From assembly GCA_963719465.1 (NCBI GenBank), contig OY970386.1, forward strand, positions 981,789-1,045,788: a stretch of DNA of 64,000 nt, written 5' to 3'. This document shows positions 1 through 64,000 of this stretch, piece after piece. How positions within the stretch are numbered: the first letter of the stretch is position 1; each line of letters starts with the position of its first letter. Under the pieces are notes generated by a model. That model had not been told where the DNA came from, did not search any database, and saw nothing but the letters and a program-made list of their open reading frames with translations. This DNA comes from an uncultured Chloroflexia bacterium (GTDB lineage Bacteria > Chloroflexota > Dehalococcoidia > DSTF01 > JALHUB01). The position numbers were made by a program, and so were the translations under genes.

Positions 1-79
1 AAGGAAAGCGAACGCTTCTGGCACAAATAAGACGCGCGCCGAGCCGCGAGCCGAAGAAGGCGGCGGAGGCTGATAAGCG

Positions 80-580
80 CTAGCGCAGCCGGAACGTTGG
101 TTTCCGGACCATCTCGCCCATAGCGGCGTCGCGCAGTTTCTGGCAGGCGCCTTTCAACTGGTCCAGCTCGCGGGCGCCGAGCTTGGCGAAAAGCTTCTCG
201 CTTGCGGCGTTGGCGACGCCGAAGGCTTCCTGGAACTTCTTGCGGCCCTTGTCCGTGAATTCGACGAGCCTCTTGCGGCGGTCCTTCGGGTCGCCGTGGG
301 TGTTCACCCAGCCCTTGGCCTCGGTGCGATCTACCAATCCGGTCAGGCTGTTCGGCTCTTTCACCATCCAGGAGGCGAGCTCACTGATAGCCAGCGGTCG
401 CCGCTCGTAGGCGAGGAGGGCGAGCAGTTGCAGTTGAGGCAGCGATATGCCGTGGGGAATGATTGACAGCTCCTGCACTTTGAACACCGCGTTGTAAGCC
501 TCATAGAGCGAGTACCAGTTGCCCAGCACCTTTTCTTTGTCCTGAGGCTTTACTTTTACAGCCCGCGTCCTTGTTGCCAC
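80..580 (-). CDS. MarR family transcriptional regulator
   Basis: 166 aa. Winged-HTH MarR signature (LTxxQxxxL...DRRxxxxxLTxxG). Divergent from the second MarR at 858. Confidence 0.85.
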   Translation of the reverse strand: MATRTRAVKVKPQDKEKVLGNWYSLYEAYNAVFKVQELSIIPHGISLPQLQLLALLAYERRPLAISELASWMVKEPNSLTGLVDRTEAKGWVNTHGDPKDRRKRLVEFTDKGRKKFQEAFGVANAASEKLFAKLGARELDQLKGACQKLRDAAMGEMVRKPTFRLR

Positions 581-857
581 TTGTCAACCTCCGTTCTTGG
601 TGATACGCTCGACAGGACAATTCTTTAGTGGGACTTTAGCCAAACCGCGGCAGCCCGCCGCCAATTCTGCCGTAATGCTGATTCTTAATCCTGAACGTCC
701 TCGGTCGACCTCTTCTCATACAGCTTACTTTCATTCCTACCTCCAATGCTTCCGGCTGTCAAGTAGAGCTCTCGACTGTAGACTACTAAACGTTGTTGCT
801 TTATTGCCAAAATGCACCATATAATGACAACATCAGAATTCAAAATAAGGAACCGAG

Positions 858-1310
858 ATGAATACTGAACCTTCCCCCCAGAACGGCGCTGAAGAACCCC
901 TGTTGTTATCGGCGGCTTATGTCATCATGCGCAAGCATACAGAGCGCGCGCTTGCACGGTGGAACCTCACCGTGACGCAGGCGCTCACCCTTGGCATCCT
1001 TGACGGCATGAAGTCTTCCATCATGGTAAGCCGGCTGGCCCGCCTGCTCATCCAGGAAAGTCCGAGCACGAGCACGCTGGTTGACCGGATGGTGGAGCGC
1101 GGCCTTGTCGACAGGCTTCCCGATCCGAAGGACCGGCGCAAGGCGCTCATCAAGCTGACCCGAAAGGGCCGGGCGCTGCTCAACGAGGTGCGGCCGCAAC
1201 TGCGAACGGCCACTGAGGAGTTGTTCGCGCCTCTGTCCAAAAACCAGCGGGCAGGCTTGACCGACGCTCTGCGCACGTTCAGGGACGCGAACATCCGCCG
1301 CCTGAAGTAG
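858..1310 (+). CDS. MarR family transcriptional regulator
   Basis: 150 aa. MarR wHTH motif (DPKDRRKALIKLTRKG). Paralogue of the MarR at 25988. Confidence 0.85.
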   Translation: MNTEPSPQNGAEEPLLLSAAYVIMRKHTERALARWNLTVTQALTLGILDGMKSSIMVSRLARLLIQESPSTSTLVDRMVERGLVDRLPDPKDRRKALIKLTRKGRALLNEVRPQLRTATEELFAPLSKNQRAGLTDALRTFRDANIRRLK

Positions 1311-1320
1311 CAGGCGGTAG

Positions 1321-1980
1321 ATGCTGTCCGACTCAGCTTCCCGCCGACCGACGAGCGAAGCTGTTGTCTTCCCTTCAGGCGAGTCCGAACTCGAAGGCGT
1401 CCTTCATCATCCCGTCAGGGGCGAAGCTCCCTTTTCGGCGGCGGTCGTCCTTCAGCCGCATCCACTGTACGGCGGCGACATGCACAACAACGTCGTCGTT
1501 GCGCTTTGCCGGACGCTGGCGGACGAGGGGTTCGCCGCGTTGCGGTTCAATTTCCGCAGCGTGGGCGGTAGGGGCGGCCTGCGCGGGAGCGGGATCGAGG
1601 AGCGCGAGGATGCCCGCGCGGCGCTGGCCTTTCTTGCCTCTTGCCCGGGAGTCGATGCCGGCCGGTTTTGCCTTGCCGGCTACTCCTTCGGCGCCGTCGT
1701 CGCGCTCTCGCTCGGCGAATTGGGCCTGCGGGCCCTGGCTGCGGTCTCCCCGCCGCTTGGCGAAGGCTTATCTTTCAGGCTGACCTGTCCCACGTTGTTA
1801 GTCTTCGGCGAGCGAGACAGCATTGCGCCGCCCCGCGACCAGGCGCGGTTGGGGCTCGATCTGCCCGAAGGAAGCCGCGCGCTGACCATTCGAGGAGCCG
1901 ACCATTTCTGGCTGGGATTCGAGGAGAGCCTGGCGGGAGAGGTGGGCTACTTCTTCATTGGACGGACGCGGCCGGCGTAG
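1321..1980 (+). CDS. alpha/beta hydrolase (dienelactone hydrolase/BAAT-like)
   Basis: 219 aa. GYSFG nucleophile-elbow motif and a C-terminal GADHFW motif. Start codon uncertain. Confidence 0.7.
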   Translation: MLSDSASRRPTSEAVVFPSGESELEGVLHHPVRGEAPFSAAVVLQPHPLYGGDMHNNVVVALCRTLADEGFAALRFNFRSVGGRGGLRGSGIEEREDARAALAFLASCPGVDAGRFCLAGYSFGAVVALSLGELGLRALAAVSPPLGEGLSFRLTCPTLLVFGERDSIAPPRDQARLGLDLPEGSRALTIRGADHFWLGFEESLAGEVGYFFIGRTRPA

Positions 1981-1983
1981 ACG

Positions 1984-3255
1984 CTATTCGTGGCGGAGCG
2001 CCTCGATGGGATTGAGGCGAGAGGCCCGGTACGCGGGGTAGATGCCGAAGAACAAGCCTATGCCAGCCGATACGCTGAACGCGACGATGATGGAGAACGG
2101 CGTGATGGCGGTATAGAGGTCGCGGCCGAACAGGTGTTGTCCGTTGGCCACTTTGGCCAGCAGGACGCCGGTGCCGACGCCGATCAGGCCACCGAGCATC
2201 GTCACGGTCAGCGCCTCGACGATGAACTGCCAGAGGATGTCCACTCTGCGGGCCCCTAGCGCCTTGCGAATGCCGATCTCCCGCGTTCGCTCGGTCACGG
2301 AAACGAGCATGATGTTCATGATGCCGATCCCACCGACGATCAAGGAGATGCCAGCGATGCTGGCGAGCAGCACCGTCAGCGTCTGCGAGACCTGGCTGGC
2401 GGTGTCCACCAGGTCGGACTGCGACTCGATGGTGAAATCGTTCTTGTCGACGCCATGGCGGTCGCGGAGGAGCGCCGATATCTCCTCTTTTGCCTGAGCG
2501 AACTTGCTGGCGCCGGTGAGTTTGACCGTTATCTGGTGAACGTTGGCCACTCCTTTAGGGTTTCGAATGTAAGAGATGCGGTCCTGCATCGTCGGTAGAG
2601 GAATGATCATCATGTCGTCTTCGTCTTCGGTGGCGTTGGCGCCCTTTGGTTCCATCACTCCGATGACTTGAAAGTTGAAGCTGAAGTAGACGCCAAAAGC
2701 GCCCACTGTCACACGAACCGTCCGCCCGGTGGGATCAACGCCGTCGCCGAAGAGGCGCGCGGCAAGATTAGGCCCCAGGTCGGCAACCAGTCCTTTTCGC
2801 GTGATGTCATCGTCGTTGATAAATCTGCCAGTCGCGACGTAGTGGTTACGGGTCACCTGGTAGCCAGGCGTCACGCCGCTTATGTTGACGGATACGCTCT
2901 TCCCGTTAGCTACGACGGGAGCGGTGAAAAAGACCTGTCCGACGGCGCTCTCCACATATGGGAACCGGTCGGGATTGTTTATGGCAGCAACGTCCGTGTC
3001 GACGAGTGTGAGGACGGTGTCGCCAAGGGGATTGTTCGTCGGGTTGTCGTCCTTGGTGCCCGGGCGAATGAACAGGAGATTGCTGCCCAACCCCTGAATG
3101 CGGCTGGTGATACCTTTCGAGGCGCCCTGGCCGGCGGCCATGAGGGAGATGACGGCGCCGACGCCGATGATGATGCCCAGCATGGTCAGCATCGAGCGCA
3201 TTTTGTTGGCGGCGAGGGCGCGGAGGGCGATGGGGATGGTGTCGAAAAGGTTCAT
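1984..3255 (-). CDS. ABC transporter permease, MacB/FtsX family
   Basis: 423 aa. N-terminal TM, large periplasmic domain and C-terminal FtsX 3-TM bundle. Last gene of the adaptor-ATPase-permease operon. Confidence 0.85.
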   Translation of the reverse strand: MNLFDTIPIALRALAANKMRSMLTMLGIIIGVGAVISLMAAGQGASKGITSRIQGLGSNLLFIRPGTKDDNPTNNPLGDTVLTLVDTDVAAINNPDRFPYVESAVGQVFFTAPVVANGKSVSVNISGVTPGYQVTRNHYVATGRFINDDDITRKGLVADLGPNLAARLFGDGVDPTGRTVRVTVGAFGVYFSFNFQVIGVMEPKGANATEDEDDMMIIPLPTMQDRISYIRNPKGVANVHQITVKLTGASKFAQAKEEISALLRDRHGVDKNDFTIESQSDLVDTASQVSQTLTVLLASIAGISLIVGGIGIMNIMLVSVTERTREIGIRKALGARRVDILWQFIVEALTVTMLGGLIGVGTGVLLAKVANGQHLFGRDLYTAITPFSIIVAFSVSAGIGLFFGIYPAYRASRLNPIEALRHE

Positions 3256-3262
3256 CGCGGCC

Positions 3263-4007
3263 TCATTTGGCTGGCTGCTCGGCGGTGGCAGGCGCCGGCA
3301 CGTTCATTGCCGATCTGTCCTGGAAAGCAACGGGCGTGTTAGGCTCATCGCTTACGACCTGGCCGTCGCGCAGCTTCACTATACGGCGAGTGTGATAGGC
3401 GACTTCGAGGTCATGGGTCACGAAAGCGACGGTTATGCCCAGGTCGCGGTTCAGCGCCTCGAAAAGTCCCATGATCTCATGGCTGGTGTTCGTATCGAGG
3501 GCGCCGGTAGGCTCATCGGCGAGAAGAAGCGTCGGGCGGCTGACGATGGCACGCGCGATAGCCACCCGTTGCTGCTCGCCGCCGGAAAGCTGTGTCGGAC
3601 GGTGATGCACGCGCGTCGCGAGCCCCACCTCGACGAGCGCCTGTCGGGCGACCTTTCCCCGGTTGTGGGCTCCGCGATAGACAAGCGGCACCTCTACCTG
3701 CTCCAAAGCGGTCAGTCGGGGCAGAAGGTTGAAGCTCTGGAACACGAAGCCGATACGGCGGTTGCGGATGCGAGCGAGGGCACCGTCGCTGAGGCTGCCG
3801 ACTGTCACGCCGTCGAGGCTGTACCTACCGTTTGTCGGGAACGTCCAGGCAGCCGACGATGTTCATGAGGGTCGACTTGCCTGAGCCGGAGGGCCCGATT
3901 ATGGCTATGAACTCGCCGTCTTCGATCTGCAGGCTGAGAGAGCGGAGGGCGTAGATCGGGATGTCGCCCGTGCGGTAGATCTTGTCGATGTTTTCCAGCG
4001 TGATCAC
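3263..4007 (-). pseudogene. ABC transporter ATP-binding protein (MacB/LolD-like), interrupted by a +1 frameshift
   Basis: N-terminal 60 aa (Walker [10 protein letters not shown]) in ORF 3825..4007. The Q-loop, LSGGQ, Walker B and H-loop lie in ORF 3263..3808 in another frame. On the minus-strand reading, GACAAACGGTAGG (around 3826) creates an in-frame TAG; removing one T restores ...VPDKRRYSLDG.... Confidence 0.8.
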
Positions 4008-4020
4008 GGTCGTGCCCGGG

Positions 4021-5970
4021 CTATTGGAAATGGCCGGGAAGCTGTTGGTCTGCGGTCGCCGGCGTGGGAGTTGCGGCCGCGTGCACGGCCAGGATGTCGC
4101 CGACTTTGACCCCGCTTGTGATCTCGATGTTATCGCCGTCGCTGAGGCCGGTGGTCACCGGCACCATCTGCGTTTTGCCCTTAGTGACCTCTACCTCAAC
4201 AACGTCTTGGACGCCGCGACTTCTGACGAGGGCGCTGGGGATGGCAACGACATTCGGCCTGGTATCGGTGACAATGCTGGCGGAGCCATTCATGCCGGGC
4301 GCGATCTGCTGAGTGCTTGTCGCGTCGCCCGGGTCGGGGCTGATCGTGCACTTGACCCTGTAAATGATTACGCCCTGGCTTGTGGTGGGTGACAGGCTGA
4401 CCGCGGCCACTTGAATCGGGAAAGAGTAGGCCGGGAGACCGTCAAATCTCACGGTGCCCTGCTCGCCAAGCCTGACCGATGCCAGATCCGTCTCGCCCAC
4501 GTTCAACTCAAAGACCATGGCGCCGGGGGTAAGGACGGTCACGGCCGGAATTGTAGCGTTCACGACCTGGCCTATCTTCACCGGAAGCGCCGACACCACT
4601 CCGTCGAAGGGAGAGGTGAGCGTCATGTCTTTCACGGCGAGGTTGGCCCTCTGGACCGCCAGCTCCGCCTGATGCACCTGCTCCTGCTGCATCGCCAGCT
4701 CGGTAGCGGTGGCGCCGGCGGTCACCTCATTCTGCGCTATCTGGGCGGCCAGGACGTCGGCCTGGGCCTTGTCGACGGCGGCCTGGAGGTCTGCCTTCTG
4801 GGTGTCCGTGGGGCCGTCGATCAGCCTCTGCAGCGCGGCGTTGGCGGCGTCCACTCCGGACTGAGCGGCGGTCACCGCTTGCTCAGCAGCATCGATGTCG
4901 TTCGAGCTGGCGCCTTCGTTCGCGCTCTCCAGCGCCTTCTGCGCGGCGTCGCGGCCTGAAGTTGCAGCGGTCACGGCGTCATTCGCCGTGCTGACGCCGG
5001 CGATGGCGCTGCGGTAGGTGTCGTTGGCGGTTGCCAGCGCTGAGGTGTAGTCAATCAGAACGGCCGGGGTGGCGGTCAAGAGCTCATGGACCTGATCGCT
5101 CGTCAGCACGTCTTGATAGTTGTTCGAGTGGAGGCTGTCGCAGATGTCGGCGAGGGCGCCGCCGTTCAGGCAGTAGCCCATTCCCGCCGCCTCGAAAGCG
5201 CTCTGGGCGTCCGCCTTCTGAGCCGTGGCGATGTCGAGGGCGTTTTGTGCCTCGGTAACCTTTGCCTTCGCGGCGTCCAGGGCGGCCTGAGCGGCGGCGA
5301 CGTTGGCGTCGCTGGCGCCCTTCTTGAGCGTGTCGAGCTTGTCCTGGGCAGCGGAGAGGGTAGCTTCTGCAGTATCGACGGCCTGGTGGGCGGCGGTGAG
5401 CTCGGTGTCGGTGGGCGGATCGGTGGCGTCCTTGAGAGCGTTCTGGGCGGTTTCCATCTCGGTGTTCGCCGTGACGACGGCCTCCGCCGCCTTTCCGAGA
5501 TCAGTATCGGTCGCGCCCTCCTGCAGCTTCTGCAACTCAAGCTGCGCCAGCGTCAAGGCGGACTGGGCGGTCGCGGCGGCATTCTGGACCTCGTCCGATT
5601 TCAGGCCAATCAGCGGCTGACCGGCTGTCACGTGGTCGCCAATGTTGACGTATATCGTCTCCACCTGACCCGGGGTCGTGAAGCTCAGATCGGCCTCGTC
5701 CTGGGCCTCAGAGACGCCGGCAGTCTGAACCATGGCGTGCAGGGTCATGGTGCCAACCGTATACGGTGTGTAGGGCTGCGCCTGCTGGCCGCCTCCGGCC
5801 ATGGCTTTGCTAATGAAGAACGCAGCTACGCCGCCGATGGCTAGCACAACGACAAGCGCAGCTATCCGTCGAAACCAGCGGGGACGCCCTTCATCCAGAT
5901 CCACCCCTTGCATTACCCACCTCCTGGAGAAGACCGCCGTCGGAATTCCGGCAATCGTAATCCAATACAA
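4021..5970 (-). CDS. efflux transporter periplasmic adaptor (HlyD/MacA family) with an unusually long Ala-rich coiled coil
   Basis: 649 aa. N-terminal TM anchor, HlyD-like lipoyl/beta-barrel segments, and a central alpha-helical hairpin of ~250 aa. First gene of the tripartite operon. Confidence 0.75.
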
Positions 5971-6078
5971 TAGGTCTAGCAGGTCGGGGGCTTTGCAGTC
6001 AAGGTTGTCGTGATGGATGTGACTTTTGGCTTGCCTCCGCCGGTGCTATGATCGGCGAATCGGACAGAAGCAAGCTCC

Positions 6079-7767
6079 ATGGCGAAAGGAATAAGGAAGA
6101 TGGGTCAGATCAACGGCGGCGAAGTGCTCGCACGAATGCTCGCGAAGGAAGGGATCAGGCAGGTCTTCGCGCTGCACGGCGGTCACATCGACCCCGTGAT
6201 TCAGGCGCTGCCGAAGTTCGGCATCAGCGTCTACGACACGCGCCACGAGGCGGCGGCCGGACACATGGCGGAAGGCTGGGCGCGGCTGACCGGCCAGCCG
6301 GGCGTCGTCGCGGTCACGGCCGGGCCGGGCATCGCCAACGTCGTCACGCCGGTCGCCAACGCCTTCGTCGACGCCGTGCCGATGGTCGTCATCGCCGGCA
6401 GGCACGCCCTGCAGGACGAAGATCGGCTCAGCCTCCAGGAGTTCGACGGCCGCAGGCTGCTGCAGCCCATCACGAAGTGGTCGCGTACGATCCTCGACCC
6501 GGCGCGCATCGCCGAGTACACGGCGATGGCGTTTCGTGAGGCAACGTCGGGCAGGCCGGGGCCGGTGCTCCTCGAAGTACCGATAGACGTGATGTTCGGC
6601 AAGGTGGACGAGGAGGCGGTGTGCGTGCCGGATGTGGCGAAGGCTTCTCCGCCGGCGCCCTCGCCGGAAGCGGTGGAAAACGTCCTTTCGCTGCTGGCGG
6701 AGTCGAAGAGACCCCTGATCGTCGCCGGCCGCGGCGGCTGGATCGCTGAGGGCGCCGAAACGCTGCGGCGATTCGCCGAAATGACATCGACGCCGGTTCT
6801 GGGGCACGGGCCGTCGCGCGGGGCAGTGCCGGAGGAAGGGCATCCGCTGGGCGCGGGAAGCCTGGGGACGCTGGCGGTGCTTGGCCTTCAGCCGGAAAAC
6901 GCTCCTGACCTGGTCATCCTGCTGGGCGCCCGCATCGGGCTGTTCTTCGCCGGCGGCACGTGGCTACCGGCGGACGCCAGGCTCATCCAGATAGACATCG
7001 AAGGCGCGGAGATAGGGCGCTGCCGCGACATCGAGCTCGGCATCGTGGCCGATTGCGCGGAGGCGCTGCGGTCGCTGGTAAAGGCAGCGGAAGGACGGCA
7101 GTTCCCCGATCGAAGCGCCTGGGCGTCGGCGCTGAAGGGCGCGCAGGGGGCCTGGCGCTTCCTGTACAGGGACGTTCTGGAGCCGGACGCGAAGCCGATG
7201 CACCCGCTGCGGCTGATGCAGGAGATAGACCGCTTCCTGGGCGATGACGACATCCTCGTCGTCGACGGCGGCGAGACGTTCGTCTGGATGCAGATGGCGG
7301 CGACGATGAATAAGCCGCAGCGCTTCATCTCTTACGGCTACCTGGGCTGCCTGGGCATCGGCATTCCCTTCGGCATGGCGGCGAAGATAGCGCATCCGGA
7401 GAAGCGCGTGCTGGTGGTGACGGGCGACGGCTCCGTCGGCCTCAACTTCGCGGAGTTCGACTCGGCGGTGCGGCACAAGCTGCCGATCGTCGTCGTCATC
7501 AACAACGACCAGGCGTGGGGAATGTCGAAGCACGAGCAGGAGTTGCGCGGCACGAAAGTCGTGGCGACGGAGCTAGGGCTGGTGCACTACGAGAAGGCGG
7601 CGGAAGGCTTCGGCGTCTACGGAGAGCTGCTGGACGACCCGACGAAGGTCGGCGAGGCACTGGAACGGGCTTTCGCGGCCGGACGCCCAGCCTGCCTGAA
7701 CGTGATTGTGGACCCGACGCCGCCCTCACCCTGGACGCAGGCATCGGCAGCGACGTTCCAGCTGTAA
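6079..7767 (+). CDS. thiamine pyrophosphate-dependent enzyme (acetolactate synthase / oxalyl-CoA decarboxylase-like)
   Basis: 562 aa. TPP N-terminal pyrimidine-binding domain, central domain, and a GDG...NN TPP-binding motif (VTGDGSVGLN...INND). Confidence 0.85.
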   Translation: MAKGIRKMGQINGGEVLARMLAKEGIRQVFALHGGHIDPVIQALPKFGISVYDTRHEAAAGHMAEGWARLTGQPGVVAVTAGPGIANVVTPVANAFVDAVPMVVIAGRHALQDEDRLSLQEFDGRRLLQPITKWSRTILDPARIAEYTAMAFREATSGRPGPVLLEVPIDVMFGKVDEEAVCVPDVAKASPPAPSPEAVENVLSLLAESKRPLIVAGRGGWIAEGAETLRRFAEMTSTPVLGHGPSRGAVPEEGHPLGAGSLGTLAVLGLQPENAPDLVILLGARIGLFFAGGTWLPADARLIQIDIEGAEIGRCRDIELGIVADCAEALRSLVKAAEGRQFPDRSAWASALKGAQGAWRFLYRDVLEPDAKPMHPLRLMQEIDRFLGDDDILVVDGGETFVWMQMAATMNKPQRFISYGYLGCLGIGIPFGMAAKIAHPEKRVLVVTGDGSVGLNFAEFDSAVRHKLPIVVVINNDQAWGMSKHEQELRGTKVVATELGLVHYEKAAEGFGVYGELLDDPTKVGEALERAFAAGRPACLNVIVDPTPPSPWTQASAATFQL

Positions 7768-7864
7768 CTGCCCCGAAGAAGCGCCCCTTTGGATGGCGAC
7801 CGGCGGTTCGGCAACCCGAACCGCCGGCGGGCAAGGCGCCAGCCGCGCCCGGCTAGCAACGGCG

Positions 7865-8797
7865 CTATGTCTCGTGGCGTCGAGACCGCGTCACCACGAA
7901 CGCTATCCCAACCGCAACGACAAGCATGGGCGCCAGCCACCACAGGAAGGCGCTCGTCACCAGCAGACCCGTCGCAATCGCCTTCAGGAACACAAGCGAC
8001 GAGCTCCAGCCGGCAGCGGCGGCGCTCAATGGGTCGGGGCCGCCTTTCGACGGCGCGGGCGGCGTCTCGCTGTAGAGGTGGACCTTTATCGTCGCATTCG
8101 CCGAAAGGTTGTCCATGACGTTGATCTGACCCTGGAGCTGCTCGATCTCCGTTCGCACGGGGGCCAGCCGGTCCTGCACCTTCAGGATGTCGTCGATGGT
8201 GTTGGCCTTGTTCAGTAGGTCGAGGTAGCGGTCTTCCACCGCCTGGGCGCTGCGGAGCCTGGCCTGCAGGTCGGTGTACTGGTCGGTAACGTCCTGCGCG
8301 TTCGAGGTCTGGCTATCGACGTGGATGGCCAGGGCGGCGAGCTTCTTCAGCGCGTCCTCGTAGGTCGCGGCAGGAACACGAAGCGTGAGGGTGGCGTCCG
8401 GCTTGTCCTGGGACGGCGATAGCGACGAGTCGAGCACGAGGCCGCCCTCATCCAGCGCGACTTGCGCCGCGTCCTGATAGGCGCGCGGCACGTCCTCCAC
8501 CTTCAGCTCCAGCGAAGCGTTCTGGATGACCTTGCGGTCGGCCGACGACGATGCGGCCGGCACCAGGTCAGTGCCGGCGGACTGCCCGCTCGTTTCCGCG
8601 GACTGCTGATTGGACGCGTCAGGCACCATCGGCGCCAGGCCTTGCAGCGTACCAGCCGCGACCTTCGGGTTGGATTGGCTGAGGTCGCTGGCATCGTTGG
8701 TACTTCCGTTGCCTCCTCCGCAGGCAATTAGCAGAACCGACAAGCCCACGACCACCACCGCCGCCGCCAAGCGCTTCGAGACGATGAGTCGAGCCAT
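7865..8797 (-). CDS. DUF4349-like lipoprotein (signal peptide/lipobox, coiled coil, C-terminal TM)
   Basis: 310 aa. N-terminal LIACGGG lipobox, central coiled coil, C-terminal double TM. Architecture typical of DUF4349. Confidence 0.55.
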   Translation of the reverse strand: MARLIVSKRLAAAVVVVGLSVLLIACGGGNGSTNDASDLSQSNPKVAAGTLQGLAPMVPDASNQQSAETSGQSAGTDLVPAASSSADRKVIQNASLELKVEDVPRAYQDAAQVALDEGGLVLDSSLSPSQDKPDATLTLRVPAATYEDALKKLAALAIHVDSQTSNAQDVTDQYTDLQARLRSAQAVEDRYLDLLNKANTIDDILKVQDRLAPVRTEIEQLQGQINVMDNLSANATIKVHLYSETPPAPSKGGPDPLSAAAAGWSSSLVFLKAIATGLLVTSAFLWWLAPMLVVAVGIAFVVTRSRRHET

Positions 8798-8846
8798 TGT
8801 TAACGCTCCTTTCCCTGAAGCACCGTCGCGGAACGATCAGCGACGC

Positions 8847-9597
8847 TTATTCGATGGCGAAGACGACCTGCACGGTGATATCGACGTCGAGCTGGCCCGT
8901 CTCGATGGGCGTCGACGGCCCGGCACCGGTAGCGGCGCCGAGGGGTGCCATGGCCGGCACGGGCTGAACGTTCGTACCCTCTGAGATGGATATCGGCGCG
9001 CCGAGCTTAACGCCCGCCGTATCGGCGATGCGCTGGGCGCGGGCCTTCGCGTCGGTCACCGCCTCGCCGCGCGCCTGGTCTTGCAGCGTCTCCGGGTTGT
9101 CGATGGTGAAGGTTATGCCCTGTACCTGGACGATGTCGCCGCCGGCCGCCGTCACGTCGTCGAGCACCTTGCTCGTGTTGTCGAACGTCGCGCACCTTGA
9201 CGGTCACTGTGTTGGTCACCCGATAGCCGATCAGCTTCGGCGTTCCGCTCTGCGGGTAGCTGTACTCCGGGGAGATGTCGTACTGGGTCGTCTGGACGTC
9301 CTTCTCATCGACGCCGTCGTTCTTGATGGCGTTGACGACGTTTTGCATGGTGCTGGCCGCATCGTCGCGCGCGTCCTTGACCGTCGCCTTCACCGTGCTG
9401 ACGCCGAGGCTCAACACGGCGGTGTCGGGAACGCCGCTGGCCTTCCCTTCGCCGCTGACGGTGATCCCCTGAGGGGTCGAGCCGCTGTCGGTGGCGGCGA
9501 GGCTCACCTTTTCCGTGCCGCAGGCGCTGCCCAGGGCCGCGAGCAAGCCGAGCCCGAGCAGGCCGACGATTCCGATGTACTTGCTGTTCTTGTTCAT
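8847..9597 (-). pseudogene. SIMPL domain (DUF541/BP26-like) secreted protein, frameshifted
   Basis: N-terminal part (signal peptide, MNKNSKYIGIV...RVTNTVTVKVRDV) is in ORF 9007..9678 and the C-terminal part (TFDNTSKVLDDVTAAGGDIVQVQGITF...) is in ORF 8847..9167. A one-base frame change sits near 9165-9175. AAGGAGAA RBS before the ATG at 9597. Confidence 0.75.
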
Positions 9598-9619
9598 GGC
9601 TGTTCTCCTTCTGAGATAC

Positions 9620-10729
9620 TTATGAGTGCCGGTTTGTCCGTATCCAACAACGTCGCATCCAAAACGCGGAAATGCCAAGGCCGACGAACAGGCCGCCGCC
9701 GATGCCCTCGAGGAGCCACAGCCACAGGTGCGACGACCCCTCGTTCGTCAGCTGGGTTCCAGCCGTCGTCGGCGGGACGCCCGCGGACCCGCCGCCGCTG
9801 GAGGAAGCCGGCCCATTACCCGCGAACGCTTCTTGCGCCGGCGTCGGCATCCCTTCGGACGGCGTGCCTGCGGCGGCCGCGCCGAGTGGCAGAGCCGGCG
9901 TGCCCACCTCCGGCGGCGTCCCCTCCGCGGGAGGCATCCCCGGCTCCCCGACGGGCGGGGGCGGAGCGAACGGCGTGCCCGCTGCCGGCGGCGTCCCCTC
10001 TATGAGAGGCATTGCCGGCGTCCCTCCGGGCGGGAGCAAACCAGACGGCGTGCCTGGAGGCTCCGACGTGACGACGGGCGGCGGCAGGAGCCCCGAGGAC
10101 TCGGCCCCCGGGCTCGTCGCGGTGCCTGGTGTGGCGGGAGGGACGGCAGTCTCGCCCAGGTTGTCGGCCTGTGTGGCCAGCGGAGTCACGGGGGGGACTA
10201 CTCCCGCCACACCAGGCACCGCCTTCGGCTCGTATTGGGGAGTGCCTTCGGCCTGGAGACTGCCGTTCTCCTCCAGAGGCCCTTCTTTGGGGGCCGCGGC
10301 CATCGACTTCTGTGAGGAAGCGGCGGGGACGGACGCCGGTCCACCTCCCTGCCCGCCGCCGCCCGAGACCACAAGATCGGCGCCGAGGGCCACGACGAGC
10401 ACCAGCGCGGCAACAACCGTCGCGCCGCTAAGGCCGAGGTATGCCCACTTCGCGGCCTTTGCCTGCCTGGCGACCTCCGATTCTCGCCGGCGACGCGCTT
10501 CTCCTAGCAGCTCCGGCGACAGCGCGAACGACCGCGGCGCTTTTGCTTCCGGCAGAGCGTTCAGCGTCGCCACGAGCTGCCGCAGCTCATCGAGCCGCTG
10601 GGCGCAGCCGGCGCAGGATCGAAGGTGCGCTTCAACGCGCGGGCGCTTCGACTCGGGAAGGGCTCCGTCGAGGTAGGCGGACAGATCGCTTTCATCTACC
10701 GGATGGCGGCCAAATGCAAAGAGCCTCAC
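9620..10729 (-). CDS. anti-sigma factor, zinc-finger (HxxxCxxC) type, with Pro-rich low-complexity region and C-terminal TM
   Basis: 369 aa. N-terminal HLRSCAGC zf-HC2 motif, a TM helix, and a long GTP/PA-rich repeat region. Sits directly downstream of the ECF sigma factor. Confidence 0.75.
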   Translation of the reverse strand: MRLFAFGRHPVDESDLSAYLDGALPESKRPRVEAHLRSCAGCAQRLDELRQLVATLNALPEAKAPRSFALSPELLGEARRRRESEVARQAKAAKWAYLGLSGATVVAALVLVVALGADLVVSGGGGQGGGPASVPAASSQKSMAAAPKEGPLEENGSLQAEGTPQYEPKAVPGVAGVVPPVTPLATQADNLGETAVPPATPGTATSPGAESSGLLPPPVVTSEPPGTPSGLLPPGGTPAMPLIEGTPPAAGTPFAPPPPVGEPGMPPAEGTPPEVGTPALPLGAAAAGTPSEGMPTPAQEAFAGNGPASSSGGGSAGVPPTTAGTQLTNEGSSHLWLWLLEGIGGGLFVGLGISAFWMRRCWIRTNRHS

Positions 10730-10766
10730 GGTCTTCTCCTCTTCAGGAAGTCGCCGGAAAGCGGCT

Positions 10767-11339
10767 TCAATCAGTAAGACGAAACTGGCTGGGCAAAAGT
10801 TCCCGCTTCTGGAGAAGGCGTTCGCGGAGACGGGCGCGGCCGCGGCTGAGACGCGACTTCACGGTTCCGGGCGAAAGACGGAGGGTCTCCGCTATCTCTT
10901 CGTAGCTGAAGCCCTGCACGTCGCGGAGGACGACGACCGCCCGCTGGTCGAGGGGGAGCGACAGCAGGCCCCACTGGATGTGACGGGCGAGCTCGCCGCG
11001 TTCCGCCGCCTCTTCCGGCGATTCGGACGGGTCGGGCAGGTCGAGGGGCGAATCGTCATCGGACGCATCGTCGAGGGAGAGCTGCGGGTGGCGCGAGCGG
11101 CGGCGCAGCTCATCGGTGCAGGCGTTGACGGCGATGCGCAGCAACCAGGGGCGGAACGCGTCGCTGCGGCAGTGTTCAACGTTTCTGAAGGCGCCTAGGA
11201 ACGTCTCCTGCGTCACGTCTTCTGCGGAGTGCGCCGAGCCGAGCATTCGAAGGCAGACGCTGAAGACGGTATCCTGGTACGCCTCCACGAGGACGTTGAA
11301 GGCGGCGGGATCGCCTTCGCGGCAGCGTCGCAGGAGCAC
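10767..11339 (-). CDS. RNA polymerase ECF sigma-70 factor
   Basis: 190 aa. Sigma-70 region 2 (FLGAFRNVEHCRSDAFRPWLLRIAVN) and region 4 (LSLPLDQRAVVVLRDVQGFSYEEIAETL). The true start may lie slightly upstream. Confidence 0.85.
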   Translation of the reverse strand: MLLRRCREGDPAAFNVLVEAYQDTVFSVCLRMLGSAHSAEDVTQETFLGAFRNVEHCRSDAFRPWLLRIAVNACTDELRRRSRHPQLSLDDASDDDSPLDLPDPSESPEEAAERGELARHIQWGLLSLPLDQRAVVVLRDVQGFSYEEIAETLRLSPGTVKSRLSRGRARLRERLLQKRELLPSQFRLTD

Positions 11340-11523
11340 GCCTTCAGCGAGGTCGGTGAGAGGGCCCTGGCGGGTCAGGATGCACCTCCGCAGATTCGGA
11401 TCGTTTCAACAAGTTTAACAGAATGAGGGTAGACTCTGCCGCCTTCACAGGTTCTAATAGGATGGCCGCCGACTCCGGTCCGGCGTCTTATGGTAACAAT
11501 TCGGCCGCCGGAGAGTTTAGGAT

Positions 11524-12375
11524 GTGGAGGCATGCTATAATCGTGGCAAGGCAATGCTAGGAGAACCTCGCGATAACCTCGTCGAGGAGCCCGAGAAGGC
11601 CGACGACAAGAAGAAAGGGAAGTCTTCTCGACGTTCTTCCGAGGCTTCCTCAAACGACTTCATCTGGTCGACGGAGACGGGCCTGCCGATTGATTACGGC
11701 CCCTGGACTGTGGAGGGGCCCCATCCACCGATTGGAAGGAGGTCTCGATTCTCCGGCGTTGGCAGACTTGTCCGCGATTTCGTCGAGATCGCCATCTTCG
11801 CGCTGCTCCTTTTCATCGGCCTGCGGCTGGTCGTGCAGAACTTCCGCGTCGAAGGGTCGAGCATGGAGGGCACCCTTCACGACGGTCAGCTCATTCTGGT
11901 GAACAAGGCGGCCTACCTGAAGGTGGACTTGGGCTTCCTTGATTTCCTTCCGCTCGTTCATTTCGATGACAGCCCGCATTATCTGTTCGGTGCGCCGCGG
12001 CGCGGCGACGTTATCGTCTTCCGCTTTCCGGATCAGCCGGACCGCGACTTCATCAAACGCGTCATCGCCGTGCCCGGGGAACAGGTGGAGATCCGCGACG
12101 GGCTTGTCTACATCAATGGAAGGCCTCTTGACGAAAAATACATACCGGATAAAGACGAGCACGATTTCGGGCCCGAGCTGGTGCCGGACGGCCAGTACTT
12201 CGTCATGGGGGACAATCGCAACAACAGCTATGATTCGCGCAGCTGGGGATTCGTGCCGGAGGGCAACATTATCGGGCGGGCGTGGGTCTCTTACTGGCCG
12301 TTCAAGTCATTCGGGCTGGTCTCCGATCCCAATATCCAGCCGATGGGGACGGGAACGCAAGGGGCCTCACCTTGA
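11524..12375 (+). CDS. lepB: signal peptidase I
   Basis: 283 aa. S26 motifs: SMEGT (Ser), RGDVIVF, KRVIAVPGE (Lys), GDNRNNSYDSR. Confidence 0.85.
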   Translation: MEACYNRGKAMLGEPRDNLVEEPEKADDKKKGKSSRRSSEASSNDFIWSTETGLPIDYGPWTVEGPHPPIGRRSRFSGVGRLVRDFVEIAIFALLLFIGLRLVVQNFRVEGSSMEGTLHDGQLILVNKAAYLKVDLGFLDFLPLVHFDDSPHYLFGAPRRGDVIVFRFPDQPDRDFIKRVIAVPGEQVEIRDGLVYINGRPLDEKYIPDKDEHDFGPELVPDGQYFVMGDNRNNSYDSRSWGFVPEGNIIGRAWVSYWPFKSFGLVSDPNIQPMGTGTQGASP

Positions 12376-12926
12376 ACGATGAGCTCCTGGAGATGCTGCG
12401 CCGGGCCGGCGCCGTGCTCGACGGGCATTTCAAGCTCACCTCCGGTCGACACTCCGACACCTATTTCGAGAAGTTCCAGGTCCTTCAGTATCCCGCCTAC
12501 ACCGTGCGTCTGTGCGGCCTGATTGCAGACCACTTTCGAGGCAGCGATGTCGAACTGGTGGCAGGGCCGACGACGGGAGGTGTGATTCTCAGCTTCGAGG
12601 TTGCGCGGCAGTTGGGCGTGCGCGGCATCTTCGCGGAGACTGTCGGCAGTGAACGGCGCTTCTTGCGCGGTTTTCGCGTGAATGCCGGCGAGCGGGTGCT
12701 GGTGGTCGACGACGTGCTGACGACGGGCGGCAGCATACGGCAGGTTATCGACGCGGTTCGGCAGGCTGGCGGCGAGCCCATCGGCGTCGCGGTGCTGGTG
12801 GACCGAACGGGCGGGAAGGCCGACTTCGGACTGCCGTTTTTCGCGTGTCTGGAGCTCGTCGTGCCGTCGTACGATGCGGCGGACTGTCCGCTTTGCCGCG
12901 ATGGCGTGCCGATCACCGAAACGTAG
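12372..12926 (+). CDS. pyrE: orotate phosphoribosyltransferase
   Basis: PRPP-binding motif VLVVDDVLTTGGS and GHFKLTSGRHSDTYF. TTG start overlaps the lepB stop. Confidence 0.85.
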   Translation: MNDELLEMLRRAGAVLDGHFKLTSGRHSDTYFEKFQVLQYPAYTVRLCGLIADHFRGSDVELVAGPTTGGVILSFEVARQLGVRGIFAETVGSERRFLRGFRVNAGERVLVVDDVLTTGGSIRQVIDAVRQAGGEPIGVAVLVDRTGGKADFGLPFFACLELVVPSYDAADCPLCRDGVPITET

Positions 12927-13005
12927 CCACCCAGGTTTTCTCTTCGCCTCGTCGGATTCGAACCGGTTTGACAGGTCTTCAGAGGCTCCCCTATATTGCT
13001 TCTTG

Positions 13006-13080
13006 GGGCCGTTAGCTCAGCGGCAGAGCTCCGGACTTTTAATCCGGGAGTCGAGGGTTCGAATCCCTCACGGCCCTCCA
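13006..13080 (+). tRNA. tRNA-Lys (anticodon TTT), CCA encoded
   Basis: 75 nt cloverleaf. Acceptor GGGCCGT/ACGGCCC, D-arm GCTC..GAGC, anticodon stem CCGGA/TCCGG with loop CTTTTAA, T-arm GAGGG-TTCGAAT-CCCTC, then CCA. Confidence 0.9.
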
Positions 13081-13177
13081 GACGGCTTTTCTGAATCTGA
13101 AATTCGGGAGGAGCGCTCGACCGGCGTCCTCATCCTGGCCTTCGTCGCAAGTTTCTTGCTTCAGGGGCTCTAGGGGA

Positions 13178-13501
13178 TCAGGCGGGCCGCGGCTGATGCG
13201 AGCCCTGATGGACCCCAGTGCGCGGCCAGGACTCCATGCGCAGGCAGGGGCCGATGCGGGTAGAGACGCCGTCGGAACTGGTGAGCAACTCGCCCACGTG
13301 GTTGTAGAGCCGATAACGGATGTTCTCACCAATCCCGGCTGGCAAGTCGAGGAGAAGCTCTCCTTCTTCGGAGCTAATCCTGATGCCTTCCGGGAATGTG
13401 GAGGTTTCGCCTGATTCAGCCACGAGGCGCCCGCTGGAGTCGTAAAGGCAAAACCGGACGTGCGGGCGGCCTTCCGAGTCTGCCGCGATATTCAGGATCA
13501 A
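13178..13501 (-). CDS. hypothetical protein (possibly a gene remnant)
   Basis: 107 aa ORF with TTG start. The beta-rich N-terminal part looks protein-like, but there is no recognisable domain and the C-terminus is low-complexity. Confidence 0.25.
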   Translation of the reverse strand: MILNIAADSEGRPHVRFCLYDSSGRLVAESGETSTFPEGIRISSEEGELLLDLPAGIGENIRYRLYNHVGELLTSSDGVSTRIGPCLRMESWPRTGVHQGSHQPRPA

Positions 13502-13601
13502 CTCGCCGGTCGGTCCGTCAAGGAACGAGATGGATGTGCCCGGCCGTCTATGTCCTAGCCTCGTACGTACCTCCTGCGCCGGCGCGCGGATGGTGTGTCG
13601 A

Positions 13602-13904
13602 CTAATGGCCCTTGACTCTGCGGCGAGAACCGCGCGTACCGCGACCGCCGCGTTGCCGCCCTCCGGACGGTGGCTGATCCACCACTACGTCCATGGTGCG
13701 TCCTTTGAGCTCGACGCCCTTCAACGCGTCGATAGCGAGAGCGGCGGCGGCGTCATCAAGCTCGACGACGGCAAAGCCGCGGGCATGGCCCGCACGGTCC
13801 CGCGCGACCCGCAGCGAGTGTATCTCGCCGAAGGGGGAGAAGAGGGCCTGCAAATCGCTGGCGGTAGCATCAGCAGATAGGTTGCCAACGTACAAGAAGG
13901 TCAA
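13602..13904 (-). CDS. RNA-binding protein, RRM domain (RNP-2 LYVGNL, RNP-1 RGFAVVEL) with RG-rich tail
   Basis: 100 aa. Classic bacterial Rbp-type RRM plus a Gly/Arg-rich C-terminus. Confidence 0.85.
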   Translation of the reverse strand: MTFLYVGNLSADATASDLQALFSPFGEIHSLRVARDRAGHARGFAVVELDDAAAALAIDALKGVELKGRTMDVVVDQPPSGGRQRGGRGTRGSRRRVKGH

Positions 13905-13995
13905 CTGTCTTCCCCGCAGCCGAATCAGCCACGGGCCGTGCTTTTGCTGCGTCCCGGAATCGACCGCACGCAGCGCTGGGTCGAAGGTTCAGCCT

Positions 13996-14310
13996 CTAGT
14001 AGCGACCGCGGCTCGGCGCGCGTGACGCGAAGCAATCGCGGCAGTAGACGGGCCGGTCTCCGCGCGGCTCGAACGGGACCTCGGCGGTCTTTCCGCACTG
14101 AGCGCATACGGCGGAGTACATCTGGCGAGCAGATGCTCTGTAGCCTTCGCGGCTATCGCCCCGCTCCGACTTCCGGGCCGCTCGGCAGGAGGCACAGCGC
14201 TTGGGCTCATTGGAAAAGCCACGACTCGCATGATACTCCTGGTCCTCAGCCGAGAACGTGAATTCGGCGCCGCAATCGACGCAGGTCAGGGTTTTGTCTG
14301 TGTAAGACAC
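13996..14310 (-). CDS. zinc-ribbon protein with two CxxC...CxxC modules (internal duplication)
   Basis: 104 aa. CVDCG...CASC and CAQCG...CRDC modules. GTG start with AAGGAGG RBS. Co-oriented with, and upstream of, the RRM gene. Confidence 0.7.
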   Translation of the reverse strand: MSYTDKTLTCVDCGAEFTFSAEDQEYHASRGFSNEPKRCASCRAARKSERGDSREGYRASARQMYSAVCAQCGKTAEVPFEPRGDRPVYCRDCFASRAPSRGRY

Positions 14311-14706
14311 TCAACGACCTCCTTGGGGTCTGCCATTCCTCAGTCGCCGAGTGCAAAACAAATGGTTGGGGATTGCGTTGCAGTTCGAGGACAGGGACAA
14401 TTACCGATGCACAGAGTATAGCACACTTTAGCGCCCCCGTCACTTCTAGGCAGATGGCGGCGGGTCCGCGCTGCGAATCAGGCCGACGCAGGCAGATCCG
14501 AGCAGCGACAGCGGCCCGCTGACACCCAACGCCTTTACCTTTGCAGGACTGGCCACGGGTGCTGCATTCCTGCTAGCAATTGCTGGCTGGTACGCCAGGA
14601 GGCGTCGGCTGGGGTAGCTCGCATCCCTGCCGCACACTCGACGACGCCCTTCAATCTGGTCGTTAGATGCCACGCGGGCCCGCTTCGCCTTCACGCCGGC
14701 CGGCAG

Positions 14707-15600
14707 CTACCAGGCAGGGCCAGTGTCGACCACGCTATTGTGTGTCAGCCTCGTCTGATCGCTGCCATCGGCGTTCATTATGTAGATCTCGTCGTTGCCG
14801 TCCCGGTCGCTCGCAAAGGCGATCTTGGCGCCGTCGGGCGACCACGTGGGAAAGACGTTGTTCCCCAGGTCGTTGGTCAAGTTCGTCTGGCCGCTGCCGT
14901 CGGGGTTCATCACGTAGATCTCCTCGTTGCCGTCCCGGTTGCTCATGAAGGCGATCTTCGAGCCATCGGGTGACCAGGCGGGCAGGGCATCAACACCCGC
15001 ACTGTGGGTCAGATTCTTCTGGCCATTGCCGTTCGCCTTCATCACATATATCTCGTCGTTGCCGTCCCGGTCGCTCGTGAAGGCTATCTTGGAGCCGTCC
15101 GGCGACCAGGCCGGGACCTGATCGTTCGCTGCGTTGTTTGTGAGCCGAGTCTGACCGGCGCCGTCAGCGTTCATCACGTAGATCTCGTCGTTGCCGTTTC
15201 GGTCGCTCGTGAAGGCGATCTTCGAGCCGTCAGGCGACCAGGTTGGCAAGATATCGTTCGCGCCGCTGTCGGTGAGCCGCGTCACGTTGCTGCCGTCGGC
15301 GCTCATGACGTAGATACTGAAGGCGCCGTCGCGGTTGCTCTCGAAGGCGATCTGCTTCATGTCCGGCGACCAGGCAGGGGAAGTATCATCCGCGGTGTTG
15401 TCCGTGAGGCGGGTCTTCGGGCCGGCGGCGTCAGCATTCATCACATAGATCTCTAAGTTGCCGTCCCGGTTGCTCACGAAGGCGATCTTGGCGGTGTGCC
15501 ACGACACGCAGCCGGACAGAAGGAAAGGCAGGACAGCACCAATAAGAACAGGAATAACCAACCTATAGCGGGGACGGCTCCTTCCGTTGAACATATCCAT
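14707..15600 (-). CDS. TolB-like PD40 beta-propeller lipoprotein (copy 1 of a tandem pair)
   Basis: 297 aa. LSGC lipobox followed by ~6 PD40 repeats ([27 protein letters not shown]). Near-identical to the next gene. Confidence 0.75.
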
Positions 15601-15643
15601 CTCCTTTGGCTAGCACCGTAGGATCGGCCTGACCGACCGGCAG

Positions 15644-16537
15644 CTACCAGGCAGGGTCAGTGTCGACCACGCTATTGTGCGTCAGCCGCGTCTGATCGCT
15701 GCCGTCGGCGTTCATGATGTAGATCTCATCATTGCCGTCCCGGTCGCTTGTGAAGGCGATCTTGACGCCGTCGGGCGACCAGGAGGGAAACATGTCGTTC
15801 CCCGGGTCATTGGTCAAGTTCGTCTGGCCGCTGCCGTCGGGGTTCATCACGTAGATCTCCGCGTTGCCGTCCCGGTCGCTCATGAAGGCGATCTTGGAGC
15901 CGTCGGGCGACCAGGTGGGCATCAAGTCATCAGCGGCACTGTCGGTCAGGTCAATCTGGTGATTGCCATTCGCGTTCATCACGTAGATCTCCTGGTTGCC
16001 GTTCCGGTCGCTCATGAAGGCGATCTTGGAGCCGTCGGGCGACCAGGTGGGGTGCCGATCGCTCGCTGGGTTGTTGGTGAGCCGAGTCTGGCCGGTGCCG
16101 TCGGCATTCATCACGTAGATCTCGTCATTGCCGTCCCGGTCGCTCGTGAAGGCGATCTTGGAGCCGTCGGGTGACCAGGCGGGCATCTGATCGGTTGCGC
16201 CGTTGTTGGTGAGCCGAGTCTGACCGCTGCCGTCGGCATTCATCACGTAGATTTCGCCGTTGCCGTCCCGGTCGCTCGTGAAGGCGATCTGCTTGCCGTC
16301 CGGCGACCAGGCAGGGTAGATATCAGCCGCGGCGTTGTTGGTGAGACGGGTCTTCGGGCCAGCGGCGTCAGCGTTCATCACATAGATCTCTTGATTGCCG
16401 TCTCGGTTGCTCGTAAACGCGATCGTAGCGGTGCGCCATGACACGCAGCCGGACAGAAGCAAAGGCAGTACGGCGCCAAGAACAAGGGCAATGATTAGCC
16501 GATGGGGGGAACGGCTCCTTCCGTTGAACATATCCAC
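15644..16537 (-). CDS. TolB-like PD40 beta-propeller lipoprotein (copy 2 of a tandem pair)
   Basis: 297 aa. Same architecture as copy 1. The ~937-bp tandem duplication includes the upstream leader. Confidence 0.75.
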   Translation of the reverse strand: MDMFNGRSRSPHRLIIALVLGAVLPLLLSGCVSWRTATIAFTSNRDGNQEIYVMNADAAGPKTRLTNNAAADIYPAWSPDGKQIAFTSDRDGNGEIYVMNADGSGQTRLTNNGATDQMPAWSPDGSKIAFTSDRDGNDEIYVMNADGTGQTRLTNNPASDRHPTWSPDGSKIAFMSDRNGNQEIYVMNANGNHQIDLTDSAADDLMPTWSPDGSKIAFMSDRDGNAEIYVMNPDGSGQTNLTNDPGNDMFPSWSPDGVKIAFTSDRDGNDEIYIMNADGSDQTRLTHNSVVDTDPAW

Positions 16538-16744
16538 CTCCTTTGGCAGGCATTCTAGGCGCGGCCTGACCGACCGTCAATCGCCACTCGTTGGCCGCCT
16601 GCGCCGACATCTCAGCGTGGCGAGGGCATCCGCTGAGCTCCTGACGCGCGGTTTCTTCCCTGCAAAGGCCCTTCGACGTTACTATACTTCTGTAAAATGG
16701 ACTCTTTCGGCGACGACAGTCATAGCACAAGCAAAGGAACTCCA

Positions 16745-17854
16745 ATGATTAAGTCCAGGCTCTGCGACCTCATCGGCATCAAGTACCCCATAATCCAGGC
16801 GGGCATGGGGCCCTTCAGCAACAATAACCTTTGCGTGGCGGCGGCAAACGCCGGGGTGCTCGGGCTGCTTTCGACCAGCGGCGTCTTCAACAAGGACACG
16901 CAGCCCTGGGTCTACAAAGGCTTCGTCAGCACCGCCGGCGCGAATTACGACGATGACATGTCCACCGTTATCGAGAAGGTGCTGAAGCGGACCTACGGCC
17001 TGGTCAAGGACAAGGGCGGCATCTTCGGCATCAACGTGATGGTCTCGGCGGAGGTCCTCGACCGCTCGAAGGTCATCGTGGACACGGCTATACGGGTGCG
17101 CGAGGAGAACCCCGACCTGAAGAAGCACTTCAAGGTCATCTTCACGTCGGCGGGCGACCCGGTGGGCTGGCACGACAAGATCAAGGACGCGGGCTTCACC
17201 TGGATGCACGTCGTGCCGTCGGTCAAGGGGGCGCTGCGGTGCAAGAAGGCGGGCGTGGACGTCATCGTCGCGTCCGGCCACGAAGGCGGGTTCCACACGT
17301 CATGGGAGCCGGTGCACTCGATGATCCTGCTTCCGGCGGTCGTCGAAACGGTTTCCGACGAGAATACGCTGGTCTGCGGCGCTGGCGGCTACTCCGACGG
17401 CAGGACGCTGGCGGCGGCGCTGGTGATGGGCGCGGACGGCGCGCAGATGGGGACGCGCTTCCTGGCGACGCAGGAGAGCGACTTCCACCTGATGTGGAAG
17501 CAGGCGGTCGTGGACTCCGGCGACAGGGCGACGCTTGTTGCGCGCGGCGTCGTTGGGCCGGCGCGATGGCTGAAGACGCCGCGCAGCGTCGAGCACGCCG
17601 CCAACACGCTGAAGAAGTCGCCGGGCGTCTTCCTCGGGACGCCGGACGACTACAGCACGATGGACATGTCGCTGCTCGACTATGAGATCGAGTCGATAAA
17701 GGCTGTCTTCGATGGCGACAGGGAGAAGGCGATGATGGCCGCCGGCGAAGTGGCGCAGCGCATCCAGGACATGCCCAAGGTCGACGACATGGTGCAGCAG
17801 ATCGTGAAAGACGCGGAGACAATCCTGCGCAACGTTCCGAGGCTGCTCGCCTAG
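16745..17854 (+). CDS. nitronate monooxygenase / 2-nitropropane dioxygenase family (FabK-like) FMN oxidoreductase
   Basis: N-terminal IIQAGMGPFS motif and TIM-barrel NMO family features. ATG at 16745 follows an AAGGAA RBS. Confidence 0.8.
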   Translation: MIKSRLCDLIGIKYPIIQAGMGPFSNNNLCVAAANAGVLGLLSTSGVFNKDTQPWVYKGFVSTAGANYDDDMSTVIEKVLKRTYGLVKDKGGIFGINVMVSAEVLDRSKVIVDTAIRVREENPDLKKHFKVIFTSAGDPVGWHDKIKDAGFTWMHVVPSVKGALRCKKAGVDVIVASGHEGGFHTSWEPVHSMILLPAVVETVSDENTLVCGAGGYSDGRTLAAALVMGADGAQMGTRFLATQESDFHLMWKQAVVDSGDRATLVARGVVGPARWLKTPRSVEHAANTLKKSPGVFLGTPDDYSTMDMSLLDYEIESIKAVFDGDREKAMMAAGEVAQRIQDMPKVDDMVQQIVKDAETILRNVPRLLA

Positions 17855-17873
17855 GCGCTCCGAGGGTGTTGCG

Positions 17874-18527
17874 CTAAGGCTGGCAGCGCGCCACGAAGAA
17901 CATCGGCACAGGCCCGCCGGTCGGCACATCTTCTATCTTTGACGATGCAAAGAAGGCCGCCCGCACGAGCGCGTCGAGATTCCACACAAACGGCATTCTC
18001 CCGGCCTTCGCGGCGAGGTTGAGGTACCAGCGCGGAACCGTTCGCTGCCCGAAGATGCTCACCCACGTGAAGCGGCCCGCGAGCAGGGACTGGAATTCGA
18101 CCGGGCTGAACTCGACGGTGTGATAGGCGCCCAGCCTGTAAGAAGCATCCCCGTTGGGCGTCGAGATGAAAGCGATGCCGCCGGGCTTGAGCACGCGCTT
18201 CAGTTCGGAAAGAAGGGGCTTGATGCGCGCGACGGGCAGGTGCTCGATCGTCTCGAACGACACGACAACGTCCATAGAGGCGTCGGACAGGGCGAGCGCC
18301 GACGCGTCGCCGACGACGTACTCAACGTTCGGGCGGCGGTAGCGCGACCGCGCATATTCGATGGCCGCGGGCGAGACGTTAATCCCACAGACGTATTTCG
18401 CGCCGGCGTCGGCGAGGAGCGCGGACCCATAGCCTGACCCGCAGGCGACATCGAGCACGCGCCTGGACACGACGCTGCCGGCCGCGAACCGGTATCGCGC
18501 CTCATGCAGGCGATACAGGTGGCGCAT
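17874..18527 (-). CDS. class I SAM-dependent methyltransferase
   Basis: 217 aa. Motif I VLDVACGSGYGS and motif post-I/II. Methyltransf_11-like. Confidence 0.8.
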   Translation of the reverse strand: MRHLYRLHEARYRFAAGSVVSRRVLDVACGSGYGSALLADAGAKYVCGINVSPAAIEYARSRYRRPNVEYVVGDASALALSDASMDVVVSFETIEHLPVARIKPLLSELKRVLKPGGIAFISTPNGDASYRLGAYHTVEFSPVEFQSLLAGRFTWVSIFGQRTVPRWYLNLAAKAGRMPFVWNLDALVRAAFFASSKIEDVPTGGPVPMFFVARCQP

Positions 18528-18755
18528 GTAGAACGGCGTCTCATCCGGGACCAGACGCTCGAGCTTTCTTGCGATGGTCTCTCACTCCGGAACGAAGTTC
18601 GACTGCCTTCGACGAATCAGTCGATGAGAAGACCATATTGGCCGCCCTCGGTTGCGTCAAGGCGGGCCCGCGAAATTGCCTGCTCGTCGCAGCGGCGCGA
18701 TAATCGGCTCTGGCGCGCTCTCGAAGGCGCTTCAGCCACAGGGAGGAGACGAAGC

Positions 18756-19724
18756 ATGAAGGCAGCAGTCTACTACGAAACCGGCCCGCCCAGCGTCTTC
18801 CGATACGAGGACGTGCCGAACCCGCAGTGCCATCCGAGCGGCGTCCTCATCGACGTGAAGGCCGTGAGCATAGAGGGCGGCGACATCCTCAACCGGGCAA
18901 TGGGCGTGATGGCTTCGCGGCCGCACATCGTGGGCTATCAGTGCGGCGGCACGATCCGAGAGGTCGGCGCCAACGTCAGAGACCGTTTCGTCGGCCAGCG
19001 GGTCGTGGCCACCGGCCCCTACGGCTCGCACGCGGAGATCTTCTCAGCGTCGGCCCGCGCTACCTGGCCAGTTCCAGAGGGCCTGGAGCTGGAAGTGGCG
19101 GCCTGCGTGCCGATCCCCTTCGGAACGGCCGACGACTGCCTCTTCGAGTTCGGGCATCTGCAAGCCGGCGAAACGGTGCTGATCCAGGCGGGCGGCGGTG
19201 GCGTGGGCCTCGCGGCGATTCAGCTCGCGAAAAGGGCGGGCGCGACGGTCCTGGCGACGGCTTCGACTGACGAGAAGCTGGAACGGCTGCGTGAGTTCGG
19301 GCTGGACCACGGCATCAACTACGCGCGCGACGACCTGGTGGAAGCCTGTCGAAGGCTGACCGGCGGCAAGGGCGTGAACCTGGCTATCGATTCCGTCGGC
19401 GGCAAGACGCTGGAAGATAGCGTCAGGAGTCTTGCGTACAGAGGGCGGGTGATCAGCATCGGTCAGACGGCCCGCGCCCCCAGAAAGCCGGACGTGGCGT
19501 TCCTCATGGAGGGCAATCGCTCGTTGACGGGCATGGCTTTCAGCGTCGAGATGGCGGTGAATACGGAGCACGCCAGGAACCTCGTCTCGCGACACCTGGA
19601 AGACGTGGCGGCAGGGAGCTTGCGGGTCGTGATCGATCGCACGTTTCCGCTGTCGGAAGCGGCGGCCGCGCACGCCTACATCGAAAGCCGCAAGGCCTTT
19701 GGCCGCGTGCTCCTGATACCGTAA
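18756..19724 (+). CDS. NADPH:quinone oxidoreductase / zinc-binding alcohol dehydrogenase family (MDR)
   Basis: 322 aa from the ATG at 18756, with GGGAGGAG RBS. Starts MKAAVYYETGPP and has a Rossmann motif GGGGVG. Confidence 0.85.
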   Translation: MKAAVYYETGPPSVFRYEDVPNPQCHPSGVLIDVKAVSIEGGDILNRAMGVMASRPHIVGYQCGGTIREVGANVRDRFVGQRVVATGPYGSHAEIFSASARATWPVPEGLELEVAACVPIPFGTADDCLFEFGHLQAGETVLIQAGGGGVGLAAIQLAKRAGATVLATASTDEKLERLREFGLDHGINYARDDLVEACRRLTGGKGVNLAIDSVGGKTLEDSVRSLAYRGRVISIGQTARAPRKPDVAFLMEGNRSLTGMAFSVEMAVNTEHARNLVSRHLEDVAAGSLRVVIDRTFPLSEAAAAHAYIESRKAFGRVLLIP

Positions 19725-19879
19725 CAACCCCACGCGTCTGCGGACGATCTGTAACAAATTGCACGGGCCCAACGGCTCAAGGCCTTTGCCCGCGTGCCGA
19801 CTCTCTAGGTAAGATGCGGTGAGTCGCGCTGGCGACGGCCGCAAATCCACGACATTTGTTCCATATAAGGAGGTGTAAC

Positions 19880-20524
19880 GTGCGACGGAAGTTCATCGTT
19901 TTTCCCCTTTTCGCCGGCCTGCTGCTCCTCGTTGCTTTCGGCACAGGGGCCCGCTGCATCATGGCCACAGCGACGCAGGTGACCGACGGCGACACCTTCG
20001 ATGCGACGGCGAACGACGCCTTCGGCTGGGGTGGCGACTGTCCGGTGACCGACGGCCAGCAGTACCACGTACGCCTCATTAACGTCGACGCTCCCACGGG
20101 CGACGAGTGCTACGCGCAGGAGGCGAAAGACTACCTGACAAACCTGATCGAGGGGAAGCGCGTGTGCCTCGCCCGCGACGTCGGCTGCCGCGACTCCAGC
20201 GGCAATATCCTGGCCTACGTTGGAGTGAGCCAGGACCCAGCGGGTATGGGCTGCGACACTTTTGTCAACGCTGAGATGATCCGCAACGGCTACGCGCGGA
20301 CGGCAACGACCGGTTCGCCTGCGGCGCTGCGCTGGCTTCTCAACTTCCTGCAGTGCCAGGCATACCGGCAGCAGGCCGGCATGTGGGGCGCCTGCCCGGA
20401 CCTTGCGCCGCCTCCCAACTGCCCCGGCGCTCCGATTGCGACCGGCACACCGAAGGCGCATCCCACGCGAACCTGGGGAAAGACCAAGACGCCAGAGCCC
20501 GCCACCGCGACTCCCGCGCCCTGA
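19880..20524 (+). CDS. secreted thermonuclease (SNase-like) with Thr/Pro-rich C-terminus
   Basis: GTG start after AGGAGG. Signal peptide or lipobox (LLLLVAFGTGARC). SNase motifs DGDTF, RLINVDAP, YAQEAKDYL, NAEMIRNGYA. Confidence 0.7.
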   Translation: MRRKFIVFPLFAGLLLLVAFGTGARCIMATATQVTDGDTFDATANDAFGWGGDCPVTDGQQYHVRLINVDAPTGDECYAQEAKDYLTNLIEGKRVCLARDVGCRDSSGNILAYVGVSQDPAGMGCDTFVNAEMIRNGYARTATTGSPAALRWLLNFLQCQAYRQQAGMWGACPDLAPPPNCPGAPIATGTPKAHPTRTWGKTKTPEPATATPAP

Positions 20525-20605
20525 CACGGATGATCGCATCGATCGAAGAGGCCCGACAGAACGCCGGGCCTTTTCTTATGCGGGCAGCGGTTGCTATGCG
20601 CCTGG

Positions 20606-20889
20606 CTATACGACCTGGTGCTTGATGCGCTCGAACTCGTCTGAGGTTATCTCGCCCCTGGCCAGGCGTTCCTTGGCGATGTCCAGCGCGCTCTTTTCAG
20701 ACTTGCGCGTCCCGGCCAGCCTCGTGAATGCCCAGACCGCGAGGGCGACGACGGCCACCCAGAATATGATAAACATCAGAAAGCCTACGAATCGCCATCC
20801 ATCTCCAAAACGACCGCCATGGCGAAAGACGATCGCCATCAAGGGCAGCACCGCCAACGCGAGGCTTGCCCTTGCGGAATCCAGTTTCA
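20606..20889 (-). CDS. SHOCT domain membrane protein
   Basis: TM helices followed by the C-terminal SHOCT motif LARGEITSDEFERIK. Start chosen at the ATG (MKLD...); the six-frame ORF extends to 20926. Confidence 0.6.
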
Positions 20890-21495
20890 TTGCCTGCCTG
20901 ACCTTTCTGCGCAACTCCCTAATCAATTATAGCACGACTAGATTCGGGTGAGATGCGAAGCGCCGGTTAAGAAAGGTCGGGACGTGAGGCAGGAGTGAAG
21001 CTACGGCAGGGACGTCCTCTGGGTGGTCAGGGGTTGTAACGACTTGCCCTTGCTGGGTTTCCAAGTGACCGGGCCGACGGAGGCGGAATGGCACGATCCT
21101 GGCCAGCCGCCCGGCGGGGTTCCCCTCGGACCCCGTACTCCAATCGCCCATCGCCGCTCTCCGCAGGCCCGGCCACCACTGGCGCCCGCGTCGCCCAGCC
21201 CAACTAGTGGCCCAGTCCCCCTCCGCGACGACGGGCTCCCAATCTTCCCTGAAAGGACGGCCTTAGAGATCTCCCCTCCGCGGCGTTCTCTTTTTCCGGC
21301 CTTCGACGACTTTTTTCGTCATTTCGTCGCCCCAACATCTTGACTTTGGAGGGCCGTCGATGAACAATTATTCTCGACAGCTAAGACCGGTTATTGCATT
21401 CCAGACAGGCGTACCCAGAACTTTATGACCAGTTACTTGTTACGTGTATTCTACTTCCCCTGTCGGCCTTGTCAAGCCCTTTGGAGGAAAAAAAT

Positions 21496-21810
21496 ATGGC
21501 TCATTGGGATTTTCTTACCAATCACGCCCTCGTCCTGATCCACGTCATCGACCACCCGCACTCGACGCAGCGAGACATTGCGCTGGCCGTCGGCATCACC
21601 GACAGGGCTGCCTTCTCGATCCTGCGGGCGCTGGAGGAGGACGGGATGATCTCGCGGGAGAAGGTGGGCCGGCGCAACCGCTACTCGGTGAACATCGAAG
21701 CGTTGCTGCGCCATCGCCGGCAGGGGCCGTACAGCATGGAAGAGTTGGCGGCGGGCCTCCTCCGCCTTTCCGAGGAGGCGGCAGAGACCGTATCGCCCTC
21801 CGCGTTGTAG
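21496..21810 (+). CDS. winged-helix transcriptional regulator (MarR/ArsR-like)
   Basis: 104 aa from the ATG after GGAGG. HTH segment STQRDIALAVGITDRAAFSILRALEEDGMI. Confidence 0.6.
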   Translation: MAHWDFLTNHALVLIHVIDHPHSTQRDIALAVGITDRAAFSILRALEEDGMISREKVGRRNRYSVNIEALLRHRRQGPYSMEELAAGLLRLSEEAAETVSPSAL

Positions 21811-21813
21811 TCC

Positions 21814-22224
21814 TTACTTCGCCGCCTTCTCCTTCGGGACGAACTCGAGCGACAGCGAGTTGATGCAGTAGCGCTTGCCAGTGTCGGTCGGGCCGTCGTC
21901 GAACATGTGGCCGAGGTGGCAGCCGCAGTTGGCGCACGTCACTTCGACGCGGTGCATCCCCATCGAGTAGTCGTCCGTGTATTCGATGCGGTCGTTGCCC
22001 TCGGCGCGGTCGAACGACGGCCAGCCGGTGCCGGAGTCGAACTTCGACTCGGACGTGAACAGCTCGGTGCCGCAGACGGCGCAGCGATAGCTGCCGGCCT
22101 CGTGGTTGTCCGTGTACTTGCCGGAAAACGGCGGCTCGGTGCCCTTCAAGAAGCAGACGTTGTACTGCTCTCGCGTCAGCTTCTGCTTCATCTCGTCGGT
22201 TACTTTCATCTTGCTTCCCTTCAT
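21814..22224 (-). CDS. msrB: peptide-methionine (R)-S-oxide reductase
   Basis: 136 aa. Two CxxC pairs and the catalytic RYCINS motif. Confidence 0.9.
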   Translation of the reverse strand: MKGSKMKVTDEMKQKLTREQYNVCFLKGTEPPFSGKYTDNHEAGSYRCAVCGTELFTSESKFDSGTGWPSFDRAEGNDRIEYTDDYSMGMHRVEVTCANCGCHLGHMFDDGPTDTGKRYCINSLSLEFVPKEKAAK

Positions 22225-22823
22225 CGGTACTCCTCCTTCACCTCGTCACGAAAGTCGCGCAGGAGCTTTCGGATCTTGGGTTCAATCACTATCGAGCAGT
22301 AGGACGCGTGCGGATTGGAGTCGTAGTAGTCGTGGTGATAGCCCTCGGCCGGGTAGAAGCGGTCGAACGCCTCGACGGTCGTGACGATCTTGTCGCGGTA
22401 CTTGCCCGACGCCTGCCATCGCTCACGGGAGGCTTCCGCCGCGCGGCGCTGCTCTTCGTTGTGGTAGAAGATCGCCGAGCGGTACTGGTGGCCGACATCC
22501 GCGCCCTGCCTGTCGAGCGTCGTCGGGTCGTGGGTCGACCAGAAGACGTCGAGGAGGCTGTCGTACGATACGACGCGCGGGTCGAACGTGACCTGCACCG
22601 CCTCGGCATGGCCGGTGCGACCGCCCGAGACCTGCTCGTAAGATGGGTTGTTCACCTGGCCGCCGGTGTAGCCGGATGTGACCGAATGGACGCCCCTGAC
22701 TCGCTTGAAGATCGCCTCGGTGCACCAGAAGCAGCCGCCGGCGAACGTCGCTGTTTGAAGTACGCCCGACTGCGCTTCGGGTTCGTCGGGCGCTTGTGCT
22801 GGCATTGCCATACCCCTCACCAT
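22221..22823 (-). CDS. msrA: peptide-methionine (S)-S-oxide reductase
   Basis: 200 aa. GCFWC catalytic motif. Overlaps the msrB start by 4 nt. Confidence 0.9.
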   Translation of the reverse strand: MVRGMAMPAQAPDEPEAQSGVLQTATFAGGCFWCTEAIFKRVRGVHSVTSGYTGGQVNNPSYEQVSGGRTGHAEAVQVTFDPRVVSYDSLLDVFWSTHDPTTLDRQGADVGHQYRSAIFYHNEEQRRAAEASRERWQASGKYRDKIVTTVEAFDRFYPAEGYHHDYYDSNPHASYCSIVIEPKIRKLLRDFRDEVKEEYR

Positions 22824-22951
22824 CCTCTCAACTCTATTGTAACAAAGTCGTCAAACGGCCCGCGTCAAGTTGACAGGTTCCCAGGTTCAACTATAATCGA
22901 GCCATCGGTCTTCGCCAGATTCGGTTCTCCCGTGCCTCAGGAGGAGGCAGT

Positions 22952-23935
22952 TTGATGCGCCATCGCCGCCCAGCGCTGTCCCGCTTGAATCGGCCTGAGG
23001 ATCGATTCGAAGCGAGGAAAGGAGCGGCGATCGCGCTCTTCGCGGCGTTCGCGGTCGGCCTGGCGCTGGCCGCGCTTTCCTGCAATCACGCGGCGGCAAA
23101 GCGCGAGGTTGCAGCCGCCGAGGCGACTCATACGGAAACGCCGACGCCGGACGCAACGGCCACGCCTATCGATCCCGCCAGCAGCAAGCCCCAGCGCATC
23201 ATGGTCATCGGCGATTCGCTGGGCATGGCGCTCGACCCGGGTCTGACGGACGTCGGCCGGCAGTGGAACTTCTCGATTCTCAACCGCGGCGGGCTTTTCT
23301 GCGGTTTCCTGCCGGCGGACATGATGATCGACATGACGGGCCAACTGTCGATCGACCATGAGCAGCAGTGCCAGCAGTGGCGAAACAGTTGGGCCTGGGA
23401 TGCGCTGCACTACCAGCCGGACATGGTGCTGATGATATTCGGCGGCTGGGACTACCCGGACCACATCGTCAACGGGGTGACGCTGCGGACCGGGACGCCG
23501 GAATGGAAGAATTACGTCGTCGACCACATTCAGGACGTACTCGACAAGGTGGTCCCGCCGAACGCCAAGCTAATCATACTGACCTGGCCCTACCCCCGTC
23601 CTAACCTCTGGTTGATGCTTTCGGACGGCGGCGCCCGGGCTGAAGCCGACGCCCGCTGGCGCGACGACCAGTTGAACGCCCTGTACCGCCAGTTCGCGGA
23701 GGCGAATCCGACGCGCGTGTCACTGATCGACCTGGCGAGCTTCATCTGTCCAAACGGGAAGTTCGAAGACCTCTACATGAACGGCGTGAGAATGCGCTAC
23801 GATGGCGTCCACTTCACTCCTGAAGCCTCCTACATCGTCGCGAACTGGCTGGCGCCTCAGATAGCGGCCGCCGCTGACGGAGTGCTTTTCCCGAAGCCGT
23901 CGGGCCCCCAGCCGACAGTCTCGGACACTCCCTGA
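22952..23935 (+). CDS. SGNH/GDSL family hydrolase, secreted
   Basis: 327 aa. Block I IMVIGDSLG, block III FGGWD and block V DGVHFT. N-terminal TM or signal peptide. Confidence 0.65.
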   Translation: MMRHRRPALSRLNRPEDRFEARKGAAIALFAAFAVGLALAALSCNHAAAKREVAAAEATHTETPTPDATATPIDPASSKPQRIMVIGDSLGMALDPGLTDVGRQWNFSILNRGGLFCGFLPADMMIDMTGQLSIDHEQQCQQWRNSWAWDALHYQPDMVLMIFGGWDYPDHIVNGVTLRTGTPEWKNYVVDHIQDVLDKVVPPNAKLIILTWPYPRPNLWLMLSDGGARAEADARWRDDQLNALYRQFAEANPTRVSLIDLASFICPNGKFEDLYMNGVRMRYDGVHFTPEASYIVANWLAPQIAAAADGVLFPKPSGPQPTVSDTP

Positions 23936-24034
23936 CGCCTGCCGCTCACGTCAATCCCGCGCATTCGACGAGGCTCCCATCGACTCGAAGTAGACACGCT
24001 GGCGACCTCTTGACAGGCGGTGTATAATGCGGGT

Positions 24035-24206
24035 CTCTGAGGGTGTCTGGCTGGGAGCCCCCTCTTTGCAGGGCGGCCAGCGGGCAGGTCAAGGCGCCCG
24101 GCGACACGGCAGACAGGATGTCGGCGTGCCGCTTACTACGGAGTGATTCTCGGGCGCAAGCCTCTCGCGAAGGCCGACCGGTAACTTCCCGGCCGGTCTT
24201 TGTTTG
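24035..24206 (+). ncRNA. candidate small RNA (~170 nt) between a strong TGTATAAT -10 element and an intrinsic terminator; identity unresolved
   Basis: TGTATAAT at 24021..24028. GC-rich structured region. Terminator hairpin GACCGG...CCGGTC (24176..24198) followed by TTTGTTTG. No ORF inside. Confidence 0.3.
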
Positions 24207-24524
24207 TCGAGGCTAACCCTTCGCTAGAGCGATATAAAGGCCCCGATGGTGGTGGCCAGCGGGGCCGAGCTAAGGAATGCGGGCGCAGACCCTAGCACTT
24301 TGTATTCTAGAGGCTCACCTGCCCAGGTTTCAAGCGCAAGATTCTTCCTGATCGGAAGGAGGTGGCGATGACAGGGCAGAACGGGGTGTGACGTGGCGAC
24401 GCGTCCGCGGGGGCGCGGAACGATATCGACGGCGGCGATTATTGGCCCGACAGACTCTTCCAAACGTTCGATGGACGTACCTGCGTTGGGAAGACAATGT
24501 CGGGCGGAAAGCAAGAGGTCAAGG

Positions 24525-25940
24525 ATGAAACGGCGAACCCTAATTCTAATCGGCGGGGCAACTCTGGCGGCGGCAGTCTGTGTCCTCGCGCTTGCCCCCT
24601 TGGGCTCTGCGCGTGACACCGCGCACGCAGGCGGCCCGCCGGCATCGTTCTGGGAGAACGGCATGCCCGACCTCGGCCAGCACTCGGACGCCTGGTGCTG
24701 GGCGGGCTCAGCGGCCAACGTCTTCTGGTGGCTCGCGGCCAACCAGGGGCAAACGGGGCTGATGGGAGGCGTGCCTAACCCGTCATACCCGTGGCAGGCC
24801 ATCGACGCCAACAGCACGAACCCGGCAAGCGTCTGCGGTGTAGGCCACAGCTGGTATGATGCGCGAGACGCCGGCGACCTCCCTCCCCCCGTCACCGGGT
24901 ACCCGACGGTCCTGGAGAAGATTGCCGCAAAGACGTTTCACGACAACAACCAGAACGGCGTCAAGGATGCTCTGCCCGCTCCAGGTGAGCAGAACTACTG
25001 CTATGGCGAGGGAGTTGAGGAGTGGGACTACCTTATCGGCCTCAGGGACTATGTGAGCAGCTACGGCAATAACCTCAAGGTCCACGACATTATCAATCCG
25101 ACCCGCTGCGCCGTCGGCTCTGGGTGGATCGTCAACAGGTCGGTCCCCACCATGAACACGCTCGACCCCTGTGGCCCGGGAGCGGTGGCACCCGGCGGAG
25201 TGCCGGGCGTGGACCAGGTGGGGCCAAGGCCTACCTTCTCGGACTATGAGACCCAACTGAGCAACAACGGCAACCAGGTTGTGCTGCTCTGGATGGAGCC
25301 CGCGCCCGGCTACTACTTCGTCGAGACCGCGCACGTCGTCGCCGGCGTGGCCTACGACGCCACCCCGGGGGCGGGGGCTTCTGGGCTCGGAACCGTCACC
25401 ATCTCCGATCCCTGGACCCACACCACGAATGCCGCCGCGCCACTACCCAACCCGGTGCCCAGCAACGTTCACAGCGACGCCGCCAATGCGGGACCCTGGC
25501 AGAGCAAGCCCGACCATAACAACTCATCTGCCTTCAATGGAACTGACCCGTACAACCTCTGCGACGTCATAAGCACCGGCCCCCTCCCAAAGGGGTTCCA
25601 GATCCAGTGCTACAACGAAGACACGGGCGCGGCCCAGCAGTGGCAGGTATATGACATGATCTACGTGGCGCCGCTGCCGACGGATACGCCGACGCCCACC
25701 AACACGCCGACGAACACGCCAACCGCCACCGCTACGCCCACGAGAACGCCGAGCTCAACGCCTACGATTACACCGACGCCGCGTCCGGCCAGCTGGGTGG
25801 GTGGCGTCGCCGAGGCGCCTGACGTGCCATCAGGTAGTTCGGGTTCATCCGCGCCATACGCCCTCATTGGTGGCGCGATCGCCGGCGCGGCGCTCCTCGT
25901 CGGAGCGGGCTTGTATGCAAGGAGGCGCTGGCTGGCCTAA
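24525..25940 (+). CDS. secreted papain-like (C1-like) cysteine peptidase with PT-rich linker and C-terminal TM anchor
   Basis: Signal peptide MKRRTLILIGGATLAAAV. Q-x5-C with CW (QHSDAWCWAGS) resembles the papain oxyanion Gln and catalytic Cys. Candidate catalytic His at AHVVAGVAYD. (PT)n linker. C-terminal hydrophobic helix followed by RRRWLA. Confidence 0.55.
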   Translation: MKRRTLILIGGATLAAAVCVLALAPLGSARDTAHAGGPPASFWENGMPDLGQHSDAWCWAGSAANVFWWLAANQGQTGLMGGVPNPSYPWQAIDANSTNPASVCGVGHSWYDARDAGDLPPPVTGYPTVLEKIAAKTFHDNNQNGVKDALPAPGEQNYCYGEGVEEWDYLIGLRDYVSSYGNNLKVHDIINPTRCAVGSGWIVNRSVPTMNTLDPCGPGAVAPGGVPGVDQVGPRPTFSDYETQLSNNGNQVVLLWMEPAPGYYFVETAHVVAGVAYDATPGAGASGLGTVTISDPWTHTTNAAAPLPNPVPSNVHSDAANAGPWQSKPDHNNSSAFNGTDPYNLCDVISTGPLPKGFQIQCYNEDTGAAQQWQVYDMIYVAPLPTDTPTPTNTPTNTPTATATPTRTPSSTPTITPTPRPASWVGGVAEAPDVPSGSSGSSAPYALIGGAIAGAALLVGAGLYARRRWLA

Positions 25941-25987
25941 GAAGGGCGGCGGAGCAAGATCCGAAGATTCGCGGGCGGCTTCGTGCG

Positions 25988-26452
25988 TCAGCGGAGGCGC
26001 CCGATGTTGGCGCTGCCGAACTTGTGCAGCAGCCGCCGCAATGTGGCGCGCTCCTCATCCGTCAGGGCGCCGAACATCTCGTCGCTCACCGCCATCGCCT
26101 GCGAGCGGACTTCGTCGTGGATGCGGTGGCCCTTCGGTGTAAGCTGAATCAGCACCAAGCGTCGGTCGTTCGGGTCCTTGAGGCGCCTCACGAGGCCGTT
26201 CGCGCACATCCTGTCGACGAGGCTGGTGATGCTAGGGCTCTCCTGGAGGAGCAGCCTGGCGATCCTCGTTACCGGCAGAGGACTTGATGACTCTGCCAGA
26301 ACGGCGATTACGCCCGCCTGCGGCACCGTCAAATTCCAGGCCGAAAGCGCCCGCTCCGTGTCCTTTCGCAGGATGGCGAAGGCGACATAGAGACCCGCCC
26401 ACTCTTCTCGATCCGGAGGTGCGTTGTGCGTGGTCATCGTTAGCCCACTACT
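25988..26452 (-). CDS. MarR family transcriptional regulator
   Basis: Paralogue of the MarR at 858 (LTVPQAGVIAVL...DPNDRRLVLIQLTPKG). Start trimmed to MSSG; the six-frame ORF runs to 26530. Divergent from the glycosylase gene. Confidence 0.8.
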   Translation of the reverse strand, partial: SSGLTMTTHNAPPDREEWAGLYVAFAILRKDTERALSAWNLTVPQAGVIAVLAESSSPLPVTRIARLLLQESPSITSLVDRMCANGLVRRLKDPNDRRLVLIQLTPKGHRIHDEVRSQAMAVSDEMFGALTDEERATLRRLLHKFGSANIGRLR

Positions 26453-26505
26453 CATGGTGAAGACTATACTCCACTTTGCCAGTAGATGCGATATCAGTGA
26501 AAAGC

Positions 26506-27123
26506 ATGAATTTCGTAGGGCCATACCCAAAGAAACTGCAACGCTCCTTCTACGAACGAGGCGCTCGCACGGTCGCCAGGCAGCTCCTCGGCAAGCGCCT
26601 TGTCTACCAGCGCGAAGGGAGGCGCCTCGCCGGCAGAATCGTCGAGACGGAGGCGTACCTGGGCGTGCGGGACATGGCGTCTCACGCCTTCCGCGGCCGG
26701 ACGAAGCGCACGGAGGTGATGTTCGGCGCGGGGGGCCACCTCTACATGTACTTCATCTACGGCTTGTTCTGGATGATGAACGTGGTGACCGAGACGGAGG
26801 GCAGCGCCGGCGCGGTCCTGCTGCGGGCGCTGGAGCCGCTGGAAGGCGTAGACGAGATGAAAGCGAACCGCGGCGGCAAGGACGGCCGGCTGGTCGCCTC
26901 CGGGCCGGCGCGGCTGACACGCGCGCTGGGCGCCGACGGCAGCCTGAACGGCGTCGACCTCTGCGGCGACCTCGTTTGGATAGAGGATTGGGGCGAGAGG
27001 GTGAAGCCGTCGGAGATCGCGGCGACGCGAAGAGTGGGCGTCGCTTACGCCGGCGGCTGGAAGGAGCGAAAGCTGCGGTTCTACCTTTCGAGCAACGAAT
27101 TCGTGTCGAGACCGCGCCTGTAG
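26506..27123 (+). CDS. DNA-3-methyladenine glycosylase (MPG/AAG family)
   Basis: Family motifs RIVETEAYLG, GHLYMYFIYG and NVV. About 205 aa. Confidence 0.85.
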   Translation: MNFVGPYPKKLQRSFYERGARTVARQLLGKRLVYQREGRRLAGRIVETEAYLGVRDMASHAFRGRTKRTEVMFGAGGHLYMYFIYGLFWMMNVVTETEGSAGAVLLRALEPLEGVDEMKANRGGKDGRLVASGPARLTRALGADGSLNGVDLCGDLVWIEDWGERVKPSEIAATRRVGVAYAGGWKERKLRFYLSSNEFVSRPRL

Positions 27124-27136
27124 CCCGCCGGACCGC

Positions 27137-28388
27137 CTATTCAAGCCAGATGACGCCGATCGCGCTTGCCTCGGCGGCCCAGCCCTTGACGGTGTTTGTC
27201 TGAACCAGCCACCAGCGGAAGCCGCCGGCATCGACGGGGCCGTCCTTGATTGTCACCCTCGTTCCGTCTGTCAAGCAGCCGACGATGTTGGCGTAGTCGG
27301 ACGGCGCGTCTCTGACGTTGAGGCAGGACTCGGTGTTCGCGACTTTCGCCCGCGAGCCGTTGTGGAACTTCGGCGCGACTGTCGGTGATGGCGTGGGCGT
27401 TGGCCTCGCCACCTGTGAACCGGGCGGATTTGCCTTCAGCAGCGGCCGAGACGTCGGTGTTCGTAACGCCGAACCGCCAGGCGGAAACGCAGCCCATTCC
27501 AATCGCATAGGCGTGAGTCAGGAAGTTCACCCAGGCGTCGAGCGTTGAGTCGCCCTGGCCGACCGGCTGGATGGGAAGGCCGTAGCCGCCGAACATGCTG
27601 GCGGAGACATCGAGGAGGAATTCGGGGCAGATGCCGGGCGACCCCGGATCGTAGCCGGCGCCCTTGAAGTCGTCGACATTGTCCGAAGTGTTGAACGTCT
27701 CCCAGTAGATCATCGGCGCGATGATCTGCGCGATAGAAACGAACTGGGCCATCGGGATGCGGGGCATAACCCAGGGCCGCGGCTCGACGCAGAGGCTGAC
27801 CACGGCATTCGGCTGCTGGCGACGGAACTCGCTGGCGAAGGTTGCGGCGGTTTGCGGCGTTCCGGCCCAGTAGCCGGCCCAGGGCTCGAGGTCGATCACT
27901 ATGCTTCGGGCGCCGGCGCCGATGACCTGCGCGCACATCTTCGCCTCGGTCGTGGGGTCGACGCCGTTGAGCACGCAGTAGGCGTGGAAGGGAACGTTGT
28001 TGTTCTCGAAGTAGTTGGCCAGCTTCTGCACCTGCGCCGGGCCGGTGACGGCCTGCGAGGACTTATCCCAGTCCCCCATCCACTCCGTGCCGTTGTGCGT
28101 CTTGAGGATGATCCCGAGGTTGTTTTGCGACAAGACGGAGGCGAGCTTCTGGGGCGTGCCGTCGGTGCTGAACTGCCAGACCCAGGCCAAGTGAGTGGCA
28201 GGAATGACCTTCTTGTCGCTCACGGGTTCGACCGGTGGAAGGCAACTGACGGTTACCGCGGCGGCGCCGGCCATCGCGGAGAGAGCGAGCAGCCGGCGTC
28301 GGGTGATGTGGTACTCGAGCAGAGAGAGGCCGTTGGTCTTGCCTGAAGGTTCGAAGTCTCCCATACCACCTCTATCCCTTTCCTTCAA
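27137..28388 (-). pseudogene. Tat-secreted GH25-like TIM-barrel (putative muramidase) fused to a PT linker and SH3b domain; frameshifted near 27390-27410
   Basis: Twin-arginine signal (TRRRLLALSAMAGAAA). The domain with ILKTHNG / FHAYCV / IDLEPW blocks loosely resembles GH25. The SH3b-like C-terminus (CLNVRDAPSDYANIVGCL...GFRWWLVQ) lies in a different frame (ORF 27137..27508). Confidence 0.5.
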
Positions 28389-28719
28389 GCCGGGTGGAGC
28401 TATAGACTAGCCGTCGCTTATCGGCTTTGTCAAGAGAAAACAGAAACGCAGACGCCTCTTTCAGCGCATTTTTACAACGTCTTAGCAAAGGAAAGGTTAA
28501 CCGCTCAAAGGCGCGGCTCTGAGCGATAAACGCGAAGAGAGCCACCGGCAGCCGATGGCTCTCTCGGCTGCCTTAGGCATCGCGGCTCCCTTTGGCAGAT
28601 GCCTACATCCGAAGCCTCTAGCAAGCGGTCGCGACGGCGGAGTGAAGGCGGTCTGAGATTCCCGCCGCTTGCGTGATAGAATAATGAAGATTCGCTGGCC
28701 GAATTGAAACGAGGGCAGA

Positions 28720-29253
28720 ATGGAAGCGCAGAGGGGCAACATATCCGATGAAAGCGCGCGGCAGGTCATAGGCTATCTCAAGCACCAGGCGTCGAAAAAG
28801 GCCGCTGACCTGCTGCCGCTCGTGGACCGGGCGCAGGGGGTCATCGAGCGCTCGCTGGCGGGCGTAAGCGAGGCGCAGGCGCGCTTCTGTCCTGAACCCG
28901 GCGAGTGGTGCATTGCCGAGGTGCTGCAGCACATCGAGAGGTCGACGCGTGGCACGGCGCGGGCCATCGCGGCGCTGGCGGCCGGCGAAAGGGCAACGCC
29001 GAGCGGCATCGAGCCCGAGGTAACGGAGGCATCAGAGACGCTGGCCGAGCTACGCAGGCGCGTCGGCGCGTCGTTCGACGAGCTGCGAGCCGCGATGGCG
29101 GCGATGCCCGACGGCGAGTCGGGAGCGACGGCGCAGCATCCGTTCTTCGGGGAGCTGACGTGCAAGGAGTGGGCGGCGTTCGGATACGTGCACGCCCGCG
29201 ACCACGCGGCGCAGATAGAAAAGAACAAGCAGGCGCCCGCATATCCGCGGTAA
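28720..29253 (+). CDS. DinB/YfiT-like (DinB_2) family protein
   Basis: 177 aa. C-terminal HPFFGELTCKEWAAFGYVHARDH motif typical of the DinB_2 four-helix-bundle metalloproteins. Confidence 0.8.
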   Translation: MEAQRGNISDESARQVIGYLKHQASKKAADLLPLVDRAQGVIERSLAGVSEAQARFCPEPGEWCIAEVLQHIERSTRGTARAIAALAAGERATPSGIEPEVTEASETLAELRRRVGASFDELRAAMAAMPDGESGATAQHPFFGELTCKEWAAFGYVHARDHAAQIEKNKQAPAYPR

Positions 29254-29267
29254 GCCGGAGGGAACCG

Positions 29268-29843
29268 GTGGTCCTTAGCGACAGGTCTATTCGCGGGGAG
29301 CTGGCAAGCGGCCGGCTGCGCATCGAGCCGCTGAGCGATAACGCCATCCAGCCGTCCAGCGTCGACCTCCGCCTCGACCGCCTGTTTCGCGTCTTCAAGA
29401 AGGGCGCCCGCTCCCAGATCAACGTCCGGGAGCCGTGCGACGACTGCACCGAGCTAATCGAGGTCGCCGAAGGGAAGCCGTTCGTGATCGCGCCGGGCCA
29501 GCTCGTCCTGGCGGACACGCTGGAGACGATCACGCTGCCGGACGACCTGGTCGCGCGGCTGGACGGCCGCAGCTCGCTTGGCCGCCTCGGCCTGCTGGTG
29601 CACGCAACCGCCGGATACGTCGACCCCGGCTTCAGCGGGAAGCTGACGCTGGAGCTATCGAACGCGTCGCCGCTGCCAATCGCCCTCTACGCCGGCATGA
29701 AGGTCTGCCAGATATCGTTCCTGCGAATGTCGACGCCGGTGGAGCGGCCGTACGGGTCGCCGGGCCTGGGCAGCAAGTACCAGGGCCAGCAGCAGCCGAC
29801 GCCGAGTCGCATCTACGAAGACTTCAAAGACCGATCCGAGTAG
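29268..29843 (+). CDS. dcd: dCTP deaminase
   Basis: 191 aa. GTG start after GGAGGG. Family motifs DLRLD..., PGQLVLA, VDPGFSGKLTLEL. Confidence 0.9.
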   Translation: MVLSDRSIRGELASGRLRIEPLSDNAIQPSSVDLRLDRLFRVFKKGARSQINVREPCDDCTELIEVAEGKPFVIAPGQLVLADTLETITLPDDLVARLDGRSSLGRLGLLVHATAGYVDPGFSGKLTLELSNASPLPIALYAGMKVCQISFLRMSTPVERPYGSPGLGSKYQGQQQPTPSRIYEDFKDRSE

Positions 29844-29844
29844 A

Positions 29845-30969
29845 ATGCGCGCACGCGGCATGAAACAGAAATCGGATGCCACCGACTACATGGCGCGCGC
29901 GCTGGAGCTCGCCCGGCAGGCGCTCGGCACGACGAGCCCGAACCCGGCCGTCGGCGCGGTTCTGGTGAAGGACGGCTGCATCGTCGGCAAGGGCCGCACG
30001 CAGCCGCCGGGAGGCCCGCACGCGGAGGTTGTCGCAATCAAGCAGGCGGGGCCGGATGCTCGCGACGCGACGCTGTATGTGACGCTGGAGCCCTGCGCTC
30101 ACTACGGTCGCACGCCGCCGTGTACGAAAGCGATCATCGAGGCCGGCGTCCGCGAGGTCCACTATTCGTTCGACGACCCTGACCCCAACGGCCGGGGTGC
30201 CGGAGCGCGCGAGCTGCGCGAGGCGGGCATCGAAGTAGTCGCCGGCGAGGGCGAGCAGGAGGCGCGGCGCATCAACGAAGCGTACGTCAAGCAGCGCCTG
30301 ACCGGCCTTCCCTTTGTCATCGCAAAGTGGGCGATGAGCCTGGACGGCAAGATCGCGGCGACGAGCGGCGATTCGCGCTGGGTAAGCGGGCCGGAGACTC
30401 GCGAATGGAGCCACGAGCTGCGGACGAAGATAGACGCGATCATGGTCGGCGTCCGAACGGTGCTCGTTGACGACCCGCAGCTGACGGCGCGACCGGGCGA
30501 CATTGTTGCCGAACGCCAGCCGCTTCGCATCGTCGCCGATAGCCGCGGTCGCACGCCGGTGACGGCCCGCGTCCTCGACGGCCCGGGAAGAGCGCTGGTG
30601 GCCACAACTTCGGCTTCGCGGGCAGCCTGGCGGCGACAGATGGCGGAGGCGGGCACCGAGGTTCTGCTGCTGCCGGACCGCGACGGGCGCGTCGACCTGG
30701 CGGAGCTTCTGCGCGCCCTCGGCGAGCGGCAGGTGCTGAGCCTGCTGGTCGAAGGCGGCGGCGAGCTGCTGGGCGCTTTCTTCGACGGCGGACTGGTCGA
30801 CAAGGTGCAGGCGGTGGTCGCGCCGCTGGTCATCGGCGGCGACGAGGCGCCGGCGGCGGTCGCAGGACGGGGCGTCGAACGCATGGCGGACGCGCTGCGG
30901 CTGCGCAACGTGAGCGTGGAGCGCCTCGGGGAGGATGTGCTCGTCGTCGGCTACCCATCGACGAAGTAG
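29845..30969 (+). CDS. ribD: bifunctional diaminohydroxyphosphoribosylaminopyrimidine deaminase / 5-amino-6-(5-phosphoribosylamino)uracil reductase
   Basis: CMP/dCMP deaminase zinc motif HAEVVAI...PCAHYGRTPPC, plus a C-terminal RibD reductase domain. Confidence 0.9.
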   Translation: MRARGMKQKSDATDYMARALELARQALGTTSPNPAVGAVLVKDGCIVGKGRTQPPGGPHAEVVAIKQAGPDARDATLYVTLEPCAHYGRTPPCTKAIIEAGVREVHYSFDDPDPNGRGAGARELREAGIEVVAGEGEQEARRINEAYVKQRLTGLPFVIAKWAMSLDGKIAATSGDSRWVSGPETREWSHELRTKIDAIMVGVRTVLVDDPQLTARPGDIVAERQPLRIVADSRGRTPVTARVLDGPGRALVATTSASRAAWRRQMAEAGTEVLLLPDRDGRVDLAELLRALGERQVLSLLVEGGGELLGAFFDGGLVDKVQAVVAPLVIGGDEAPAAVAGRGVERMADALRLRNVSVERLGEDVLVVGYPSTK

Positions 30970-30975
30970 GGAAGT

Positions 30976-31065
30976 CCTCGAGGGGACGCTCCCTTCTGGC
31001 GGGGTTCGAGGGGTGTCCCACCCCAAATTCCGGGAAGGCCCTTGTGGGCGGGCGGGTGGGAAGAT
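30976..31065 (+). repeat. dispersed GC-rich hairpin repeat, copy 1 of 3
   Basis: About 75% identical to 53123..53212 and to the reverse complement of 42064..42140. Shared blocks CCTCGNGGGGA, GGGGTGTCCC, GGGCGGGCGGGTGGGAAGAT. Lies immediately 3' of the ribD stop. Confidence 0.7.
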
Positions 31066-31131
31066 AGACGTCGCATGGCGAAGGCGGCAGCGGGGGCGGG
31101 GCAAGCGCAGCGACGTAGAGAGAGGCTAGCT

Positions 31132-31719
31132 ATGTTCACAGGCATCATTGAAGAGGTAGGCGTCGTCAGAAAGGGCGGCGGCGGAACGCTCATCATCGAG
31201 GCGAAGCGCACCCTCTGGGGCACGAACCTGGGCGACAGCATCGCCATCAACGGCATCGACCTGACCGTCGCCCACATGGACGAGGAGTGCTTCACCTTCC
31301 ACGTCATGCCGGAAACCTATCGTCGCAGCAACCTCGGCGCGCTTTCGAAGGGCGACGCCGTGAACCTGGAGCGCTCTCTAACGCTGGCCAGCCGGCTCAG
31401 CGGGCACCTGGTGCGCGGCGTCGTCGAAGGCACCGGGCAACTGCTGTCGCTGACGCCGGAAGCGGACGCTATCCTGGCCCGCTACGCCGCGCCGCCGGAG
31501 CTGATGCGCTACGTCGTCGTCAAAGGCCCGATTGCGGTCGACGGCGTCAGCCTGACGGTGGTGGAGCGCGACGACGCGTCTTTCGTCGTCTCGCTGGTGG
31601 CCTACACGCAGGCGAACACGAACCTCACTCGCCGAAAAGTCGGCGATGCGGTAAACTTGGAGACGGACATTATCGCCCGCTACGTCGAGCAGCTGCTGGC
31701 GGAGCGGGGTCAACCATAG
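31132..31719 (+). CDS. ribE: riboflavin synthase alpha subunit
   Basis: MFTGIIEEVG N-terminus and two lumazine-binding repeats. Confidence 0.9.
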   Translation: MFTGIIEEVGVVRKGGGGTLIIEAKRTLWGTNLGDSIAINGIDLTVAHMDEECFTFHVMPETYRRSNLGALSKGDAVNLERSLTLASRLSGHLVRGVVEGTGQLLSLTPEADAILARYAAPPELMRYVVVKGPIAVDGVSLTVVERDDASFVVSLVAYTQANTNLTRRKVGDAVNLETDIIARYVEQLLAERGQP

Positions 31720-31730
31720 CGGAGGCAGAA

Positions 31731-32978
31731 GTGGCCCGAAAAGCCCATAACGATCTTCCCTCAGTCGAGGAAGCGATTGAAGAGTACCAGCACGGGCGGT
31801 TCGTCATCATCGTCGACGATCAGGACCGCGAGAACGAGGGTGACCTGACGCTGCCGGCCCAGTTCGTCGACGCCGACGCGATCAACTTCATGGCCCGCTA
31901 TGCCCGCGGCCTCATTTGCGTCGCCATGAGCGCGGAGCGGCTGGATGAACTGCGCATCCCGCTGATGGTCGGCAAGAACGATTCCCACTTCGGCACCGGC
32001 TTCACCGTATCGGTCGAAGCAAAGCGAGGAGTCACGACCGGCATCTCGGCAGCCGACCGCGCGCGCACCGTGCAGGTGCTCGTGGACCCGAATTCCTCAC
32101 CTGAAGACCTCGCCATGCCCGGTCACACGTTCCCACTGCGGGCGCGCGAGGGCGGCGTTCTCGTCCGCGCGGGCCAGACAGAGGCGACGGTCGACCTGTG
32201 CCGCCTGGCGGGACTGGGCACGGCGGGCGTCTGCTGCGAGATCATGCGCGCCGACGGCACGATGGCCCGGCTCCCTGACCTGAAGCGTTTCGCTTCCCGT
32301 CACGGGCTCAAGATCATCAGCGTCAACGACCTCATAACCTACCGGCTGCGCAAGGACCGGCTCATCGAGCGGGTGACCGAGACGTTGCTCCCGACGGCTT
32401 ACGGCCACTTCCGCGCCATCGCCTACAAGAGCATCATCGACCCCGACGAGCACCTGGCGCTGGTCCTCGGCGACGTCACGACGCCGGAGCCGGTGCTGGT
32501 GCGCGTCCACAGCCAGTGCGTGACCGGCGACGTGTTCGGCAGCCTGCGCTGCGACTGCGGCGAGCAGGTTGCCCTGGCGATGAAGCGCATCGGCGAAGAG
32601 GGACGCGGCGTGCTGCTCTACATGCGACAGGAGGGCCGCGGCATTGGGCTGCACAACAAGCTGCGGGCCTACGCGCTGCAGGACGAAGGGCTGGACACCG
32701 TCGAGGCGAATCATGCGCTCGGTTTTCCGGCCGACCGTCGCGACTACGGCATCGGCATGCAGGTCCTCGTCGACCTGGGCGTCCACGAGATGCGGCTTCT
32801 TACCAATAACCCGGCCAAGCGCGCCGGGCTGGAGGGCTACGGCCTGAAAGTCGTGGAGCGCGTGCCTATCATCGTCGAGCCCAACACGTTCAACATGCGC
32901 TATTTGGAAACAAAGCGCACCAAACTCGGTCACCTCCTCGACGCACAGGGTATAATCGAAGGTGACGGCCAGTACTAG
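31731..32978 (+). CDS. ribBA: bifunctional 3,4-dihydroxy-2-butanone-4-phosphate synthase / GTP cyclohydrolase II
   Basis: GTG start after GGAGG. DHBP synthase motifs (RENEGDL, GLICVAM). GCH-II zinc motif CDCGEQ and RQEGRGIGL. Confidence 0.9.
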   Translation: MARKAHNDLPSVEEAIEEYQHGRFVIIVDDQDRENEGDLTLPAQFVDADAINFMARYARGLICVAMSAERLDELRIPLMVGKNDSHFGTGFTVSVEAKRGVTTGISAADRARTVQVLVDPNSSPEDLAMPGHTFPLRAREGGVLVRAGQTEATVDLCRLAGLGTAGVCCEIMRADGTMARLPDLKRFASRHGLKIISVNDLITYRLRKDRLIERVTETLLPTAYGHFRAIAYKSIIDPDEHLALVLGDVTTPEPVLVRVHSQCVTGDVFGSLRCDCGEQVALAMKRIGEEGRGVLLYMRQEGRGIGLHNKLRAYALQDEGLDTVEANHALGFPADRRDYGIGMQVLVDLGVHEMRLLTNNPAKRAGLEGYGLKVVERVPIIVEPNTFNMRYLETKRTKLGHLLDAQGIIEGDGQY

Positions 32979-32988
32979 GCGGTGACGA

Positions 32989-33483
32989 TTGTCGCGAGTC
33001 CTGGAGGGAGAGCCGGGAGGAAGCGGCCTATCCCTGGCCATCGTCGTCTCCCGGTTCAACCAGGCCCTGACCGAGAAGCTGCTTGCCGGCGCCAGAGAGG
33101 CGCTGGCGACGTGCGAAGTCGACGACAAGCGGGTCAACGTCGCCTGGGTGCCGGGTTCGTTTGAACTGCCGCTGGCCGCGAAGCGCCTGGCCGAGACGGG
33201 TCGATACCAGGCAATCGTCTGTCTGGGATGCGTCCTCCGCGGTGAGACGTCCCATTTCGATTACGTGGCGGGACAGGCGGCGGAAGGCATCGAGCGGGTG
33301 GCGCTGGACACGGGCGTGCCGGTGGCCTTCGGCGTGATCACCGCCGAAACGCTTCAGCAGGCGGTTGAAAGGGCTGGTGGCGCGCACGGCAACAAGGGCT
33401 ATGACGCCGTTCTGACAGCCGTACGCATGGCAAACCTGCTGAAGAAGATCGACGCAGTGGGGGAGAAGGAGCAGGGAAAGTGA
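32989..33483 (+). CDS. ribH: 6,7-dimethyl-8-ribityllumazine synthase
   Basis: 164 aa with TTG start. Family motifs IVVSRFN and GVITAET. Confidence 0.9.
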   Translation: MSRVLEGEPGGSGLSLAIVVSRFNQALTEKLLAGAREALATCEVDDKRVNVAWVPGSFELPLAAKRLAETGRYQAIVCLGCVLRGETSHFDYVAGQAAEGIERVALDTGVPVAFGVITAETLQQAVERAGGAHGNKGYDAVLTAVRMANLLKKIDAVGEKEQGK

Positions 33484-33812
33484 CTGAGATAGACCAGGTG
33501 AGGGAGCTGACACCCGACAACGACATCTGGGAGCAGCCGGTCATCGGCGAGCAGCCGGACGGTCTGACCAACGACGCGCTGGGGCTGGCGCACAAGGCGC
33601 TCGACAAGTTCCCGGAGCTACGAAAGCGCTACATCCGCGTGGCCGGGCCGGCGGCCATCATCTCCACCGGCGCCGTCTTGCTGGCCGGCATGGCCATCGC
33701 TCGCCGGCAGCGTCGCGGTGAATCGCCGGACGAGATCCTGGAAGGGCTGACGCCCGAGGAGATCGAGAACGCCGTCCGCCTGGACGGGACCGAGGGCGAA
33801 GAAGAGGAATAG
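33480..33812 (+). CDS. hypothetical membrane-anchored protein
   Basis: 110 aa. GTG overlaps the ribH stop (GTGA). One TM helix and an acidic tail. No recognised domain. Confidence 0.4.
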   Translation: MTEIDQVRELTPDNDIWEQPVIGEQPDGLTNDALGLAHKALDKFPELRKRYIRVAGPAAIISTGAVLLAGMAIARRQRRGESPDEILEGLTPEEIENAVRLDGTEGEEEE

Positions 33813-33824
33813 CTCCGCTCCGGC

Positions 33825-34076
33825 CTAGGTCACCCTGTAGACGTGGTCGCCGTGGCGCACACGGTCCTTCACCTTGATTCCAACGGCCTGGCCGGCTTTC
33901 GCCTCTTCGACCCCCACGCCGTCGATCTGCATCGAGTCCACCGTCTGCTCCAGGTCTGTTGTGTGCCCCTTGATGTGAATCGTGTCGCCCGCGCGCAGCG
34001 TTTCGCTGAGCTCGATCCCGGCGACGTTGATCCGCGCGAAGAATTCGTTGATGACGCCTATTTGCTGCTCAGCCAT
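33825..34076 (-). CDS. small beta-barrel protein resembling EF-Tu domain 2 (translation elongation factor-like)
   Basis: 83 aa from the ATG after GGAAGGAG. Segment DTIHIKGHTTDLEQTVDSMQIDGVGVEEAKAGQAVGIKV resembles an EF-Tu domain 2 barrel. Confidence 0.45.
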   Translation of the reverse strand: MAEQQIGVINEFFARINVAGIELSETLRAGDTIHIKGHTTDLEQTVDSMQIDGVGVEEAKAGQAVGIKVKDRVRHGDHVYRVT

Positions 34077-34262
34077 GATGCGCTCCTTCCGCTTGGCTGC
34101 CTTGTCGTCCCTGTCAAGCGCTAGCATAGCGGCCGACGACGCGGCTTTCAACGGCAGGCCTCCCGCCGGCCTCTTAGCCAATCAGTATACTTCCTGTCTG
34201 CGGCCATGTCATAATAATGATAGCGAATTCAAGTTCAGAGCTACTCTTGAGAGGATATCTGG

Positions 34263-35477
34263 ATGTTGGGGGTCACAAGGCTCTTGTGCGGCACCGTCAC
34301 GCCCGGCGACGCTTTGCGCTTCGGGCGGCTTTCCGGCGAGCTGCCGCCGCACCTGCTGCACTACTCAGAGGACAAGAAGCCGGTCATCGCCTGGAACGTG
34401 ACGCGGCGCTGCAACCTGCATTGCGCCCACTGCTACACCGACTCCTTCGACCGCGCCTATGAGGGCGAGCTGACGACGGAGGAGGCGAAGGCCGTAGTCG
34501 ACGACCTCGCGGCGTTCGGCGTGCCGGTCATCCTCTTCAGCGGCGGCGAGCCGCTGCTGCGACCCGACCTGCCGGAGCTCATCGAGCGGGCGCAGAGGCA
34601 TGGAATCCGCAGCGTCCTTTCGACCAACGGCACGCAGATCAGCCGCGACATCGCGCAGCAAATGAAACGCCTCGGCCTATCCTACGTCGGCGTCAGCATC
34701 GACGGACCGGCGCCCGTCCATGACCGTTTTCGCGGCATGGTGGGCGCTTTCCAGGAAGCGATGCAGGGCATCCGCAACTGCAAGCAGGCCGGCCTCCGAG
34801 TGGGCCTGCGCGTGACTTTGACGCAGTTCAGCTTCGCCCACTTGAAGGAGATCTTCGACATCGTCGACAGCGAGGATATTCCCCGCCTCTGCTTCTATCA
34901 CCTCGCTTACGCCGGCCGCGGCGACCGCATCATCAAGTTCGACCTGTCGCACGCGGAGACCCGCGCCGCCGTCGACCTTATCTTCGCGCGAACGCTGGAC
35001 TTCGCCCGCCGCGGCAACACGAAGGACGTCCTGACGGTGGACAACCACACCGACGCCGTCTACCTCTATCAGACGGTGCGTGAGATGGAGCCCCAGCGCG
35101 CCGACGAGGTGCTGCAGATGCTGCGCTGGCAGGGAGGCAACCAGTCGGGGATCGCCGTGGGCAACATCGACCCGCTGGGAAACGTTCACGCCGACCAGTT
35201 CAGCGGCAGTCACAGCTTCGGCAACGTGAGGGAGCGTCCTTTCAGCCAGATCTGGACGGACGAGAGCGACCCCGTTCTCGCCGCGCTCAGACACCGTCGC
35301 GGGCACGTGAAGGGGCGTTGCGCCCGCTGCGGCTATTTCGACATCTGCAACGGCAACCTGCGCGCCCGCGCGGAGTCCTACTTCGGCGACTTCTGGATGG
35401 AAGACCCGGCGTGCTATATGACCGACGCCGAGCTCAACATGGCGCCCGAAGAGGCGACCGCGCAGGCTGGACAATAG
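34263..35477 (+). CDS. radical SAM/SPASM protein of the NirJ/AhbC/AhbD family (tetrapyrrole modification)
   Basis: CNLHCAHCY radical SAM motif after a LLCG...DALRFGR...LPxHLL N-terminus, which I recall as typical of NirJ-family heme enzymes. C-terminal SPASM Cys cluster (CARCGYFDICNGNLR). Adjacent to sirC/hemA. Confidence 0.65.
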   Translation: MLGVTRLLCGTVTPGDALRFGRLSGELPPHLLHYSEDKKPVIAWNVTRRCNLHCAHCYTDSFDRAYEGELTTEEAKAVVDDLAAFGVPVILFSGGEPLLRPDLPELIERAQRHGIRSVLSTNGTQISRDIAQQMKRLGLSYVGVSIDGPAPVHDRFRGMVGAFQEAMQGIRNCKQAGLRVGLRVTLTQFSFAHLKEIFDIVDSEDIPRLCFYHLAYAGRGDRIIKFDLSHAETRAAVDLIFARTLDFARRGNTKDVLTVDNHTDAVYLYQTVREMEPQRADEVLQMLRWQGGNQSGIAVGNIDPLGNVHADQFSGSHSFGNVRERPFSQIWTDESDPVLAALRHRRGHVKGRCARCGYFDICNGNLRARAESYFGDFWMEDPACYMTDAELNMAPEEATAQAGQ

Positions 35478-35481
35478 CGCG

Positions 35482-36123
35482 ATGGCCTACTACCCACTTT
35501 TCCTGGACATGAAGGGGCGCCGCTGCCTGGTTGTCGGCGGCGGACAGGTGGCGGCGCGAAAGGTCGAAGGACTGCTGGCCGCCGGCGCTTCCGTGGCCGT
35601 TGTCAGCGTGTCGCTCGATCCGGAGATCGACAGGCTGAAAGCGGAAAGGCGCATCCAGCACGTCGCCAGGCAGTACCAGAGCGGCGACCTGAAGGGATAC
35701 ACCGTGGTCATCGCGGCGACGGACGACGAGGCGACAAACGAGCGCGTGGCGATGGATGCGCGGCGGAGCGACGTTCTCGTGAACGTCGTCGACCAGCCGG
35801 CGCTCTGCGATTTCATCGTGCCGTCGGTGATTCGCCGCGGCAACGTCGTTCTCGCCATATCGACTGGCGGTCTCAGCCCGGCGCTGGCCCGCTGGCTTCG
35901 CGAGCATCTTGAGACGTTCGTCACGGAGGACTTCGAGCGGCTGGCGCAGCTTCTGGCCGACGTGCGGGTCGAGCTGCGGGAGCGGGGCGTATCGGTTGCG
36001 GCCGACGCCTGGCAGCGCGCCATCGACAAGCGCCTGCTGGAGCTCATCGCGGCTGGACGCTTCGACGAGGCGCGGGCGAAGCTGCTGGCTTCGCTGGGCG
36101 CCGGCGCGCAAATGAAAGCTTGA
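35482..36123 (+). CDS. sirC: precorrin-2 dehydrogenase / sirohydrochlorin ferrochelatase (siroheme synthase N-terminal domain type)
   Basis: Rossmann motif VVGGGQVAARK. Similar to the CysG N-terminal / Met8 domain. Confidence 0.8.
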   Translation: MAYYPLFLDMKGRRCLVVGGGQVAARKVEGLLAAGASVAVVSVSLDPEIDRLKAERRIQHVARQYQSGDLKGYTVVIAATDDEATNERVAMDARRSDVLVNVVDQPALCDFIVPSVIRRGNVVLAISTGGLSPALARWLREHLETFVTEDFERLAQLLADVRVELRERGVSVAADAWQRAIDKRLLELIAAGRFDEARAKLLASLGAGAQMKA

Positions 36124-36148
36124 ATCGAGAATCGGGGGCCCGTCCGCC

Positions 36149-37426
36149 TTGCTGTATTTAGGAACGATCGACCAGAAGACCGCGCCTGTCGCGGTGCGGG
36201 AGCGTTTCGCGTTCTGCGCCGAGGAAGTGGAGCGCGCGCTCGCCCGTCTACGAAGCGAGCTGGGCAGCGGCGTCATCCTTTCGACCTGCAATCGCACCGA
36301 ACTCTACATCGACGCTCCTGCTGGCCGCGACATGCCGGAGCAAATGCTTTCGTTCTTGGCGGACGCGAAGGGGCTCGCCGAGGGGCTGTTCGACGACCGC
36401 TTCCATTTCTATCAGGATGCCGACGCGGTCCGCCACCTGTTTCGCGTGACGGCCGGCATCGAATCGCAGGTGCTGGGCGAGGCGGAGATACTGGGACAGG
36501 TGCGCTCGGCGTTTACCGCTGCCACCGACGCTAACTCGACGACGCCCTACCTGGCGCGGCTCTTCCACTCGGCCATTCGCGTCGGCCGCCGCGCCCGCAG
36601 CGAGACGGAGATCGGCCGCCACGGCCTGTCGGTGAGCGCCGCAGCCGTCGCTCTGGCGCGCAAGACGCTGGGCAACCTTTCGGAGCGGTGCGCCCTTGTG
36701 ATCAGCGCCGGCGAGGCGGGGAAGCTGACCGCGCACGCTCTCCAGGACTGCGGCGTCGGGCGAACGCTGGTGGTGAGCCGCCGCTTCGAGCGCGCCGAGC
36801 AACTGGCGACGGAGCTTTCCGGCGAGGCGCTGCCGCTCGACCGCCTGAGCGAGGCGCTGGCGACGTCGGACATCGTCATCACCTCTTCCGGTTCGCCTTC
36901 GTTCATTATCGACTGCAATCTGCTGGAACAGGTCATGCCGCAGCGGAACGGCTCGCCGCTGCTGCTCATCGACATCGCGGTGCCGCGGGACGTGGAGCCG
37001 GCAGTGCGCGATTTCGGCGGTGTGTACCTGTACGACATCGACGACCTGCAGTCGGTAGCCGAAGCGAATCGCCGGGCGCGGCAGAAGGAGTCGCCTGCGG
37101 TGGAAGCGATCGTCGAAGAGGAGGCGCAGCGCTTCCTCGATTGGTCGCGCTCGCTGGCGGTGGTGCCGACGATAAGAGCGATCCGCCGCTACGCGGAGCG
37201 AATTCGCCAGGACGAACTGGCAAAGACGCTGGCGCGCCTGCCCGACCTCTCGGACGAAGAGAAGCAGCGCATCGACAGCCTCTCGGAGGCGATCGTGAAG
37301 AAGCTGCTCCATCGCCCCATTTCCCGCTTGAAGGCGAAAGCCGGCGGCACGGCCGTCCTTGAATCGGCGCGCCAGCTTTTCGGAACCGACGAAGCGCCGG
37401 GCCGGCGGGACAGGCCGGACTCCTGA
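36149..37426 (+). CDS. hemA: glutamyl-tRNA reductase
   Basis: Family motifs ILSTCNRTELY and the NADP-binding and dimerisation domains. Confidence 0.9.
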   Translation: MLYLGTIDQKTAPVAVRERFAFCAEEVERALARLRSELGSGVILSTCNRTELYIDAPAGRDMPEQMLSFLADAKGLAEGLFDDRFHFYQDADAVRHLFRVTAGIESQVLGEAEILGQVRSAFTAATDANSTTPYLARLFHSAIRVGRRARSETEIGRHGLSVSAAAVALARKTLGNLSERCALVISAGEAGKLTAHALQDCGVGRTLVVSRRFERAEQLATELSGEALPLDRLSEALATSDIVITSSGSPSFIIDCNLLEQVMPQRNGSPLLLIDIAVPRDVEPAVRDFGGVYLYDIDDLQSVAEANRRARQKESPAVEAIVEEEAQRFLDWSRSLAVVPTIRAIRRYAERIRQDELAKTLARLPDLSDEEKQRIDSLSEAIVKKLLHRPISRLKAKAGGTAVLESARQLFGTDEAPGRRDRPDS

Positions 37427-37430
37427 CACG

Positions 37431-38351
37431 ATGACGGGCAGGACGCTGATCGTAGGGACGCGAGGCAGCCGGCTGGCCCGCCGCCAAACGGAAATCGTGA
37501 TCGAGGCGCTCCGGCAACGCCATCCGGACCGCAACTTCGAGATTCGCACCGTCACAACCACCGGCGACCGGCGTCCGCAGCCGCTCGCCGAGATCGCCGG
37601 CGAGGGCGTGTTCACGAAAGAACTCGAAGAGGCGCTCCTTCGTGATGAGATTGACATGGCGGTCCACAGCCTCAAAGACCTGCCGACGCAGCTTCACCCA
37701 CAGCTCGCGCTGGCGGCCGTGACGGCCCGCGAAGACGTGCGCGACGCGCTGGTCTCGGCCGGCGGCCAAACGCTGGCCCGGCTTCCGGCGGGAGCGCGCA
37801 TCGGCACGGGCAGCGTCCGGCGGGCCGCGCAGATGCGCCTCTTGCGACCCGGTATCGAAGCGGTGCCGATCCGCGGCAACGTCGATACGCGCCTCGCCAA
37901 GGTGGGCGGCGATGAGATAGACGCCGTGATCGTGGCGGCGGCGGCGCTGGCAAGGCTGGGTCGCCTCGACGCCGCGGCCGAGCTGCTACCGCTGGAGGCG
38001 ATGCTGCCGGCGCCCGGCCAGGGAGCGCTGGCGGTCGAGACGCGGGCTGACGATACCGAGGCGCGCGAGGTCGCGTCCGCCGTCGATGATGACGATACGC
38101 ATCGGGCGACGACAGCGGAGCGGGCGTTTCTGCGACGGCTCGGCGGCGGCTGTCGCGTGCCGGTCGCGGCGTACGCGACGGTCGAAACCGGCGGACTGCG
38201 CCTTCGAGGGCTGGTCGTGGAGCCGGACGGCACGCGCGCCTACCGCGGCCAGATTGACGGCCCCGCGGCGGAAGCGGAAGCTCTGGGAGAACGCCTGGCC
38301 GAAAGGCTGCTCTCTGAAGGCGCTTCAAGAACGCTCGAAGGGATCAGATGA
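37431..38351 (+). CDS. hemC: hydroxymethylbilane synthase (porphobilinogen deaminase)
   Basis: Family motifs LIVGTRGSRLA...TTGD and the dipyrromethane cofactor Cys (GGGCRVP). Confidence 0.9.
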   Translation: MTGRTLIVGTRGSRLARRQTEIVIEALRQRHPDRNFEIRTVTTTGDRRPQPLAEIAGEGVFTKELEEALLRDEIDMAVHSLKDLPTQLHPQLALAAVTAREDVRDALVSAGGQTLARLPAGARIGTGSVRRAAQMRLLRPGIEAVPIRGNVDTRLAKVGGDEIDAVIVAAAALARLGRLDAAAELLPLEAMLPAPGQGALAVETRADDTEAREVASAVDDDDTHRATTAERAFLRRLGGGCRVPVAAYATVETGGLRLRGLVVEPDGTRAYRGQIDGPAAEAEALGERLAERLLSEGASRTLEGIR

Positions 38352-39883
38352 AGAACGCGAGCGGCAAGGTCTGGCTCGTCGGCGCGGGACCCGGCGACCC
38401 CGGGCTGATCACGGTCAAGGGCGTCAACGTCCTGGCCCGCGCGGAGGTGGTCGTCTATGACCGGCTGGTCGTCCGCAGCCTCGTCGAGCTGGCGCCGGCG
38501 AAGGCGGAGCGCATCTTCGTCGGCAAGGACCCGACGAGGAAGGGCGGCTCAGGCTTCAGCCAGCAGGAGATAGACGATCTGCTCGTCGCCAGGGCGCGCG
38601 AGGGCAAACGGGTGGTCCGGCTCAAGGGAGGCGATCCGTTCGTCTTCGGACGGGGCGGCGAGGAGGCGGAAGCGCTCGCGGACGCCGGCATCCCCTTCGA
38701 GGTGGTCCCCGGCGTGTCGTCGGCCATCGCGGCGCTCGCCTACGCGGGCATTCCGGTGACGCATCGCGGGCTGTCGTCGTCGTTCACGGTGGTGACCGGC
38801 CACGAGGACCCCGATAAGCCCGAAAGCGCGGTCGACTGGAGGCGCGTAGCAAATAGCGCCGATACGCTGGTCATCTTGATGGGCGGCTCGAATATCGGCG
38901 AGATCATGAAGCTTATCTCCGAATGCGGCCGAGCGCCCGATGACCCCGCCGCCGTTGTACGATGGGGAACCACGCCAGATCAGGCAGTAATCGCGGTAAC
39001 CATTTCTGATTTGGCGAAGCGCGTCGCCGAGGCCGGGCTGGAGCCACCGCTCGTCACGGTCGTCGGGCCGGTCGTCGGCCTGCGCGACAAGCTGCGCTGG
39101 TTCGACAACCGTCCCCTCTTCGGCAAGCACGTTCTGGTGACCCGCGCCGCTGAACAGGCCGGCGTCCTCTCGCACGCCCTGGCCGAGGCGGGCGCGGAGC
39201 CAATAGAATTGCCGACGATCGAAATCGTACGGCGCATCGACCAGAAGGCCCTGCGCAGCTCGCTGCAACGCCTGGAAGCGGGCGAGTACGACTGGCTCGT
39301 CTTCAGTAGCGCCAACGGCGTCGACATCTTCTTCGACGAGCTGCGGCGCCGCAAGAAGGACGCCCGCGTGCTGGGTCGAGCCTCCGTCTGCGCCATCGGC
39401 CCGGCGACGGCGACTGCGCTTGCCGAGCGCGGCGTCCACGCCGACGTGGTGCCGGAGCGCTTCCTTGCGGAAGGCATCGTCGAAGCGCTGACGGAGCGCG
39501 GTATAATGGGGCAGCGCGTCCTCTGGCCCCGGGCCCGCGGCGCCCGTCGAGCGCTGGTCACCGGGCTGGAGCGCTTGGGCGCAATGGTCGACGAGCTGCC
39601 GCTGTACAGCGCCGCCGTGCCGAAGCAGGTCGACGCCGAGGCGATGGCGCGGCTGCGCGCCGGTGAAGTCGACATCGTGACGTTTGCCAGCTCTTCGGCG
39701 GTGCGCAACCTGCTTAAGATGCTCGACGGCGACAAGGCGCCGCTGGAGAAGCCGCTGATCGCCTGCATCGGGCCGGTGACGGCGACCGCAGCGCGTCGAG
39801 CGGGCCTGCGCGTCGGCGTCGAAGCGCCGGATCATACTATTGAAGGCTTGCTGGCCGCGCTGTCAGACCACTTCGAAAGATGA
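38348..39883 (+). CDS. cobA-hemD: uroporphyrinogen-III C-methyltransferase / uroporphyrinogen-III synthase fusion
   Basis: N-terminal SUMT domain ([15 protein letters not shown]) and a C-terminal HemD domain. Confidence 0.9.
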
Positions 39884-40554
39884 CGCCTGGTTCCAAGAGA
39901 CAACCTGTCGCAACTGACGACGAAACGGCGAAGAGGCAGCGCCGCGTTCGCCGCCTGTACTCCCTGGTTGCCGGCATATACGACCTTCGCGTCGGCACGT
40001 TCCTGCGCTGGCGGAAGCCCGCCCTCGAGGCCCTCCGGCCCAACGCGGGGGACAAGGTGCTGGACCTGGCCTGCGGCACCGGCCTCAACTTCAGCCAGAT
40101 CCTGGCGCGGATTGGCCCTAAGGGCAGGATCGTTGGCTTGGACATTACCCGCCCTATGCTGAAGCGCGCGAGACGAAGGGCAGATCGCAGTCATTGGGAA
40201 AACGCCACCCTCGTCGAAGGCGACGCCACCGACCTGCCACTCGCCGCCGACTCCTGCGACGCCGTGCTCTGCTCCTACGCCATGGCGATTATTCCCGACT
40301 ACCGCACGGCGATAGCGGAGGCGGTCCGCGTCCTCAAGCCCGGCGGACGGCTCGTATTGCTGGAGCCGAAGCGCGGCTCGACCCTCTGGGGCCGGTTGCT
40401 GACTCCGCTGGTGGCGCCTTCTGGCGTCGGCATCGTCCACCTCGACCGGAGAGCGTGGGAGGAGCTACCCGCACTTCTGGAAGACGTTTCGCGACGTGAC
40501 TATGCGGGCGGGCTGGTGTACATTGCCAGTGGCACGAAAGCGAGGGACCGGTGA
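39880..40554 (+). CDS. class I SAM-dependent methyltransferase (UbiE/COQ5-like), inserted within the hem cluster
   Basis: Motif I VLDLACGTG and GGRLVLLE. Flanked by two diverged copies of the cobA-hemD 3' end. Confidence 0.75.
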   Translation: MTPGSKRQPVATDDETAKRQRRVRRLYSLVAGIYDLRVGTFLRWRKPALEALRPNAGDKVLDLACGTGLNFSQILARIGPKGRIVGLDITRPMLKRARRRADRSHWENATLVEGDATDLPLAADSCDAVLCSYAMAIIPDYRTAIAEAVRVLKPGGRLVLLEPKRGSTLWGRLLTPLVAPSGVGIVHLDRRAWEELPALLEDVSRRDYAGGLVYIASGTKARDR

Positions 40555-40672
40555 TGGCAGCCGCGGCGCGTGGCGCGGGCCCGCGCATAGACGTCGGAGC
40601 GCCTGAGCACACGGTCGAGGGGTTGCTAGCGGCGCTGGAATTTGCATATGCCGAAACGAAGGGGGCCATGAA

Positions 40673-41032
40673 ATGGGGTTGACAACCATCGAGCTCGAAA
40701 TCGCCAACGTCGCCGATCCTGAACAGACCGAGAGGTTAGAGTTTCTCATCGATTCCGGTGCCATCTACTCCGTCGTGCCGGCAGTTGTGCTACAGCGGCT
40801 CGGCATAAAACCGATAGCGCAGCAGGACTTCCGGTTGGCTGACGGGACAAAGATCTCGCGCCGGAAAGGCGTAGCCCTTTTCCGATACCAAGACAAGATC
40901 GGTGGTGCCGACGTTATCTTCGGCGAGGAGGGCGATGCGACGCTGCTTGGCGCGTTCACTCTCGAAGCGCTTGGCCTCGGTCTAGACCCGTTGAAGCGGG
41001 AATTGCGTGATCTCCCCATGATGCTTGCATGA
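40673..41032 (+). CDS. retropepsin-like (clan AA) aspartic protease, single-domain
   Basis: 119 aa. The LIDSGA catalytic D-S-G-A motif and its length match bacterial retropepsin-like proteases. Confidence 0.65.
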   Translation: MGLTTIELEIANVADPEQTERLEFLIDSGAIYSVVPAVVLQRLGIKPIAQQDFRLADGTKISRRKGVALFRYQDKIGGADVIFGEEGDATLLGAFTLEALGLGLDPLKRELRDLPMMLA

Positions 41033-41043
41033 AAAGGTAACCT

Positions 41044-42018
41044 ATGAACGGTGACGTTCGTCGATTTCGGCGGCTGCGGGACAGCAACTCAATGCGGCGG
41101 CTCGTGCGGGAGACGAGGCTTTCCCCGGAGGACTTCGTCTACCTGCTGTTCGTCGTGCACGGCAGCGGCGTTCGTAACGCCATCCCATCGATGCCGGGCC
41201 AGTCGCAGCTCTCCGTCGACCAGCTTGCCGCCGAGGCGCGCGAGCTGCGCGAGCTCGGCATTCCCGCCGTCCTCCTCTTCGGCATACCGGCGTCGAAGGA
41301 CGAGCAGGCGTCGGAGGCATACGCGCCGGACGGCATCGTCCAGCAGGCGGTCCGCGCCCTCAAGCAGGCCGACCCGGAACTCCTCGTCATCACGGACGTC
41401 TGCCTCTGCGAGTACACAAGCCACGGCCACTGCGGCATCGTCAAGAACGGCGACGTCGATAACGACGCCACGCTGCCGCTGCTCGCCAAGACGGCGCTCT
41501 CGCACGCCCAGGCCGGCGCCGACATGGTCGCCCCGTCGGCGATGATGGACGGCCAGGTGTCGGCCATCCGCGGGGCGCTCGACGAGAGCGGCTTCTCGCA
41601 GACGCCGATCATGGCCTACGCCGCCAAGTACGCCTCCGCCTTCTACGGGCCGTTCCGCGAGGCGGCGGAGTCGGCGCCGCAGTTCGGCGACCGCTGCGGC
41701 TATCAGATGGACCCGGCGAACGTCCGCGAGGCGTTGCGCGAGATCGAGGGCGATATCGCCGAGGGCGCTGACATTGTGATGGTGAAGCCGGCGCTCGCCT
41801 ACCTGGACGTGCTCGCCCGCGCCCGCCGGCGCTTCGACCTGCCGCTTGCCGCCTATAACGTCAGCGGCGAGTACGCTATGATTAAAGCGGCGTCGGCGAA
41901 CGGCTGGCTCGACGAGAAGCGCGTCGTTCTCGAGGTGCTGACGGCGATCAAGCGGGCCGGCGCGGACGTCATTATCACGTATCACGCCAAGGACGCCGCC
42001 CGCTGGCTGACCGCTTGA
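41044..42018 (+). CDS. hemB: porphobilinogen synthase (delta-aminolevulinic acid dehydratase)
   Basis: Active-site Lys motifs and conserved VKPA and SGEYAM blocks. Confidence 0.9.
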
Positions 42019-42057
42019 GCGCCTGCGGTGCGTCCGGTGCCAAACCTGAAAAAGCTA

Positions 42058-42899
42058 TGTCTGATCTTCCCACCCGCCCACCCGAGATGCGTTGGGATTC
42101 GGGGGACACCCCCGAACCCCCGGAAGAGAGGGATCCCCTCTCTTCACTCTCCCTTTCTCGGCGTGACGGCATTCGCGCCATCGCCTTCGACTGCTACGGC
42201 ACGCTGATCGACTTCACCGACCAGGCGTTCATCCGCGCCTACCACGAGATCTGCGTTCAGCAGGGCATCGCCTGCGACGGCCGGACGCTCTGGGAGAAGT
42301 GGATGGACATCTGGCGGCGCATGTCGTCCGTGGTCAGCGACTATGAAAGTCCGCGCAACGAGCCCACCTCCTGGACCCGCACGATGGCTAGCTTCCGACC
42401 TTATAGTGAAGCCTGGCCGGAGCATTTCGAGGCCTGCTTCCGCGAGCTCGGCGTTCGCGGGGACGGCGTCGCTGCCTACGCGCACGTCCGCAACGGACTG
42501 GCAGACGCGCCGGCGTTCGCGGAAACGGCCGAGGTGCTGTCGGCGCTGAAGTCGCGCTACCACCTGGGCATCCTCTCCAACGCCGACGACGACTTTCTGA
42601 ACGCCTGTCTCGAGAAGAACGGCCTGCACGTCGAGTTCCAGCTCATCGTCACGTCCGAGAGCGCGGGCGTCTACAAGCCGCGGCAGGAGATATTCCACTC
42701 GTTCGTCGAAGCGAGCGGCTTCCAGCGACACGAGGTGCTATACGTTGGCGACAGCCAGTCGGCGGACGTGCTGGGCGCCAAGAACGCGGGCCTGCCCGTA
42801 GCCTGGGTCAACCGCGACGGTTCGCCGCTCAGGGAAGGCGTGCCGCAGCCAGACCACGAAGTCGCCTCGCTGCGCGAGCTTCTCGGAATCTTATCGTAG
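42058..42899 (+). CDS. HAD-superfamily hydrolase (haloacid dehalogenase type II-like)
   Basis: Motif I FDCYGTL, motif III K and motif IV GDSQSAD. The true start is probably downstream of the repeat element, so the N-terminal Pro-rich extension is doubtful. Confidence 0.7.
42064..42140 (-). repeat. dispersed GC-rich hairpin repeat, copy 2 of 3 (inverted)
   Basis: Its reverse complement aligns with copies at 30976 and 53123 (ATCTTCCCACCCGCCC...GGGGGACACCCCCGAACCCC). Lies just 3' of the hemB stop and overlaps the annotated N-terminal extension of the HAD ORF. Confidence 0.65.
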
Positions 42900-42907
42900 C
42901 CGGGACT

Positions 42908-44245
42908 TTGCAGTTTCGGCGCCGGTCCGTTTCGACCCGGGTCGATGGAATGATGCCGCTGTCCCATGACCGTTCGCACGAAGTCTTCCAGCGCTCGCTG
43001 CGCTACCTGGCCGGCGGCGTCGACAGCCCCGTCCGCGCCTTCCGAGCCGTCGGCGGCGAGCCCATCGTTGTCGCCCGCGGCGAAGGGCCGTACCTGTTCG
43101 ACGTGGATGGCAATCGCTACGTCGACTACGTCTGTTCCTGGGGCGCGCTCATCCTCGGGCACGCGCACGCCGCCGTCGTCGCAGCGGTCCGGAAGGCGGC
43201 GGAGCGCGGCAGCAGCTACGGCGCGCCGACGGAGCCGGAGGCCGACCTGGCGCAGCTCATCGTCGAAGCCGTGCCGTCGATTGAGACGGTCCGCTTCGTG
43301 AACTCCGGTACCGAGGCCACGATGTCGGCGCTGCGCCTGGCCCGCGCCTTCAGCAGACGCGACAAGATCGTCAAGTTCGAGGGCGCCTATCACGGGCACG
43401 CCGACGGTCTGCTCGTGCGCGCCGGCTCGGGCGTGGCGACGCTGGCCCTTCCCGACAGCCCGGGTGTGCCGGCTTCATACGCCCAGGAAACCCTCATCGC
43501 CCGCTACAACAACGTCGAGAGCGTCGAGCGCCTGTTCGAACGATACGCCGGCGAGATAGCGGCGGTCATCGTCGAGCCGGTCGCCGGCAACATGGGCGTC
43601 GTGCCTCCCCAGCCAGGCTTTCTGGCGTCGCTGCGCGAGATCACGCGGTGTGAGGGCGCGCTGCTCATCTTCGACGAGGTGATTACGGGCTTCCGCGTCG
43701 CATTCGGCGGCGCTCAGTCGCTCTACGGGATCGTGCCGGACTTGACGTGCCTTGGGAAGATCATCGGCGGTGGACTGCCGGTCGGAGCCTACGGCGGCCG
43801 GCGCGACGTGATGGCGATGCTGGCGCCGGAAGGCCCCGTCTACCAGGCGGGGACGCTCTCCGGCAACCCGCTGGCGATGGCGGCGGGACTGGCGACGCTG
43901 CGGGAGCTGCAGTCGCCGGGCTTCTATGAGCGGTTGGAGACGCTTTCGTGGAAGCTGGCGGAGGGAATTGCTGTGGCAGCCAAGCGCGCTGGCGTACCGC
44001 TTCAGCTAAATCGCGTCGGCTCGATGTTCACGCCCTTCTTCGTCGACAGCCCGGTCAGCGATTATGGGAGCGCCCGCCGCGCCGACACCGAACGCTACGC
44101 AAGCTTCTTCCACGCCATGCTGGAGCGCGGCGTCTACCTGCCGCCGTCGCAGTTCGAAGCAGCATTTGTGTCCTCAGCCCACGGGGATGAGCAGATCGAC
44201 GCCACAATCGCGGCCTTCCAGCAGGCGCTGACGGAGCTGTCCTAG
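42908..44245 (+). CDS. hemL: glutamate-1-semialdehyde 2,1-aminomutase
   Basis: Class-III aminotransferase fold with the PLP Lys motif (CLGKIIGGG). Confidence 0.9.
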
Positions 44246-44279
44246 CCCCTTCAAGAGAACGCCTAGTGAAGCTGCTGCC

Positions 44280-44308
44280 TTGACAATCCCCCGTTCTGGT
44301 GCTAAATT
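44280..44308 (+). promoter_or_regulatory. sigma-70-type promoter (TTGACA-17-TAAATT)
   Basis: TTGACA at 44280..44285. TAAATT at 44303..44308, 17-nt spacer. Confidence 0.5.
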
Positions 44309-44317
44309 GCCATCAGG

Positions 44318-44498
44318 CCTAGCTCGTCAGTCGCGGTGGGCGGCGACGAGACGGGGGAACCGAAGGCAGCATGGGGTGTACTCGCTTGGAGCGAGAGGGC
44401 AGTCTCTTTCAGCCCTAACCCGACAGCTAACCTCGTAGGCCACTGAAAGAGGGCTGGTTCCAAACAAGGCGGCCGGAGCCAACTCCTCCGGCTTTTTT
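44318..44498 (+). promoter_or_regulatory. candidate cyclic-di-AMP riboswitch (ydaO/kimA class) with intrinsic terminator, upstream of otsA
   Basis: Contains ACGGGGGAACCGAAGG, GGGGUGUACUC and CCCUAACCCGACAGCUAACCUCGUAGGC. I recall these as the conserved ACGGGGA / GGGGUGAAUCC / CCGAACCCGACAGCUAACC blocks of ydaO RNAs. A long-range closing helix (GGAACC...GGUUCC) is present. Terminator GCCGGAG-CCAA-CTCCGGC plus T6 at 44472..44498. Confidence 0.6.
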
Positions 44499-44607
44499 GC
44501 ACCCTCGTGTCCTGCCTGAATGGCGGACAGGCCCGGCCCGGTCGGTTGCGTGTATCTATATCGCTAAGGTGGGAGCGATACCCCGCGACATGCAAAAGGA
44601 GGCCGAC

Positions 44608-46191
44608 ATGGCACCTCGCGATCTCTCCGACTTTCCGCCCTTATCCGTCATCCGGCGCAGTTCAAGTCCACTCATCGTCGTCAGCAACCGCGGCCCCTTC
44701 GAGCACTATCGAGACGCCGGCGGTGTCCTGGCACGGAGGCCCACGAGCGGGGGCGTCGCCGTCGCGCTCTCCAGCATTTTCGGGCGGCAGGAGTTGACGT
44801 GGGTCGTCGGCGCTGTTGGCGATGTTGACCGCGAGCTGGCAATGCGCGACTTCCGCCGCTTTTCTTTTGGCGACGGGCATCGCCTCTGTTTCGCGTCGAC
44901 GGATTCGCACTCATACGATCTCTTCTATCGCACCTTCAGCAATCCGATTCTCTGGTTCCTGCAGCACTCGCTATGGCATCTGCTCGACGGACGGCCGAAC
45001 TTGAGGCAAGAGATCGTGCGGTCCTGGGAGGAAGGCTACGTGCCGGTAAACGCGGCCTTCGCCGCCGCGGTCTGCGACGAGATCGATGACGCGCGCGGGC
45101 CCGCCCGAGTCATGCTCCACGACTACCATCTCTACCTGGCACCACTACTCATCCGCGAGCGTCACCCGGAAGCTCAGCTCCAGCACTTCTGCCACATCCC
45201 CTGGCCGGGGCCGGAGGCCTGGCGCGTGCTGCCGGAATACGTCATCGCCCGCATCTGCGAGGGCATGCTGGCCAACGACAGCGTCGCTTTCCAGACGGAG
45301 GAATCGAAGCGCAACTTCGCGCTGACCTGCCTCGCATATCTTCCTGACACGACAGTCGATCTGGCAGAGACTGCGATCAGCCACCGGGAACGGTCGACTG
45401 GTATCTTTGCCAATCCGATATCGGTGGACGTGTTCGACCTGAGGCGGAAGCTCATCTCGCCGAAAGTGCAGGCCTACCGGCAGGCGCTGGTTGGCGAAGA
45501 TGACATAAGGACAATCGTTTGCGTCGACCGTCTGGACCCGGCAAAGAATGTCGCCGGCGCGCTGAAGGCGTTTGACCTCCTCCTTCAGCGCCATCCCGAA
45601 TGGTCGGGCAAGGTCCGGATGCTCGCCTTCCTGGTGCCGTCGCGGGTAGCGATCCCCGAGTACCAGACGTATCGGGACAAGGTCTTTACGCTCGTTGACG
45701 AGATAAACTCGCGACACGGCGACGGGCGTTGGCAGCCGCTAACGGTCTTCTACGAACAGAACCGAACCCAGGCGCTTGCCGGCTTGAGCCTATACGACGT
45801 GCTCATCGCCAACTCCATAGCCGACGGCATGAACCTTGTGGCCAAGGAAGGGCCCGTCTTGAACGGGCGCGACGGCGTCCTGGTGCTTTCGACGGCGGTG
45901 GGTGCGGCGCGCGAACTCGGCGGCGCAGCGCTGACCGTCGAGGCCGGGGACATCGAAGGGACCACCGAAGCGCTCAAACAGGCGCTGTCGATGGACGCTT
46001 CGGAGCGCCGGCAGCGGGCGCGGCTGCTGCGACAGACCATCGCGCGCCACGACATCAACGATTGGTTGGAGACGCAGATGGCGGCGTTCGGCGAACGTTC
46101 GGCGGAGATCCTTCCGGTGCCCGCATCGCTGCTCACCCGCCCGCCCTCCCGCGAGGAGCCACCCGCGCTCATCGCCGGCGGAATCTCTTGA
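44608..46191 (+). CDS. otsA: alpha,alpha-trehalose-phosphate synthase (UDP-forming), GT20
   Basis: ATG after AAGGAGG. GT20 N-terminal block VVSNRGPF and the overall length. Confidence 0.85.
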   Translation: MAPRDLSDFPPLSVIRRSSSPLIVVSNRGPFEHYRDAGGVLARRPTSGGVAVALSSIFGRQELTWVVGAVGDVDRELAMRDFRRFSFGDGHRLCFASTDSHSYDLFYRTFSNPILWFLQHSLWHLLDGRPNLRQEIVRSWEEGYVPVNAAFAAAVCDEIDDARGPARVMLHDYHLYLAPLLIRERHPEAQLQHFCHIPWPGPEAWRVLPEYVIARICEGMLANDSVAFQTEESKRNFALTCLAYLPDTTVDLAETAISHRERSTGIFANPISVDVFDLRRKLISPKVQAYRQALVGEDDIRTIVCVDRLDPAKNVAGALKAFDLLLQRHPEWSGKVRMLAFLVPSRVAIPEYQTYRDKVFTLVDEINSRHGDGRWQPLTVFYEQNRTQALAGLSLYDVLIANSIADGMNLVAKEGPVLNGRDGVLVLSTAVGAARELGGAALTVEAGDIEGTTEALKQALSMDASERRQRARLLRQTIARHDINDWLETQMAAFGERSAEILPVPASLLTRPPSREEPPALIAGGIS

Positions 46192-46273
46192 CACTCTGAT
46201 AAGTGCTCTCTAGAATAACTGGTGGGCGGCGCCTCCCGTCCGCGCTGGCGGAGCGAGGGCCGCTTATCTATAA

Positions 46274-47905
<1,632 letters not shown>

Positions 47906-47996
47906 GATGGAGGTCGGGGGGCGAGCGTCGGAAGCGTTTGATGGAGGTGGTTTGACGCCGGCATTCGCGCGTTCGGCGGGCATTTGCAGTATTTGC

Positions 47997-48104
47997 TTGA
48001 AAACAAGAAGTAGATGCTGTATCATACATTCGGCCGCGAGTACTACTGCACTTTTCCCTCTGTGTTTTCTCTTGAGGCCCCAACATAAATCCGAGGTTTG
48101 AACG
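47997..48104 (+). promoter_or_regulatory. rho promoter (TTGAAA-17-TATCAT) and C/U-rich 5' leader
   Basis: -35 at 47997..48002 and -10 at 48020..48025. Leader CACUUUUCCCUCUGUGUUUUCUCUUG looks rut-like, consistent with rho autoregulation. Confidence 0.5.
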
Positions 48105-49385
48105 ATGAAGCCAGGCGGCGAACTTAACATTGCTGAGCTAGAGACCAGGACGCGCGAGGACCTGATGGAGATCGCCAAGGAGCTTGGAATCTCCGGCTAC
48201 AGCGCACTCAAGAAGCAGGACCTTATCTTCCGCCTGCTCCAGGCCCAGACGGAGCGGGAGGGCAACATATTCAGCGGCGGCGTGCTGGAGATCGTCGACG
48301 ACGGCTACGGCTTCCTCCGCGGCGAAAGCCTCCTGCCCTCGCTGAACGACGTTTACGTGTCGCAGTCGCAGATCCGACGCTTCGCGCTGCGCACGGGCGA
48401 CTATGTGACCGGCCAGGTCCGTCCCCCGAAGGACAGCGAGCGCTACTACGGGCTGCTTCGCGTGGAGGCGGTGAACGGCCTCGACCCGGAGGTCGCGAAG
48501 GGCCGTCCTTACTTCGAGAGCTTGACAGCCATCTTCCCCAACCGCCTCTTCAACCTGGAGACGACGCCGGACAAGCTTTCCGCGCGCGTCATCAACCTTA
48601 TCTCGCCCATCGGTCGCGGCCAGCGCGGCCTTATTGTCTCGCCGCCGAAAGCGGGCAAGACGTTCCTGCTGAAGGCGATAGCCAACGGCATAACGGCCAA
48701 CTACAACGACGTGCACCTCATGGTTCTGCTCATCGGCGAGCGGCCGGAGGAAGTGACGGACATGCGACGCTCCGTCAACGGCGAAGTCATCGCGTCCACC
48801 TTCGACGAGCCGGTGGAGGACCACACGCGCGTCGCCGACATGGGGCTGGAGCGCGCGAAGAGGCTGGTCGAGTGCGGCACGGACGTTGTCGTCCTGCTGG
48901 ACAGCATCACGCGTCTCACCCGCGCCTACAACCTGGCGATGCCGACGAGCGGTCGCACGCTTTCCGGCGGCATCGACCCGATCGCTCTCCACCCGCCGAA
49001 GCGCTTCTTCGGCGCCGCCCGCAACACCGAGGAGAGCGGCAGCCTCACGATCATTGGCACCTGTCTGGTCGACACCGGCAGCCGCATGGACGAGGTGATC
49101 TACGAGGAGTTCAAGGGCACGGGTAACATGGAGATCCACCTCGACCGCCGCCTGGCCGAACGACGCATGTGGCCGGCAATCGATATCCACCGCAGCGGCA
49201 CCCGTCGCGAAGAGCTGCTGCTGGACGAGGAGACGCTACGTCAGGTCTGGCTCGTGCGCCGAATGACGTTGATGATCAGCCAGAACGCGCCCAATCCCAC
49301 CGAGGCGACGGAACGGCTGCTGGAGCGGCTGGCGCGGACCCGCAGTAATGACGAGTTCCTGGCGACTCTGAAGCAAGAAATCTAA
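48105..49385 (+). CDS. rho: transcription termination factor Rho
   Basis: N-terminal RNA-binding (CSD-like) domain. Walker [17 protein letters not shown]- and R-loops. Confidence 0.95.
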
Positions 49386-49775
49386 ATCCACCCGTCGCAC
49401 TCAACAACCGCCGTTACGTTCGGAGAGACCGAAACGGGGTGAAATTTGAGCCTTTTTGCCCTTGACATGAGTTAAAGGCGTCTGGTAGGGTGTCGGGGAT
49501 GTTGCGTATGCCGGGTGGAGGAGGCAGGCTCTCTGAGTTGGGCTGACAAGTAGGAGGCGAGGAGCATCAGAGGCACGCTCAGCCCGCGGAATCCTGAGCC
49601 GAAAGACAGGCTCGGGCCGCGACCAATCAGTCTGGGACGACAGCTCCCCACCGCTGCCGCGTTTCGCAGGAAATACAGGCCTTACGTTCACTCCTTCATT
49701 CTGGGCCTGGCAGCGATCGTTCTTCTATCTGTTTCTCTCTCTCAACATTTCCAACTCCCCACTCCCAACGTCCCC

Positions 49776-50783
49776 ATGGCCCTGGAGAGGGCGCCGGTCT
49801 CTCAGACAACCGCGTCCACTCCGGTGTCAGAGGACGCCGTTCTGCAGGCATCCGTCCTTCCTTTGACGCTCGTCACGGCGCAGTCGACGGAAACGCCGGC
49901 GCCGCTGGTGCGCGGAACGGCCCTTCCCGCTGACGACACGACGATGATGGCCGCCAGCATCCTGCCAACTCCAGCGCCCACGCCGGTGCCGATCTACGTC
50001 ATCTATGCGGTCCAGGACGGCGACACCGTCGACGCCCTGGCCAGCCGCTACGGGATCTCGTCGGACTCGATTCTATGGAACAACACCGACCTCGAGGATG
50101 CGGACACGCTGGCGGTGGGCCAGTTCCTGCGCATCCCCTCGAGCGACGGCATCATCTACGATGTCAAGCTCGGCGACACTTTGAGCGATGTCGCCAGTCG
50201 CTACGGCGTCAACGTTGCGTCCATTACCGGATTCGCGGGCAACCATTTGCTGAGCGCCGACGATATCTCCGAGCATCAGGTCATCTTCATACCGAACGGC
50301 ACGATGCCGGCGCCACCGCCGCCGGCACCGGCGCCCACGCCTGAACCGGCCAGCAGCGGCAACGGCGGCGGCTCAGCTCCCGCGTCGCCGTCAGAACCGT
50401 CCGCGCCATCGTCATCAGGCTTCATCTGGCCGGTCAACGGCCCGATCTCCAGCTACTTTGGGCCGTCGCACCCGCTGGGCATCGATATCGACCAGTACAA
50501 CAGTCCGGGAGCGCCAATCCACGCGGCGGCCGCGGGCATCGTGACCTTCGCCGGTGGCGACCCCTGCTGCTCCTACGGGCTGTACGTCGTCGTCAACCAC
50601 CAGAACGGCTTCGAGACCCTCTACGCCCACATGGCGTCGATTGCCGTGACGCAAGGCCAGTATGTGAATCAGGGAGACGTCCTGGGATACGTGGGCATTA
50701 CCGGCCGTTCAACCGGCTATCACCTGCACTTCGAAGTTCACTACAACGGGGCGGTAGTAAACCCGCTCGACTACTTGCCTTAG
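49776..50783 (+). CDS. LysM domain-containing M23 family metallopeptidase
   Basis: Two LysM repeats (YAVQDGDTVDALASRYG, YDVKLGDTLSDVASRYG). M23 motifs HxxxD...HLHFE (AHMASI..., GYHLHFEV). Confidence 0.85.
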   Translation: MALERAPVSQTTASTPVSEDAVLQASVLPLTLVTAQSTETPAPLVRGTALPADDTTMMAASILPTPAPTPVPIYVIYAVQDGDTVDALASRYGISSDSILWNNTDLEDADTLAVGQFLRIPSSDGIIYDVKLGDTLSDVASRYGVNVASITGFAGNHLLSADDISEHQVIFIPNGTMPAPPPPAPAPTPEPASSGNGGGSAPASPSEPSAPSSSGFIWPVNGPISSYFGPSHPLGIDIDQYNSPGAPIHAAAAGIVTFAGGDPCCSYGLYVVVNHQNGFETLYAHMASIAVTQGQYVNQGDVLGYVGITGRSTGYHLHFEVHYNGAVVNPLDYLP

Positions 50784-50853
50784 CGTCGGGGCTTACAGAG
50801 AGCACGGCGGCCGTCTAGCCGCCTTTCTTTTTGCCTTGCCGCGGAAGAACGTC

Positions 50854-51489
50854 TCAGCGCTTGAAGTCGAGGACGACTACCTCCGGCTCATGCGGCAGCG
50901 ACGAGCGGTTCACGGTGAGTCGCGGCTGCGGCTCGCCGGCGGTGGCACCTCGCTCATGGAGGAAGCGATCCAAAGCCTCGAGCTTCTCGGTCGAAGCGGA
51001 CGTGGCATAGTGCATCGGCACGATGATCTTCGGCTCGAGCAGAGCGATCGTCTCTTCCGCCTGCGTCGCATCGAGCGCGCCGTTTCCGCCGACCGGCACC
51101 AGCAACAGGTCGATGTTGCTCATCTCCTCTACTTCGTCCGACGTCGGCACGTGGCGGATGCGCCCCAGGTGGCAGACGCGCAGGTTCTCCGTCTCAATGA
51201 CGTAGGACGTGTTCGTCGGGCCCTTCTCACCGTCGCGAGCGTGTTCCGTGGCGACGCCGGTGACCAGCACCTGGGCGCTCTCGTACTCGCCGGGACCCCA
51301 GATGACGAGGGGCGTGCCGCTGACGGCCGCCAGGTTCGTGCTTCCCGGATGGTCGGAGCTGACGGTTACGATGTCCGCGGTGACCTTGCCGATGGCGTAG
51401 CCGCTGCTCTTCGGGGTCGGGTCCGTCAGAATCGTCGCTTCGCGACTGCGTATGCGGAAGCAGAAGCTTCCCAGCCAGATGAGTTCCAT
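50854..51489 (-). CDS. MBL-fold metallo-hydrolase
   Basis: 211 aa. Metallo-beta-lactamase-like His/Asp motifs (TVSSDHPG..., MHYAT). Confidence 0.75.
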   Translation of the reverse strand: MELIWLGSFCFRIRSREATILTDPTPKSSGYAIGKVTADIVTVSSDHPGSTNLAAVSGTPLVIWGPGEYESAQVLVTGVATEHARDGEKGPTNTSYVIETENLRVCHLGRIRHVPTSDEVEEMSNIDLLLVPVGGNGALDATQAEETIALLEPKIIVPMHYATSASTEKLEALDRFLHERGATAGEPQPRLTVNRSSLPHEPEVVVLDFKR

Positions 51490-51670
51490 CGACGGCAGTA
51501 TAGCATGGCGGAGACGGCCGGTCAGCAGGAGAGCGCTTCAGCGGCACTTGACAGGTCAAGGGAGCCGATGGTTAACTAAACTCGTGGCGGGAGGCTGTTG
51601 GGGGAGGAGGGAGCCTCGGTTGACCGCGATTGCCCCTTAATCTGGCGAAAGTATTGAAAGCAGCCCGGCA

Positions 51671-52483
51671 GTGTTGGTGGAAAGACGGGCCCGCATTTTG
51701 GGTCATATCGTAAGTGAATACGTACACACAGCGCTGCCGGTAGGTTCTGAGACCATCGTCCGCAAGTACGGCCTGCCCATCTCTCCGGCAACGGTGCGTA
51801 ACGAAATGGCGCGCTTGGAGGAGGAAGGCTACATAACGCATCCGCACACCTCCGCCGGCCGCATCCCTTCCGACATGGGGTATCGCTTCTACGTCGAAAG
51901 TCTGATGGAGGAAGAGGACCTGCCCTGGTATGAGAAGCAGTCGATCCAGAGGCGGTTGCGGATGGCGGCCAGGGCGGCTTCCGGTCGCGCTGCGCTGCTG
52001 GCGGAGCGGGCGCGAATCGCGGCCACGGTGCTGGCGGAGAGCGTGCGCAACGCCGCGGTCGCGACGGCGCCCCGTTCGCCCGGGATCGACGAAGAGGACG
52101 ACGCGCTGTACGACCGGGCTTACCTGGAAGGGCTGCGAAACGTCCTCAGCCAGCCGGAGTTCTCGCAGACGGAGGACGTCATCGACCTCGTCTGCGTGCT
52201 CGAAGAGGGCAACCTGATGCGGGCGATGCCGCTCGACAACCTCTCCGGCGAGGACGTGACCGTCGTCATCGGCGAGGAGAACCGCGAGGACGTTATGCGG
52301 CGCTGCAGCGTCGTACTGACGCGCTATGGAGTGCCGGGCACGGCCGTCGGCGTGCTGGCGGTCCTGGGGCCGACGCGGATGGCTTATTCGCGCGTCATTC
52401 CTACGGTACGTTACCTCTCACTCCTGATGGGCGATTCTCGTCGCCCAGGGCTGAGCGCCGGCCAAACAGGCGCGGGGGCAAGG
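51671..52483 (+). CDS. hrcA: heat-inducible transcription repressor HrcA (no in-frame stop; reads through into grpE)
   Basis: GTG start. N-terminal wHTH (ILGHIVSEYVHTALPVGSETIV...ATVRNEMARLEEEGYITHPHTSAGRIPSDMGYR) and a C-terminal ...GPTRMAYSRVIPTVRYL block. Continuous ORF with the next gene. Confidence 0.8.
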
Positions 52484-53107
52484 ATGTCCGAGCAAGAGAA
52501 AAACAACCAGCATCCGTCTCACGTCGACAAGCGCAGCTCCACCGGCGGCAAGCACCACGACGCCACGGAGAACCTGAGGCATCAGGTTGACGAGGCGAGG
52601 AAGAAGGCACATGAGGCGATAGGTCCGGAGGCACAGCTCGAAGAGGAGCGGAAGAAGGCGGAAGGCTACCTGGCGAGCTGGCAACGGACAGCGGCCGACT
52701 TCCAGAACTATAAACGTCGCACGGAGCAGGAGCGTCAGGAGCTGGCGCTGTTCGCCAACGCGTCGCTCATCATCAACCTGCTGCCTATCGTCGACGACCT
52801 GGAGCGCGCTCTCCAGAGCGTCGACGCGCATCTCGCCGGCCTGACGTGGGTTGACGGCATCGGCCTGATCTATCGCAAGTTCCGCGCCGTGCTGGAGGCA
52901 AGCGGCGTCAAGGAGATCCAGACGGAAGGCCAGGACTTCGACCCGCGCTACCACGAGGCGACAATGTTCGGCGAAGGCGAGGACGGGAAGGTGGTCGCCG
53001 AGGTGCAGAAGGGGTACATGCTCGGCGACCGCGTGCTGCGTCCGGCGATGGTCGTCGTCGGCCGCGGCAAGCCATCGGAGCAGCCGCCCGAAGGCCAGGC
53101 GGGCTGA
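52484..53107 (+). CDS. grpE: nucleotide exchange factor GrpE (own RBS and ATG, but in frame with hrcA)
   Basis: GGGGGCAAGG before the ATG. GrpE motifs ADFQNYKRR and the C-terminal beta-sheet domain (GYMLGDRVLRPAMVVV). Confidence 0.85.
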   Translation: MSEQEKNNQHPSHVDKRSSTGGKHHDATENLRHQVDEARKKAHEAIGPEAQLEEERKKAEGYLASWQRTAADFQNYKRRTEQERQELALFANASLIINLLPIVDDLERALQSVDAHLAGLTWVDGIGLIYRKFRAVLEASGVKEIQTEGQDFDPRYHEATMFGEGEDGKVVAEVQKGYMLGDRVLRPAMVVVGRGKPSEQPPEGQAG

Positions 53108-53122
53108 GGCACGCGATAGACG

Positions 53123-53212
53123 CCTCGGGGGGAGTCCAGAGAGTCCGCCCTCGGGCGGGGGGCCTGGGGTGTCCCCCAGAAGATCCTTCCTGGGCGGGCC
53201 GGGTGGGAAGAT
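53123..53212 (+). repeat. dispersed GC-rich hairpin repeat, copy 3 of 3
   Basis: Aligns with 30976..31065. Lies immediately 3' of the grpE stop. Contains the CTGGGG-TGTC-CCCCAG hairpin. Confidence 0.7.
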
Positions 53213-53287
53213 CAAGCGATTCATGGGGCGACAGCGCCCAGCGCTTCTTGGCATGAGAGCGCTATCATTAGATTAGATGCATCATCT

Positions 53288-53346
53288 CCAGACCGGAGGG
53301 AGCCACCATGGCGAAGGTAATCGGAATCGACCTGGGAACAATATGA
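53288..53346 (+). repeat. duplicated copy of the dnaK RBS/start (encodes [12 protein letters not shown]-stop) followed by a 20-nt perfect hairpin
   Basis: 53288..53340 is ~85% identical to 53429..53481. Hairpin CTGAGGGT-TGAA-ACCCTCAG at 53353..53372. Confidence 0.7.
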
Positions 53347-53448
53347 GCAGTTCTGAGGGTTGAAACCCTCAGCCTTTCCTGAAGCTGCGGCACTGAAGTG
53401 AGACGGAGCCGCTGACCCAAGACACATCTCCAACCGGAGGACATCATC

Positions 53449-55342
<1,894 letters not shown>

Positions 55343-55346
55343 ACGG

Positions 55347-56430
55347 ATGCCATCGGACGGAGCCAATGTCCCGCAGGCAATTGTGTCGAAGCTTGGGCAC
55401 CTCATAGACGGCGCCCAAAGCGTTTTGTCCCGACTTGATCGCGGAGAAGAACTCAGTTCCGTTCTGTCTCAAGCCAAGTCAGTAGTAGACGAGTATGGGA
55501 ATCGCATCCACGCTTCCTGGCTGGAATTTGAGATATATGGTTTGATGGGCGCTCCCCTCATGAAGATGCCGCTCACCGACGCAGACCAGAAGGCGGGTGC
55601 GTACCTCTTTTCCAGGCTCCATTCCGCGAGCGATCCAACGACGGTGACGGCTGAGGGGACACTTGAGCACTGGGACGAGGGGAAGAAGACGGCACCGGAA
55701 CGCGACCAGGTCATGTATTCATCTGTGGCGGAAATCGAGCGCGGGTTAGCGTCATGGAATGAAGCGAAGGGGAAACTGCAGGAGGAGTCAGTCACGAGGC
55801 GCGCGTTGGATCAATTCCTCCAAGTCAAGGTTCTCAATGAAGAGCGCGCTCGGGTATTGAGCAACGTCCGCGCCTACCTCTACGACTACATCGCCAAGAT
55901 TCTGCAGGTGGGCGATAACGGAGCAGGAGAATCAGGCACTTCTCGGTCCCGACTACCGCATTGTGGTCGAGAGCTTGGATGCTCTGGAGTCCGGCGTAGG
56001 CGATCATTTGGCCGGTGCGCTAGAGCTACTAAGGAATCCCAATCCAGCCCTATGGTCCGCTGCGGCACTTGTCTGTCGAAATGTTGTGCTGGCTCTCGGC
56101 CGGACAATGTGGAAAGTGAAGGGAGAAACGTACGATTCTCAGCTAGCTGGAAGGTCCATCGACACAAGGGGCGACAAGGAGAAGAATTGCCTCCTGGCGT
56201 TCATTGACGTTTGCCATCGGCGCGCTGCCAACGACGATGCCAAACGTGAGCTTGAGGAAGCGTGCGAGTTAACCAACACTATCTACGAGCGCGGGTCCAA
56301 GGGGAAAGGCGGTCGAAGTTTGCATCACGAGGAAGCCCAGAACCTGGTTGTCGACACCTTTCGCCTTGTCTCTTCTCTTCAGCGCCGCACGGGTCTCCTG
56401 CCCGTAACCGATCTCTCTTCGTATCAATAG
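55347..56430 (+). pseudogene. hypothetical alpha-helical protein, lower GC than surroundings, frameshifted near 55915-55945
   Basis: Frame 1 (55347..~55930) and frame 3 (ORF 55963..56430, extendable upstream to ...ENQALLGPDYRIVVES) both look protein-like. No recognised domain. GC is visibly lower (~50%). Occupies the position usually held by dnaJ. Confidence 0.4.
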
Positions 56431-56511
56431 GCGATGGCGGTTGCGCCCGGGCGGTTGGCCGCCAAATCTGCCTTATGCTATGATTGCGCCCAGCACGCTT
56501 GGAGGAGAAAC

Positions 56512-57276
56512 ATGCCGGTTGAAGGATTCGATCTGAGCGGAAAGAAAGCGCTGGTCATAGGCGCGGGGTCTGCCGTCGGACGCGCCATCGCCCTGGCGCT
56601 GAAAGAGACGGGCGCGGAAGTCGCCGTCACGTCGACGCGAAAGGACGCGGCCGACAGCGACGCCGCAGAAGAGACCGCCCGACTCCTCGGCGGGGCGACC
56701 GCGCGGTCGATGGATGCGACATCCGCATCGCAGGTGAACGAAGCGGTCGACGAAGCGTTCCAGCGCATGGGGCGTCTGGACATCCTCGTGAACTGCCCCG
56801 ATCTCTTCCTCGCGAAGCCCACGGCCGAGACTTCCGACGCCGAGTGGGAGAAAGTATTTGCGGCCAATCTTAGCAGCGTCTTCTTCGCCTGCCGCGCCGC
56901 GGGCCCGCGAATGGCCAACCAGGGGTACGGACGGATCATCAACGTCGCCTCCGGCCTCGGCGAGCGCGGCCTGCCCAACTGCTCGGCGTACTGCGCCGTG
57001 AAGGGCGGCGTCTACAACCTCAGTCGGGCGCTGGCCGAAGAGTGGGCGGCCAACGGCGTGACCGTCAACGTCATCGCTCCCGGCTGGCTGGAGGGCTCGC
57101 CCGGGTTGGGCGATCCCGACCCGAGGGAGAACCGCCTCCTCCGCTACATTCCGATGCGGCGCGCCGGCAAGCCGGATGAGCTGGGGCCGATCACCGTCTG
57201 GGTTGCCTCCGATTCAGCCGGCTATCTGACGGGACGGACGCTCTTCGTCGACGGCGGCCTGCTCGCTCACCTCTAG
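56512..57276 (+). CDS. SDR family oxidoreductase
   Basis: TGxxxGxG-like motif ALVIGAGSAVGRAIA. Catalytic YxxxK (YCAVK). Confidence 0.85.
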   Translation: MPVEGFDLSGKKALVIGAGSAVGRAIALALKETGAEVAVTSTRKDAADSDAAEETARLLGGATARSMDATSASQVNEAVDEAFQRMGRLDILVNCPDLFLAKPTAETSDAEWEKVFAANLSSVFFACRAAGPRMANQGYGRIINVASGLGERGLPNCSAYCAVKGGVYNLSRALAEEWAANGVTVNVIAPGWLEGSPGLGDPDPRENRLLRYIPMRRAGKPDELGPITVWVASDSAGYLTGRTLFVDGGLLAHL

Positions 57277-57286
57277 AGGCCGGCCG

Positions 57287-58102
57287 ATGCCCTTCGCAGA
57301 TGTGAACGGCTTTCAAATGCATTACCAGGTGCGCGGCGATGGGCCGCCTCTGGTAATCGCTCATGGCCTGCTCAGCAGCATGCTCATGGCCGACATCCTC
57401 GGCGAGGTGCCGATAGCGCTCTTTCAGCACTTCAGCGTCGTGACCTACGACGCGCGCGGCCACGGCGAGTCCGGCTTCACAACCGACACCGTCGATTACC
57501 AGTGGAAGTCGCTGGCGGAGGACCTGCGCGGCCTCTGCGACCACCTCGGCATCAAGCGCGCGCATCTCGGCGGCAGCTCGATGGGCGGCGGCACGGCCCT
57601 GGTCTTCGCGCTGCGACACCCGGAGATGGTGGACCGGATCGTCCTGCAATCGCCGCCGCCGGTCGGGCAGCAGCAGTCGGCTCCGGGCGCCGCGCTTTTC
57701 GGCGGGCTGGCGCTTCTCATCGAGGGGCTGGGGCTGAAGACAGCCGTCGAGACGGTGCTCAAGCTCTCGCCCTGGGCCGACCTCAAGAAAACAGCGCCTA
57801 TGATGTTCACGTTCTTGCGGCACTGGCTGCTATCGCTCAACCAGCAGGCCGTCGTCCCGGCGATCCGCGGCATCGCTTACGGCCCGGCGCTGGCGGACGA
57901 GGACTTCTCGCGCATACAGGCGGAAACGTTTCTCATCGCCCACCCCGACGATGAGCTCCACCCAGTCGCCTCCGCCGAGCGGCTCCACAACGCCATCCCC
58001 AACTCTCAGCTCGTCGTGGCGCCGGACGCCTTCTACTACAATATGCATCGCGACGAGCTGGCGTCGACGATTCAGACGTTCCTCGAAGACGGCCACGCCT
58101 GA
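57287..58102 (+). CDS. alpha/beta hydrolase
   Basis: HGLLSS and GSSMGG nucleophile elbow. C-terminal His. Confidence 0.8.
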   Translation: MPFADVNGFQMHYQVRGDGPPLVIAHGLLSSMLMADILGEVPIALFQHFSVVTYDARGHGESGFTTDTVDYQWKSLAEDLRGLCDHLGIKRAHLGGSSMGGGTALVFALRHPEMVDRIVLQSPPPVGQQQSAPGAALFGGLALLIEGLGLKTAVETVLKLSPWADLKKTAPMMFTFLRHWLLSLNQQAVVPAIRGIAYGPALADEDFSRIQAETFLIAHPDDELHPVASAERLHNAIPNSQLVVAPDAFYYNMHRDELASTIQTFLEDGHA

Positions 58103-59010
58103 TGGACGAGCGGGCAAGCGAGGAACCTCCGCCAGGGGGCAGCGTCGCCCCCGACGCCTACGACAGTCGCTATTTCTTTGCCTCGTGCGAAGGTTATAAG
58201 GAGTTCCGCACGTCCGGCGGGCGCAGGCTGAGCAGCCGCTTCCAAAAGGCGCTACGATTCGCGAAGATAAAGCCGGGCGAACGCGTCCTCAACGTCGGCT
58301 GCGGCCGTGGCGAGATCGTGCTCCATGCCGCCATTCAGGGCGCGGACGCCGTCGGCATCGACTACGCCGAGGAAGCGGTGCGCATAGCGGCCGAGTCGCT
58401 GGCGCTGGCGCCGGAAGACGTGCGGCGGCGGGCCTCGGTGCGGCTCATGAACGCCCGCGTGTTGGAATTCGACGCCGACTCCTTCGACGTTGCCCTGATG
58501 AGCGACATCGTCGAGCACCTCTACCCGCCGGAGCTGGCGGAGGCGCTGCGGGAGACCTGCCGCGTGCTGAAGCCCGGAGGACGGCTCATCGTTCACACCA
58601 GCCCCAACCGCCTCTTCTACAACGTCACTTTCCCTCTATACGTCCGGCGTATTCATCTGATCGTACGCCGGTTGGCAGACCTCGCCCACTACGGGAGCTA
58701 CGTAATCGGGCCCAGCCTGCCGGTCGGAAGGCAATATCCGCGCACCGACGATGAGTTGCGCGTCCACGTCAACGAGCAGACTGAGTCGGGATTGAAGCAG
58801 GCGATCAGCGACGCCGGCTTCCGCGTCCGCAAGACCGAGCGCTGGGAGATCCCGCATCAGCTCCCCTACATCTCGCGCCAGATGACCATCGAGCTGATGC
58901 TACTGGACAGCGTGCGCTATCTGCGTCCGTTCAGCTTCCTGCCACCGCTGAACCGGCTCTTCACAAACCACATCTGGGTCATCGCGGAGAAGCCGCAGGC
59001 CGGCCTCTAG
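58102..59010 (+). CDS. class I SAM-dependent methyltransferase
   Basis: Motif I VLNVGCGRG and motif II/III. Confidence 0.8.
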   Translation: MDERASEEPPPGGSVAPDAYDSRYFFASCEGYKEFRTSGGRRLSSRFQKALRFAKIKPGERVLNVGCGRGEIVLHAAIQGADAVGIDYAEEAVRIAAESLALAPEDVRRRASVRLMNARVLEFDADSFDVALMSDIVEHLYPPELAEALRETCRVLKPGGRLIVHTSPNRLFYNVTFPLYVRRIHLIVRRLADLAHYGSYVIGPSLPVGRQYPRTDDELRVHVNEQTESGLKQAISDAGFRVRKTERWEIPHQLPYISRQMTIELMLLDSVRYLRPFSFLPPLNRLFTNHIWVIAEKPQAGL

Positions 59011-59320
59011 GACGTTGGAGCGGAACTGACCGCCGTCGAGGTCACAATCGCCGTCTTGCGGGCCGGGCCGAGGTCCATCTCAGCCTCTTCCTCGCCAACA
59101 TAGCACAAGCCTATTGCACGAAAAGTGGTTCGTATTGACTTGATATTTGATGCTTGCTACGATTTCGCTCGCCCCCGAGATCGCGCTCGGCCTGGTGGCA
59201 GCAGGGGCGTTGCCTCCAATCTGAGGCTGGGGTTATGATGAATTCGGCTGTGAAGATTAGCACACACCATTGCTCATGGTGATGCTGCGTCTCGGTGCTG
59301 CGGCTTAGAGGAGGCAGAAA

Positions 59321-61399
59321 GTGGCACCTTCAAACGAATTACCGGGCATCATATTCTTCTACCTCATAATCGTTGGCTTCAGTGCCTTCTTTCTGCTGAC
59401 GATTGCCGCGCGGCTCATCCCGTTCGTTCAGGCGAAGGGCGTCCCTCAATTCGACCACCTGCCGCAGCGCATCGGCGATTTCCTCTTCATAATGGTAGGG
59501 CAGTGGCGGTTTTGGCGCCGGAAGTACTGGTACTCCGGCATTCTGCATCCGCTTATCTTCTGGGGCTTCCTGGTCCTGCTCATTCGCAGCCTGAACTTGT
59601 TGCTGAGCGGTGTCGCCGACCCGCTCAGCCTCCAGCACCTGCCCGGCGACGTGTTCAACTATTGGCGGCCGGTGATGGACGCGTTCAACGTGCTGGTCAT
59701 GGTCGGCCTGGTGATGGGCGCTTACGAGCGATTCTTCGTCAAGCCGCAGCGCCTCACGTTGAACGTGGACGCCTGGCGGATCATCGGCCTCATCTTTTTC
59801 TTGATGGTCACCGACATTCTCGCCAACAGCTTCGAGCTTGACCTGGAGGCGAAGAAGGAAGCTTGGTCGTTCGTGGCTTACGGCGTTTCGGGCATCTGGA
59901 CCGGCATGGGCCTCTCCCACAATGCCATCGGTGACCTGCACGCGACTTTCTGGTACATGCACCTCGTCATTCTGTTCGGATTCCTCTGCTACCTCCCGTA
60001 CTCCAAGCACTCGCACGTGCTGACGGTAGCCTTCAACGTCTTCTTCCACAGCCGCGAGCGCACCGGCGTGCTCCAGCCCATCAACATCGAGGCGATGATG
60101 GAGAACGCCGAGGAAGGCCAGACTTTCGGCGTGGGCAAGGTTACAGACTTCAACTGGAAGTCGCTGCTCGACTTCATGACCTGCACCGAATGCGGCCGCT
60201 GCCAGTCCAACTGCCCCGCCTATCTGACGGATAAGGAGCTCTCTCCCAAAGAGATCGAACATCACGGCCGTATGGCCCTCCTTTCGAAAACGCCGACGCT
60301 CGGCTCGCTGCTGAAGGGCAAGCCGGCCACGGCGGGCGAGCCGCTTAACCTGGTCGACACCATGGGATTCGAATCGATCTGGGACTGCGTGACTTGCGGC
60401 TCCTGCATGTACTGGTGCCCCGTCTGCATCGAGCACGTGCCGGAGATCATCGACGTGCGTCGCTACCTCGTCATGGATGAGGCGCGCATGCCGGAGACGG
60501 CGCAGGCTACGCTGATGCAGATCGAGCAGCGCGGCCACCCCTGGCGCGGCACGCAGTTCTCCCGCTCGGACTGGATGCAGGGAATCAACGTCCCGCTGTT
60601 CGACGGCTCGCAGGAGTATTTGCTGTGGGTCGGCTGCACCGGCTCCCTCTCCGAGCGCAACATCCCGATCACGCAGTCGCTGGCCAGGCTGCTGCTGCAG
60701 GCCGGCGTTAGCTTCGGCGTCCTCGGCGAGGAAGAGACGTGCTGCGGCGATCCCGCGCGCCGTCTGGGCAATGAGTACCTCTTCCAGATGCAGGCACAGC
60801 AGGCGATCGAGATCATGAAGGCGAAAGGCGTGAAGAAGATCGTCACCGCCTGCCCGCACGGCTATAACACGATGCGCAACGAGTACCCCCAGTTCGACGG
60901 CAAGTTCGAGGTGATGCACCACACGGAGCTGCTCGACCAGCTTCTGAAGGAAGGCAAGCTCCAGCCGAAGCAGGGCATCGCCGAGACAATCGTCTACCAC
61001 GACTCCTGCTATCTGGCGCGCCACAACGAGATCGACGGGGCGCCACGGGACATCTTGAAGAGCATCCCGCAGGCGCACGTGGTGGAGATGGAGCGATCGC
61101 GGCAGACGACGTTCTGCTGCGGCGCCGGCGGCGGCCATATGTGGGTGGAGGAGAGCAGGGGGCAGCACATCGACCACGCCCGCACCGAGGAAGCGATGGG
61201 CACCGGCGCCAAGATCGTCGCGACGGCCTGCCCGTTCTGCATCCAGATGTTCGAGGACGGGATCCCGGCGCTGGAGCCCGACGAGGAGAAGCGGATGCGG
61301 GCGCAGGACGTCGCGGAGCTGCTGGAAGCCGCCGTTGGGCGCGAAGCGGGGCCGCCTCCTGCTGCCGCTCAGAGCGAAGAGGTGGGCGCCAGCCCCTAA
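59321..61399 (+). CDS. membrane-bound Fe-S oxidoreductase: NarI-like di-heme cytochrome b domain fused to an HdrD-like domain (2x[4Fe-4S] + CCG)
   Basis: 692 aa. N-terminal 5 TM with conserved His. Ferredoxin motifs CTECGRCQSNCP and CVTCGSCMYWCP. Two CCG domains (CCG, CPH..., CPFC). Immediately upstream of etfBA. Confidence 0.75.
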   Translation: MAPSNELPGIIFFYLIIVGFSAFFLLTIAARLIPFVQAKGVPQFDHLPQRIGDFLFIMVGQWRFWRRKYWYSGILHPLIFWGFLVLLIRSLNLLLSGVADPLSLQHLPGDVFNYWRPVMDAFNVLVMVGLVMGAYERFFVKPQRLTLNVDAWRIIGLIFFLMVTDILANSFELDLEAKKEAWSFVAYGVSGIWTGMGLSHNAIGDLHATFWYMHLVILFGFLCYLPYSKHSHVLTVAFNVFFHSRERTGVLQPINIEAMMENAEEGQTFGVGKVTDFNWKSLLDFMTCTECGRCQSNCPAYLTDKELSPKEIEHHGRMALLSKTPTLGSLLKGKPATAGEPLNLVDTMGFESIWDCVTCGSCMYWCPVCIEHVPEIIDVRRYLVMDEARMPETAQATLMQIEQRGHPWRGTQFSRSDWMQGINVPLFDGSQEYLLWVGCTGSLSERNIPITQSLARLLLQAGVSFGVLGEEETCCGDPARRLGNEYLFQMQAQQAIEIMKAKGVKKIVTACPHGYNTMRNEYPQFDGKFEVMHHTELLDQLLKEGKLQPKQGIAETIVYHDSCYLARHNEIDGAPRDILKSIPQAHVVEMERSRQTTFCCGAGGGHMWVEESRGQHIDHARTEEAMGTGAKIVATACPFCIQMFEDGIPALEPDEEKRMRAQDVAELLEAAVGREAGPPPAAAQSEEVGASP

Positions 61400-61471
61400 A
61401 TCACGACTGTTCACGGCAAAGCCGGGACCAGCATAAGAGAACAGAGTCGCGGACGAAGGAGGAAGTAGAAG

Positions 61472-62266
61472 ATGCCCTTGCACATCATAGCCTGCGTCAA
61501 ACAGGTGCCTGACCCGGAAGCCCCGGCCTCGTCGTTCAAAGTCGATGAGGCGGCGAAGAAGGTCGTTCCGGCGGCGGGCGTGGCGCCTGTAATCAGCCAG
61601 TTCGACGCGCTGGCAGTCGAAGCGGCCCTGCGAATCAAGGATGCCGCCGCGGACACCAAAGTCACGATCGTCAGCCTCGGTCCGGAAGGCGCACGCGATG
61701 TGATCAAGCACAGCCTGGCGATGGGCGCCGACGAGGGCGTCCTACTGACGGACAGCGCCTTCGATAACGGCGACAGCTACACGACGGCGCTTGCCCTCTC
61801 CAAGGCGATTCAGAAGATCGGCGACTTCAACCTGATCCTCTGCGGCCGCCAGGCGACCGACTGGGACGCCGGTGTCGTCGGCTACGGCATCGCCGAGATG
61901 CTTGGCGTGCCGAGCGTCAGCCTCGCCAAGTCCGTCAACATCCAGGACAGCAAGGTCGTCGTCGAGCGCGTGCTGATGGAGGGCTATGACACAGTGGAAG
62001 CGCCCCTGCCCGCGCTCGTCACCGTCAGCAACGAGCTGGGCGAGCCGCGCTACCCCAAGCTGCAGCAGATCATGATGGCTGCCCGCAAGCAGGTCACCGT
62101 ATGGGGCGCCGGCGACATCGGCTTCGCTCCCGACGGCACCCGCACTCATCTGGAGCGGCTCTACCAGCCGGTCAGCGAGATCGAGTGCGAGGTCGTCGAG
62201 GGCGAGACGCCGGACGAAGCGGCGCAGAAGCTTGCGCAGCGGCTGCGCGATCAGAAGATAATCTAG
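61472..62266 (+). CDS. etfB: electron transfer flavoprotein beta subunit
   Basis: Begins MPLHIIACVKQVPD. Confidence 0.9.
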   Translation: MPLHIIACVKQVPDPEAPASSFKVDEAAKKVVPAAGVAPVISQFDALAVEAALRIKDAAADTKVTIVSLGPEGARDVIKHSLAMGADEGVLLTDSAFDNGDSYTTALALSKAIQKIGDFNLILCGRQATDWDAGVVGYGIAEMLGVPSVSLAKSVNIQDSKVVVERVLMEGYDTVEAPLPALVTVSNELGEPRYPKLQQIMMAARKQVTVWGAGDIGFAPDGTRTHLERLYQPVSEIECEVVEGETPDEAAQKLAQRLRDQKII

Positions 62267-62297
62267 GCTCTGCCTACCAGAGATAAGGAGGGTTGAT

Positions 62298-63281
62298 ATG
62301 GCTAACGGAATCTTGGTTGCAGCCGAGGTAAGCGGCGGCGCAGTCGCTCCGATCACGTTCGAAGTCCTGGGCGCAGCCCGTCGTCTCGCCGACCAGAGGG
62401 GCGAACCGGTGCAGGCCGCGCTCATCGGCTCCGGCGTCGAAGGGCTGGCGAAGGACCTCATCGCTCAGGGCGCCGACCAGGTGTTCGTCGTCGACGAGCC
62501 GGCGCTGGCAAAGTACAGCTGTGACGGCTTCGTCGCGGCGATGGAGAAGGTGAACACCGCAGCGAGCCCGAGCGCGATACTCATGGGCCAGAGCGACCTG
62601 GGACGCGACCTGGGCCCGCGCCTGGCTTTCCGATTGGGGAGCACGGCCGCTATGGACTGCCTGAACGCTTCGGCGCAGGACGGCAAGATCATCGCTGAGA
62701 GGCCCTGTTACGGCGGCAATGCGCGGGTAAACCTTTCGTTCAAGACGTCGCCCGCCGTCATTTCGATCCGCTCGAAGGCGCAGGAGCCGCTGGCGCGCGA
62801 CGACTCGCGTCAGGGGCAGGTGACGAAGGTCGACGCCGGGATCGACGCGTCGGCCATCCGCGACAAGATCACCGGTCACCAGGAGGCCGCCGAGGAAGGC
62901 ATCCGCCTGGAGGACGCGGGCGTGATTGTGTGCGGCGGACGGGGCATCGGCAGCGCCGAAGGCTTCGGCATGCTGGAAGAGCTGGCAAAGGCGCTCGGCG
63001 GCGCCGTCGGCGCCACGCGCGCCGCCTGCGACAATGGCTGGCGGCCCGTATCCGAGCAGATCGGCCTGACCGGCAAGATCGTCGGGCCGACGCTCTACTT
63101 CGCGGTTGGCCTATCCGGCGCCAGCCAGCACATGGCGGGCTGCTCCGGCGCCAAGAACATCGTCGCCATCAACAAAGACCCGGAGGCAATGATATTCAAG
63201 TCGTCGCGCTTTGGCATCGTTGACGACTACAAGAAGGTGCTGCCGGCGCTCGTCGAGGCATGCCGCAAGCTGCGAGCATAG
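62298..63281 (+). CDS. etfA: electron transfer flavoprotein alpha subunit
   Basis: FAD-binding C-terminal domain (GGRGIGS...LYFAVGLSGASQH). Confidence 0.9.
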   Translation: MANGILVAAEVSGGAVAPITFEVLGAARRLADQRGEPVQAALIGSGVEGLAKDLIAQGADQVFVVDEPALAKYSCDGFVAAMEKVNTAASPSAILMGQSDLGRDLGPRLAFRLGSTAAMDCLNASAQDGKIIAERPCYGGNARVNLSFKTSPAVISIRSKAQEPLARDDSRQGQVTKVDAGIDASAIRDKITGHQEAAEEGIRLEDAGVIVCGGRGIGSAEGFGMLEELAKALGGAVGATRAACDNGWRPVSEQIGLTGKIVGPTLYFAVGLSGASQHMAGCSGAKNIVAINKDPEAMIFKSSRFGIVDDYKKVLPALVEACRKLRA

Positions 63282-63450
63282 CTTTTCGAAGGTCAATCCA
63301 GCGGCCGCTCTGCTCGCTCCCGGCGGGGCGGCCGTTGCTTTGCCTTCGACCCGTACGCAGCCGTTCTCTAATGCGCTATAGTTGCATTGACAGAGACTCG
63401 CGCGCGCAGATATCATCCCGTTCAGCACTCTCAGCCTGGAAGGGACTGCC

Positions 63451-64000
63451 ATGAGTAAACTCGGCGACAGGATACGAAAGACCATCCGCCAGGAGGCCGC
63501 GCCTATCGGCTTCCGCGCGGTCAGGCCGGCGAAGACGCCTCAACTGCTGACGGCAGTGCTCCTTGACGACGCAGACAAGGTCGCCCAGGCGGTTGCCGCT
63601 GACGCCGGCGTTCTCATTCTGAAAGACGCGAGGCCGGAAGATTTTGAAGCGGCGGCAGAAGCCGCGGGGGAAACGCCCCTGGGCGTCTGGCCGAAGACCA
63701 TCGACGCGGCGGACACGAAGGCGCTGATCGCGGCGTCAGCGGACTTCATCATCTTCGAAGGCGAATCCACGCCGGCGGCCGCTCTCCTGGAGGAGAAGAT
63801 CGGCTACGTGCTCGCGCTCAAGGACGGCGAGGACGACGACACGTATCTGCGCATCCTTGAGTCCGTCGCCCTCGATGCGGTCCTGCTGCCTGATTGGAAG
63901 GGGCCGCTCACGCTGAAGAAGCAGCTCGGCCTGCGCCGCGTTGCCGCTCTGGCGCGAAAGCCGTTAATGCTGCCGGTCGAGCCACCGGTCGAAAGCGCGG
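63451..64000 (+). CDS. hypothetical protein (partial; runs off the window end)
   Basis: ATG after GGAAGGG. Promoter-like TTGACA-18-TATCAT upstream (63378..63407). No recognised domain. Confidence 0.35.
   Translation, partial: MSKLGDRIRKTIRQEAAPIGFRAVRPAKTPQLLTAVLLDDADKVAQAVAADAGVLILKDARPEDFEAAAEAAGETPLGVWPKTIDAADTKALIAASADFIIFEGESTPAAALLEEKIGYVLALKDGEDDDTYLRILESVALDAVLLPDWKGPLTLKKQLGLRRVAALARKPLMLPVEPPVESA

Follow-up and report, generated by a model that had tools for sequence, protein, structure and literature searches.

Six single-base insertions that break genes in a soil Dehalococcoidia genome are very probably assembly consensus errors

Introduction

Are conserved genes of a soil Dehalococcoidia bacterium, dnaK among them, broken in the organism itself or only in the sequence assembled from it? 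The question is raised by a 64-kb stretch of DNA (the window, by which we mean the whole stretch analysed here), in which a first-pass annotation had reported five genes split between reading frames by apparent single-nucleotide indels, together with an hrcA gene that runs in frame into grpE. We compared the affected genes with their counterparts in SPRUCE 355, SPRUCE 654, MFD01299.bin.1.79, and MFD03726.bin.1.230, and more distant MAGs were added at the site in an ATPase gene. Two to seven relative loci were compared per site. The SPRUCE/JGI assemblies are presumed to be based on short reads.

Results

Among the approximately 58 genes of the window, six carry one extra nucleotide each. They encode a MacB-type ABC ATPase, a SIMPL protein, a TAT-signal/SH3b protein, HrcA, DnaK, and a 360-aa protein located after dnaK. 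All five of the gene splits reported earlier, and the hrcA–grpE read-through, are present in the sequence, 10–50 nt from the positions first given for them. The lesion is a +1 insertion at every site (6/6), and deletion of one base yields a full-length protein at each of the six. This frequency of broken genes (6/~58) is well above the level in an intact free-living genome, as the first-pass annotation had judged when it called the events far more numerous than a healthy genome would hold. No further uncompensated frame break was found in the GC3 frame plot, the protein comparisons with relatives, the DNA gap scan, or the Pfam coverage of the remaining genes. Nor did the same screens of the ~58 genes reveal a nonsense codon, a deletion, or any larger lesion. 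IS elements are absent from the window, and the other ~52 genes and the coding density look normal, as judged by Pfam coverage. A plain ORF-based frameshift screen was swamped by the conserved off-frame ORFs that are typical of high-GC DNA, and it was superseded by the GC3-filtered screen and the DNA gap scan. What looked like frame changes where genes meet (ribE/ribBA, DinB/dcd, and others) proved to be ordinary adjacent genes.

The extra base in dnaK (53449..55342, + strand) is a T at 53920 (GACGCC[T]GGCAAG). It separates codons 1–157 from codons 158–630, with the N-terminal 157 codons in one frame and the remaining 473 in the following one. The flanks match all three relatives over ~38 nt upstream and 12 nt downstream, which confirms the earlier assignment of a single inserted T in this gene. 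The T lies between C and G, outside any homopolymer. Corrected DnaK has 630 aa and is 96–97% identical across its full length to the intact DnaK of the relatives (96.8% upstream of the break vs 96.6% downstream), and GC3 in the "dead" part of the gene is 0.92 in the frame plot.

In hrcA (51671..52454, + strand), an extra T is present at 52435/52436 (GGCGAT[T]CTCGTC), where relatives read GGCGATCTCGTC...TGA. It is located seven codons upstream of the normal TGA (52452–52454), and the stop is lost from the frame, with read-through into grpE. The read-through described by the first-pass annotation is thus caused by a sixth single-base event. Corrected HrcA regains its normal stop; the HrcA proteins of relatives have 257–260 aa and a C-terminal end of ...LLMGDLVARG. 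grpE (52484..53107, + strand) is itself intact and matches the 198-aa GrpE of the relatives in a single frame, and its fusion to hrcA is apparent only.

The gene for the MacB-type ABC transporter ATPase (3263..4007, − strand) lies in two frames, with one extra base within 3836–3840. The site reads GACGTTCCCGAC in the window and GACGTGCC-GA in relatives, and the extra base is missing in seven of them. The base had been described as an inserted T. A single extra base is indeed present, but C fits equally well (sense-strand GACGT[T]CCCG or GTT[C]CCG), and the sequence does not decide between the two. The corrected ATPase matches Pfam ABC_tran in one stretch (1–136/137), and its identity to relatives is 87% upstream and 85% downstream of the break. 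The SIMPL (DUF541) lipoprotein gene (8847..9597, − strand) has its extra base at 9184/9185 (sense-strand GACGT[T]CGAC), where relatives have GACG-TCAAC or GACG-TAGAC; the base is missing in five relatives. The corrected protein matches the complete Pfam SIMPL model (1–205/205), with identities to relatives of 70% upstream and 95% downstream.

The TAT-signal protein (27137..28364, − strand) belongs to an uncharacterised family and has a C-terminal SH3_3 domain. The extra base is a sense-strand C at 27448 (GACGTCT[C]GGCC), inserted between T and G; the site reads GACGTCT[C]GGCCGCTG in the window and GACGTCT-GGCCGCTG in relatives. The homologs P0121 and P0122 are single proteins of 408–411 aa that read ...TNTDVWPLLKANPPG..., and identity to relatives is 85% upstream vs 79% downstream. 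This protein had been labelled GH25-like. Neither Pfam nor NCBIfam has a match for its N-terminal domain, and the label gives way to what is supported, namely the TAT signal and the SH3_3 C-terminus. The gene after dnaK (55347..56430, + strand; 360 aa, function unassigned) has a lower GC content of 56.5%. Its extra base lies at approximately 55900–55905 and is probably GAT[T]CTGC, and the two frames meet between AKI and RWA. Homologs are single proteins of 340–360 aa that cover 94–99% of the joined sequence.

Comparison with related genomes had been proposed by the first-pass annotation. Orthologs are intact in every relative locus fetched at the five comparable sites; at the sixth, after dnaK, the comparison is with the single-protein homologs. 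The relatives are different species with 80–92% DNA identity to the window. Their intact genes therefore show that the breaks are not ancestral, and not that the breaks are absent from the window's strain. An independent assembly of the same species was not found: a scan of the genome collection returned relatives only, at 88% identity or less, the protein collection has no DnaK closer than 97% identity, and a 40-mer spanning the dnaK site (exact or with the T optional) had no match in JGI metagenome contigs. Conservation is not lost downstream of the break in the four genes measured (DnaK, ATPase, TAT/SH3b, and SIMPL).

These comparisons bear on the view that the mutations are real and that the lineage, or its dominant strain, very recently inactivated six genes including dnaK in the course of ongoing gene decay. 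We consider this unlikely. The frameshifts do stand in the deposited record, and the window differs genuinely from relatives in gene content: transaldolase and CoA-transferase genes are missing, and the extra gene 3' of dnaK is found at that place in the window's genome only. The insertion sites are also not classical contexts for sequencing errors. However, none of the relatives fetched at the dnaK and hrcA loci shows a break there, and the downstream halves of the broken genes are conserved like the upstream halves and keep coding-type GC3. Bacterial gene decay is deletion-biased and leaves mixed lesion types, and the uniform +1 insertions are not the mixture expected of it. The normal coding density, the normal look of the other ~52 genes, and the absence of IS elements and large lesions also argue against decay. 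Frameshift pseudogenes in Mycobacterium leprae and in recent endosymbionts likewise interrupt many conserved genes in a short stretch, but the window has no mixed lesions, relaxed constraint, IS expansion, or reduced coding density, and the genes affected in it include essential chaperone genes.

Frame-breaking indels were not found in the SPRUCE/JGI assemblies at the compared loci. The sister MAG MFD03726.bin.1.230 has at least four in the same loci, and two of its overlapping contigs differ by 16 one-base indels; its private indels are mostly deletions. The "MFD" MAGs come from a nanopore-only project that used Flye and one round of Medaka (Microflora Danica mmlong2; PMC12313526). The public record of the window's own genome (NCBI, ENA) is a single contig of 2,314,715 bp. 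A contig of megabase scale from soil points to long-read assembly, and we infer that this genome was assembled from long reads and was not polished with short ones. Nanopore-only bins below ~40x coverage still need polishing (PMC9262707), and the six indels in 64 kb are roughly as many as such bins would be expected to carry.

Two proteins from the window's own record reproduce the breaks. P0123 (407 aa) has an out-of-frame TAT/SH3b tail identical to that of the window, and P0241 is a truncated 286-aa call of the post-dnaK gene with 100% identity to the window ORF. The unusual uniformity of the changes (all insertions, mostly T) might suggest that, once the record had been deposited, bases were planted in the window or corrupted as the data were handled. 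The match of both public proteins to the frameshifted ORFs refutes this for two of the six sites, and we find the idea scarcely credible.

In its classical form, nanopore error deletes bases from long homopolymers. The window has insertions, at runs of 1–3 bases, and the concentration in homopolymers expected of long-read errors is not seen. All six inserted bases are pyrimidines on the sense strand, and half of the insertions (3/6) lie within 3 nt 3' of GACGT. This context bias is not predicted by a simple noise model. It counts against consensus error, as do the departure from the classical error type and the mostly deletion-type private indels of the sister MAG. Speculatively, a C/T transition between co-assembled strains may have been collapsed into a two-base "TC" or "CT". 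Collapsed allelic variants are known to give rise to erroneous indels and seeming frameshifts in consensus sequences from long reads (Cosentino et al. 2021, PMC8445201). The window resembles these artefacts in that each site is compatible with a C/T transition spelled out as TC or CT, and in that at least three sites fall at the third codon position, where synonymous differences between strains are commonest; it differs in that approximately 55% of random insertions would also fit, which gives P ~0.02–0.08 for six of six. Alternatively, the sub-mechanism may be a context-specific base-calling error. The corrected sites hold GACGTC, GATC, or GCCGGC, but a role of methylation motifs was dropped as the main explanation because the window contains many intact sites (26 GACGTC, 294 GATC, and 141 GCCGGC) and short palindromes are too common to mean much.

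The local contexts also bear on the view that the insertions are genuine but do not silence the genes, which would be expressed by programmed +1 ribosomal frameshifting or by transcriptional slippage. The same +1 correction is needed at all six sites, and a +1 shift would restore each protein, as in frameshifting of the prfB/RF2 type. Three sites share GACGT, and the ATPase site has CCC-G, a Pro codon context that is +1-prone. However, the site contexts differ and share no slippery motif. The dnaK shift has neither a stop codon in frame nor a rare codon, and the 0 frame is open to 54906. Transcriptional slippage needs a long A/T run (9 or more), whereas no site has a run of more than 3 nt. Unlike programmed shifts of the prfB type, those required here are not conserved, the sister-species orthologs being unshifted, and the window has no conserved motif, stop codon, or Shine-Dalgarno-like stimulator. 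Recoding of either kind is, in our estimate, extremely improbable.

Discussion

We infer, with high confidence though short of proof, that the six frame breaks arose as errors in the assembly consensus and are not part of the organism's DNA. Several lines of evidence lead to this reading. One-base deletion restores full-length proteins and domain matches. All six lesions are +1 insertions, and no nonsense, deletion, or larger lesion accompanies them. The orthologs are intact, and conservation and GC3 are kept past the breaks. Finally, comparable defects occur in the nanopore-only sister MAG and none in the SPRUCE/JGI relatives. The consensus step would have written one base too many at approximately one position per 10 kb, and gene callers, working from that sequence, would have rendered these genes as fragments or fusions. 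In the organism itself, the macB-type ATPase, SIMPL, TAT/SH3b, hrcA, dnaK, and post-dnaK genes are most likely all intact, and reads from it would be expected not to carry the insertions. The first-pass annotation had preferred systematic indel error in the assembly (long-read or low coverage) over gene decay. The preference for assembly error is supported by our analysis, while "systematic" is weakly shown because the errors are not of the homopolymer type.

The window resembles the indel-bearing MAGs assembled from nanopore reads only and examined by IDEEL-type tests for truncated proteins (PMC9262707, PMC12313526). In both, approximately one indel per 10 kb splits or fuses a gene; as in such MAGs, the window's breaks vanish on one-base correction, are absent from the presumed short-read assemblies of relatives, and lie in a megabase-scale contig. 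The difference is that the window's errors are all insertions and none is in a long homopolymer, with the window's sequencing platform itself being deduced. There is a very slim chance that the extra bases are real, reflecting either a dominant population with broken dnaK and hrcA or efficient +1 recoding at GACGT-type contexts; the latter, if true, would mean widespread +1 frameshifting in a bacterium.

The biological significance of the six breaks is small. Their consequence lies in annotation. Approximately 10% of the genes in this stretch are open to mis-annotation: they could pass for pseudogenes or fragments, or for an HrcA-GrpE fusion that is false. At an unchanged rate, approximately 200 such errors would be present across the 2.3-Mb genome. 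Public protein collections already contain P0123 and P0241, both truncated ORFs. For developers of polishing tools, a pattern that consists of insertions only, lies outside homopolymers, and shows a context bias may be of interest. For this organism, polishing or frameshift-aware gene calling is needed before its genome is used for metabolic reconstruction, completeness estimates, pseudogene counts, or protein databases.

Results

The genes in the window (GC content, 64.5%; one tRNA-Lys and one c-di-AMP riboswitch) are nearest to those of metagenome-assembled Dehalococcoidia (Chloroflexota) of peat and soil origin. Gene order is shared with the relatives for most of the window, and DNA identity is 80–92%; the relatives are therefore different species. 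Corrected DnaK is 96–97% identical to that of SPRUCE peat MAGs and Microflora Danica (MFD) MAGs. In the relatives, pyrG and rho are separated by a transaldolase gene that is not present in the window (47905–48105 vs 4035–4721 in L003; L numbers denote fetched loci of related MAGs). An overlapping pair of CoA_transf_3 ORFs (260 and 219 aa) is also confined to the relatives (window 59010–59321 vs L003 14511–15945). This split of a CoA-transferase is probably real because the SPRUCE/JGI assemblies show it too.

We located the lesions by three-frame translation and placed each against relatives or homologues. Frames were split at every place reported in the first-pass annotation, and the exact positions were refined by this comparison. 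The extra T in dnaK lies at 53920 (GACGCC[T]GGCAAG), and the sequence flanking it (~38 nt on the 5' side, 12 nt on the 3' side) is identical to all three relatives compared. The reading of hrcA into grpE without a stop, also noticed initially, is caused by a sixth single-base insertion: a T added at 52435/52436 (GGCGAT[T]CTCGTC; relatives, GGCGATCTCGTCGCCCGGGGCTGA) puts the normal stop at 52452–52454 out of frame, and the ORF continues into grpE. SIMPL has one base too many at 9184/9185. The ABC ATPase has one surplus base within 3836–3840, which may be T or C; an inserted T had been proposed for both dnaK and the ATPase, and is confirmed in dnaK but ambiguous in the ATPase. The TAT-signal/SH3b protein, whose earlier "GH25" label has no Pfam or NCBIfam support, has a C inserted at 27448 (sense strand), where homologues read ...TNTDVWPLLKANPPG... 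in a single frame. In the gene after dnaK, the frame junction falls between AKI and RWA (about 55900–55905), and roughly 50 homologues each consist of one 340–360-aa protein that covers both window frames.

Deletion of one base yields a 630-aa DnaK, an ABC_tran match over positions 1–136 of 137 in the ATPase, a complete SIMPL match (1–205 of 205), and an HrcA with a C-terminus normal for the clade. Six of the ~58 window genes are affected, each by a single-base insertion. Four independent screens (a GC3 frame plot, a GC3-filtered protein comparison with relatives in both directions, a DNA gap scan, and Pfam coverage for genes without fetched relatives) found no further uncompensated frame breaks or in-frame stops in the window. 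Where the frame seemed to change elsewhere, ordinary boundaries between genes account for it.

The window is faithful to the public record. P0123 (407 aa), a protein from the public collection, is identical to the frameshifted TAT/SH3b ORF, including the tail that is read out of frame. From the same collection, P0241 (286 aa) is a truncated call of the gene after dnaK with 100% identity to the window ORF. Both derive from one 2,314,715-bp contig (NCBI, ENA), and their matches rule out post-deposition alteration at two of the six sites.

HrcA is short across the clade (257–260 aa; window 51671–52454, L001 8030–8812, L003 8507–9280), while a typical HrcA has about 340 aa. It matches only positions 125–215 of the Pfam HrcA C-terminal model, and in every relative the central part of the usual protein seems to be absent. 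The 360-aa gene between dnaK and an SDR gene (55347–56430, + strand) has a GC content of 56.5% vs 64.5% and is found only in this genome; in the relatives, the SDR gene directly follows dnaK. Its family comprises about 50 proteins, mostly from Chloroflexota, without a Pfam domain. The N-terminus has weak AbiTii-like similarity (PADLOC E, 0.002–0.004), and the gene may be an acquired defence gene. A full-length c-di-AMP riboswitch (RF00379, 77.6 bits; 44306–44456, + strand) lies immediately 5' of a Glyco_transf_20 gene (trehalose-6-phosphate-synthase-like; 44497–46191), a position suggesting that an osmoprotectant pathway is under c-di-AMP control. Two tandem 297-aa paralogues (14707–16537, − strand) consist of PD40 beta-propeller repeats whose period is strictly 132 nt, with CCAGG recurring at that interval. 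A 119-aa ORF (40673–41032, + strand) matches part of the retropepsin-like Asp_protease_2 model (positions 9–65 of 90), and some DnaK homologues of the clade (P0060, P0063, and P0101) carry an N-terminal Asp_protease_2 fusion.

Discussion

The six frame breaks most likely reflect assembly indel errors and not the organism's own DNA, as the first-pass annotation had preferred. Natural gene decay is deletion-biased and mixes several lesion types. The spectrum here consists of +1 insertions only; nonsense mutations, deletions, and lesions of larger size are all absent, which is not what such decay would give. Segments downstream of the breaks show no drift. DnaK identity to relatives is 96.8% upstream of the break and 96.6% downstream, and GC3 remains 0.92 in the portion of the gene that the break would inactivate; the corresponding identities are 87 and 85% for the ATPase, 85 and 79% for TAT/SH3b, and 70 and 95% for SIMPL. 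Orthologues at all five sites open to comparison are intact in every relative fetched. Very recent pseudogenes are an unlikely reading; they would need six independent +1 insertions without any other lesion, with dnaK among the genes hit. Programmed +1 frameshifting or transcriptional slippage is highly improbable: the six sites share no motif, stop codon, or homopolymer, and the shifts are not conserved in orthologues.

Assembly error is also favoured by the contig itself, since a soil contig of 2.3 Mb was probably built from long reads. The closest relatives with large contigs are MFD bins, for which Flye was used to assemble nanopore reads, followed by a single round of Medaka but no short-read polishing (PMC12313526). 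Gene-fragmenting indels reportedly persist in nanopore-only bins whose coverage is less than about 40x (PMC9262707). The same class of defect is present in one MFD relative, MFD03726.bin.1.230, which has a dcd-ribD fusion (580-aa ORF; L082 6985–8727), broken metallo-beta-lactamase (MBL hydrolase) and CoA-transferase genes (L002 ~7334 and ~14758), and one more frame break (L008 ~15640). A 7.7-kb overlap between two contigs of this bin (L008 8925–16672 vs L010 1–7751) has 98.4% identity and 16 one-base indels, indicating that the bin also contains redundant or strain-variant contigs. No such frame breaks were seen in the SPRUCE/JGI assemblies, presumably short-read.

The insertions lie in runs of 1–3 nt, not in long homopolymers, and differ from the private indels of the sister MAG MFD03726.bin.1.230, which are mostly deletions. 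On the sense strand, each of the six extra bases is a pyrimidine regardless of gene orientation; three are found no more than 3 nt 3' of GACGT (nominal P 5e-5; ~0.03 corrected for 512 5-mers), and two share the context GAT[T]CT. One possible source of this bias is a systematic error in base-calling or consensus. An explanation by methylation motifs is weak, as most GACGTC, GATC, and GCCGGC sites in the window are intact. The sequence at every site also fits a C/T transition that was written out as two bases, a pattern expected for about 55% of random insertions as well. If co-assembled strains were collapsed, a C/T variant might be written in this way; collapse of alleles is known to produce indels (PMC8445201). 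Both the context bias and C/T allele collapse are leads. The six insertions matter as a warning about data quality, both in this MAG and in the truncated proteins that come from it.

Follow-up and report, generated by a model that had tools for sequence, protein, structure and literature searches.

Introduction

Among the short repeats of bacterial genomes, the REP and BIME sequences of Enterobacteria and Pseudomonas are mobilised by RAYT proteins, which probably act on them as folded single strands, and can stabilise the mRNA that lies upstream of them. REP elements, through RAYT, and the ends of IS200/IS605 elements, through TnpA, both work from single-stranded DNA. Other families are known as well: the Rickettsia palindromic elements (RPE), of ~100-150 bp, can insert in frame in genes and be translated as an extra peptide, and BOX in Streptococcus pneumoniae, Correia/NEMIS in Neisseria, ERIC, and MIRU in mycobacteria are transcribed with operons and can affect mRNA processing or expression. 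To our knowledge, none of BOX, Correia/NEMIS, ERIC and MIRU has a conserved G-quadruplex motif. The pilE G-quadruplex of Neisseria gonorrhoeae, G3TG3TTG3TG3, belongs to a single recombination system and occurs at one site, and the function of bacterial G-quadruplexes is still argued, mostly from motif counts.

The repeat considered here is present in three copies in one window, the whole 64-kb stretch of DNA that was analysed, and is a non-coding, non-autonomous unit with a core of ~100 nt and a full length of ~140-160 nt, made up of two hairpins (P1 and P2), a G-quadruplex motif (the G-block) and, in many copies, a tail. Like REP/BIME, it is short, GC-rich, hairpin-forming and mostly extragenic, it often lies just past a stop codon, can face either way and may be clustered, its structure is kept as its sequence drifts, and it is without terminal inverted repeats or target duplications. 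In contrast to REP/BIME, with their single imperfect palindrome of 20-40 nt and their conserved 5' tetranucleotide GTAG, it is 3-4 times longer and modular, and its 100-nt core holds two different hairpins and is joined to the G-quadruplex motif and the tail. A GTAG head is missing, only one inverted pair is seen (in locus L030), and the copy number looks like tens and not hundreds. With RPE it shares an in-frame position in a gene, that of a HAD hydrolase, where it would be translated, a likeness that holds for copy 3 of the window only; unlike RPE, it is mostly intergenic, comes from an unrelated lineage and carries a G-quadruplex module that RPEs are not known to have. Similarly to BOX, Correia, ERIC and MIRU, it is a small multi-module intergenic repeat whose modules can be lost or duplicated, as in P1-less, P2-less and nested-insertion copies, but Correia and ERIC have terminal inverted repeats, and Correia duplicates TA.

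Resemblances to systems of other kinds are more partial. Like the TRIT motif and the intrinsic terminators of GC-rich bacteria, the repeat is a conserved structured motif found repeatedly downstream of genes, but it has no U-tract, and antisense and divergent-region copies exist. Its four G3 tracts with 1-2-nt loops are almost the same motif type as the pilE G-quadruplex, although here the motif sits in a dispersed repeat with partner hairpins. The absence of terminal inverted repeats and target duplications and the strand-specific hairpins recall the IS200/IS605-derived PATE, which have subterminal hairpins at either end and insert 3' of a fixed short target; the repeat differs from them in having both hairpins in its 5' half, a tail with no consensus structure and no conserved 5' target tetra- or pentanucleotide. 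Integron attC sites were considered and rejected, as inspection of the aligned copies found none of the inverted RYYYAAC...GTTRRRY cores that frame the imperfect palindrome of attC after a cassette ORF. The repeat is closest in kind to REP/BIME, RPE and BOX/Correia, and lacks the defining features of REP, MITE, PATE, attC and intrinsic terminators; what distinguishes it is a predicted G-quadruplex motif that is integral to the unit and evolutionarily maintained.

Copies in the window

The three segments marked by the original prediction as copies of one repeat are real and lie where they had been placed, with model extents slightly larger than those first given (Table 1). Exactly these three were found in the 64 kb by an nhmmer HMM of the three copies and by both covariance models, and none of these searches returned a fourth. 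Co-linear alignment of the three gives a mean column identity of 71%. The short blocks alone are not significant, since 11 and 15 of 100 shuffles of the window (64.5% GC) also gave three matches; the co-linear whole of the element, unlike the blocks, is significant. Model R1, whose seed did not contain copy 2, recovers this copy (E-value in Table 1), and the hairpin-only model R2, from whose seed copies 1 and 2 had been left out, still detects both, with E=4.8e-5 and 1.3e-6 respectively.

The sequence blocks that had been listed as shared by all copies hold in part: CCTCGNGGGGA is common to copies 1 and 2 only and is out of register with the family, being the 5' arm of P1 in copy 1 and the flank plus the 5' block in copy 2. 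The view that all copies abut the 3' end of a gene likewise needs revision for copy 3, which indeed lies 39 nt past the hemB stop but is oriented against hemB and extends into the 5' coding end of the next gene, that of the HAD hydrolase. With the flanking genes identified by Pfam, the core of copy 1 begins at the ribD stop (TAG 30967-30969) and ends 62 nt 5' of the ribE ATG (31133), copy 2 begins 16 nt beyond the hrcA/grpE stop codon (53107) and lies upstream of dnaK, and copy 3 runs opposite to both of its neighbours, with the hemB stop (42018) on one side and the HAD hydrolase domain on the other. Copy 3, with an RNA fold z-score of -2.97, provides a perfect example of the element; the P1 helix has decayed in copies 1 and 2. 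Neither P1, which also covaries, nor the fact that the GGGCGGGCGGGTGGG block is a G-quadruplex motif had been recognised at first reading.

Table 1. Positions of the repeat copies, their modules and the overlapping gene in the 64-kb window.
Feature	Positions	Strand	Basis or remark
Copy 1, core	30964..31071	+	R1 66.3 bits, E=7.6e-13
Copy 1, 5' purine block GGAAGT	30970..30975	+	model alignment; degenerate relative to consensus GGGRGAGTG
Copy 1, hairpin P1 CCTCGAGGGG-ACGC-TCCCTTCTGG	30976..30999	+	degenerate, 2 internal mismatches
Copy 1, hairpin P2 GGGGTG-TCC-CACCCC	31008..31024	+	register-shifted
Copy 1, G-block GGGCGGGCGGGTGGG + AAGAT	31046..31065	+	canonical G-quadruplex motif, 1-nt loops
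Copy 1, 3' tail AGACGTCGCATGGCGAAGGCGGCAGCGG...GCGACGT	31066..31116	+	part of the unit in many copies; kept in ortholog L072
Copy 2, core	53124..53218	+	R1 52.2 bits, E=1.4e-9, outside the model seed
Copy 2, hairpin P1	53136..53155	+	model alignment; weak, several mismatches
Copy 2, hairpin P2 CTGGGG-TGTC-CCCCAG	53164..53179	+	
Copy 2, G-block GGGCGGGCCGGGTGGG + AAGAT	53192..53212	+	
Copy 3, core	42058..42157	-	R1 112 bits, E=1.9e-23; best preserved of the three
Copy 3, hairpin P1 GAAGAGAGGG-GAT-CCCTCTCTTC	42123..42145	-	10 perfect pairs
Copy 3, hairpin P2 TTCGGGGG-TGT-CCCCCGAA	42098..42116	-	8 perfect pairs
Copy 3, G-block GGGTGGGCGGGTGGG + AAGAT	42064..42083	-	
HAD-family hydrolase ORF	42057..42899	+	Pfam and database homologues

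Distribution of the family

Pattern scans and the two covariance models together gave ~45 distinct copies in ~530 kb of Dehalococcoidia/Chloroflexota MAG and metagenome contigs. An exact-pattern scan of genomes, one per species, with GGGGTGTCCC and CGGGTGGGAAGAT separated by a gap of 15-45 nt, returned 12 stretches, 11 of them true and all of these in Dehalococcoidia, Dehalococcoidales or Chloroflexi MAGs; the twelfth, in Novacetimonas, lacks the rest of the element and was set aside as chance. A metagenome scan with the G-block alone, a pattern that set no requirement on the upstream sequence, yielded 58 loci, ~30 of which carry the same two-hairpin architecture upstream. The model searches also found copies missed by the exact patterns, three of them within 13 kb of L026 and two each in L029, L030, L053, L057, L065, L007 and L075. 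No convincing copy was present in viral contigs, and a viral origin was rejected on the ground that the sole viral contig bearing a G-block has no hairpins. In low-GC relatives, arrays of a shorter unit consisting of one hairpin, the G-block and an A-rich tail occupy long intergenic regions.

The window belongs to a Dehalococcoidia bacterium; the RibE proteins nearest to that of the window are annotated as belonging to Dehalococcoidia MAGs and, as far as sampled, the family is confined to uncultured Dehalococcoidia (Chloroflexota). The window has no match to Rfam 15 at gathering score, and permissive scans of four copies gave chance-level matches only; the weak match to Rfam Clostridiales-2 (E=0.038) and several miRNA-like matches were dismissed as chance. 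No description of this repeat family was found in Rfam or in the searchable literature, and the Dehalococcoidia repeat has apparently been undescribed until now.

Modular anatomy and covarying hairpins

The core follows the order GGGRGAGTG purine block, P1, CCGGGGG linker, P2, pyrimidine-rich spacer, GGGnGGGnGGGnGGG and AAGAT/AAGAA. Hairpin P1 has the typical form CAGAGRGGG-loop-CCCYCTCTG, P2 typically has 7-8 pairs and a TGT loop, and the spacer between P2 and the G-block measures 10-25 nt and is pyrimidine-rich at its end. In about half of the copies a tail follows, RCGCnnATGTTnCG and then GAAGCGGCAGCGG or GGCGACnACGCCG, for which RNAalifold gave no consensus structure. Modules may be missing, as P2 is in L036 and L076 and canonical P1 in L026 352-431, or enlarged by nested hairpins (L022 and L005 7625-7760). 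The core was rejected as a small ORF because the lengths of the spacer differ by non-multiples of 3.

A conserved structure with compensatory changes had been proposed for the central hairpin of the three window copies, and this is both real and general, as the hairpin in question, P2, covaries across the family. Covariation was assessed in a model-based alignment of 43 matches (41 distinct) against 500 column shuffles. Across the 41 distinct sequences, 94.0% of P1 and P2 cells are paired, as compared with 76.8% in shuffles; changes on both sides occur in 16 of 18 pairs, and none of the 500 shuffles reaches the observed values. Sliding the partner columns, as a control, lowers pairing to 44-62%. 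This alignment was fitted to the structure and favours it, but the raw sequences from the pattern scans clearly show the compensatory changes as well, and P1 and P2 are both shown to be maintained by compensatory substitution. On the G-rich strand, G-T wobble cells outnumber A-C cells (25 vs 13 in 33 representatives, p=0.07), which weakly hints that the G-rich strand might be the one that folds, as RNA or single-stranded DNA. A helix between the G-block and either the pyrimidine tract before it or P2 was also considered and rejected, as it can be drawn for single copies only (W1, TCCCACCC/GGGTGGGA; W2, GATCCTTCC/GGGAAGATC) and is inconsistent across the family.

The G-quadruplex motif

A canonical G-quadruplex motif has four runs of at least 3 G with loops of 1-7 nt, and in all three window copies the G-block is such a motif, with 1-2-nt loops. 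On both strands of the window there are four such short-loop motifs against 0.12 expected from first-order Markov simulation, and three of these belong to the elements; the remaining one, at 46136-46150 (-), sits in a gene, with no other module of the repeat beside it. To guard against circularity, the motif was sought in 14 copies recovered by the hairpin-only model R2, none of which had been found by any G-block pattern. A canonical motif is located 10-27 nt downstream in 12 of these 14 (11 of the 12 short-loop), against a background of 0.011 per 80 nt, and the two exceptions comprise one copy with three tracts plus AGG and one whose block is split by an inserted hairpin. The elements are not singled out by G4Hunter in 25-nt windows, since the C's in the loops and the flanks dilute its score, whereas the short-loop regex does single them out.

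The loops vary among the copies (C/C/T, T/C/T, C/T/T, A/C/T, T/T/A, T/A/T and C/CC/T), with the G-tracts intact, and in L009 2172 a different G-tract sequence might still allow a quadruplex. Kept tracts with drifting loops are the pattern that selection on the potential to form the predicted quadruplex would be expected to leave, and such selection would fit better than a duplex partner or a fixed protein site.

Gene context and orientation

Orientation was scored with rough gene calls from third-position GC, checked on the known genes of the window, and with real annotations for L072-L081. Non-orthologous copies between co-directional genes number ~15 in sense and 5 in antisense on these crude calls, and a further six lie between convergent and six between divergent genes. 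Two antisense cases are based on firm gene calls, namely copy 3 of the window and L075 8712-8816, between dcd and ribD. Many sense copies begin no more than ~20 nt past the upstream stop codon, a closeness to be expected of insertion in a very short spacer (ribD and ribE are 2 nt apart or overlapping when the site is empty).

In simple scans window copies 1 and 2 had neither a terminator nor a promoter, and no hairpin is followed by a T-run. An intrinsic (Rho-independent) terminator or TRIT-like motif was rejected on the basis of the missing T-runs and of the antisense and divergent-region copies. The description of the repeat as terminator-associated, one of the candidates first offered, does not stand as a general one for the same reasons: there is no U-tract, antisense copies make up about a quarter of those between co-directional genes, and six copies separate divergent genes. 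In 40 kb of the window, hairpin-plus-T-run sites resembling terminators are no more frequent than in shuffles (12 vs 11.4-11.6) and sigma-70-like promoters are enriched relative to shuffles. Judged from such counts, the lineage may rely little on canonical terminators, which leaves room for a non-canonical terminator role of the element. At many loci a sigma-70-like -35/-10 pair is located 20-110 nt 3' of the G-block; these promoter-like boxes fall outside the segment common to same-genome copies and are absent at window copies 1 and 2.

Insertion polymorphism and retention of copies

Comparison of related contigs reveals insertion polymorphism at no fewer than four sites. The ribD-ribE junction is filled in the window and in L072, L073 and L074, whose RibE proteins are 85-94% identical, and is empty in L075 (RibE 81%, TAA-tc-ATG) and L077 (RibE 75%, TGATG overlap); L081 was left out of this comparison as its synteny differs. 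L075, in turn, carries the element in the dcd-ribD interval and ahead of a radical-SAM gene, both of which sites are empty in the window. At hemB-HAD the window and more than 12 contigs have the element, and the site is empty in L078/L079 (HAD 89% identical) and L080 (78%). Copies of the same genome are the most alike, including the spacer and ~45 nt of the tail, as seen in the L075 pair, the L026 trio, L004/L010 and the L022 pair, and tandem, clustered and head-to-head copies occur in L053, L029 and L030. Together with the capture of one copy in coding sequence, described below, these comparisons show the element to be, or to have been, mobile. The three window copies are only ~70% alike, and for this reason the window genome gives no sign of recent activity.

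The usual marks of a transposable unit are scarce. Terminal inverted repeats are absent in most copies, the exceptions being 18-nt inverted flanks in the L004/L010 subfamily of one MAG and partial ones in L057. No target-site duplication was seen at filled/empty junctions or at same-genome copies, where diverged junctions could hide short ones; no conserved sequence precedes the 5' end of the element in the aligned copies; and no transposase, be it a RAYT or a TnpA, appears among the annotated neighbours of copies in loci of up to 20 kb. Copy density is modest, with three in the 64-kb window and only two more in ~150 kb of loci selected through other genes. The modest density, the lack of a transposase neighbour and of a conserved 5' target, the bias of ~15 sense to ~5 antisense copies between co-directional genes and the confinement of the hairpins to the 5' half, unlike in IS200/IS605 ends, all count against the mobile repeat favoured below.

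The orthologous copies at ribD-ribE point in the same direction. Their core, with its purine block, P1/P2 potential and G-block, persists at a RibE identity of 85-94% in intergenic surroundings that can no longer be aligned. The L072 ortholog has a perfect P1, CCAGAGGGG-TCCT-CCCCTCTGG, where the window copy has decayed, P2 differs among the orthologs by compensated changes or a register shift, and in the G-block the C of loop 2 is replaced by A with the tracts intact. Such retention suggests either that resident copies are under selection, through some function for the host or for the locus, or that gene conversion has homogenised them, and it points to a constraint on individual copies that would be unlike a purely selfish element. 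Because these copies look constrained, some weight is kept below on readings in which the element serves the host as RNA or acts at the level of DNA.

Copy 3 and the HAD hydrolase gene

The first ~36 codons of the HAD hydrolase ORF are the reverse complement of copy 3, in frame (ATG TCT GAT CTT CCC ACC...). Two in-frame ATGs are available, at 42057 and 42087, with no other canonical start 5' of the DxD motif, and the database protein P0121 (270 aa, 100% identical to the ORF) starts from the ATG at 42087, which is also within copy 3. An N-terminal extension is found only where the element is present: P0121, P0123 and P0132 have it, P0122, P0124, P0130 and P0134 do not, and homologues from element-free genomes begin MNKSSSDGIRA, MQNPSQRDGIRA or MNERASTDGIRA. 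All deletions in the extension are in frame, with 16 residues (48 nt) removed in P0129 and P0133 and 6 nt in L028. Copy 3 is apparently translated as the N-terminal extension of the hydrolase and, on this reading of the ORFs, the element at this site is neither a terminator nor an untranslated structure, but is tolerated, with in-frame trimming in some lineages. A minus-strand ORF at 42144-42731 was considered as a gene upstream of copy 3 and rejected, as it has no Pfam match and the real gene is the plus-strand HAD hydrolase.

Possible nature of the repeat

Of the three candidates offered in the original prediction, a REP/MITE-like dispersed element fits best, in view of the further copies, the insertion polymorphism and the within-genome likeness, while a classical MITE is contradicted by terminal inverted repeats and target-site duplications that are missing in most copies. 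We favour, with a probability of about 0.6, a REP-like non-autonomous mobile repeat that is recognised as a folded G-rich single strand. The element would have spread as DNA with the help of a putative trans-acting enzyme that binds the folded G-rich strand, that is, the two hairpins and the G-quadruplex. A single-strand mechanism like that of REP/RAYT or of IS200/IS605, proposed from the anatomy of the unit and by analogy, would explain the absent terminal inverted repeats and target duplications. When inserted in sense, as in the majority of cases, the element would be transcribed as a 3'-UTR or intercistronic segment, and its hairpins and RNA G-quadruplex would presumably hinder 3' exonucleases or RNA polymerase, which would be a side effect, perhaps co-opted at some sites.

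A role in the RNA of the host is unlikely but deserves to be weighed with some care. The element would then be primarily a cis-acting device, a U-tract-independent terminator or pause site or a protector of 3' ends against exonucleases, whose dispersal is secondary, and this would suit a lineage with few canonical terminators, as suggested by terminator-like sites no commoner than in shuffles. The start of many sense copies within ~20 nt of the upstream stop, the ~15:5 ratio of sense to antisense between co-directional genes, the excess of G-T over A-C on the G-rich strand and the conserved core of the ribD-ribE orthologs, with a hairpin kept via register shift or compensation, are all consistent with it. 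It is difficult to reconcile with the antisense copies between co-directional genes, at least 5-6 in number and two of them on firm gene calls, with the six copies between divergent genes, where no transcript end is needed, with the apparent translation of copy 3 within an ORF of the opposite strand, with the absence of a U-tract, and with close relatives that differ in whether a site is filled, with nothing to suggest compensation.

Less probable still, and resting on analogy with the pilE G-quadruplex of Neisseria and with promoter G-quadruplexes, is a structural site acting in DNA, in which a quadruplex on one strand and cruciform-prone hairpins might serve protein binding, recombination or promoter-proximal regulation. 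Invariant G-tracts with variable loops, the tolerance of both orientations, the sigma-70-like pairs downstream of the G-block at many loci and the hairpin-plus-G-block arrays in long intergenic regions of low-GC relatives speak for such a site, but the promoter-like boxes lie outside the same-genome shared segment and are absent at window copies 1 and 2, no associated recombinase or variable locus was seen, and a protein site in duplex DNA has no need of covarying hairpins. A small peptide can be given very little credence, be it with GGGAAGAT as the ribosome-binding site of an ATG 8-10 nt downstream (ATG-TTN-CGN...) or with the element as a tiny gene. It draws on the downstream motif CGCnnATGTTnCG, the wobble-like variation at the third base of TTN and two loci reading ATG TTT CGG stop, yet the ORFs that open at the tail ATG are unrelated in sequence and range in length from 2 to >400 codons, the ATG tail is missing in copy 3 and other copies, and the P2-to-G-block spacer varies by non-multiples of 3; a leader peptide from the conserved tail ATG was rejected on the inconsistent ORF lengths. 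Chance resemblance of GC-rich intergenic sequence, finally, has practically no probability: the short blocks taken alone, which speak for it, are without significance in the window, but the independent model matches at E=1e-9 to 1e-23 and the strong covariation already refute it, and ~45 co-linear copies exist elsewhere.

Significance

Beyond the mobile repeat that we favour, a more speculative and on balance doubtful idea is that the hairpin-hairpin-G-quadruplex arrangement is a functional, strand-specific quadruplex device co-opted by Dehalococcoidia. Such a device may be a U-tract-independent terminator or 3'-end protector, or a K+- or temperature-responsive switch, the latter being considered because copies recur beside dnaK and dnaJ (window, L001 and L026). 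If it were true, this would be the first bacterial G-quadruplex family with a function backed by conservation and covarying helices class-wide. The family represents a natural set of dozens of variants for the study of quadruplex folding, transcription, mRNA stability and DNA transactions and, if the mobilising enzyme were found, the range of structures known for single-strand transposases would be widened.

The repeat family is also usable as a marker for the Dehalococcoidia lineage, in whose MAGs the element is likely to cause assembly breaks. It generates annotation artefacts as well, in the form of over-extended ORFs and N-terminal extensions, of which the 214-aa reading of 'RibE' and the extension of the HAD hydrolase are examples.

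Heat-Shock Genes and the Region Upstream of dnaK

Heat-shock genes adjoin copies of the element, the interspersed repeat of about 100 nt, in three different genomes, that of the window and those sampled by comparison loci L001 and L026 (see the table). This adjacency could be due to chance among the approximately 45 copies, or it could hint at a link with the dnaK operon. In the window, two frames share dnaK (53449-55342), reflecting either a frameshift or pseudogene, or else an assembly error, and a single 478-aa ORF carries both the HrcA C-terminal domain and the GrpE domain, being either a genuine hrcA-grpE fusion or the product of a stop lost, or a frameshift introduced, in the assembly.

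The region around the dnaK start (53292-53480) holds a second copy of the dnaK ribosome-binding site and first 11 codons, located 141 nt upstream and 88% identical across 48 nt; this copy reads as a mini-ORF, which is separated from the true dnaK start by a perfect hairpin. The duplication could encode a leader peptide mimicking the DnaK N-terminus, or could be an insertion scar with a long target duplication. The hairpin, of the form CTGAGGGTTGAAACC(C/G)TCAG, also occurs in L044, an unrelated metagenome contig, near another copy of the element, and may be a member of a second small repeat family.

Coordinates of features in the window and in comparison contigs
Feature	Contig	Position	Remark
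Element copy	window	53124-53218	before dnaK
Element copy	L001	6942-7037	before dnaJ
Element copies	L026	352-431; 1729-1834	one before, one after dnaJ
HrcA C-terminal domain	window	residues 147-243	of ORF 51671-53107
GrpE domain	window	residues 312-464	of ORF 51671-53107
Mini-ORF	window	53309-53347	12 codons with stop
Hairpin CTGAGGGTTGAAACCCTCAG	window	53353-53372
Hairpin, second occurrence	L044	1064-1083
True dnaK start	window	53450	3' of hairpin
dnaK ORF, first part	window	53449-54906	matches first 156 Hsp70 profile positions only
dnaK ORF, second part	window	53936-55342	different frame from first part
Shorter-unit arrays	L021	2660-3200; 5420-5560; 9790-10030
Shorter-unit arrays	L049, L064, L041, L061, L048
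Element with 18-nt inverted flanks	L004	3560-3720
Element with 18-nt inverted flanks	L010	1050-1210
Half-sites of inverted flanks	L057	350-375; 5040-5060
Copies with nested hairpins	L022	348-497; 1640-1774
Copy with nested hairpins	L005	7625-7760
c-di-AMP riboswitch	window	44306-44456	RF00379, 77.6 bits
Canonical terminator	window	44471-44493	accompanies riboswitch
G-quadruplex motif GGGAGGGCGGGCGGG	window	46136-46150	minus strand

Variant and Probably Related Elements

Low-GC contigs contain clustered arrays of a shorter G-block unit, composed, in order, of a hairpin (e.g., GAGGTACAGCCT), AGGGCGGGnGGGTGGGAAGAWAAAC, an A-rich segment and another hairpin, GGGGG/CCCCC, with C-rich near-complements (CCCCCCACCC) lying near the arrays. 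This unit probably represents a sister family centered on the G-block that the element also carries. In one MAG, the element is enclosed by 18-nt inverted flanks, CTAGCAAGGTGCTGAAAA and TTTTCAGCACCCTGCTAG, and these copies may form a subfamily that possesses genuine terminal inverted repeats; alternatively, the flanks may pair as an outer closing stem. Some copies harbor additional hairpin modules, e.g., GCCTGCCCTGAGCGSAGCCGAAGGGC, that interrupt the linker joining P1 and P2, the loop of P2 or the G-block itself; either other small elements insert into the element, or it has modules that are expandable.

Start-Codon Calling and Other Features of the Window

Copy 1, which lies between ribD and ribE, has in its tail an ATG (31076) that is in frame with the ribE ATG at 31133, and reading from it through ribE (31076-31719) yields a spurious protein of 214 aa; a comparable extension is annotated in the RibE of a relative (P0096, 217 aa). 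Start-codon calling seems to be misled by element insertions.

The c-di-AMP riboswitch and its terminator lie upstream of an ORF (44497-46191), and the same riboswitch is syntenic in comparison contig L011. The fourth short-loop G-quadruplex motif of the window, antisense within this coding region, was rejected as a copy of the element, having neither the hairpins nor AAGAT. Elsewhere (14696-16442), a 132-bp unit is repeated in tandem across two neighboring minus-strand ORFs of 297 aa each, with 12 copies whose identity to the reference copy ranges from 63 to 85%. The pair of ORFs resembles a duplicated gene for a repeat protein, which may be a beta-propeller.

Follow-up and report, generated by a model that had tools for sequence, protein, structure and literature searches.

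An ahbC-headed tetrapyrrole operon of an uncultured Dehalococcoidia bacterium, a probable part of the siroheme-dependent route to heme

Introduction

A run of ten genes in a 64-kb stretch of DNA from an uncultured Dehalococcoidia (Chloroflexota) bacterium (hereafter the window) combines tetrapyrrole trunk genes with siroheme-branch genes and a radical SAM gene. This combination raises the question of which end product the run would serve: heme b made through siroheme, heme d1, another siroheme-derived cofactor, or siroheme itself. An earlier note on this DNA had proposed either the siroheme-dependent (alternative) heme pathway or a heme d1-type modification. In order to decide between these readings, the genes were assigned by profile searches, and the radical SAM protein and the gene order were compared with those of relatives.

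Organization of the Operon

The run is tightly packed, extends from 34263 to 44245 and contains, in this order, ahbC, sirC/cysG-N, hemA, hemC, cobA-hemD, a class-I methyltransferase gene, a retropepsin-like gene, hemB, a HAD hydrolase gene and hemL. All ten genes lie on the + strand, as do all features described below, and at the positions given in the earlier note; its clustering of hemA, hemC, cobA-hemD, hemB and hemL with sirC and a radical SAM/SPASM gene was borne out by strong profile matches. Intergenic spacing is between -4 and +38 nt throughout, except for 118 nt upstream of the protease gene, and terminator-like sites are not enriched within the run (6 found versus 6.7 expected from shuffles). 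Short spacing and the lack of a terminator-like excess fit a single operon, in a Dehalococcoidia genome of high GC content; we regard this reading, taken together with the pathway assignment given below, as likely. The only sizeable upstream gap is an AT-rich leader of 81 nt (34182 to 34262), next to a divergent small ORF; judged from its sequence it is a probable promoter region, in which a ribosome-binding site, GAGAGGA, precedes the ATG of the first gene, and it had no match in Rfam. Several ORFs of the window appear frameshifted (dnaK; hrcA-grpE).

Trunk and Siroheme-Branch Genes

Five predicted activities (HemA, HemL, HemB, HemC and HemD) would lead from Glu-tRNA to uroporphyrinogen III. 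The corresponding genes are hemA for glutamyl-tRNA reductase (36149 to 37426; TIGR01035, 403 bits, cut-off 210), hemL for glutamate-1-semialdehyde 2,1-aminomutase (42950 to 44245; TIGR00713, 634 bits, cut-off 527), hemB for porphobilinogen synthase (41044 to 42018; NF006762, 519 bits, cut-off 297), hemC for hydroxymethylbilane synthase (37431 to 38351; TIGR00212, 334 bits, cut-off 164), and the hemD part of a cobA(sirA)-hemD fusion (38348 to 39883). In this fusion, a uroporphyrinogen-III C-methyltransferase domain (residues 6-246; TIGR01469, 302 bits, cut-off 185) precedes the uroporphyrinogen-III synthase domain (residues 274-502; Pfam HEM4, 219 bits). The hemC ORF opens at 37359, overlapping hemA, and its likely start is ATG 37431, as read from the sequence and from the 308-aa genes of relatives; the hemL ORF opens at 42908, and alignment with relatives places its likely start at ATG 42950 or 42953.

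The sirC gene (35482 to 36123) codes for a predicted precorrin-2 dehydrogenase of 213 aa, similar to CysG-N and Met8 (TIGR01470, 181 bits, cut-off 62). The N-terminal domain of CysG and yeast Met8p are bifunctional, acting as precorrin-2 dehydrogenase and sirohydrochlorin ferrochelatase, whereas Bacillus SirC is a dehydrogenase only. The window protein shares with the bifunctional enzymes the Pfam domains NAD_binding_7 and Sirohm_synth_M, and aligns at 179 bits with the CysG model, over that model's N-terminal portion; unlike CysG, it stands alone. It possibly doubles as the ferrochelatase, an activity predicted from these similarities. Since the window contains no separate sirohydrochlorin ferrochelatase gene (SirB/CbiX), iron insertion would rest on this putative bifunctional SirC.

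The Radical SAM Protein Is an AhbC Orthologue

The first gene of the operon (34263 to 35477) encodes a radical SAM/SPASM protein of 404 aa. AhbC, formerly NirJ1, is the 12,18-didecarboxysiroheme deacetylase. Profile score, motifs and phylogeny identify the predicted protein as an orthologue of AhbC, and not as NirJ or AhbD. It scored 558 bits with the AhbC model (TIGR04546), which it matches over its full length (residues 2-390), 546 with NirJ1, 424 with NirJ and 218 with AhbD. The first two scores are below the 650 cut-off of their models; AhbCs from complete Dehalococcoidia ahb operons score equally low on the AhbC model (563-565 bits), which indicates that the deficit reflects phylum divergence. 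The radical SAM motif CX3CX2C is present at C50/C54/C57, and a C-terminal CX2CX5CX21C auxiliary-cluster motif, described for AhbC (PMC10114771), at C353/C356/C362/C384. All Fe-S ligands are conserved, and the catalytic cysteines are invariant. The reference AhbC itself has been assayed only in cell extracts (PMC10114771). The window protein and AhbC (TIGR04546; Methanosarcina barkeri, Desulfovibrio) share one domain layout, in which a radical SAM core is preceded by an extension of about 40 residues and followed by the auxiliary-cluster motif. The N-terminus had been called typical of NirJ, AhbC and AhbD alike. This holds for AhbC/NirJ1-type proteins, to which the motif LLCGT..PGDALR..LLHY of the extension is specific, but not for NirJ and AhbD, the models of which align only from residue 39-41.

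In a neighbor-joining tree, the window AhbC fell within a clade of ten sequences with 100% bootstrap that includes locus L005. This clade was sister (89%) to the AhbCs of full-operon Dehalococcoidia, which are 58-60% identical to the window protein, and both together had as their sister group (74%) AhbCs that pass the cut-off and come from ahbC-hemB-ahbD loci (51-59% identity). NirJ sequences formed a separate clade. These results bear directly on the heme d1 option, in which the protein would be a NirJ that serves a cytochrome cd1 nitrite reductase by removing propionates from didecarboxysiroheme. NirJ (TIGR04051) and AhbC are indeed close homologues acting on one substrate (PMC10114771); NirJ is likewise a two-cluster radical SAM enzyme, 46-50% identical to the window protein over residues 40-395, and its model gives that protein 424 bits. 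However, this score is under the NirJ cut-off of 515, while real NirJ proteins reach 634-640 bits on their own model and only 370-399 on that of AhbC, and they lack the 40-residue extension. Pfam scans of the window ORFs gave no nir-type match. We thus consider the heme d1 option extremely improbable, and this part of the earlier proposal was not supported.

Gene Order in Relatives and Location of the Remaining Ahb Genes

The full gene order sirC-hemA-hemC-cobA/hemD-hemB-ahbD-ahbC-ahbAB-hemL was found in L009, L011, L013 (the complete chromosome CP070630.1), L088 and L108, and likewise in L016, L089 and L102, the contigs of which are cut off. In comparison with this all-in-one operon (CP070630.1, L009, L011, L088), the window shows the hem genes in the same order and the same cobA-hemD fusion, and its AhbC has an equivalent profile score; it lacks ahbD and ahbAB, has ahbC at the 5' end, an unrelated HAD gene in the hemB-hemL interval, and a methyltransferase gene plus a variable cargo slot after cobA-hemD. 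Relative to the sister Dehalococcoidia, which keep hemB-ahbD-ahbC-ahbAB-hemL, ahbC has moved to the operon head in the clade of the window. Unlike in known AhbC loci, neither hemB/ahbD nor ahbA/B flanks it there, and it heads a sirC-hemA-hemC-cobA/hemD operon. The same ahbC-headed order, with 66-93% identity, occurs in L001-L004, L096-L100 and L161.

It could be argued that such an operon belongs to a decaying pathway, supplying only siroheme for sulfite/nitrite reductases and/or corrinoid precursors, with ahbC as a relic in a heme auxotroph. Heme auxotrophy, with gaps in the pathway, has been reported as a prediction for many Chloroflexota (bioRxiv 10.1101/2021.01.11.426183), and the frameshifted-looking ORFs mentioned above would fit decay. 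Nevertheless, the ahbC ORF is intact with a strong coding signal (GC3 0.88), and its conservation at the operon head across many metagenomes, together with the invariant catalytic cysteines, indicates purifying selection; decay therefore appears very unlikely.

The tblastn searches detected no AhbA/B, AhbD, or classical or coproporphyrin-route enzyme in the 64-kb window, and neither did Pfam scans of about 60 window ORFs (a few small ORFs left out), in agreement with the earlier statement that AhbA/B, HemH/Y/Q and HemE/N are missing from it. The siroheme decarboxylase (AhbA/B) and the enzyme converting coproheme to heme b (AhbD, or the O2/H2O2-dependent ChdC) would accordingly be encoded elsewhere in the genome. 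Using AhbA/B and AhbD queries from the nearest lineage, no protein on long contigs with window-type operons appeared among the best 120 matches listed per search, and the 120 listed for AhbA/B included none at 59%-79% identity, the range in which a copy passed on vertically might fall. Contig data for homologues cover cluster representatives only, and this failure to find the AhbA/B and AhbD of the clade is weak evidence of absence. Among relatives, the gene after ahbC in L005, inside the 100% clade, is an ahbD::ahbA/B fusion. With 250/236 bits, the fused AhbA/B proteins of relatives exceed the cut-offs (140/125) of both equivalog models. Partial permutations also occur, with ahbAB at the head in L178, at the tail in L176, and a lone ahbD-ahbAB pair in L093, indicating that in Chloroflexota it is nothing unusual for ahb gene sets to be split. 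Metagenome loci of 8 kb or more with an AhbC-like or NirJ-like homologue numbered 42, and 28 of these also contained an AhbD and/or AhbA/B-type (or NirD/L-type) gene. With AhbD and fused AhbA/B adjoining AhbC both in clade-mates and in the sister clade, the siroheme-dependent pathway proposed earlier was supported.

The last step could differ from the canonical one: AhbA/B and AhbC would lead to coproheme, and ChdC (HemQ, oxygen/peroxide-dependent) would replace AhbD. This would explain the departure of ahbD from the operon, and no close AhbD of the clade of the window was among the matches listed. Coproheme is common to both routes, and its conversion falls to either AhbD or ChdC, depending on the organism (PMC7242693, PMC10114771); a mixture of protoporphyrin-, coproporphyrin- and siroheme-route enzymes has been reported for Chloroflexota genomes (PMC10991733), and PMC5746218 proposes a mixed Ahb/ChdC set for Haloferax. 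On the other hand, no ChdC gene was seen within the 64-kb window, and the near relative L093 (AhbD 78% and AhbA/B 80% identical to those of L005) keeps its ahbD-ahbAB pair with no adjoining ahbC, the pattern expected if ahbD simply lies elsewhere. We consider a ChdC finish unlikely, though not far-fetched.

The Methyltransferase, Protease and HAD Hydrolase Genes

The three further genes described in the earlier note are all present. The first (39880 to 40554) codes for a class-I SAM methyltransferase, UbiE-like, with Pfam and NCBIfam matches that are under every equivalog cut-off; in the PDB, the sequences closest to it are generic methyltransferases, MitM among them. The first 4 nt of the gene (ATGA) are shared with the end of cobA-hemD; it is kept in L001 (83%) and L002 (76%) and absent from L003 and the full-operon relatives. 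It is probably a passenger.

A variable cargo slot follows up to hemB (40555 to 41043), as defined by comparison with relatives: it holds a DUF4145 gene in L001, nothing in L002 and the protease gene in the window, the only copy of the operon to contain one, and its DNA aligns over the first 90 nt or so and diverges beyond. The protease gene (40673 to 41032) codes for a stand-alone retropepsin-like (clan AA) aspartic protease of 119 aa, which matches PF13650 (26.3 bits, cut-off 24.3) and is under the TIGR03698 cut-off (41.8 versus 57). Its GC3 is 0.68, versus about 0.8-0.9. Despite this lower value the ORF is a real gene, since its family comprises 2440 representative clusters and its AF2 model (pLDDT 93.4) matches retroviral proteases (top Foldseek matches HTLV-1, FIV and HIV proteases, TM 0.6-0.69). 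As in stand-alone prokaryotic retropepsin-like proteases (TIGR03698, clan AA), there is a single half-domain with the D-S-G catalytic triplet (residues 27-29; D27 and G29 nearly invariant in the family) and a predicted retroviral-like fold; the window protein has no membrane or other domain. Rickettsia APRc is a characterised bacterial retropepsin.

The HAD-superfamily hydrolase (42057 to 42899) falls in the 2-haloacid-dehalogenase-like subgroup (TIGR01428, 117.9 bits, cut-off 125.4). Its motif I, FDCYGTL, is without the second Asp of phosphatases, and within the PDB it comes closest in sequence to PH0459, L-2-haloacid dehalogenases and azetidine-2-carboxylate hydrolase. Although the ORF begins at TTG 42015, translation probably starts at ATG 42057 or 42087, leaving the first 14-24 codons untranslated; nothing in L001-L003 corresponds to the Pro-rich N-terminus, counted from M15 or M25. 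The gene is kept in these three loci and absent from full-operon relatives.

The link to heme that their position had implied was not sustained: gene content varies among relatives, and on this account the three genes look like passengers without a role in heme synthesis. A contrary reading would be that a neofunctionalised AhbC-like enzyme, together with the methyltransferase and perhaps the HAD hydrolase, makes a modified siroheme-derived cofactor other than heme b, AhbA/B and AhbD being truly absent from the clade. The start-stop overlap of the methyltransferase gene and its conservation in the closest relatives would agree with this, as would the AhbC score under the equivalog cut-off and the lack of a clade-specific AhbA/B or AhbD among the matches listed. 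However, L003 and the remaining ahbC-bearing hem operons all lack the methyltransferase gene, the L005 AhbC adjoins ahbD::ahbAB, the score deficit is shared with complete-operon AhbCs and all Fe-S ligands are conserved, and the haloacid-dehalogenase-type residues of the HAD protein suggest no tetrapyrrole chemistry. Such a cofactor is therefore highly improbable.

Discussion

The operon likely carries the genes for every step of the common tetrapyrrole trunk, for the siroheme branch and for a single committed enzyme of the Ahb route, with activities predicted from homology. Following uroporphyrinogen III formation, CobA/SirA would produce precorrin-2, and the CysG-N/Met8-like SirC sirohydrochlorin, probably with iron insertion; after decarboxylation of siroheme, AhbC would yield Fe-coproporphyrin III (coproheme) by taking the two acetate side chains off 12,18-didecarboxysiroheme. 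We infer completeness of the pathway, as we do the choice of AhbD or ChdC for its last step. The siroheme-dependent route to heme is already known, and the window is a rearranged but ordinary example of it.

Organization of the Operon

The tetrapyrrole gene cluster that an earlier note had placed at 34263-44245 of the forward strand was confirmed: profile searches resolved it into ten ORFs with strong third-position GC, in a window of ~64.5% GC. These code for a radical SAM/SPASM protein (34263-35477), identified below as AhbC, a CysG-N/SirC protein (35482-36123), HemA (36149-37426), HemC (ORF opening at 37359, likely start at 37431), a CobA-HemD fusion (38348-39883), a class-I methyltransferase (39880-40554), a 119-aa clan-AA aspartic protease (40673-41032), HemB (41044-42018), a HAD hydrolase (ORF opening at 42015, likely start at 42057 or 42087), and HemL (ORF opening at 42908, likely start at 42950). 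All hem and siroheme enzymes of the run passed their curated cut-offs, with AhbC falling below its own. The nearest public relatives of the genes in the window belong to metagenome-assembled Dehalococcoidia (Chloroflexota).

Intergenic spacing varies from -4 to +38 nt, with the exception of 118 nt ahead of the protease gene, and terminator-like hairpins are not commoner in the run than in shuffled sequence. The run is preceded by a riboflavin operon and then two small ORFs without assigned function, and followed by a c-di-AMP riboswitch and an otsA-like gene. Spacing, hairpin count, and flanking genes therefore define clear operon limits. Rfam searches of the sequence ahead of the operon detected no regulatory RNA.

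The flanking regions showed some features of their own. A 110-aa ORF without a family match (33480-33812, forward strand) overlaps the ribH stop codon by 4 nt, and it is kept in position, with 55-88% identity, in several of the compared loci of relatives (designated L and a number; L001-L004, L096-L098, and L161). A small divergent ORF (33825-34181, reverse strand), also conserved, gave only a faint match to EF-Tu domain 2. The riboswitch is of the ydaO type (RF00379, 77.6 bits; 44306-44456, forward strand), with a sigma-70-like promoter before it (44280-44308) and a terminator-like hairpin after it (44471-44493). It is located directly ahead of a GT20 trehalose-6-phosphate-synthase-like gene (44497-46191), an arrangement that suggests c-di-AMP control of osmolyte synthesis.

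Identification of the Radical SAM Protein as AhbC

The radical SAM protein has as its best database match an entry labeled "MAG: radical SAM protein [Dehalococcoidia bacterium]" (93% identity). Among curated families it scored best, and over its full length, with TIGR04546 (AhbC; 558 bits), followed by the older NirJ1 model (546 bits), a haloarchaeal pseudo-SAM model (425 bits), NirJ (424 bits), and AhbD (218 bits). The score of 558 bits fails the TIGR04546 equivalog cut-off of 650. AhbC proteins encoded within complete ahb operons of other Dehalococcoidia fail it too (563-565 bits), and those from loci with the order ahbC-hemB-ahbD, at 750-756 bits, are above it. Since AhbC proteins of the same class from complete operons also remain under 650 bits, this cut-off does not cover Chloroflexota.

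The earlier note had left heme d1-type modification as an alternative, in which the enzyme would be a NirJ. The window protein does score on the NirJ model, but its 424 bits are under the cut-off of 515 (TIGR04051); genuine NirJ proteins from metagenomes reached 634-640 bits on that model and merely 370-399 bits on the AhbC one. No nir-type match was found among the window ORFs scanned. In a neighbor-joining tree of 40 sequences (100 bootstraps, AhbD as outgroup), NirJ formed a clade of its own apart from the AhbC proteins. On score, gene context, and tree, the NirJ identity and with it the heme d1 alternative were rejected.

In the same tree, the radical SAM protein grouped with AhbC rather than with AhbD or NirJ. 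It belongs to a clade with 100% bootstrap support together with L001-L003, L096-L100, and L005, which is sister (89%) to the AhbC proteins of Dehalococcoidia with a full operon; both are joined at 74% to the AhbC proteins that pass the cut-off. The radical SAM motif CX3CX2C (C50-N-L-H-C54-A-H-C57) is invariant in a five-sequence alignment of the clade, and so are all four cysteines of the auxiliary-cluster motif C353-x2-C356-x5-C362-x21-C384. A C-terminal CX2CX5CX20-21C motif of this kind is common to AhbC, AhbD, and NirJ (PMC10114771). The N-terminal segment, described in the earlier note as typical of NirJ, AhbC, and AhbD alike, is aligned by the AhbC and NirJ1-type models only; the NirJ and AhbD models begin at residue 39-41. 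The structures retrieved from the PDB by sequence search with AhbC were distant SPASM enzymes, with no AhbC or NirJ among them. Judged from its sequence, the protein is AhbC, with a predicted activity in the conversion of didecarboxysiroheme to Fe-coproporphyrin III.

Arrangement of ahb and hem Genes in Relatives

The window represents an arrangement with ahbC at the head of the hem operon, which was found in at least ten further loci with 66-93% identity. The layout is kept from the rib operon through otsA in L001 and L002 (93 and 85% AhbC identity, respectively). In L003 (71%) the run from ahbC to cobA-hemD is kept, as are hemB and the HAD gene further on, and other insertions lie between them. 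In L005, a clade-mate with 70% AhbC identity, ahbC is directly followed by a gene for an AhbD::AhbA-AhbB fusion (11306-13528), in which a radical SAM/SPASM AhbD is joined to a tandem siroheme decarboxylase. This 740-aa polypeptide carries in one chain, just after ahbC, domains for three steps' worth of the pathway.

When the genome collection was scanned with the L005 fusion, 80 loci were listed, of which nearly all carried the label Chloroflexota. Using the window proteins in tblastn searches, several Dehalococcoidia among them were found to have the order sirC-hemA-hemC-cobA/hemD-hemB-ahbD-ahbC-ahbAB-hemL, which is present on a complete chromosome (CP070630.1; L013) and also in L088, L089, L102, and L108. 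The AhbA/B parts of the fused AhbAB of relatives pass both siroheme-decarboxylase equivalogs (NF040708 and NF040707), and the AhbD encoded next to ahbC reached 465-492 bits on TIGR04545 (cut-off 500).

Other permutations place ahbAB after hemB (L176) or ahead of sirC-hemA (L178), and many metagenome loci have the order ahbC-hemB-ahbD, similar to that of Desulfovibrio. L093 has an ahbD-ahbAB pair without ahbC (11-6548), divergent from a gene set for a multiheme cytochrome c, NrfD, and a 4Fe-4S protein; this neighboring gene set is a heme consumer. Among the listed metagenome matches with an AhbC-like or NirJ-like homologue and a length of at least 8 kb, 28 of 42 loci also had AhbD, a gene of the AhbA/B or NirD/L type, or both. 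These permutations and this co-occurrence indicate that split ahb sets attached to hem operons are common in Chloroflexota.

An unexpected pairing of heme and quinone genes was observed in L006 (10001-12018) and L007 (74-2091). There, the gene for an AhbC homologue (595 bits on TIGR04546; 62% identity to that of the window) has a 4-nt overlap with a VitK2_biosynth gene that is MqnA/MqnD-like, as in the futalosine route to menaquinone.

Completeness of the Pathway

The front steps of the siroheme branch are encoded in the operon by a uroporphyrinogen-III methyltransferase (CobA domain, 302 bits) and a precorrin-2 dehydrogenase (SirC/CysG-N, 181 bits). No domain of a sirohydrochlorin ferrochelatase of the CbiX/SirB type was detected in the window ORFs scanned; the CysG-N-like SirC may be bifunctional and insert iron as well. 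As the earlier note had stated, AhbA/B is absent from the 64-kb window by tblastn and Pfam scans. AhbD is absent as well, its sole tblastn match being a 30% cross-match to ahbC. The association with ahbA/B and ahbD is seen in the clade-mate L005, where the genes are adjacent, and in the sister clade, and the window is without both. For the terminal decarboxylation of coproheme, either AhbD or the alternative enzyme ChdC may serve.

In genomes of the window clade, neither AhbA/B nor AhbD was found among the matches listed, whether by homologue search, by cluster membership, or by contig; at this depth of listing, the negative result does not show that they are absent. None of the 80 loci returned with the L005 fusion came from an assembly known to hold a window-type operon, and no listed member of the AhbAB or AhbD clusters was on the contigs of such genomes (2,314,715, 2,283,752, 833,213, 335,924, and 198,347 bp, and others). 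All candidate AhbAB proteins that were looked up belonged to other arrangements or lineages (full operon, ahbD-ahbAB pair, ahbAB at the tail, or ahbAB at the head). One reading would be that the ahbC-headed operon works in this clade without canonical AhbA/B and AhbD, either in an undescribed hybrid or towards a modified siroheme-derived product. The hybrid would combine the Ahb front end with ChdC or another terminal enzyme; in the second case, the clade-specific methyltransferase and the DxY-type HAD hydrolase would take part. Its basis is that neither protein appeared at the expected similarity among the matches listed in a well-sampled clade, and we consider it very improbable. The siroheme-dependent pathway to heme proposed in the earlier note is supported for the enzyme and for the clade, while its completeness is not proven for this genome.

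The Three Embedded Genes

The 119-aa retropepsin-like protease proposed earlier is a real gene. It carries the catalytic triplet D27-S28-G29, with D27 and G29 conserved in at least 90% of 46 homologues, and belongs to a family of 2440 representative clusters at E <= 1e-3. It passed PF13650 (26.3 bits, cut-off 24.3) and remained below TIGR03698 (41.8 bits, cut-off 57.35). An AF2 model built from the 46-sequence alignment had a pLDDT of 93.4, and its top Foldseek matches were the HTLV-1, FIV, HIV-1, and XMRV proteases (TM 0.53-0.69); a single-sequence model was unusable (pLDDT 42.6), and the PDB sequence search gave no match. The slot between the methyltransferase gene and hemB is occupied in L001 by a phage-related DUF4145 gene and is empty in L002. 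The protease is strain-specific cargo. PADLOC and PHROGs gave no defense match for the protease, for what relatives carry in its slot, or for the two small upstream ORFs. The sole clear PHROGs match was that of the L001 DUF4145 cargo to a phage "DNA binding protein" family, a marginal match of the 118-aa upstream ORF to a family of unknown function (E 0.0019) being uninformative.

The start of the methyltransferase gene overlaps the cobA-hemD stop codon, and the gene is conserved in L001 and L002 and missing in L003 and all other ahb/hem loci examined. The protein is under every equivalog cut-off, its PDB neighbors are generic methyltransferases, and an identity as MenG/UbiE was not supported (93-97 bits, cut-offs 158-216). 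A steady co-occurrence of the methyltransferase and the protease with hem clusters did not emerge, the protease slot being variable and the methyltransferase confined to L001 and L002 among the loci examined. The comparison of methyltransferase and HAD co-occurrence covered L001-L003; among the matches listed in the metagenome scan with the AhbC alignment, about six were close relatives, and their contigs were short.

The HAD hydrolase is conserved across L001-L003, including its motif I FDCYGTL (DxYGT, with no second Asp), and its Pro-rich N-terminus is not common to relatives. It scored 117.9 bits on TIGR01428, just under the cut-off of 125.4. Its motif IV, however, is of the GDSxxD type. 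Its nearest PDB sequences are PH0459, L-2-haloacid dehalogenases (L-DEX), and azetidine-2-carboxylate hydrolase. The gene occupies the site of ahbD-ahbC-ahbAB in sister lineages; motif I and the solved relatives do not suggest tetrapyrrole chemistry. With the rib operon just upstream, the HAD was considered as the missing phosphatase of the riboflavin pathway; this was dropped, because a second Asp is missing from motif I and the closest related proteins are dehalogenase-like hydrolases. We read all three embedded genes as passengers, with the methyltransferase alone showing any hint of coupling.

Other Features of the Window

The dnaK gene (53292-55342, forward strand) is apparently frameshifted: its N-terminal ~160 residues, which begin near 53449, are in another frame than the 468-aa ORF at 53936-55342. 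A 48-nt stretch of its RBS/start region is present twice (53292-53339 and 53433-53480, 88% identical), and the copy creates a 12-codon mini-reading frame. The anomaly may come from an assembly or indel error, or it may be a leader. One 478-aa ORF (51671-53107, forward strand) spans both the HrcA and the GrpE domain without an intervening stop, either by a lost stop or frameshift or as a real fusion. The window also contains two tandem 297-aa PD40/WD40-like beta-propeller paralogues (14707-16537, reverse strand) and at least four MarR-family regulators (80-580, 858-1310, 21394-21810, and 25988-26530). At 59321-63281 (forward strand), EtfB- and EtfA-like genes lie downstream of a gene for a 692-aa Fe-S/CCG-domain oxidoreductase; together they may form an electron-transfer-flavoprotein-linked redox module.

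Implications for Heme Biosynthesis in Chloroflexota

The siroheme-dependent route to heme is usually ascribed to archaea and sulfate reducers (PMC7242693, PMC11306076), in which the steps of AhbA/B, AhbC, and AhbD downstream of siroheme are well established (PMC3942049, PMC7242693, PMC10114771). For Chloroflexota, mixtures of enzymes from different heme routes have been known only from genome surveys (PMC10991733). Given this established pathway and the surveyed mixtures, the window locus is a further example of a known route, and it leaves the known chemistry unchanged. In many Dehalococcoidia and other Chloroflexota, ahb genes are woven into hem operons in several permutations.

The value of the locus lies mainly in annotation and pathway surveys, and its most useful by-product is the set of AhbC and AhbD proteins below the cut-offs. 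In Chloroflexota, AhbC reached 538-595 bits (cut-off 650) and AhbD 465-492 bits (cut-off 500), as in L013 (10001-12372), L016, L093, and the window (34263-35477). Since these proteins fall just under the NCBIfam cut-offs, GenBank labels them merely "radical SAM protein". Threshold-based surveys report many gaps in the heme pathway of Chloroflexota (bioRxiv 10.1101/2021.01.11.426183); if other curated thresholds behave alike, such surveys could record the siroheme route too rarely there.

Follow-up and report, generated by a model that had tools for sequence, protein, structure and literature searches.

A diverged copy of the hemD 3′ end behind a resident methyltransferase gene in a heme operon of uncultivated Chloroflexota

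Described systems of duplicated and displaced gene ends

When e14 or phage 21 sits in the icd gene of E. coli, an intact gene is followed, beyond an intervening segment, by a diverged in-frame 3′ fragment (icdC), and recombination between the icd copies at e14 excises the segment and leaves a chimeric gene behind (PMC13626634). A similar arrangement occurs in the DNA analysed here, a 64-kb window from an uncultivated member of the Chloroflexota: An intact cobA-hemD fusion gene is followed by a SAM methyltransferase gene (MT), and this in turn by a second, diverged copy of the hemD 3′ end that is still in frame, a bracket that the original prediction had described correctly. Among the related loci with which the window was compared (numbered L001, L002 and so on), two that contain neither MT nor the second copy (L001 and L004) are perhaps the equivalents of e14-excision products. 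However, e14 extends over 15 kb, encodes an integrase and has a defined attachment core, whereas the bracketed DNA here is a single conserved operon gene of 675 bp, the two ends share a core of at most 7 nt, and scans of the window and the related loci found neither an integrase or other recombinase, nor an identical core, nor any mobility of the bracketed DNA.

Displaced gene ends can also accumulate without an integrase. In homology-facilitated illegitimate recombination (HFIR) and in sequential-displacement arrays, homology is provided by one conserved gene on the upstream side, the second joint forms illegitimately, and displaced 3′ ends collect, along with former downstream genes, behind the new insert; HFIR has been put forward to explain such arrays in T6SS and Rhs loci (PMC5361080). 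The stretch downstream of hemD resembles the effector-immunity arrays of T6SS and the C-terminal displacement arrays of Rhs loci in its nested relics of hemD and of a protease gene, in its microhomology joints and in the variable cargo that lies downstream. It differs from them in that it belongs to a housekeeping heme operon and not to a toxin locus, in that the displaced ends are tiny (25-130 nt) and in that only the products of the process are seen. The joints have the appearance of illegitimate scars, with microhomology and no conserved recognition site, and those at dnaK and qor lie at unrelated sequences. A tandem duplication followed by decay would explain the main relic about as well as an HFIR-type array: As at the join-points of tandem duplications, the end of a segment (the 3′ end of MT) is linked to its start (the hemD core) at a microhomology of 4-7 nt, although, unlike such join-points, no locus holds a second copy of MT.

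A further described system is that of the GTAG-type REPs (repetitive extragenic palindromes), which have been reported from Chloroflexi and which give TAG stop codons to neighboring open reading frames (PMC3733652). The window contains one such hairpin (42896..42920, + strand), recognized by pattern match, by sequence and by its predicted fold (−15.8 kcal/mol for positions 42890-42930), in which GTAG is followed by CCGGGACT TTGC AGTTTCGG and the TAG forms the stop codon of a HAD hydrolase gene. The corresponding element in L005 reads GTAG CCGAGAC TTTCCA GTCTCGG (−16.2 kcal/mol, z = −7). Like the RAYT-associated GTAG REPs, these elements combine a 5′ GTAG with a stable, GC-rich stem-loop, stand immediately 3′ of genes with TAG as the stop, and recur at several loci (in relatives 3′ of hemD, 3′ of the second hemD copy and 3′ of the HAD gene) as well as in a fourfold tandem array at the unrelated locus L138. 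In the annotation of such MAGs, GTAG REPs provide real stop codons, and relics risk being mis-called as small open reading frames. No REP is known to duplicate 20-100 nt of its target, and the element marks borders here but does not on its own account for the duplications. Nor does the locus have the form of an integron cassette: No integrase was found, and each border consists of a gene-end relic or of a REP of 22 nt, in place of attC-like sites of 60-140 nt.

Two hemD ends around an old methyltransferase gene

The cobA-hemD gene (38348..39883, + strand), which encodes a uroporphyrinogen-III C-methyltransferase/synthase (Pfam TP_methylase and HEM4; NCBIfam), is complete, with the HEM4 domain spanning residues 274-502. 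The part of it that is duplicated, copy A, comprises codons ~476-505 (39773..39862, + strand) and aligns over 90 nt, in frame and free of gaps, with copy B at 40548..40637 on the same strand; the two are identical at 69 of 90 nucleotides (77%) and 21 of 30 amino acids, the translation of copy B being PVMAAAARGAGPRIDVGAPEHTVEGLLAAL. The repeat had been placed at 40572..40645 with a length of about 65 nt; it is real, but it reaches about 25 nt further on its 5′ side, where copy B overlaps the stop codon of MT. When the last 150 nt of hemD were compared with the rest of the window, the ungapped score was 49 at copy B and 18 at the runner-up site, as against 16.5±1.7 (maximum, 21) for 30 codon shuffles.

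The intervening gene (39880..40554, + strand; 675 bp) encodes a class-I, UbiE/MenG-like SAM methyltransferase that was recognized by Pfam and falls below every NCBIfam cut-off, and its ATG overlaps the hemD stop codon (ATGA). Its 3′ end and the hemD core meet at CCGGTGA (40548..40554, + strand), where ...GAG CCG of MT runs into GGG CCG GTG A of hemD (GCCG/CCGGTGA, a microhomology of 4-7 nt), such that the TGA with which MT now ends derives from the hemD motif CCG GTG ACG. The same CCGGTGA, at 7 nt, is the longest exact match between copies A and B. Copy B lies inside an open frame of 43 codons (40551-40682) that bridges the MT stop codon and the start of the next gene, with a GTGATG start overlapping the former and an end 10 nt within the latter; translation of copy B is possible from this intact frame, with its stop-start overlaps at both sides.

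If MT were an inserted cassette, as originally proposed, it should be the variable part of the locus. The observed pattern is the reverse. In all informative loci of three clades, those with an MT homolog of 65-89% identity on a contig that reaches far enough (L002, L003, L005, L006, L082-L122), MT stands between hemD and hemB, and the variable genes, which include DUF4145, DUF5677, DUF4268/PDC-S11, PDC-S18 and unknowns and differ between loci, sit 3′ of copy B, outside the A-B bracket. MT is under strong purifying selection: Between the window and clade 2, identity at four-fold sites is 48-59% (chance, 39%) and that of the protein is 76-80%. Because change at the four-fold sites approaches saturation between clades and the protein has nevertheless remained this similar, MT has long belonged to the operon under constraint and is not a recent cassette. 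A gene bracketed by copies of its neighbor's end need not, then, be the insert; here it is the oldest resident. Relatives are indeed polymorphic, since L001 and L004 lack both MT and the remnant, and in this respect the expectation held; yet these two are nested within the MT-bearing clade (100% bootstrap), a position that loss of MT through A×B recombination or allele replacement would produce, and in both of them the same cargo families stand directly 3′ of hemD.

Two further possibilities were considered and set aside. Recent horizontal transfer of MT or of the downstream protease-like gene between clades, to which the high protein identity and the MT tree might point, was rejected on account of the near-saturated four-fold sites; and a recombination breakpoint within hemD or MT of the window was rejected by a sliding-window comparison, in which the window was nearest to L002/L003 throughout. 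An exact look-up of the MT protein returned a single match, a short contig identical to the window.

The gene that follows copy B encodes a clan-AA aspartic-protease-like protein of 119 aa (40673..41032, + strand; Pfam Asp_protease_2, with TIGR03698 below its cut-off), and beyond it hemB (41044..42018, + strand; porphobilinogen synthase, Pfam ALAD) is conserved and bounds the variable stretch on the right. Homologs of the protease-like gene stand directly 3′ of MT in L095, L098, L100, L102, L104-L106, L108, L111 and L112 (82-84% identical) and in L107 (76% over a partial match). Because MT and this gene are adjacent or overlapping in clade 2, and because L082, of clade 1, carries a 3′ relic of the protease-like gene immediately 3′ of MT, it is copy B, lying between the two genes in the window, that is the inserted part.

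Other gene ends have been left behind in the same stretch. In eight loci a protease-gene 3′ relic (PLKRELRDLPMMLA and its stop) is fused to the MT stop codon at a CCC microhomology, and a hemD-tail relic precedes the MT ATG 3′ of a MazE-PIN insertion in six loci and 3′ of a REP in about 11. The window itself has a probable older relic of the hemD tail (termed A′; 39885..39917, + strand) that once overlapped the original MT start: On alignment, ...CACCTGTCGCAATGAAGG in L002, L003 and L006 corresponds to ...CAACCTGTCGCAACTGACG in the window, where the former ATG is now ACT and the relic is read as an N-terminal extension of MT. Relics of the A′ type also occur in L005-type loci, 3′ of the REP hairpin. 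A candidate relic of the MT 3′ end on the 5′ side of the protease-like gene of the window (CGAAACGAAGGGGGCCA vs. CGAAAGGGAAGGAGCCA) was not significant (p = 0.12) and was discarded.

The variable genes on the 3′ side of copy B include a toxin-antitoxin pair and candidate defense genes; when the protease-like gene and several cargo genes were submitted to PADLOC, the only matches were to the PDC-S11 and PDC-S18 cargo of relatives. A small recombination hot spot with such genes is thus embedded in an essential heme-biosynthesis operon, and its hosts are uncultivated Chloroflexota of soil, peat and sediment with small genomes. A scan of positions 39600-41200 for promoters and terminators found none above chance.

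Decay and origin of the second hemD end

The joint between MT and copy B is common to at least 16 loci, all of one clade (the window, L002, L003, L005, L083, L084, L086, L087, L089-L091, L109, L115, L118, L119 and L122); L088 is identical to L087 at the joint. Across these loci the joint reads ...AAG xxx CC(G) TGA CGG CGG CCA CGG CGC GT, and in L006, L093 and clade 2 MT ends without a scar. That copy B always joins the MT stop codon at the same short microhomology and within a single clade points to one old event.

Since then copy B has decayed about neutrally and not under coding constraint. Mean identity among B copies is 63%, as compared with 76% at third codon positions of MT, and 7 of the 16 are disrupted by an internal stop codon, frameshift or deletion, about half retaining an open frame. 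The notion that copy B is too conserved to be a relic was rejected, since identity among the B copies is below that at third codon positions. Because its divergence is approximately that of neutral sites over the carrier clade, copy B is far younger than the residence of MT. It is nearest to clade-1 hemD alleles (80-85%), often nearer to those of other clade-1 genomes than to the hemD of its own genome, and its median identity to all A copies, clade 2 included, is 45-71%; this proximity places its source in the same lineage or a close relative. Some B copies (L089 and L005) are closer to present-day hemD alleles than one old event predicts, which implies either that gene conversion took place later or that copy B arose more than once. 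In L002 and L083, copy B extends through the complete hemD tail and a GTAG-REP, the tails 3′ of the core are unrelated between loci, and the A and B cores, at 90 nt, are too short for a tree with robust resolution.

We put at roughly 0.7 the probability that copy B has no function and is a relic of the hemD 3′ end, left by one illegitimate recombination at the microhomology joint. This event, which we would place in the ancestor from which a species-level clade of Dehalococcoidia-like Chloroflexota descends, would have occurred at GCCG/CCGGTGA and joined the last codons of MT to hemD codon ~476. The route and the direction of transfer are what we infer from these products. By one route, a segment consisting of the hemD 3′ end, a REP and a cargo gene could have been imported from a related MT-less haplotype by one-sided homology (HFIR), with homology on the hemB side and an illegitimate end at the end of MT. 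By the other, unequal crossing-over could have produced a tandem duplication of the segment from the hemD 3′ end to MT, the second MT being later deleted or overwritten by cargo. Within this umbrella explanation the import route is slightly favored, at a little short of even odds, the tandem route having a smaller share. No MT-less haplotype with a type-1 hemD tail, REP and cargo was present among the sampled loci, which weakens the first route, and no locus had a second copy of MT or a trace of one, which weakens the second. An extension of copy B into the hemD tail and MT start, which would prove tandem duplication, was significant in L003 only (p = 0.005; p > 0.08 in the others), and this signal is due to ATGAAGGGCG, which is maybe the cargo gene's own start; elsewhere the homology of copy B ends at the hemD tail or the REP. 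By either route no dedicated recombinase is involved, and the process is an ordinary one, though well documented here.

That scars of this kind persist may be understood from the packing of the operon, in which genes overlap or are translationally coupled (the ATGA of hemD and MT, and the overlap of MT with the protease-like gene in the sister clade). Rearrangements would be tolerated only if the upstream gene remained complete and the downstream gene kept its start region intact, and we infer from this that the insertions so tolerated necessarily duplicate a gene end. Copy B has since drifted neutrally and could serve as a homology patch for cargo swaps or for the deletion of MT by A×B recombination. 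Dated scars of this sort show how packed, coupled operons still gain and lose genes.

It is also conceivable that the incoming DNA consisted of MT and a replacement 3′ end for hemD, and that it entered an MT-less ancestor in which hemD, with its tail and REP, was followed by cargo and hemB, by homology within hemD at one end and illegitimately at the other; the native hemD end would thereby have been displaced and become copy B, and the structure originally described would be retained with no need of an integrase. The same joint and the same bracket would be expected, the complete tail and GTAG-REP of L002 and L083 are what a former native gene end should have, and the affinity of copy B to clade-1 alleles, the existence of MT-less relatives (L001 and L004) and the placement of clade 1 among clade-2 branches, with short internal branches, in the MT tree all accord with it. 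Nevertheless, we regard such an import as unlikely, since MT occupies the same position in the outgroups L006, clade 2 and clade 3 and would have to have been lost and regained in the clade-1 ancestor; its synonymous sites, near saturation between clades, bear no sign of recent transfer; copy B of the window separates MT from the protease-like gene, its coupled neighbor elsewhere; and hemD and MT both resemble those of L002/L003 over their full lengths, with no breakpoint. One of the mechanisms originally put forward, site-specific integration, here by an element of the e14/icd type that brought a replacement terminus to the hemD 3′ end and left MT as cargo, has the icd gene with its icdC fragment as a precedent (PMC13626634), and would yield an in-frame duplicated terminus, an intact upstream gene and presence or absence among relatives. 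It is extremely improbable: Pfam recognized no integrase or transposase among roughly 45 proteins of the window, and a crude motif scan for Tyr/Ser recombinases over the window and 64 loci gave one spurious hit only; no identical core exceeds the 7-nt match, although age could have eroded a core; the joint is one of 4-7 nt microhomology; the bracketed MT is conserved and vertically inherited, with the variable genes outside the bracket; and ends as different as those of hemD, the protease-like gene, dnaK (5′) and qor are duplicated at unrelated sequences, unlike the work of one site-specific system. The other option that had been offered, duplication-insertion events, comes close to what the data show.

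Copy B might instead have been kept for a function, either as a coupled open reading frame of 43 aa that relays translation from MT to the protease-like gene or as a regulatory RNA or DNA element. Its frame is open in the window and overlaps both neighbors, and about half of the B copies keep an open frame; however, with 7 of 16 copies disrupted, evolution no slower than that of synonymous sites, post-core tails that are unrelated and a downstream gene that differs between loci, and no match in Pfam or Rfam, a retained function is very unlikely. An assembly or sequencing artefact has next to no probability, even though indel errors are probable in the window, where dnaK has a frameshift at ~53924 and HrcA and GrpE are fused in one open reading frame: The same arrangement of MT and copy B recurs in independent MAGs as well as in numerous contigs from the metagenomes of different projects, copies A and B differ at 23% of positions, and the dnaK copies, which lie in a unique context, have 7 differences.

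Beyond the relic itself, one could suppose that gene-end duplications are the regular mode of cargo insertion in this lineage, with toxin-antitoxin pairs and candidate defense genes as the cargo and the upstream terminus being regenerated each time between coupled housekeeping genes. We consider this quite doubtful. Stop-codon GTAG-REPs and a RAYT-like enzyme might assist in such a process, and the relics would then amount to portable homology for cargo exchange between genomes.

Duplicated ends of qor and dnaK

Two other gene-terminus duplications had been noted in the window along with that of hemD, and all three are real by alignment. At qor (quinone oxidoreductase), the functional 3′ end (19691..19724, + strand) encodes KAFGRVLLIP and a stop, as it does at the end of qor in all relatives, and a relic-like second end (19778..19808, + strand) encodes KAFARVPTL and a stop. 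The repeated sequences, CAAGGCCTTTGGCCGCGTGC (19691-19710) and CAAGGCCTTTGCCCGCGTGC (19778-19797), are identical at 19 of 20 positions, and the frame remains open in the second copy up to the TAG at 19806-19808. L137-L141 have no second qor end, and the gene order downstream also differs there.

At dnaK it is the 5′ end that is duplicated. Copy 1 (53283..53339, + strand), with a ribosome-binding site and 11 codons followed by a stop, retains the ancestral upstream context, its flank being collinear with L134; copy 2 (53425..53480, + strand) provides the start of dnaK now in use; and the copies match at 50 of 57 positions, with 7 differences. In all, the dnaK duplication measures 141 nt. Between them lies an 85-nt insert (53340..53424, + strand) that is unrelated in sequence to the flanking repeats and contains a 9-bp hairpin (CTGAGGGTT GAA AACCCTCAG), of which no further copies occur in the window and which has no match in Rfam. 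A search of the three duplication sites against Rfam gave nothing, the matches elsewhere in the window being a tRNA and a c-di-AMP riboswitch only. Because neither the dnaK nor the qor duplication is present in the closest available relatives, both are younger than the event at hemD, which they resemble in general kind, and are specific to this lineage.

Chance does not account for these short repeats either. Ten order-3 Markov simulations of the window contained no local repeats of 20-mers (at most one mismatch, within 1 kb), and in the real window such repeats were limited to qor and dnaK, apart from two tandem PD40 paralogs. When the two ends of each of 53 genes were scanned, the hemD, qor and dnaK duplications were the only ones to emerge, plus the PD40 pair.

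Duplicated gene ends in the window

Three genes of the window (G+C, 64.5%) have a duplicated terminus, and alignments, codon shuffles in the case of hemD, and Markov simulations all bear out this part of the original prediction. The 3' core of hemD, which lies at 39773-39862 within the intact cobA-hemD gene (copy A), recurs as a diverged copy B at 40548-40637 in a gapless, in-frame alignment (69/90 nucleotides and 21/30 amino acids identical); its score of 49 compares with 18 at the next best site in the window and 16.5±1.7 in codon shuffles. The 5' end of dnaK (53283-53339) recurs at 53425-53480 (50/57 identical), the 3' end of the quinone oxidoreductase gene qor (19691-19710) recurs at 19778-19797 (19/20 identical), and ten Markov simulations yielded no comparable local repeat. 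When both termini of 53 genes were scanned, the only other duplication was that of two tandem PD40 beta-propeller paralogues (14707-15600 and 15644-16537, minus strand, 937 nt apart), which contain internal 132-nt repeats and to which almost every local repeat of the window can be traced.

The hem operon, read entirely from the forward strand, comprises hemA (36149-37426), hemC (37359-38351), cobA-hemD (38348-39883), a class-I SAM methyltransferase gene, MT (39880-40554), a 43-codon ORF (40551-40682), a clan-AA aspartic-protease-like gene, AspP (40673-41032), hemB (41044-42018), a HAD hydrolase gene (42015-42899) and hemL (ending at 44245). AspP has a third-position G+C of 0.68, against 0.79-0.90 in its operon neighbors, and more A and T at four-fold sites; its history may differ from theirs, or its codons may be less well adapted.

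An old methyltransferase gene in a variable neighborhood

More than 50 informative loci came from scanning genomes with cobA-hemD and metagenomes with MT. By hemD identity to the window they fall into three clades: about 80% in clade 1, about 62% in clade 2 and about 50% in clade 3. Peat and Danish soils yielded the closest genomes, MAGs of uncultured Dehalococcoidia/Chloroflexia (cobA-hemD identity, 73-88%). In all three clades, wherever the contig is long enough, the MT homologues (65-89% identity) lie between hemD and hemB. Because the MT proteins of the window and clade 2 are 76-80% identical while their four-fold sites are only 48-59% identical (chance, 39%), values similar to those of four-fold sites in hemD and hemB, MT is, as judged from sequence comparison, an old operon member under strong purifying selection and not a recent arrival. 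Its constant slot in three clades and the near-saturation of its four-fold sites speak against the proposal that MT is an inserted cassette bracketed by old and new hemD ends. The two loci without MT, L001 and L004, also lack copy B and have other genes directly after hemD; since they are nested within clade 1 (bootstrap support, 100%), MT was lost there.

MT is UbiE/MenG-like, scoring (like its homologues in L002-L122) under every NCBIfam cut-off; a functional link to tetrapyrrole or quinone metabolism is probable. In outgroup locus L006 (7518-8169), an unusually diverged homologue (61-67% identity) is divided between two ORFs in different frames; either the gene is decaying there or the assembly is faulty.

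The genes that vary lie downstream of copy B: AspP in the window and, elsewhere, DUF4145, DUF5677, DUF4268 (PADLOC PDC-S11), PDC-S18 and genes without known function. The hemD-hemB stretch is a small hot spot of variable genes within the heme operon (L001-L006, L009, L022 and L082-L122), which also holds a MazE-PIN toxin-antitoxin pair, a putative HTH/ImmA-type peptidase-like ORF with its partner (L022) and, by sequence alone, a GxxExxY-type protein and a NUDIX hydrolase. In clade 2, variable genes also occur between hemB and the HAD gene.

Origin and decay of the hemD scar

Copy B is confined to clade 1, where at least 16 loci share one identical joint, and this indicates a single origin. At the joint, the hemD motif CCG GTG ACG provides the TGA stop of MT; because unscarred MT genes run further (ending in KEPGDERA in L006 and KEP in L093), the joint sits at a GCCG microhomology. 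In clade 2, MT directly precedes or overlaps an AspP homologue with 82-84% identity to the window gene, and in clade-1 locus L082 an AspP 3' relic immediately follows MT; in the window, copy B separates the two, so copy B is the inserted piece. Its nearest matches are clade-1 hemD alleles (80-85%), which places its source in the same lineage or a close relative and its age at about that of the clade. Some copies appear refreshed from functional hemD alleles. Mean identity among B copies is 63%, versus 76% at MT third codon positions, and 7 of 16 contain a stop, frameshift or deletion, a pattern of neutral decay.

Further scars occur in the same stretch. In eight loci (L082, L094, L096, L097, L099, L101, L103 and L110), all that survives of AspP is its last ~45 nt (PLKRELRDLPMMLA and stop), joined to the MT stop at one CCC microhomology common to all eight. 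Six clade-2 loci have the MazE-PIN pair inserted between hemD and MT, followed by a ~65-nt hemD-tail relic immediately before the MT ATG. In about eleven clade-1 loci, a new hemD tail (ending HFKTP) precedes a hairpin, 12 nt and then ~25 nt left over from the older tail, which overlap the MT start. The window has this relic in decayed form (39885-39917); there, the old ATG of MT is gone and a new one overlaps the new hemD stop. The hairpin is a GTAG-type repetitive extragenic palindrome, or REP (GTAG followed by CCGAGAC TTTCCA GTCTCGG). Its TAG provides a stop codon for hemD in loci of the L005 type (L005, 1893-1917), for copy B in L002 (8263-8287; the element is decayed in L083), and for the HAD gene in the window (42896-42920) and in L003 (10721-10745); at an unrelated locus (L138, 1009-1165), four copies stand in tandem at intervals of 45 nt. 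GTAG REPs are known to give neighboring ORFs TAG stops, and such repeats are known in Chloroflexi (PMC3733652).

Of the two mechanisms originally offered, duplication-insertion is supported and site-specific integration is not: there was no integrase or transposase among about 45 window proteins, no recombinase in a motif scan of 65 sequences, and no exact match longer than 7 nt between copies A and B, and the joints at hemD, AspP, dnaK and qor are unrelated in sequence. The hemD structure resembles e14/icd-icdC (PMC13626634) in outcome, sharing the in-frame replacement terminus, but lacks every other defining feature of such elements. Its closest likenesses are microhomology-mediated duplication join-points and the displacement scars of T6SS and Rhs loci, which have been attributed to homology-facilitated illegitimate recombination (PMC5361080). 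Genome scars of this kind are already known, and the evolutionary setting of this new one is well resolved.

All the observations fit one illegitimate joint, formed through microhomology, that links the MT end to hemD codon ~476, and two routes could have led to it. Homology-facilitated illegitimate recombination could have imported the hemD 3' end, REP and cargo by one-sided homology from a related MT-less haplotype; as this predicts, copy B of L002 and L083 has the complete tail and a REP, with cargo behind it, yet the donor haplotype is not among the sampled loci. Alternatively, the segment from the hemD 3' end through MT might have been duplicated in tandem and the second MT lost, which is the simplest event and requires no donor; however, MT remains were not detected after copy B, and the tail test was significant in L003 only. 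Import of MT itself is less parsimonious, given that MT is present in all outgroups, with no breakpoint in the window and no recent MT transfer seen.

We infer that retention of the scars is best explained by operon architecture. hemD and MT share ATGA, and MT overlaps AspP; if only rearrangements that keep both overlapping neighbors intact survive, the upstream ORF would stay complete and the downstream start region undamaged, leaving a duplicated gene end. The resulting direct repeats then permit deletion (as in MT-less L001 and L004, and in L002 and L003, whose tails are short) and cargo exchange.

The dnaK and qor duplications

The dnaK and qor duplications are young, lineage-specific events that belong in one class with the hemD scar. 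In L134, the closest relative with the region (DnaK N-terminus 91% identical), the dnaK start is single; because the first copy in the window is collinear with the L134 upstream region and the second with its gene, the window gained 141 nt, consisting of the 57-nt duplication and 85 nt of unrelated sequence with a hairpin. Neither a further copy of this insert within the window nor an Rfam match to it was found. In all relatives qor ends in KAFGRVLLIP; none of five loci (L137-L141) has a second 3' copy, and their downstream genes vary.

The window dnaK has a +1 frameshift at 53920-53930 (GAC GCC T GGC) that places HSP70 profile positions 1-156 and 161-598 in different frames, a single ORF (51671-53107) joins a GrpE domain to the C-terminal domain of HrcA, and two further proteins, an ABC ATPase and a SIMPL protein, are cut short (3263-3808 and 9007-9678). 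Long-read indel errors, not pseudogenization, probably account for these defects; similar splitting occurs in L134. Elsewhere in the window, a tRNA gene (13006-13077; 72 bits) lies in the stretch from 12.4 to 14.7 kb, which is poor in confident genes, and a trehalose-6-phosphate-synthase-like gene of glycosyltransferase family 20 (44497-46191) has a c-di-AMP riboswitch of the ydaO/yuaA type upstream of it (44306-44456; 77.6 bits).
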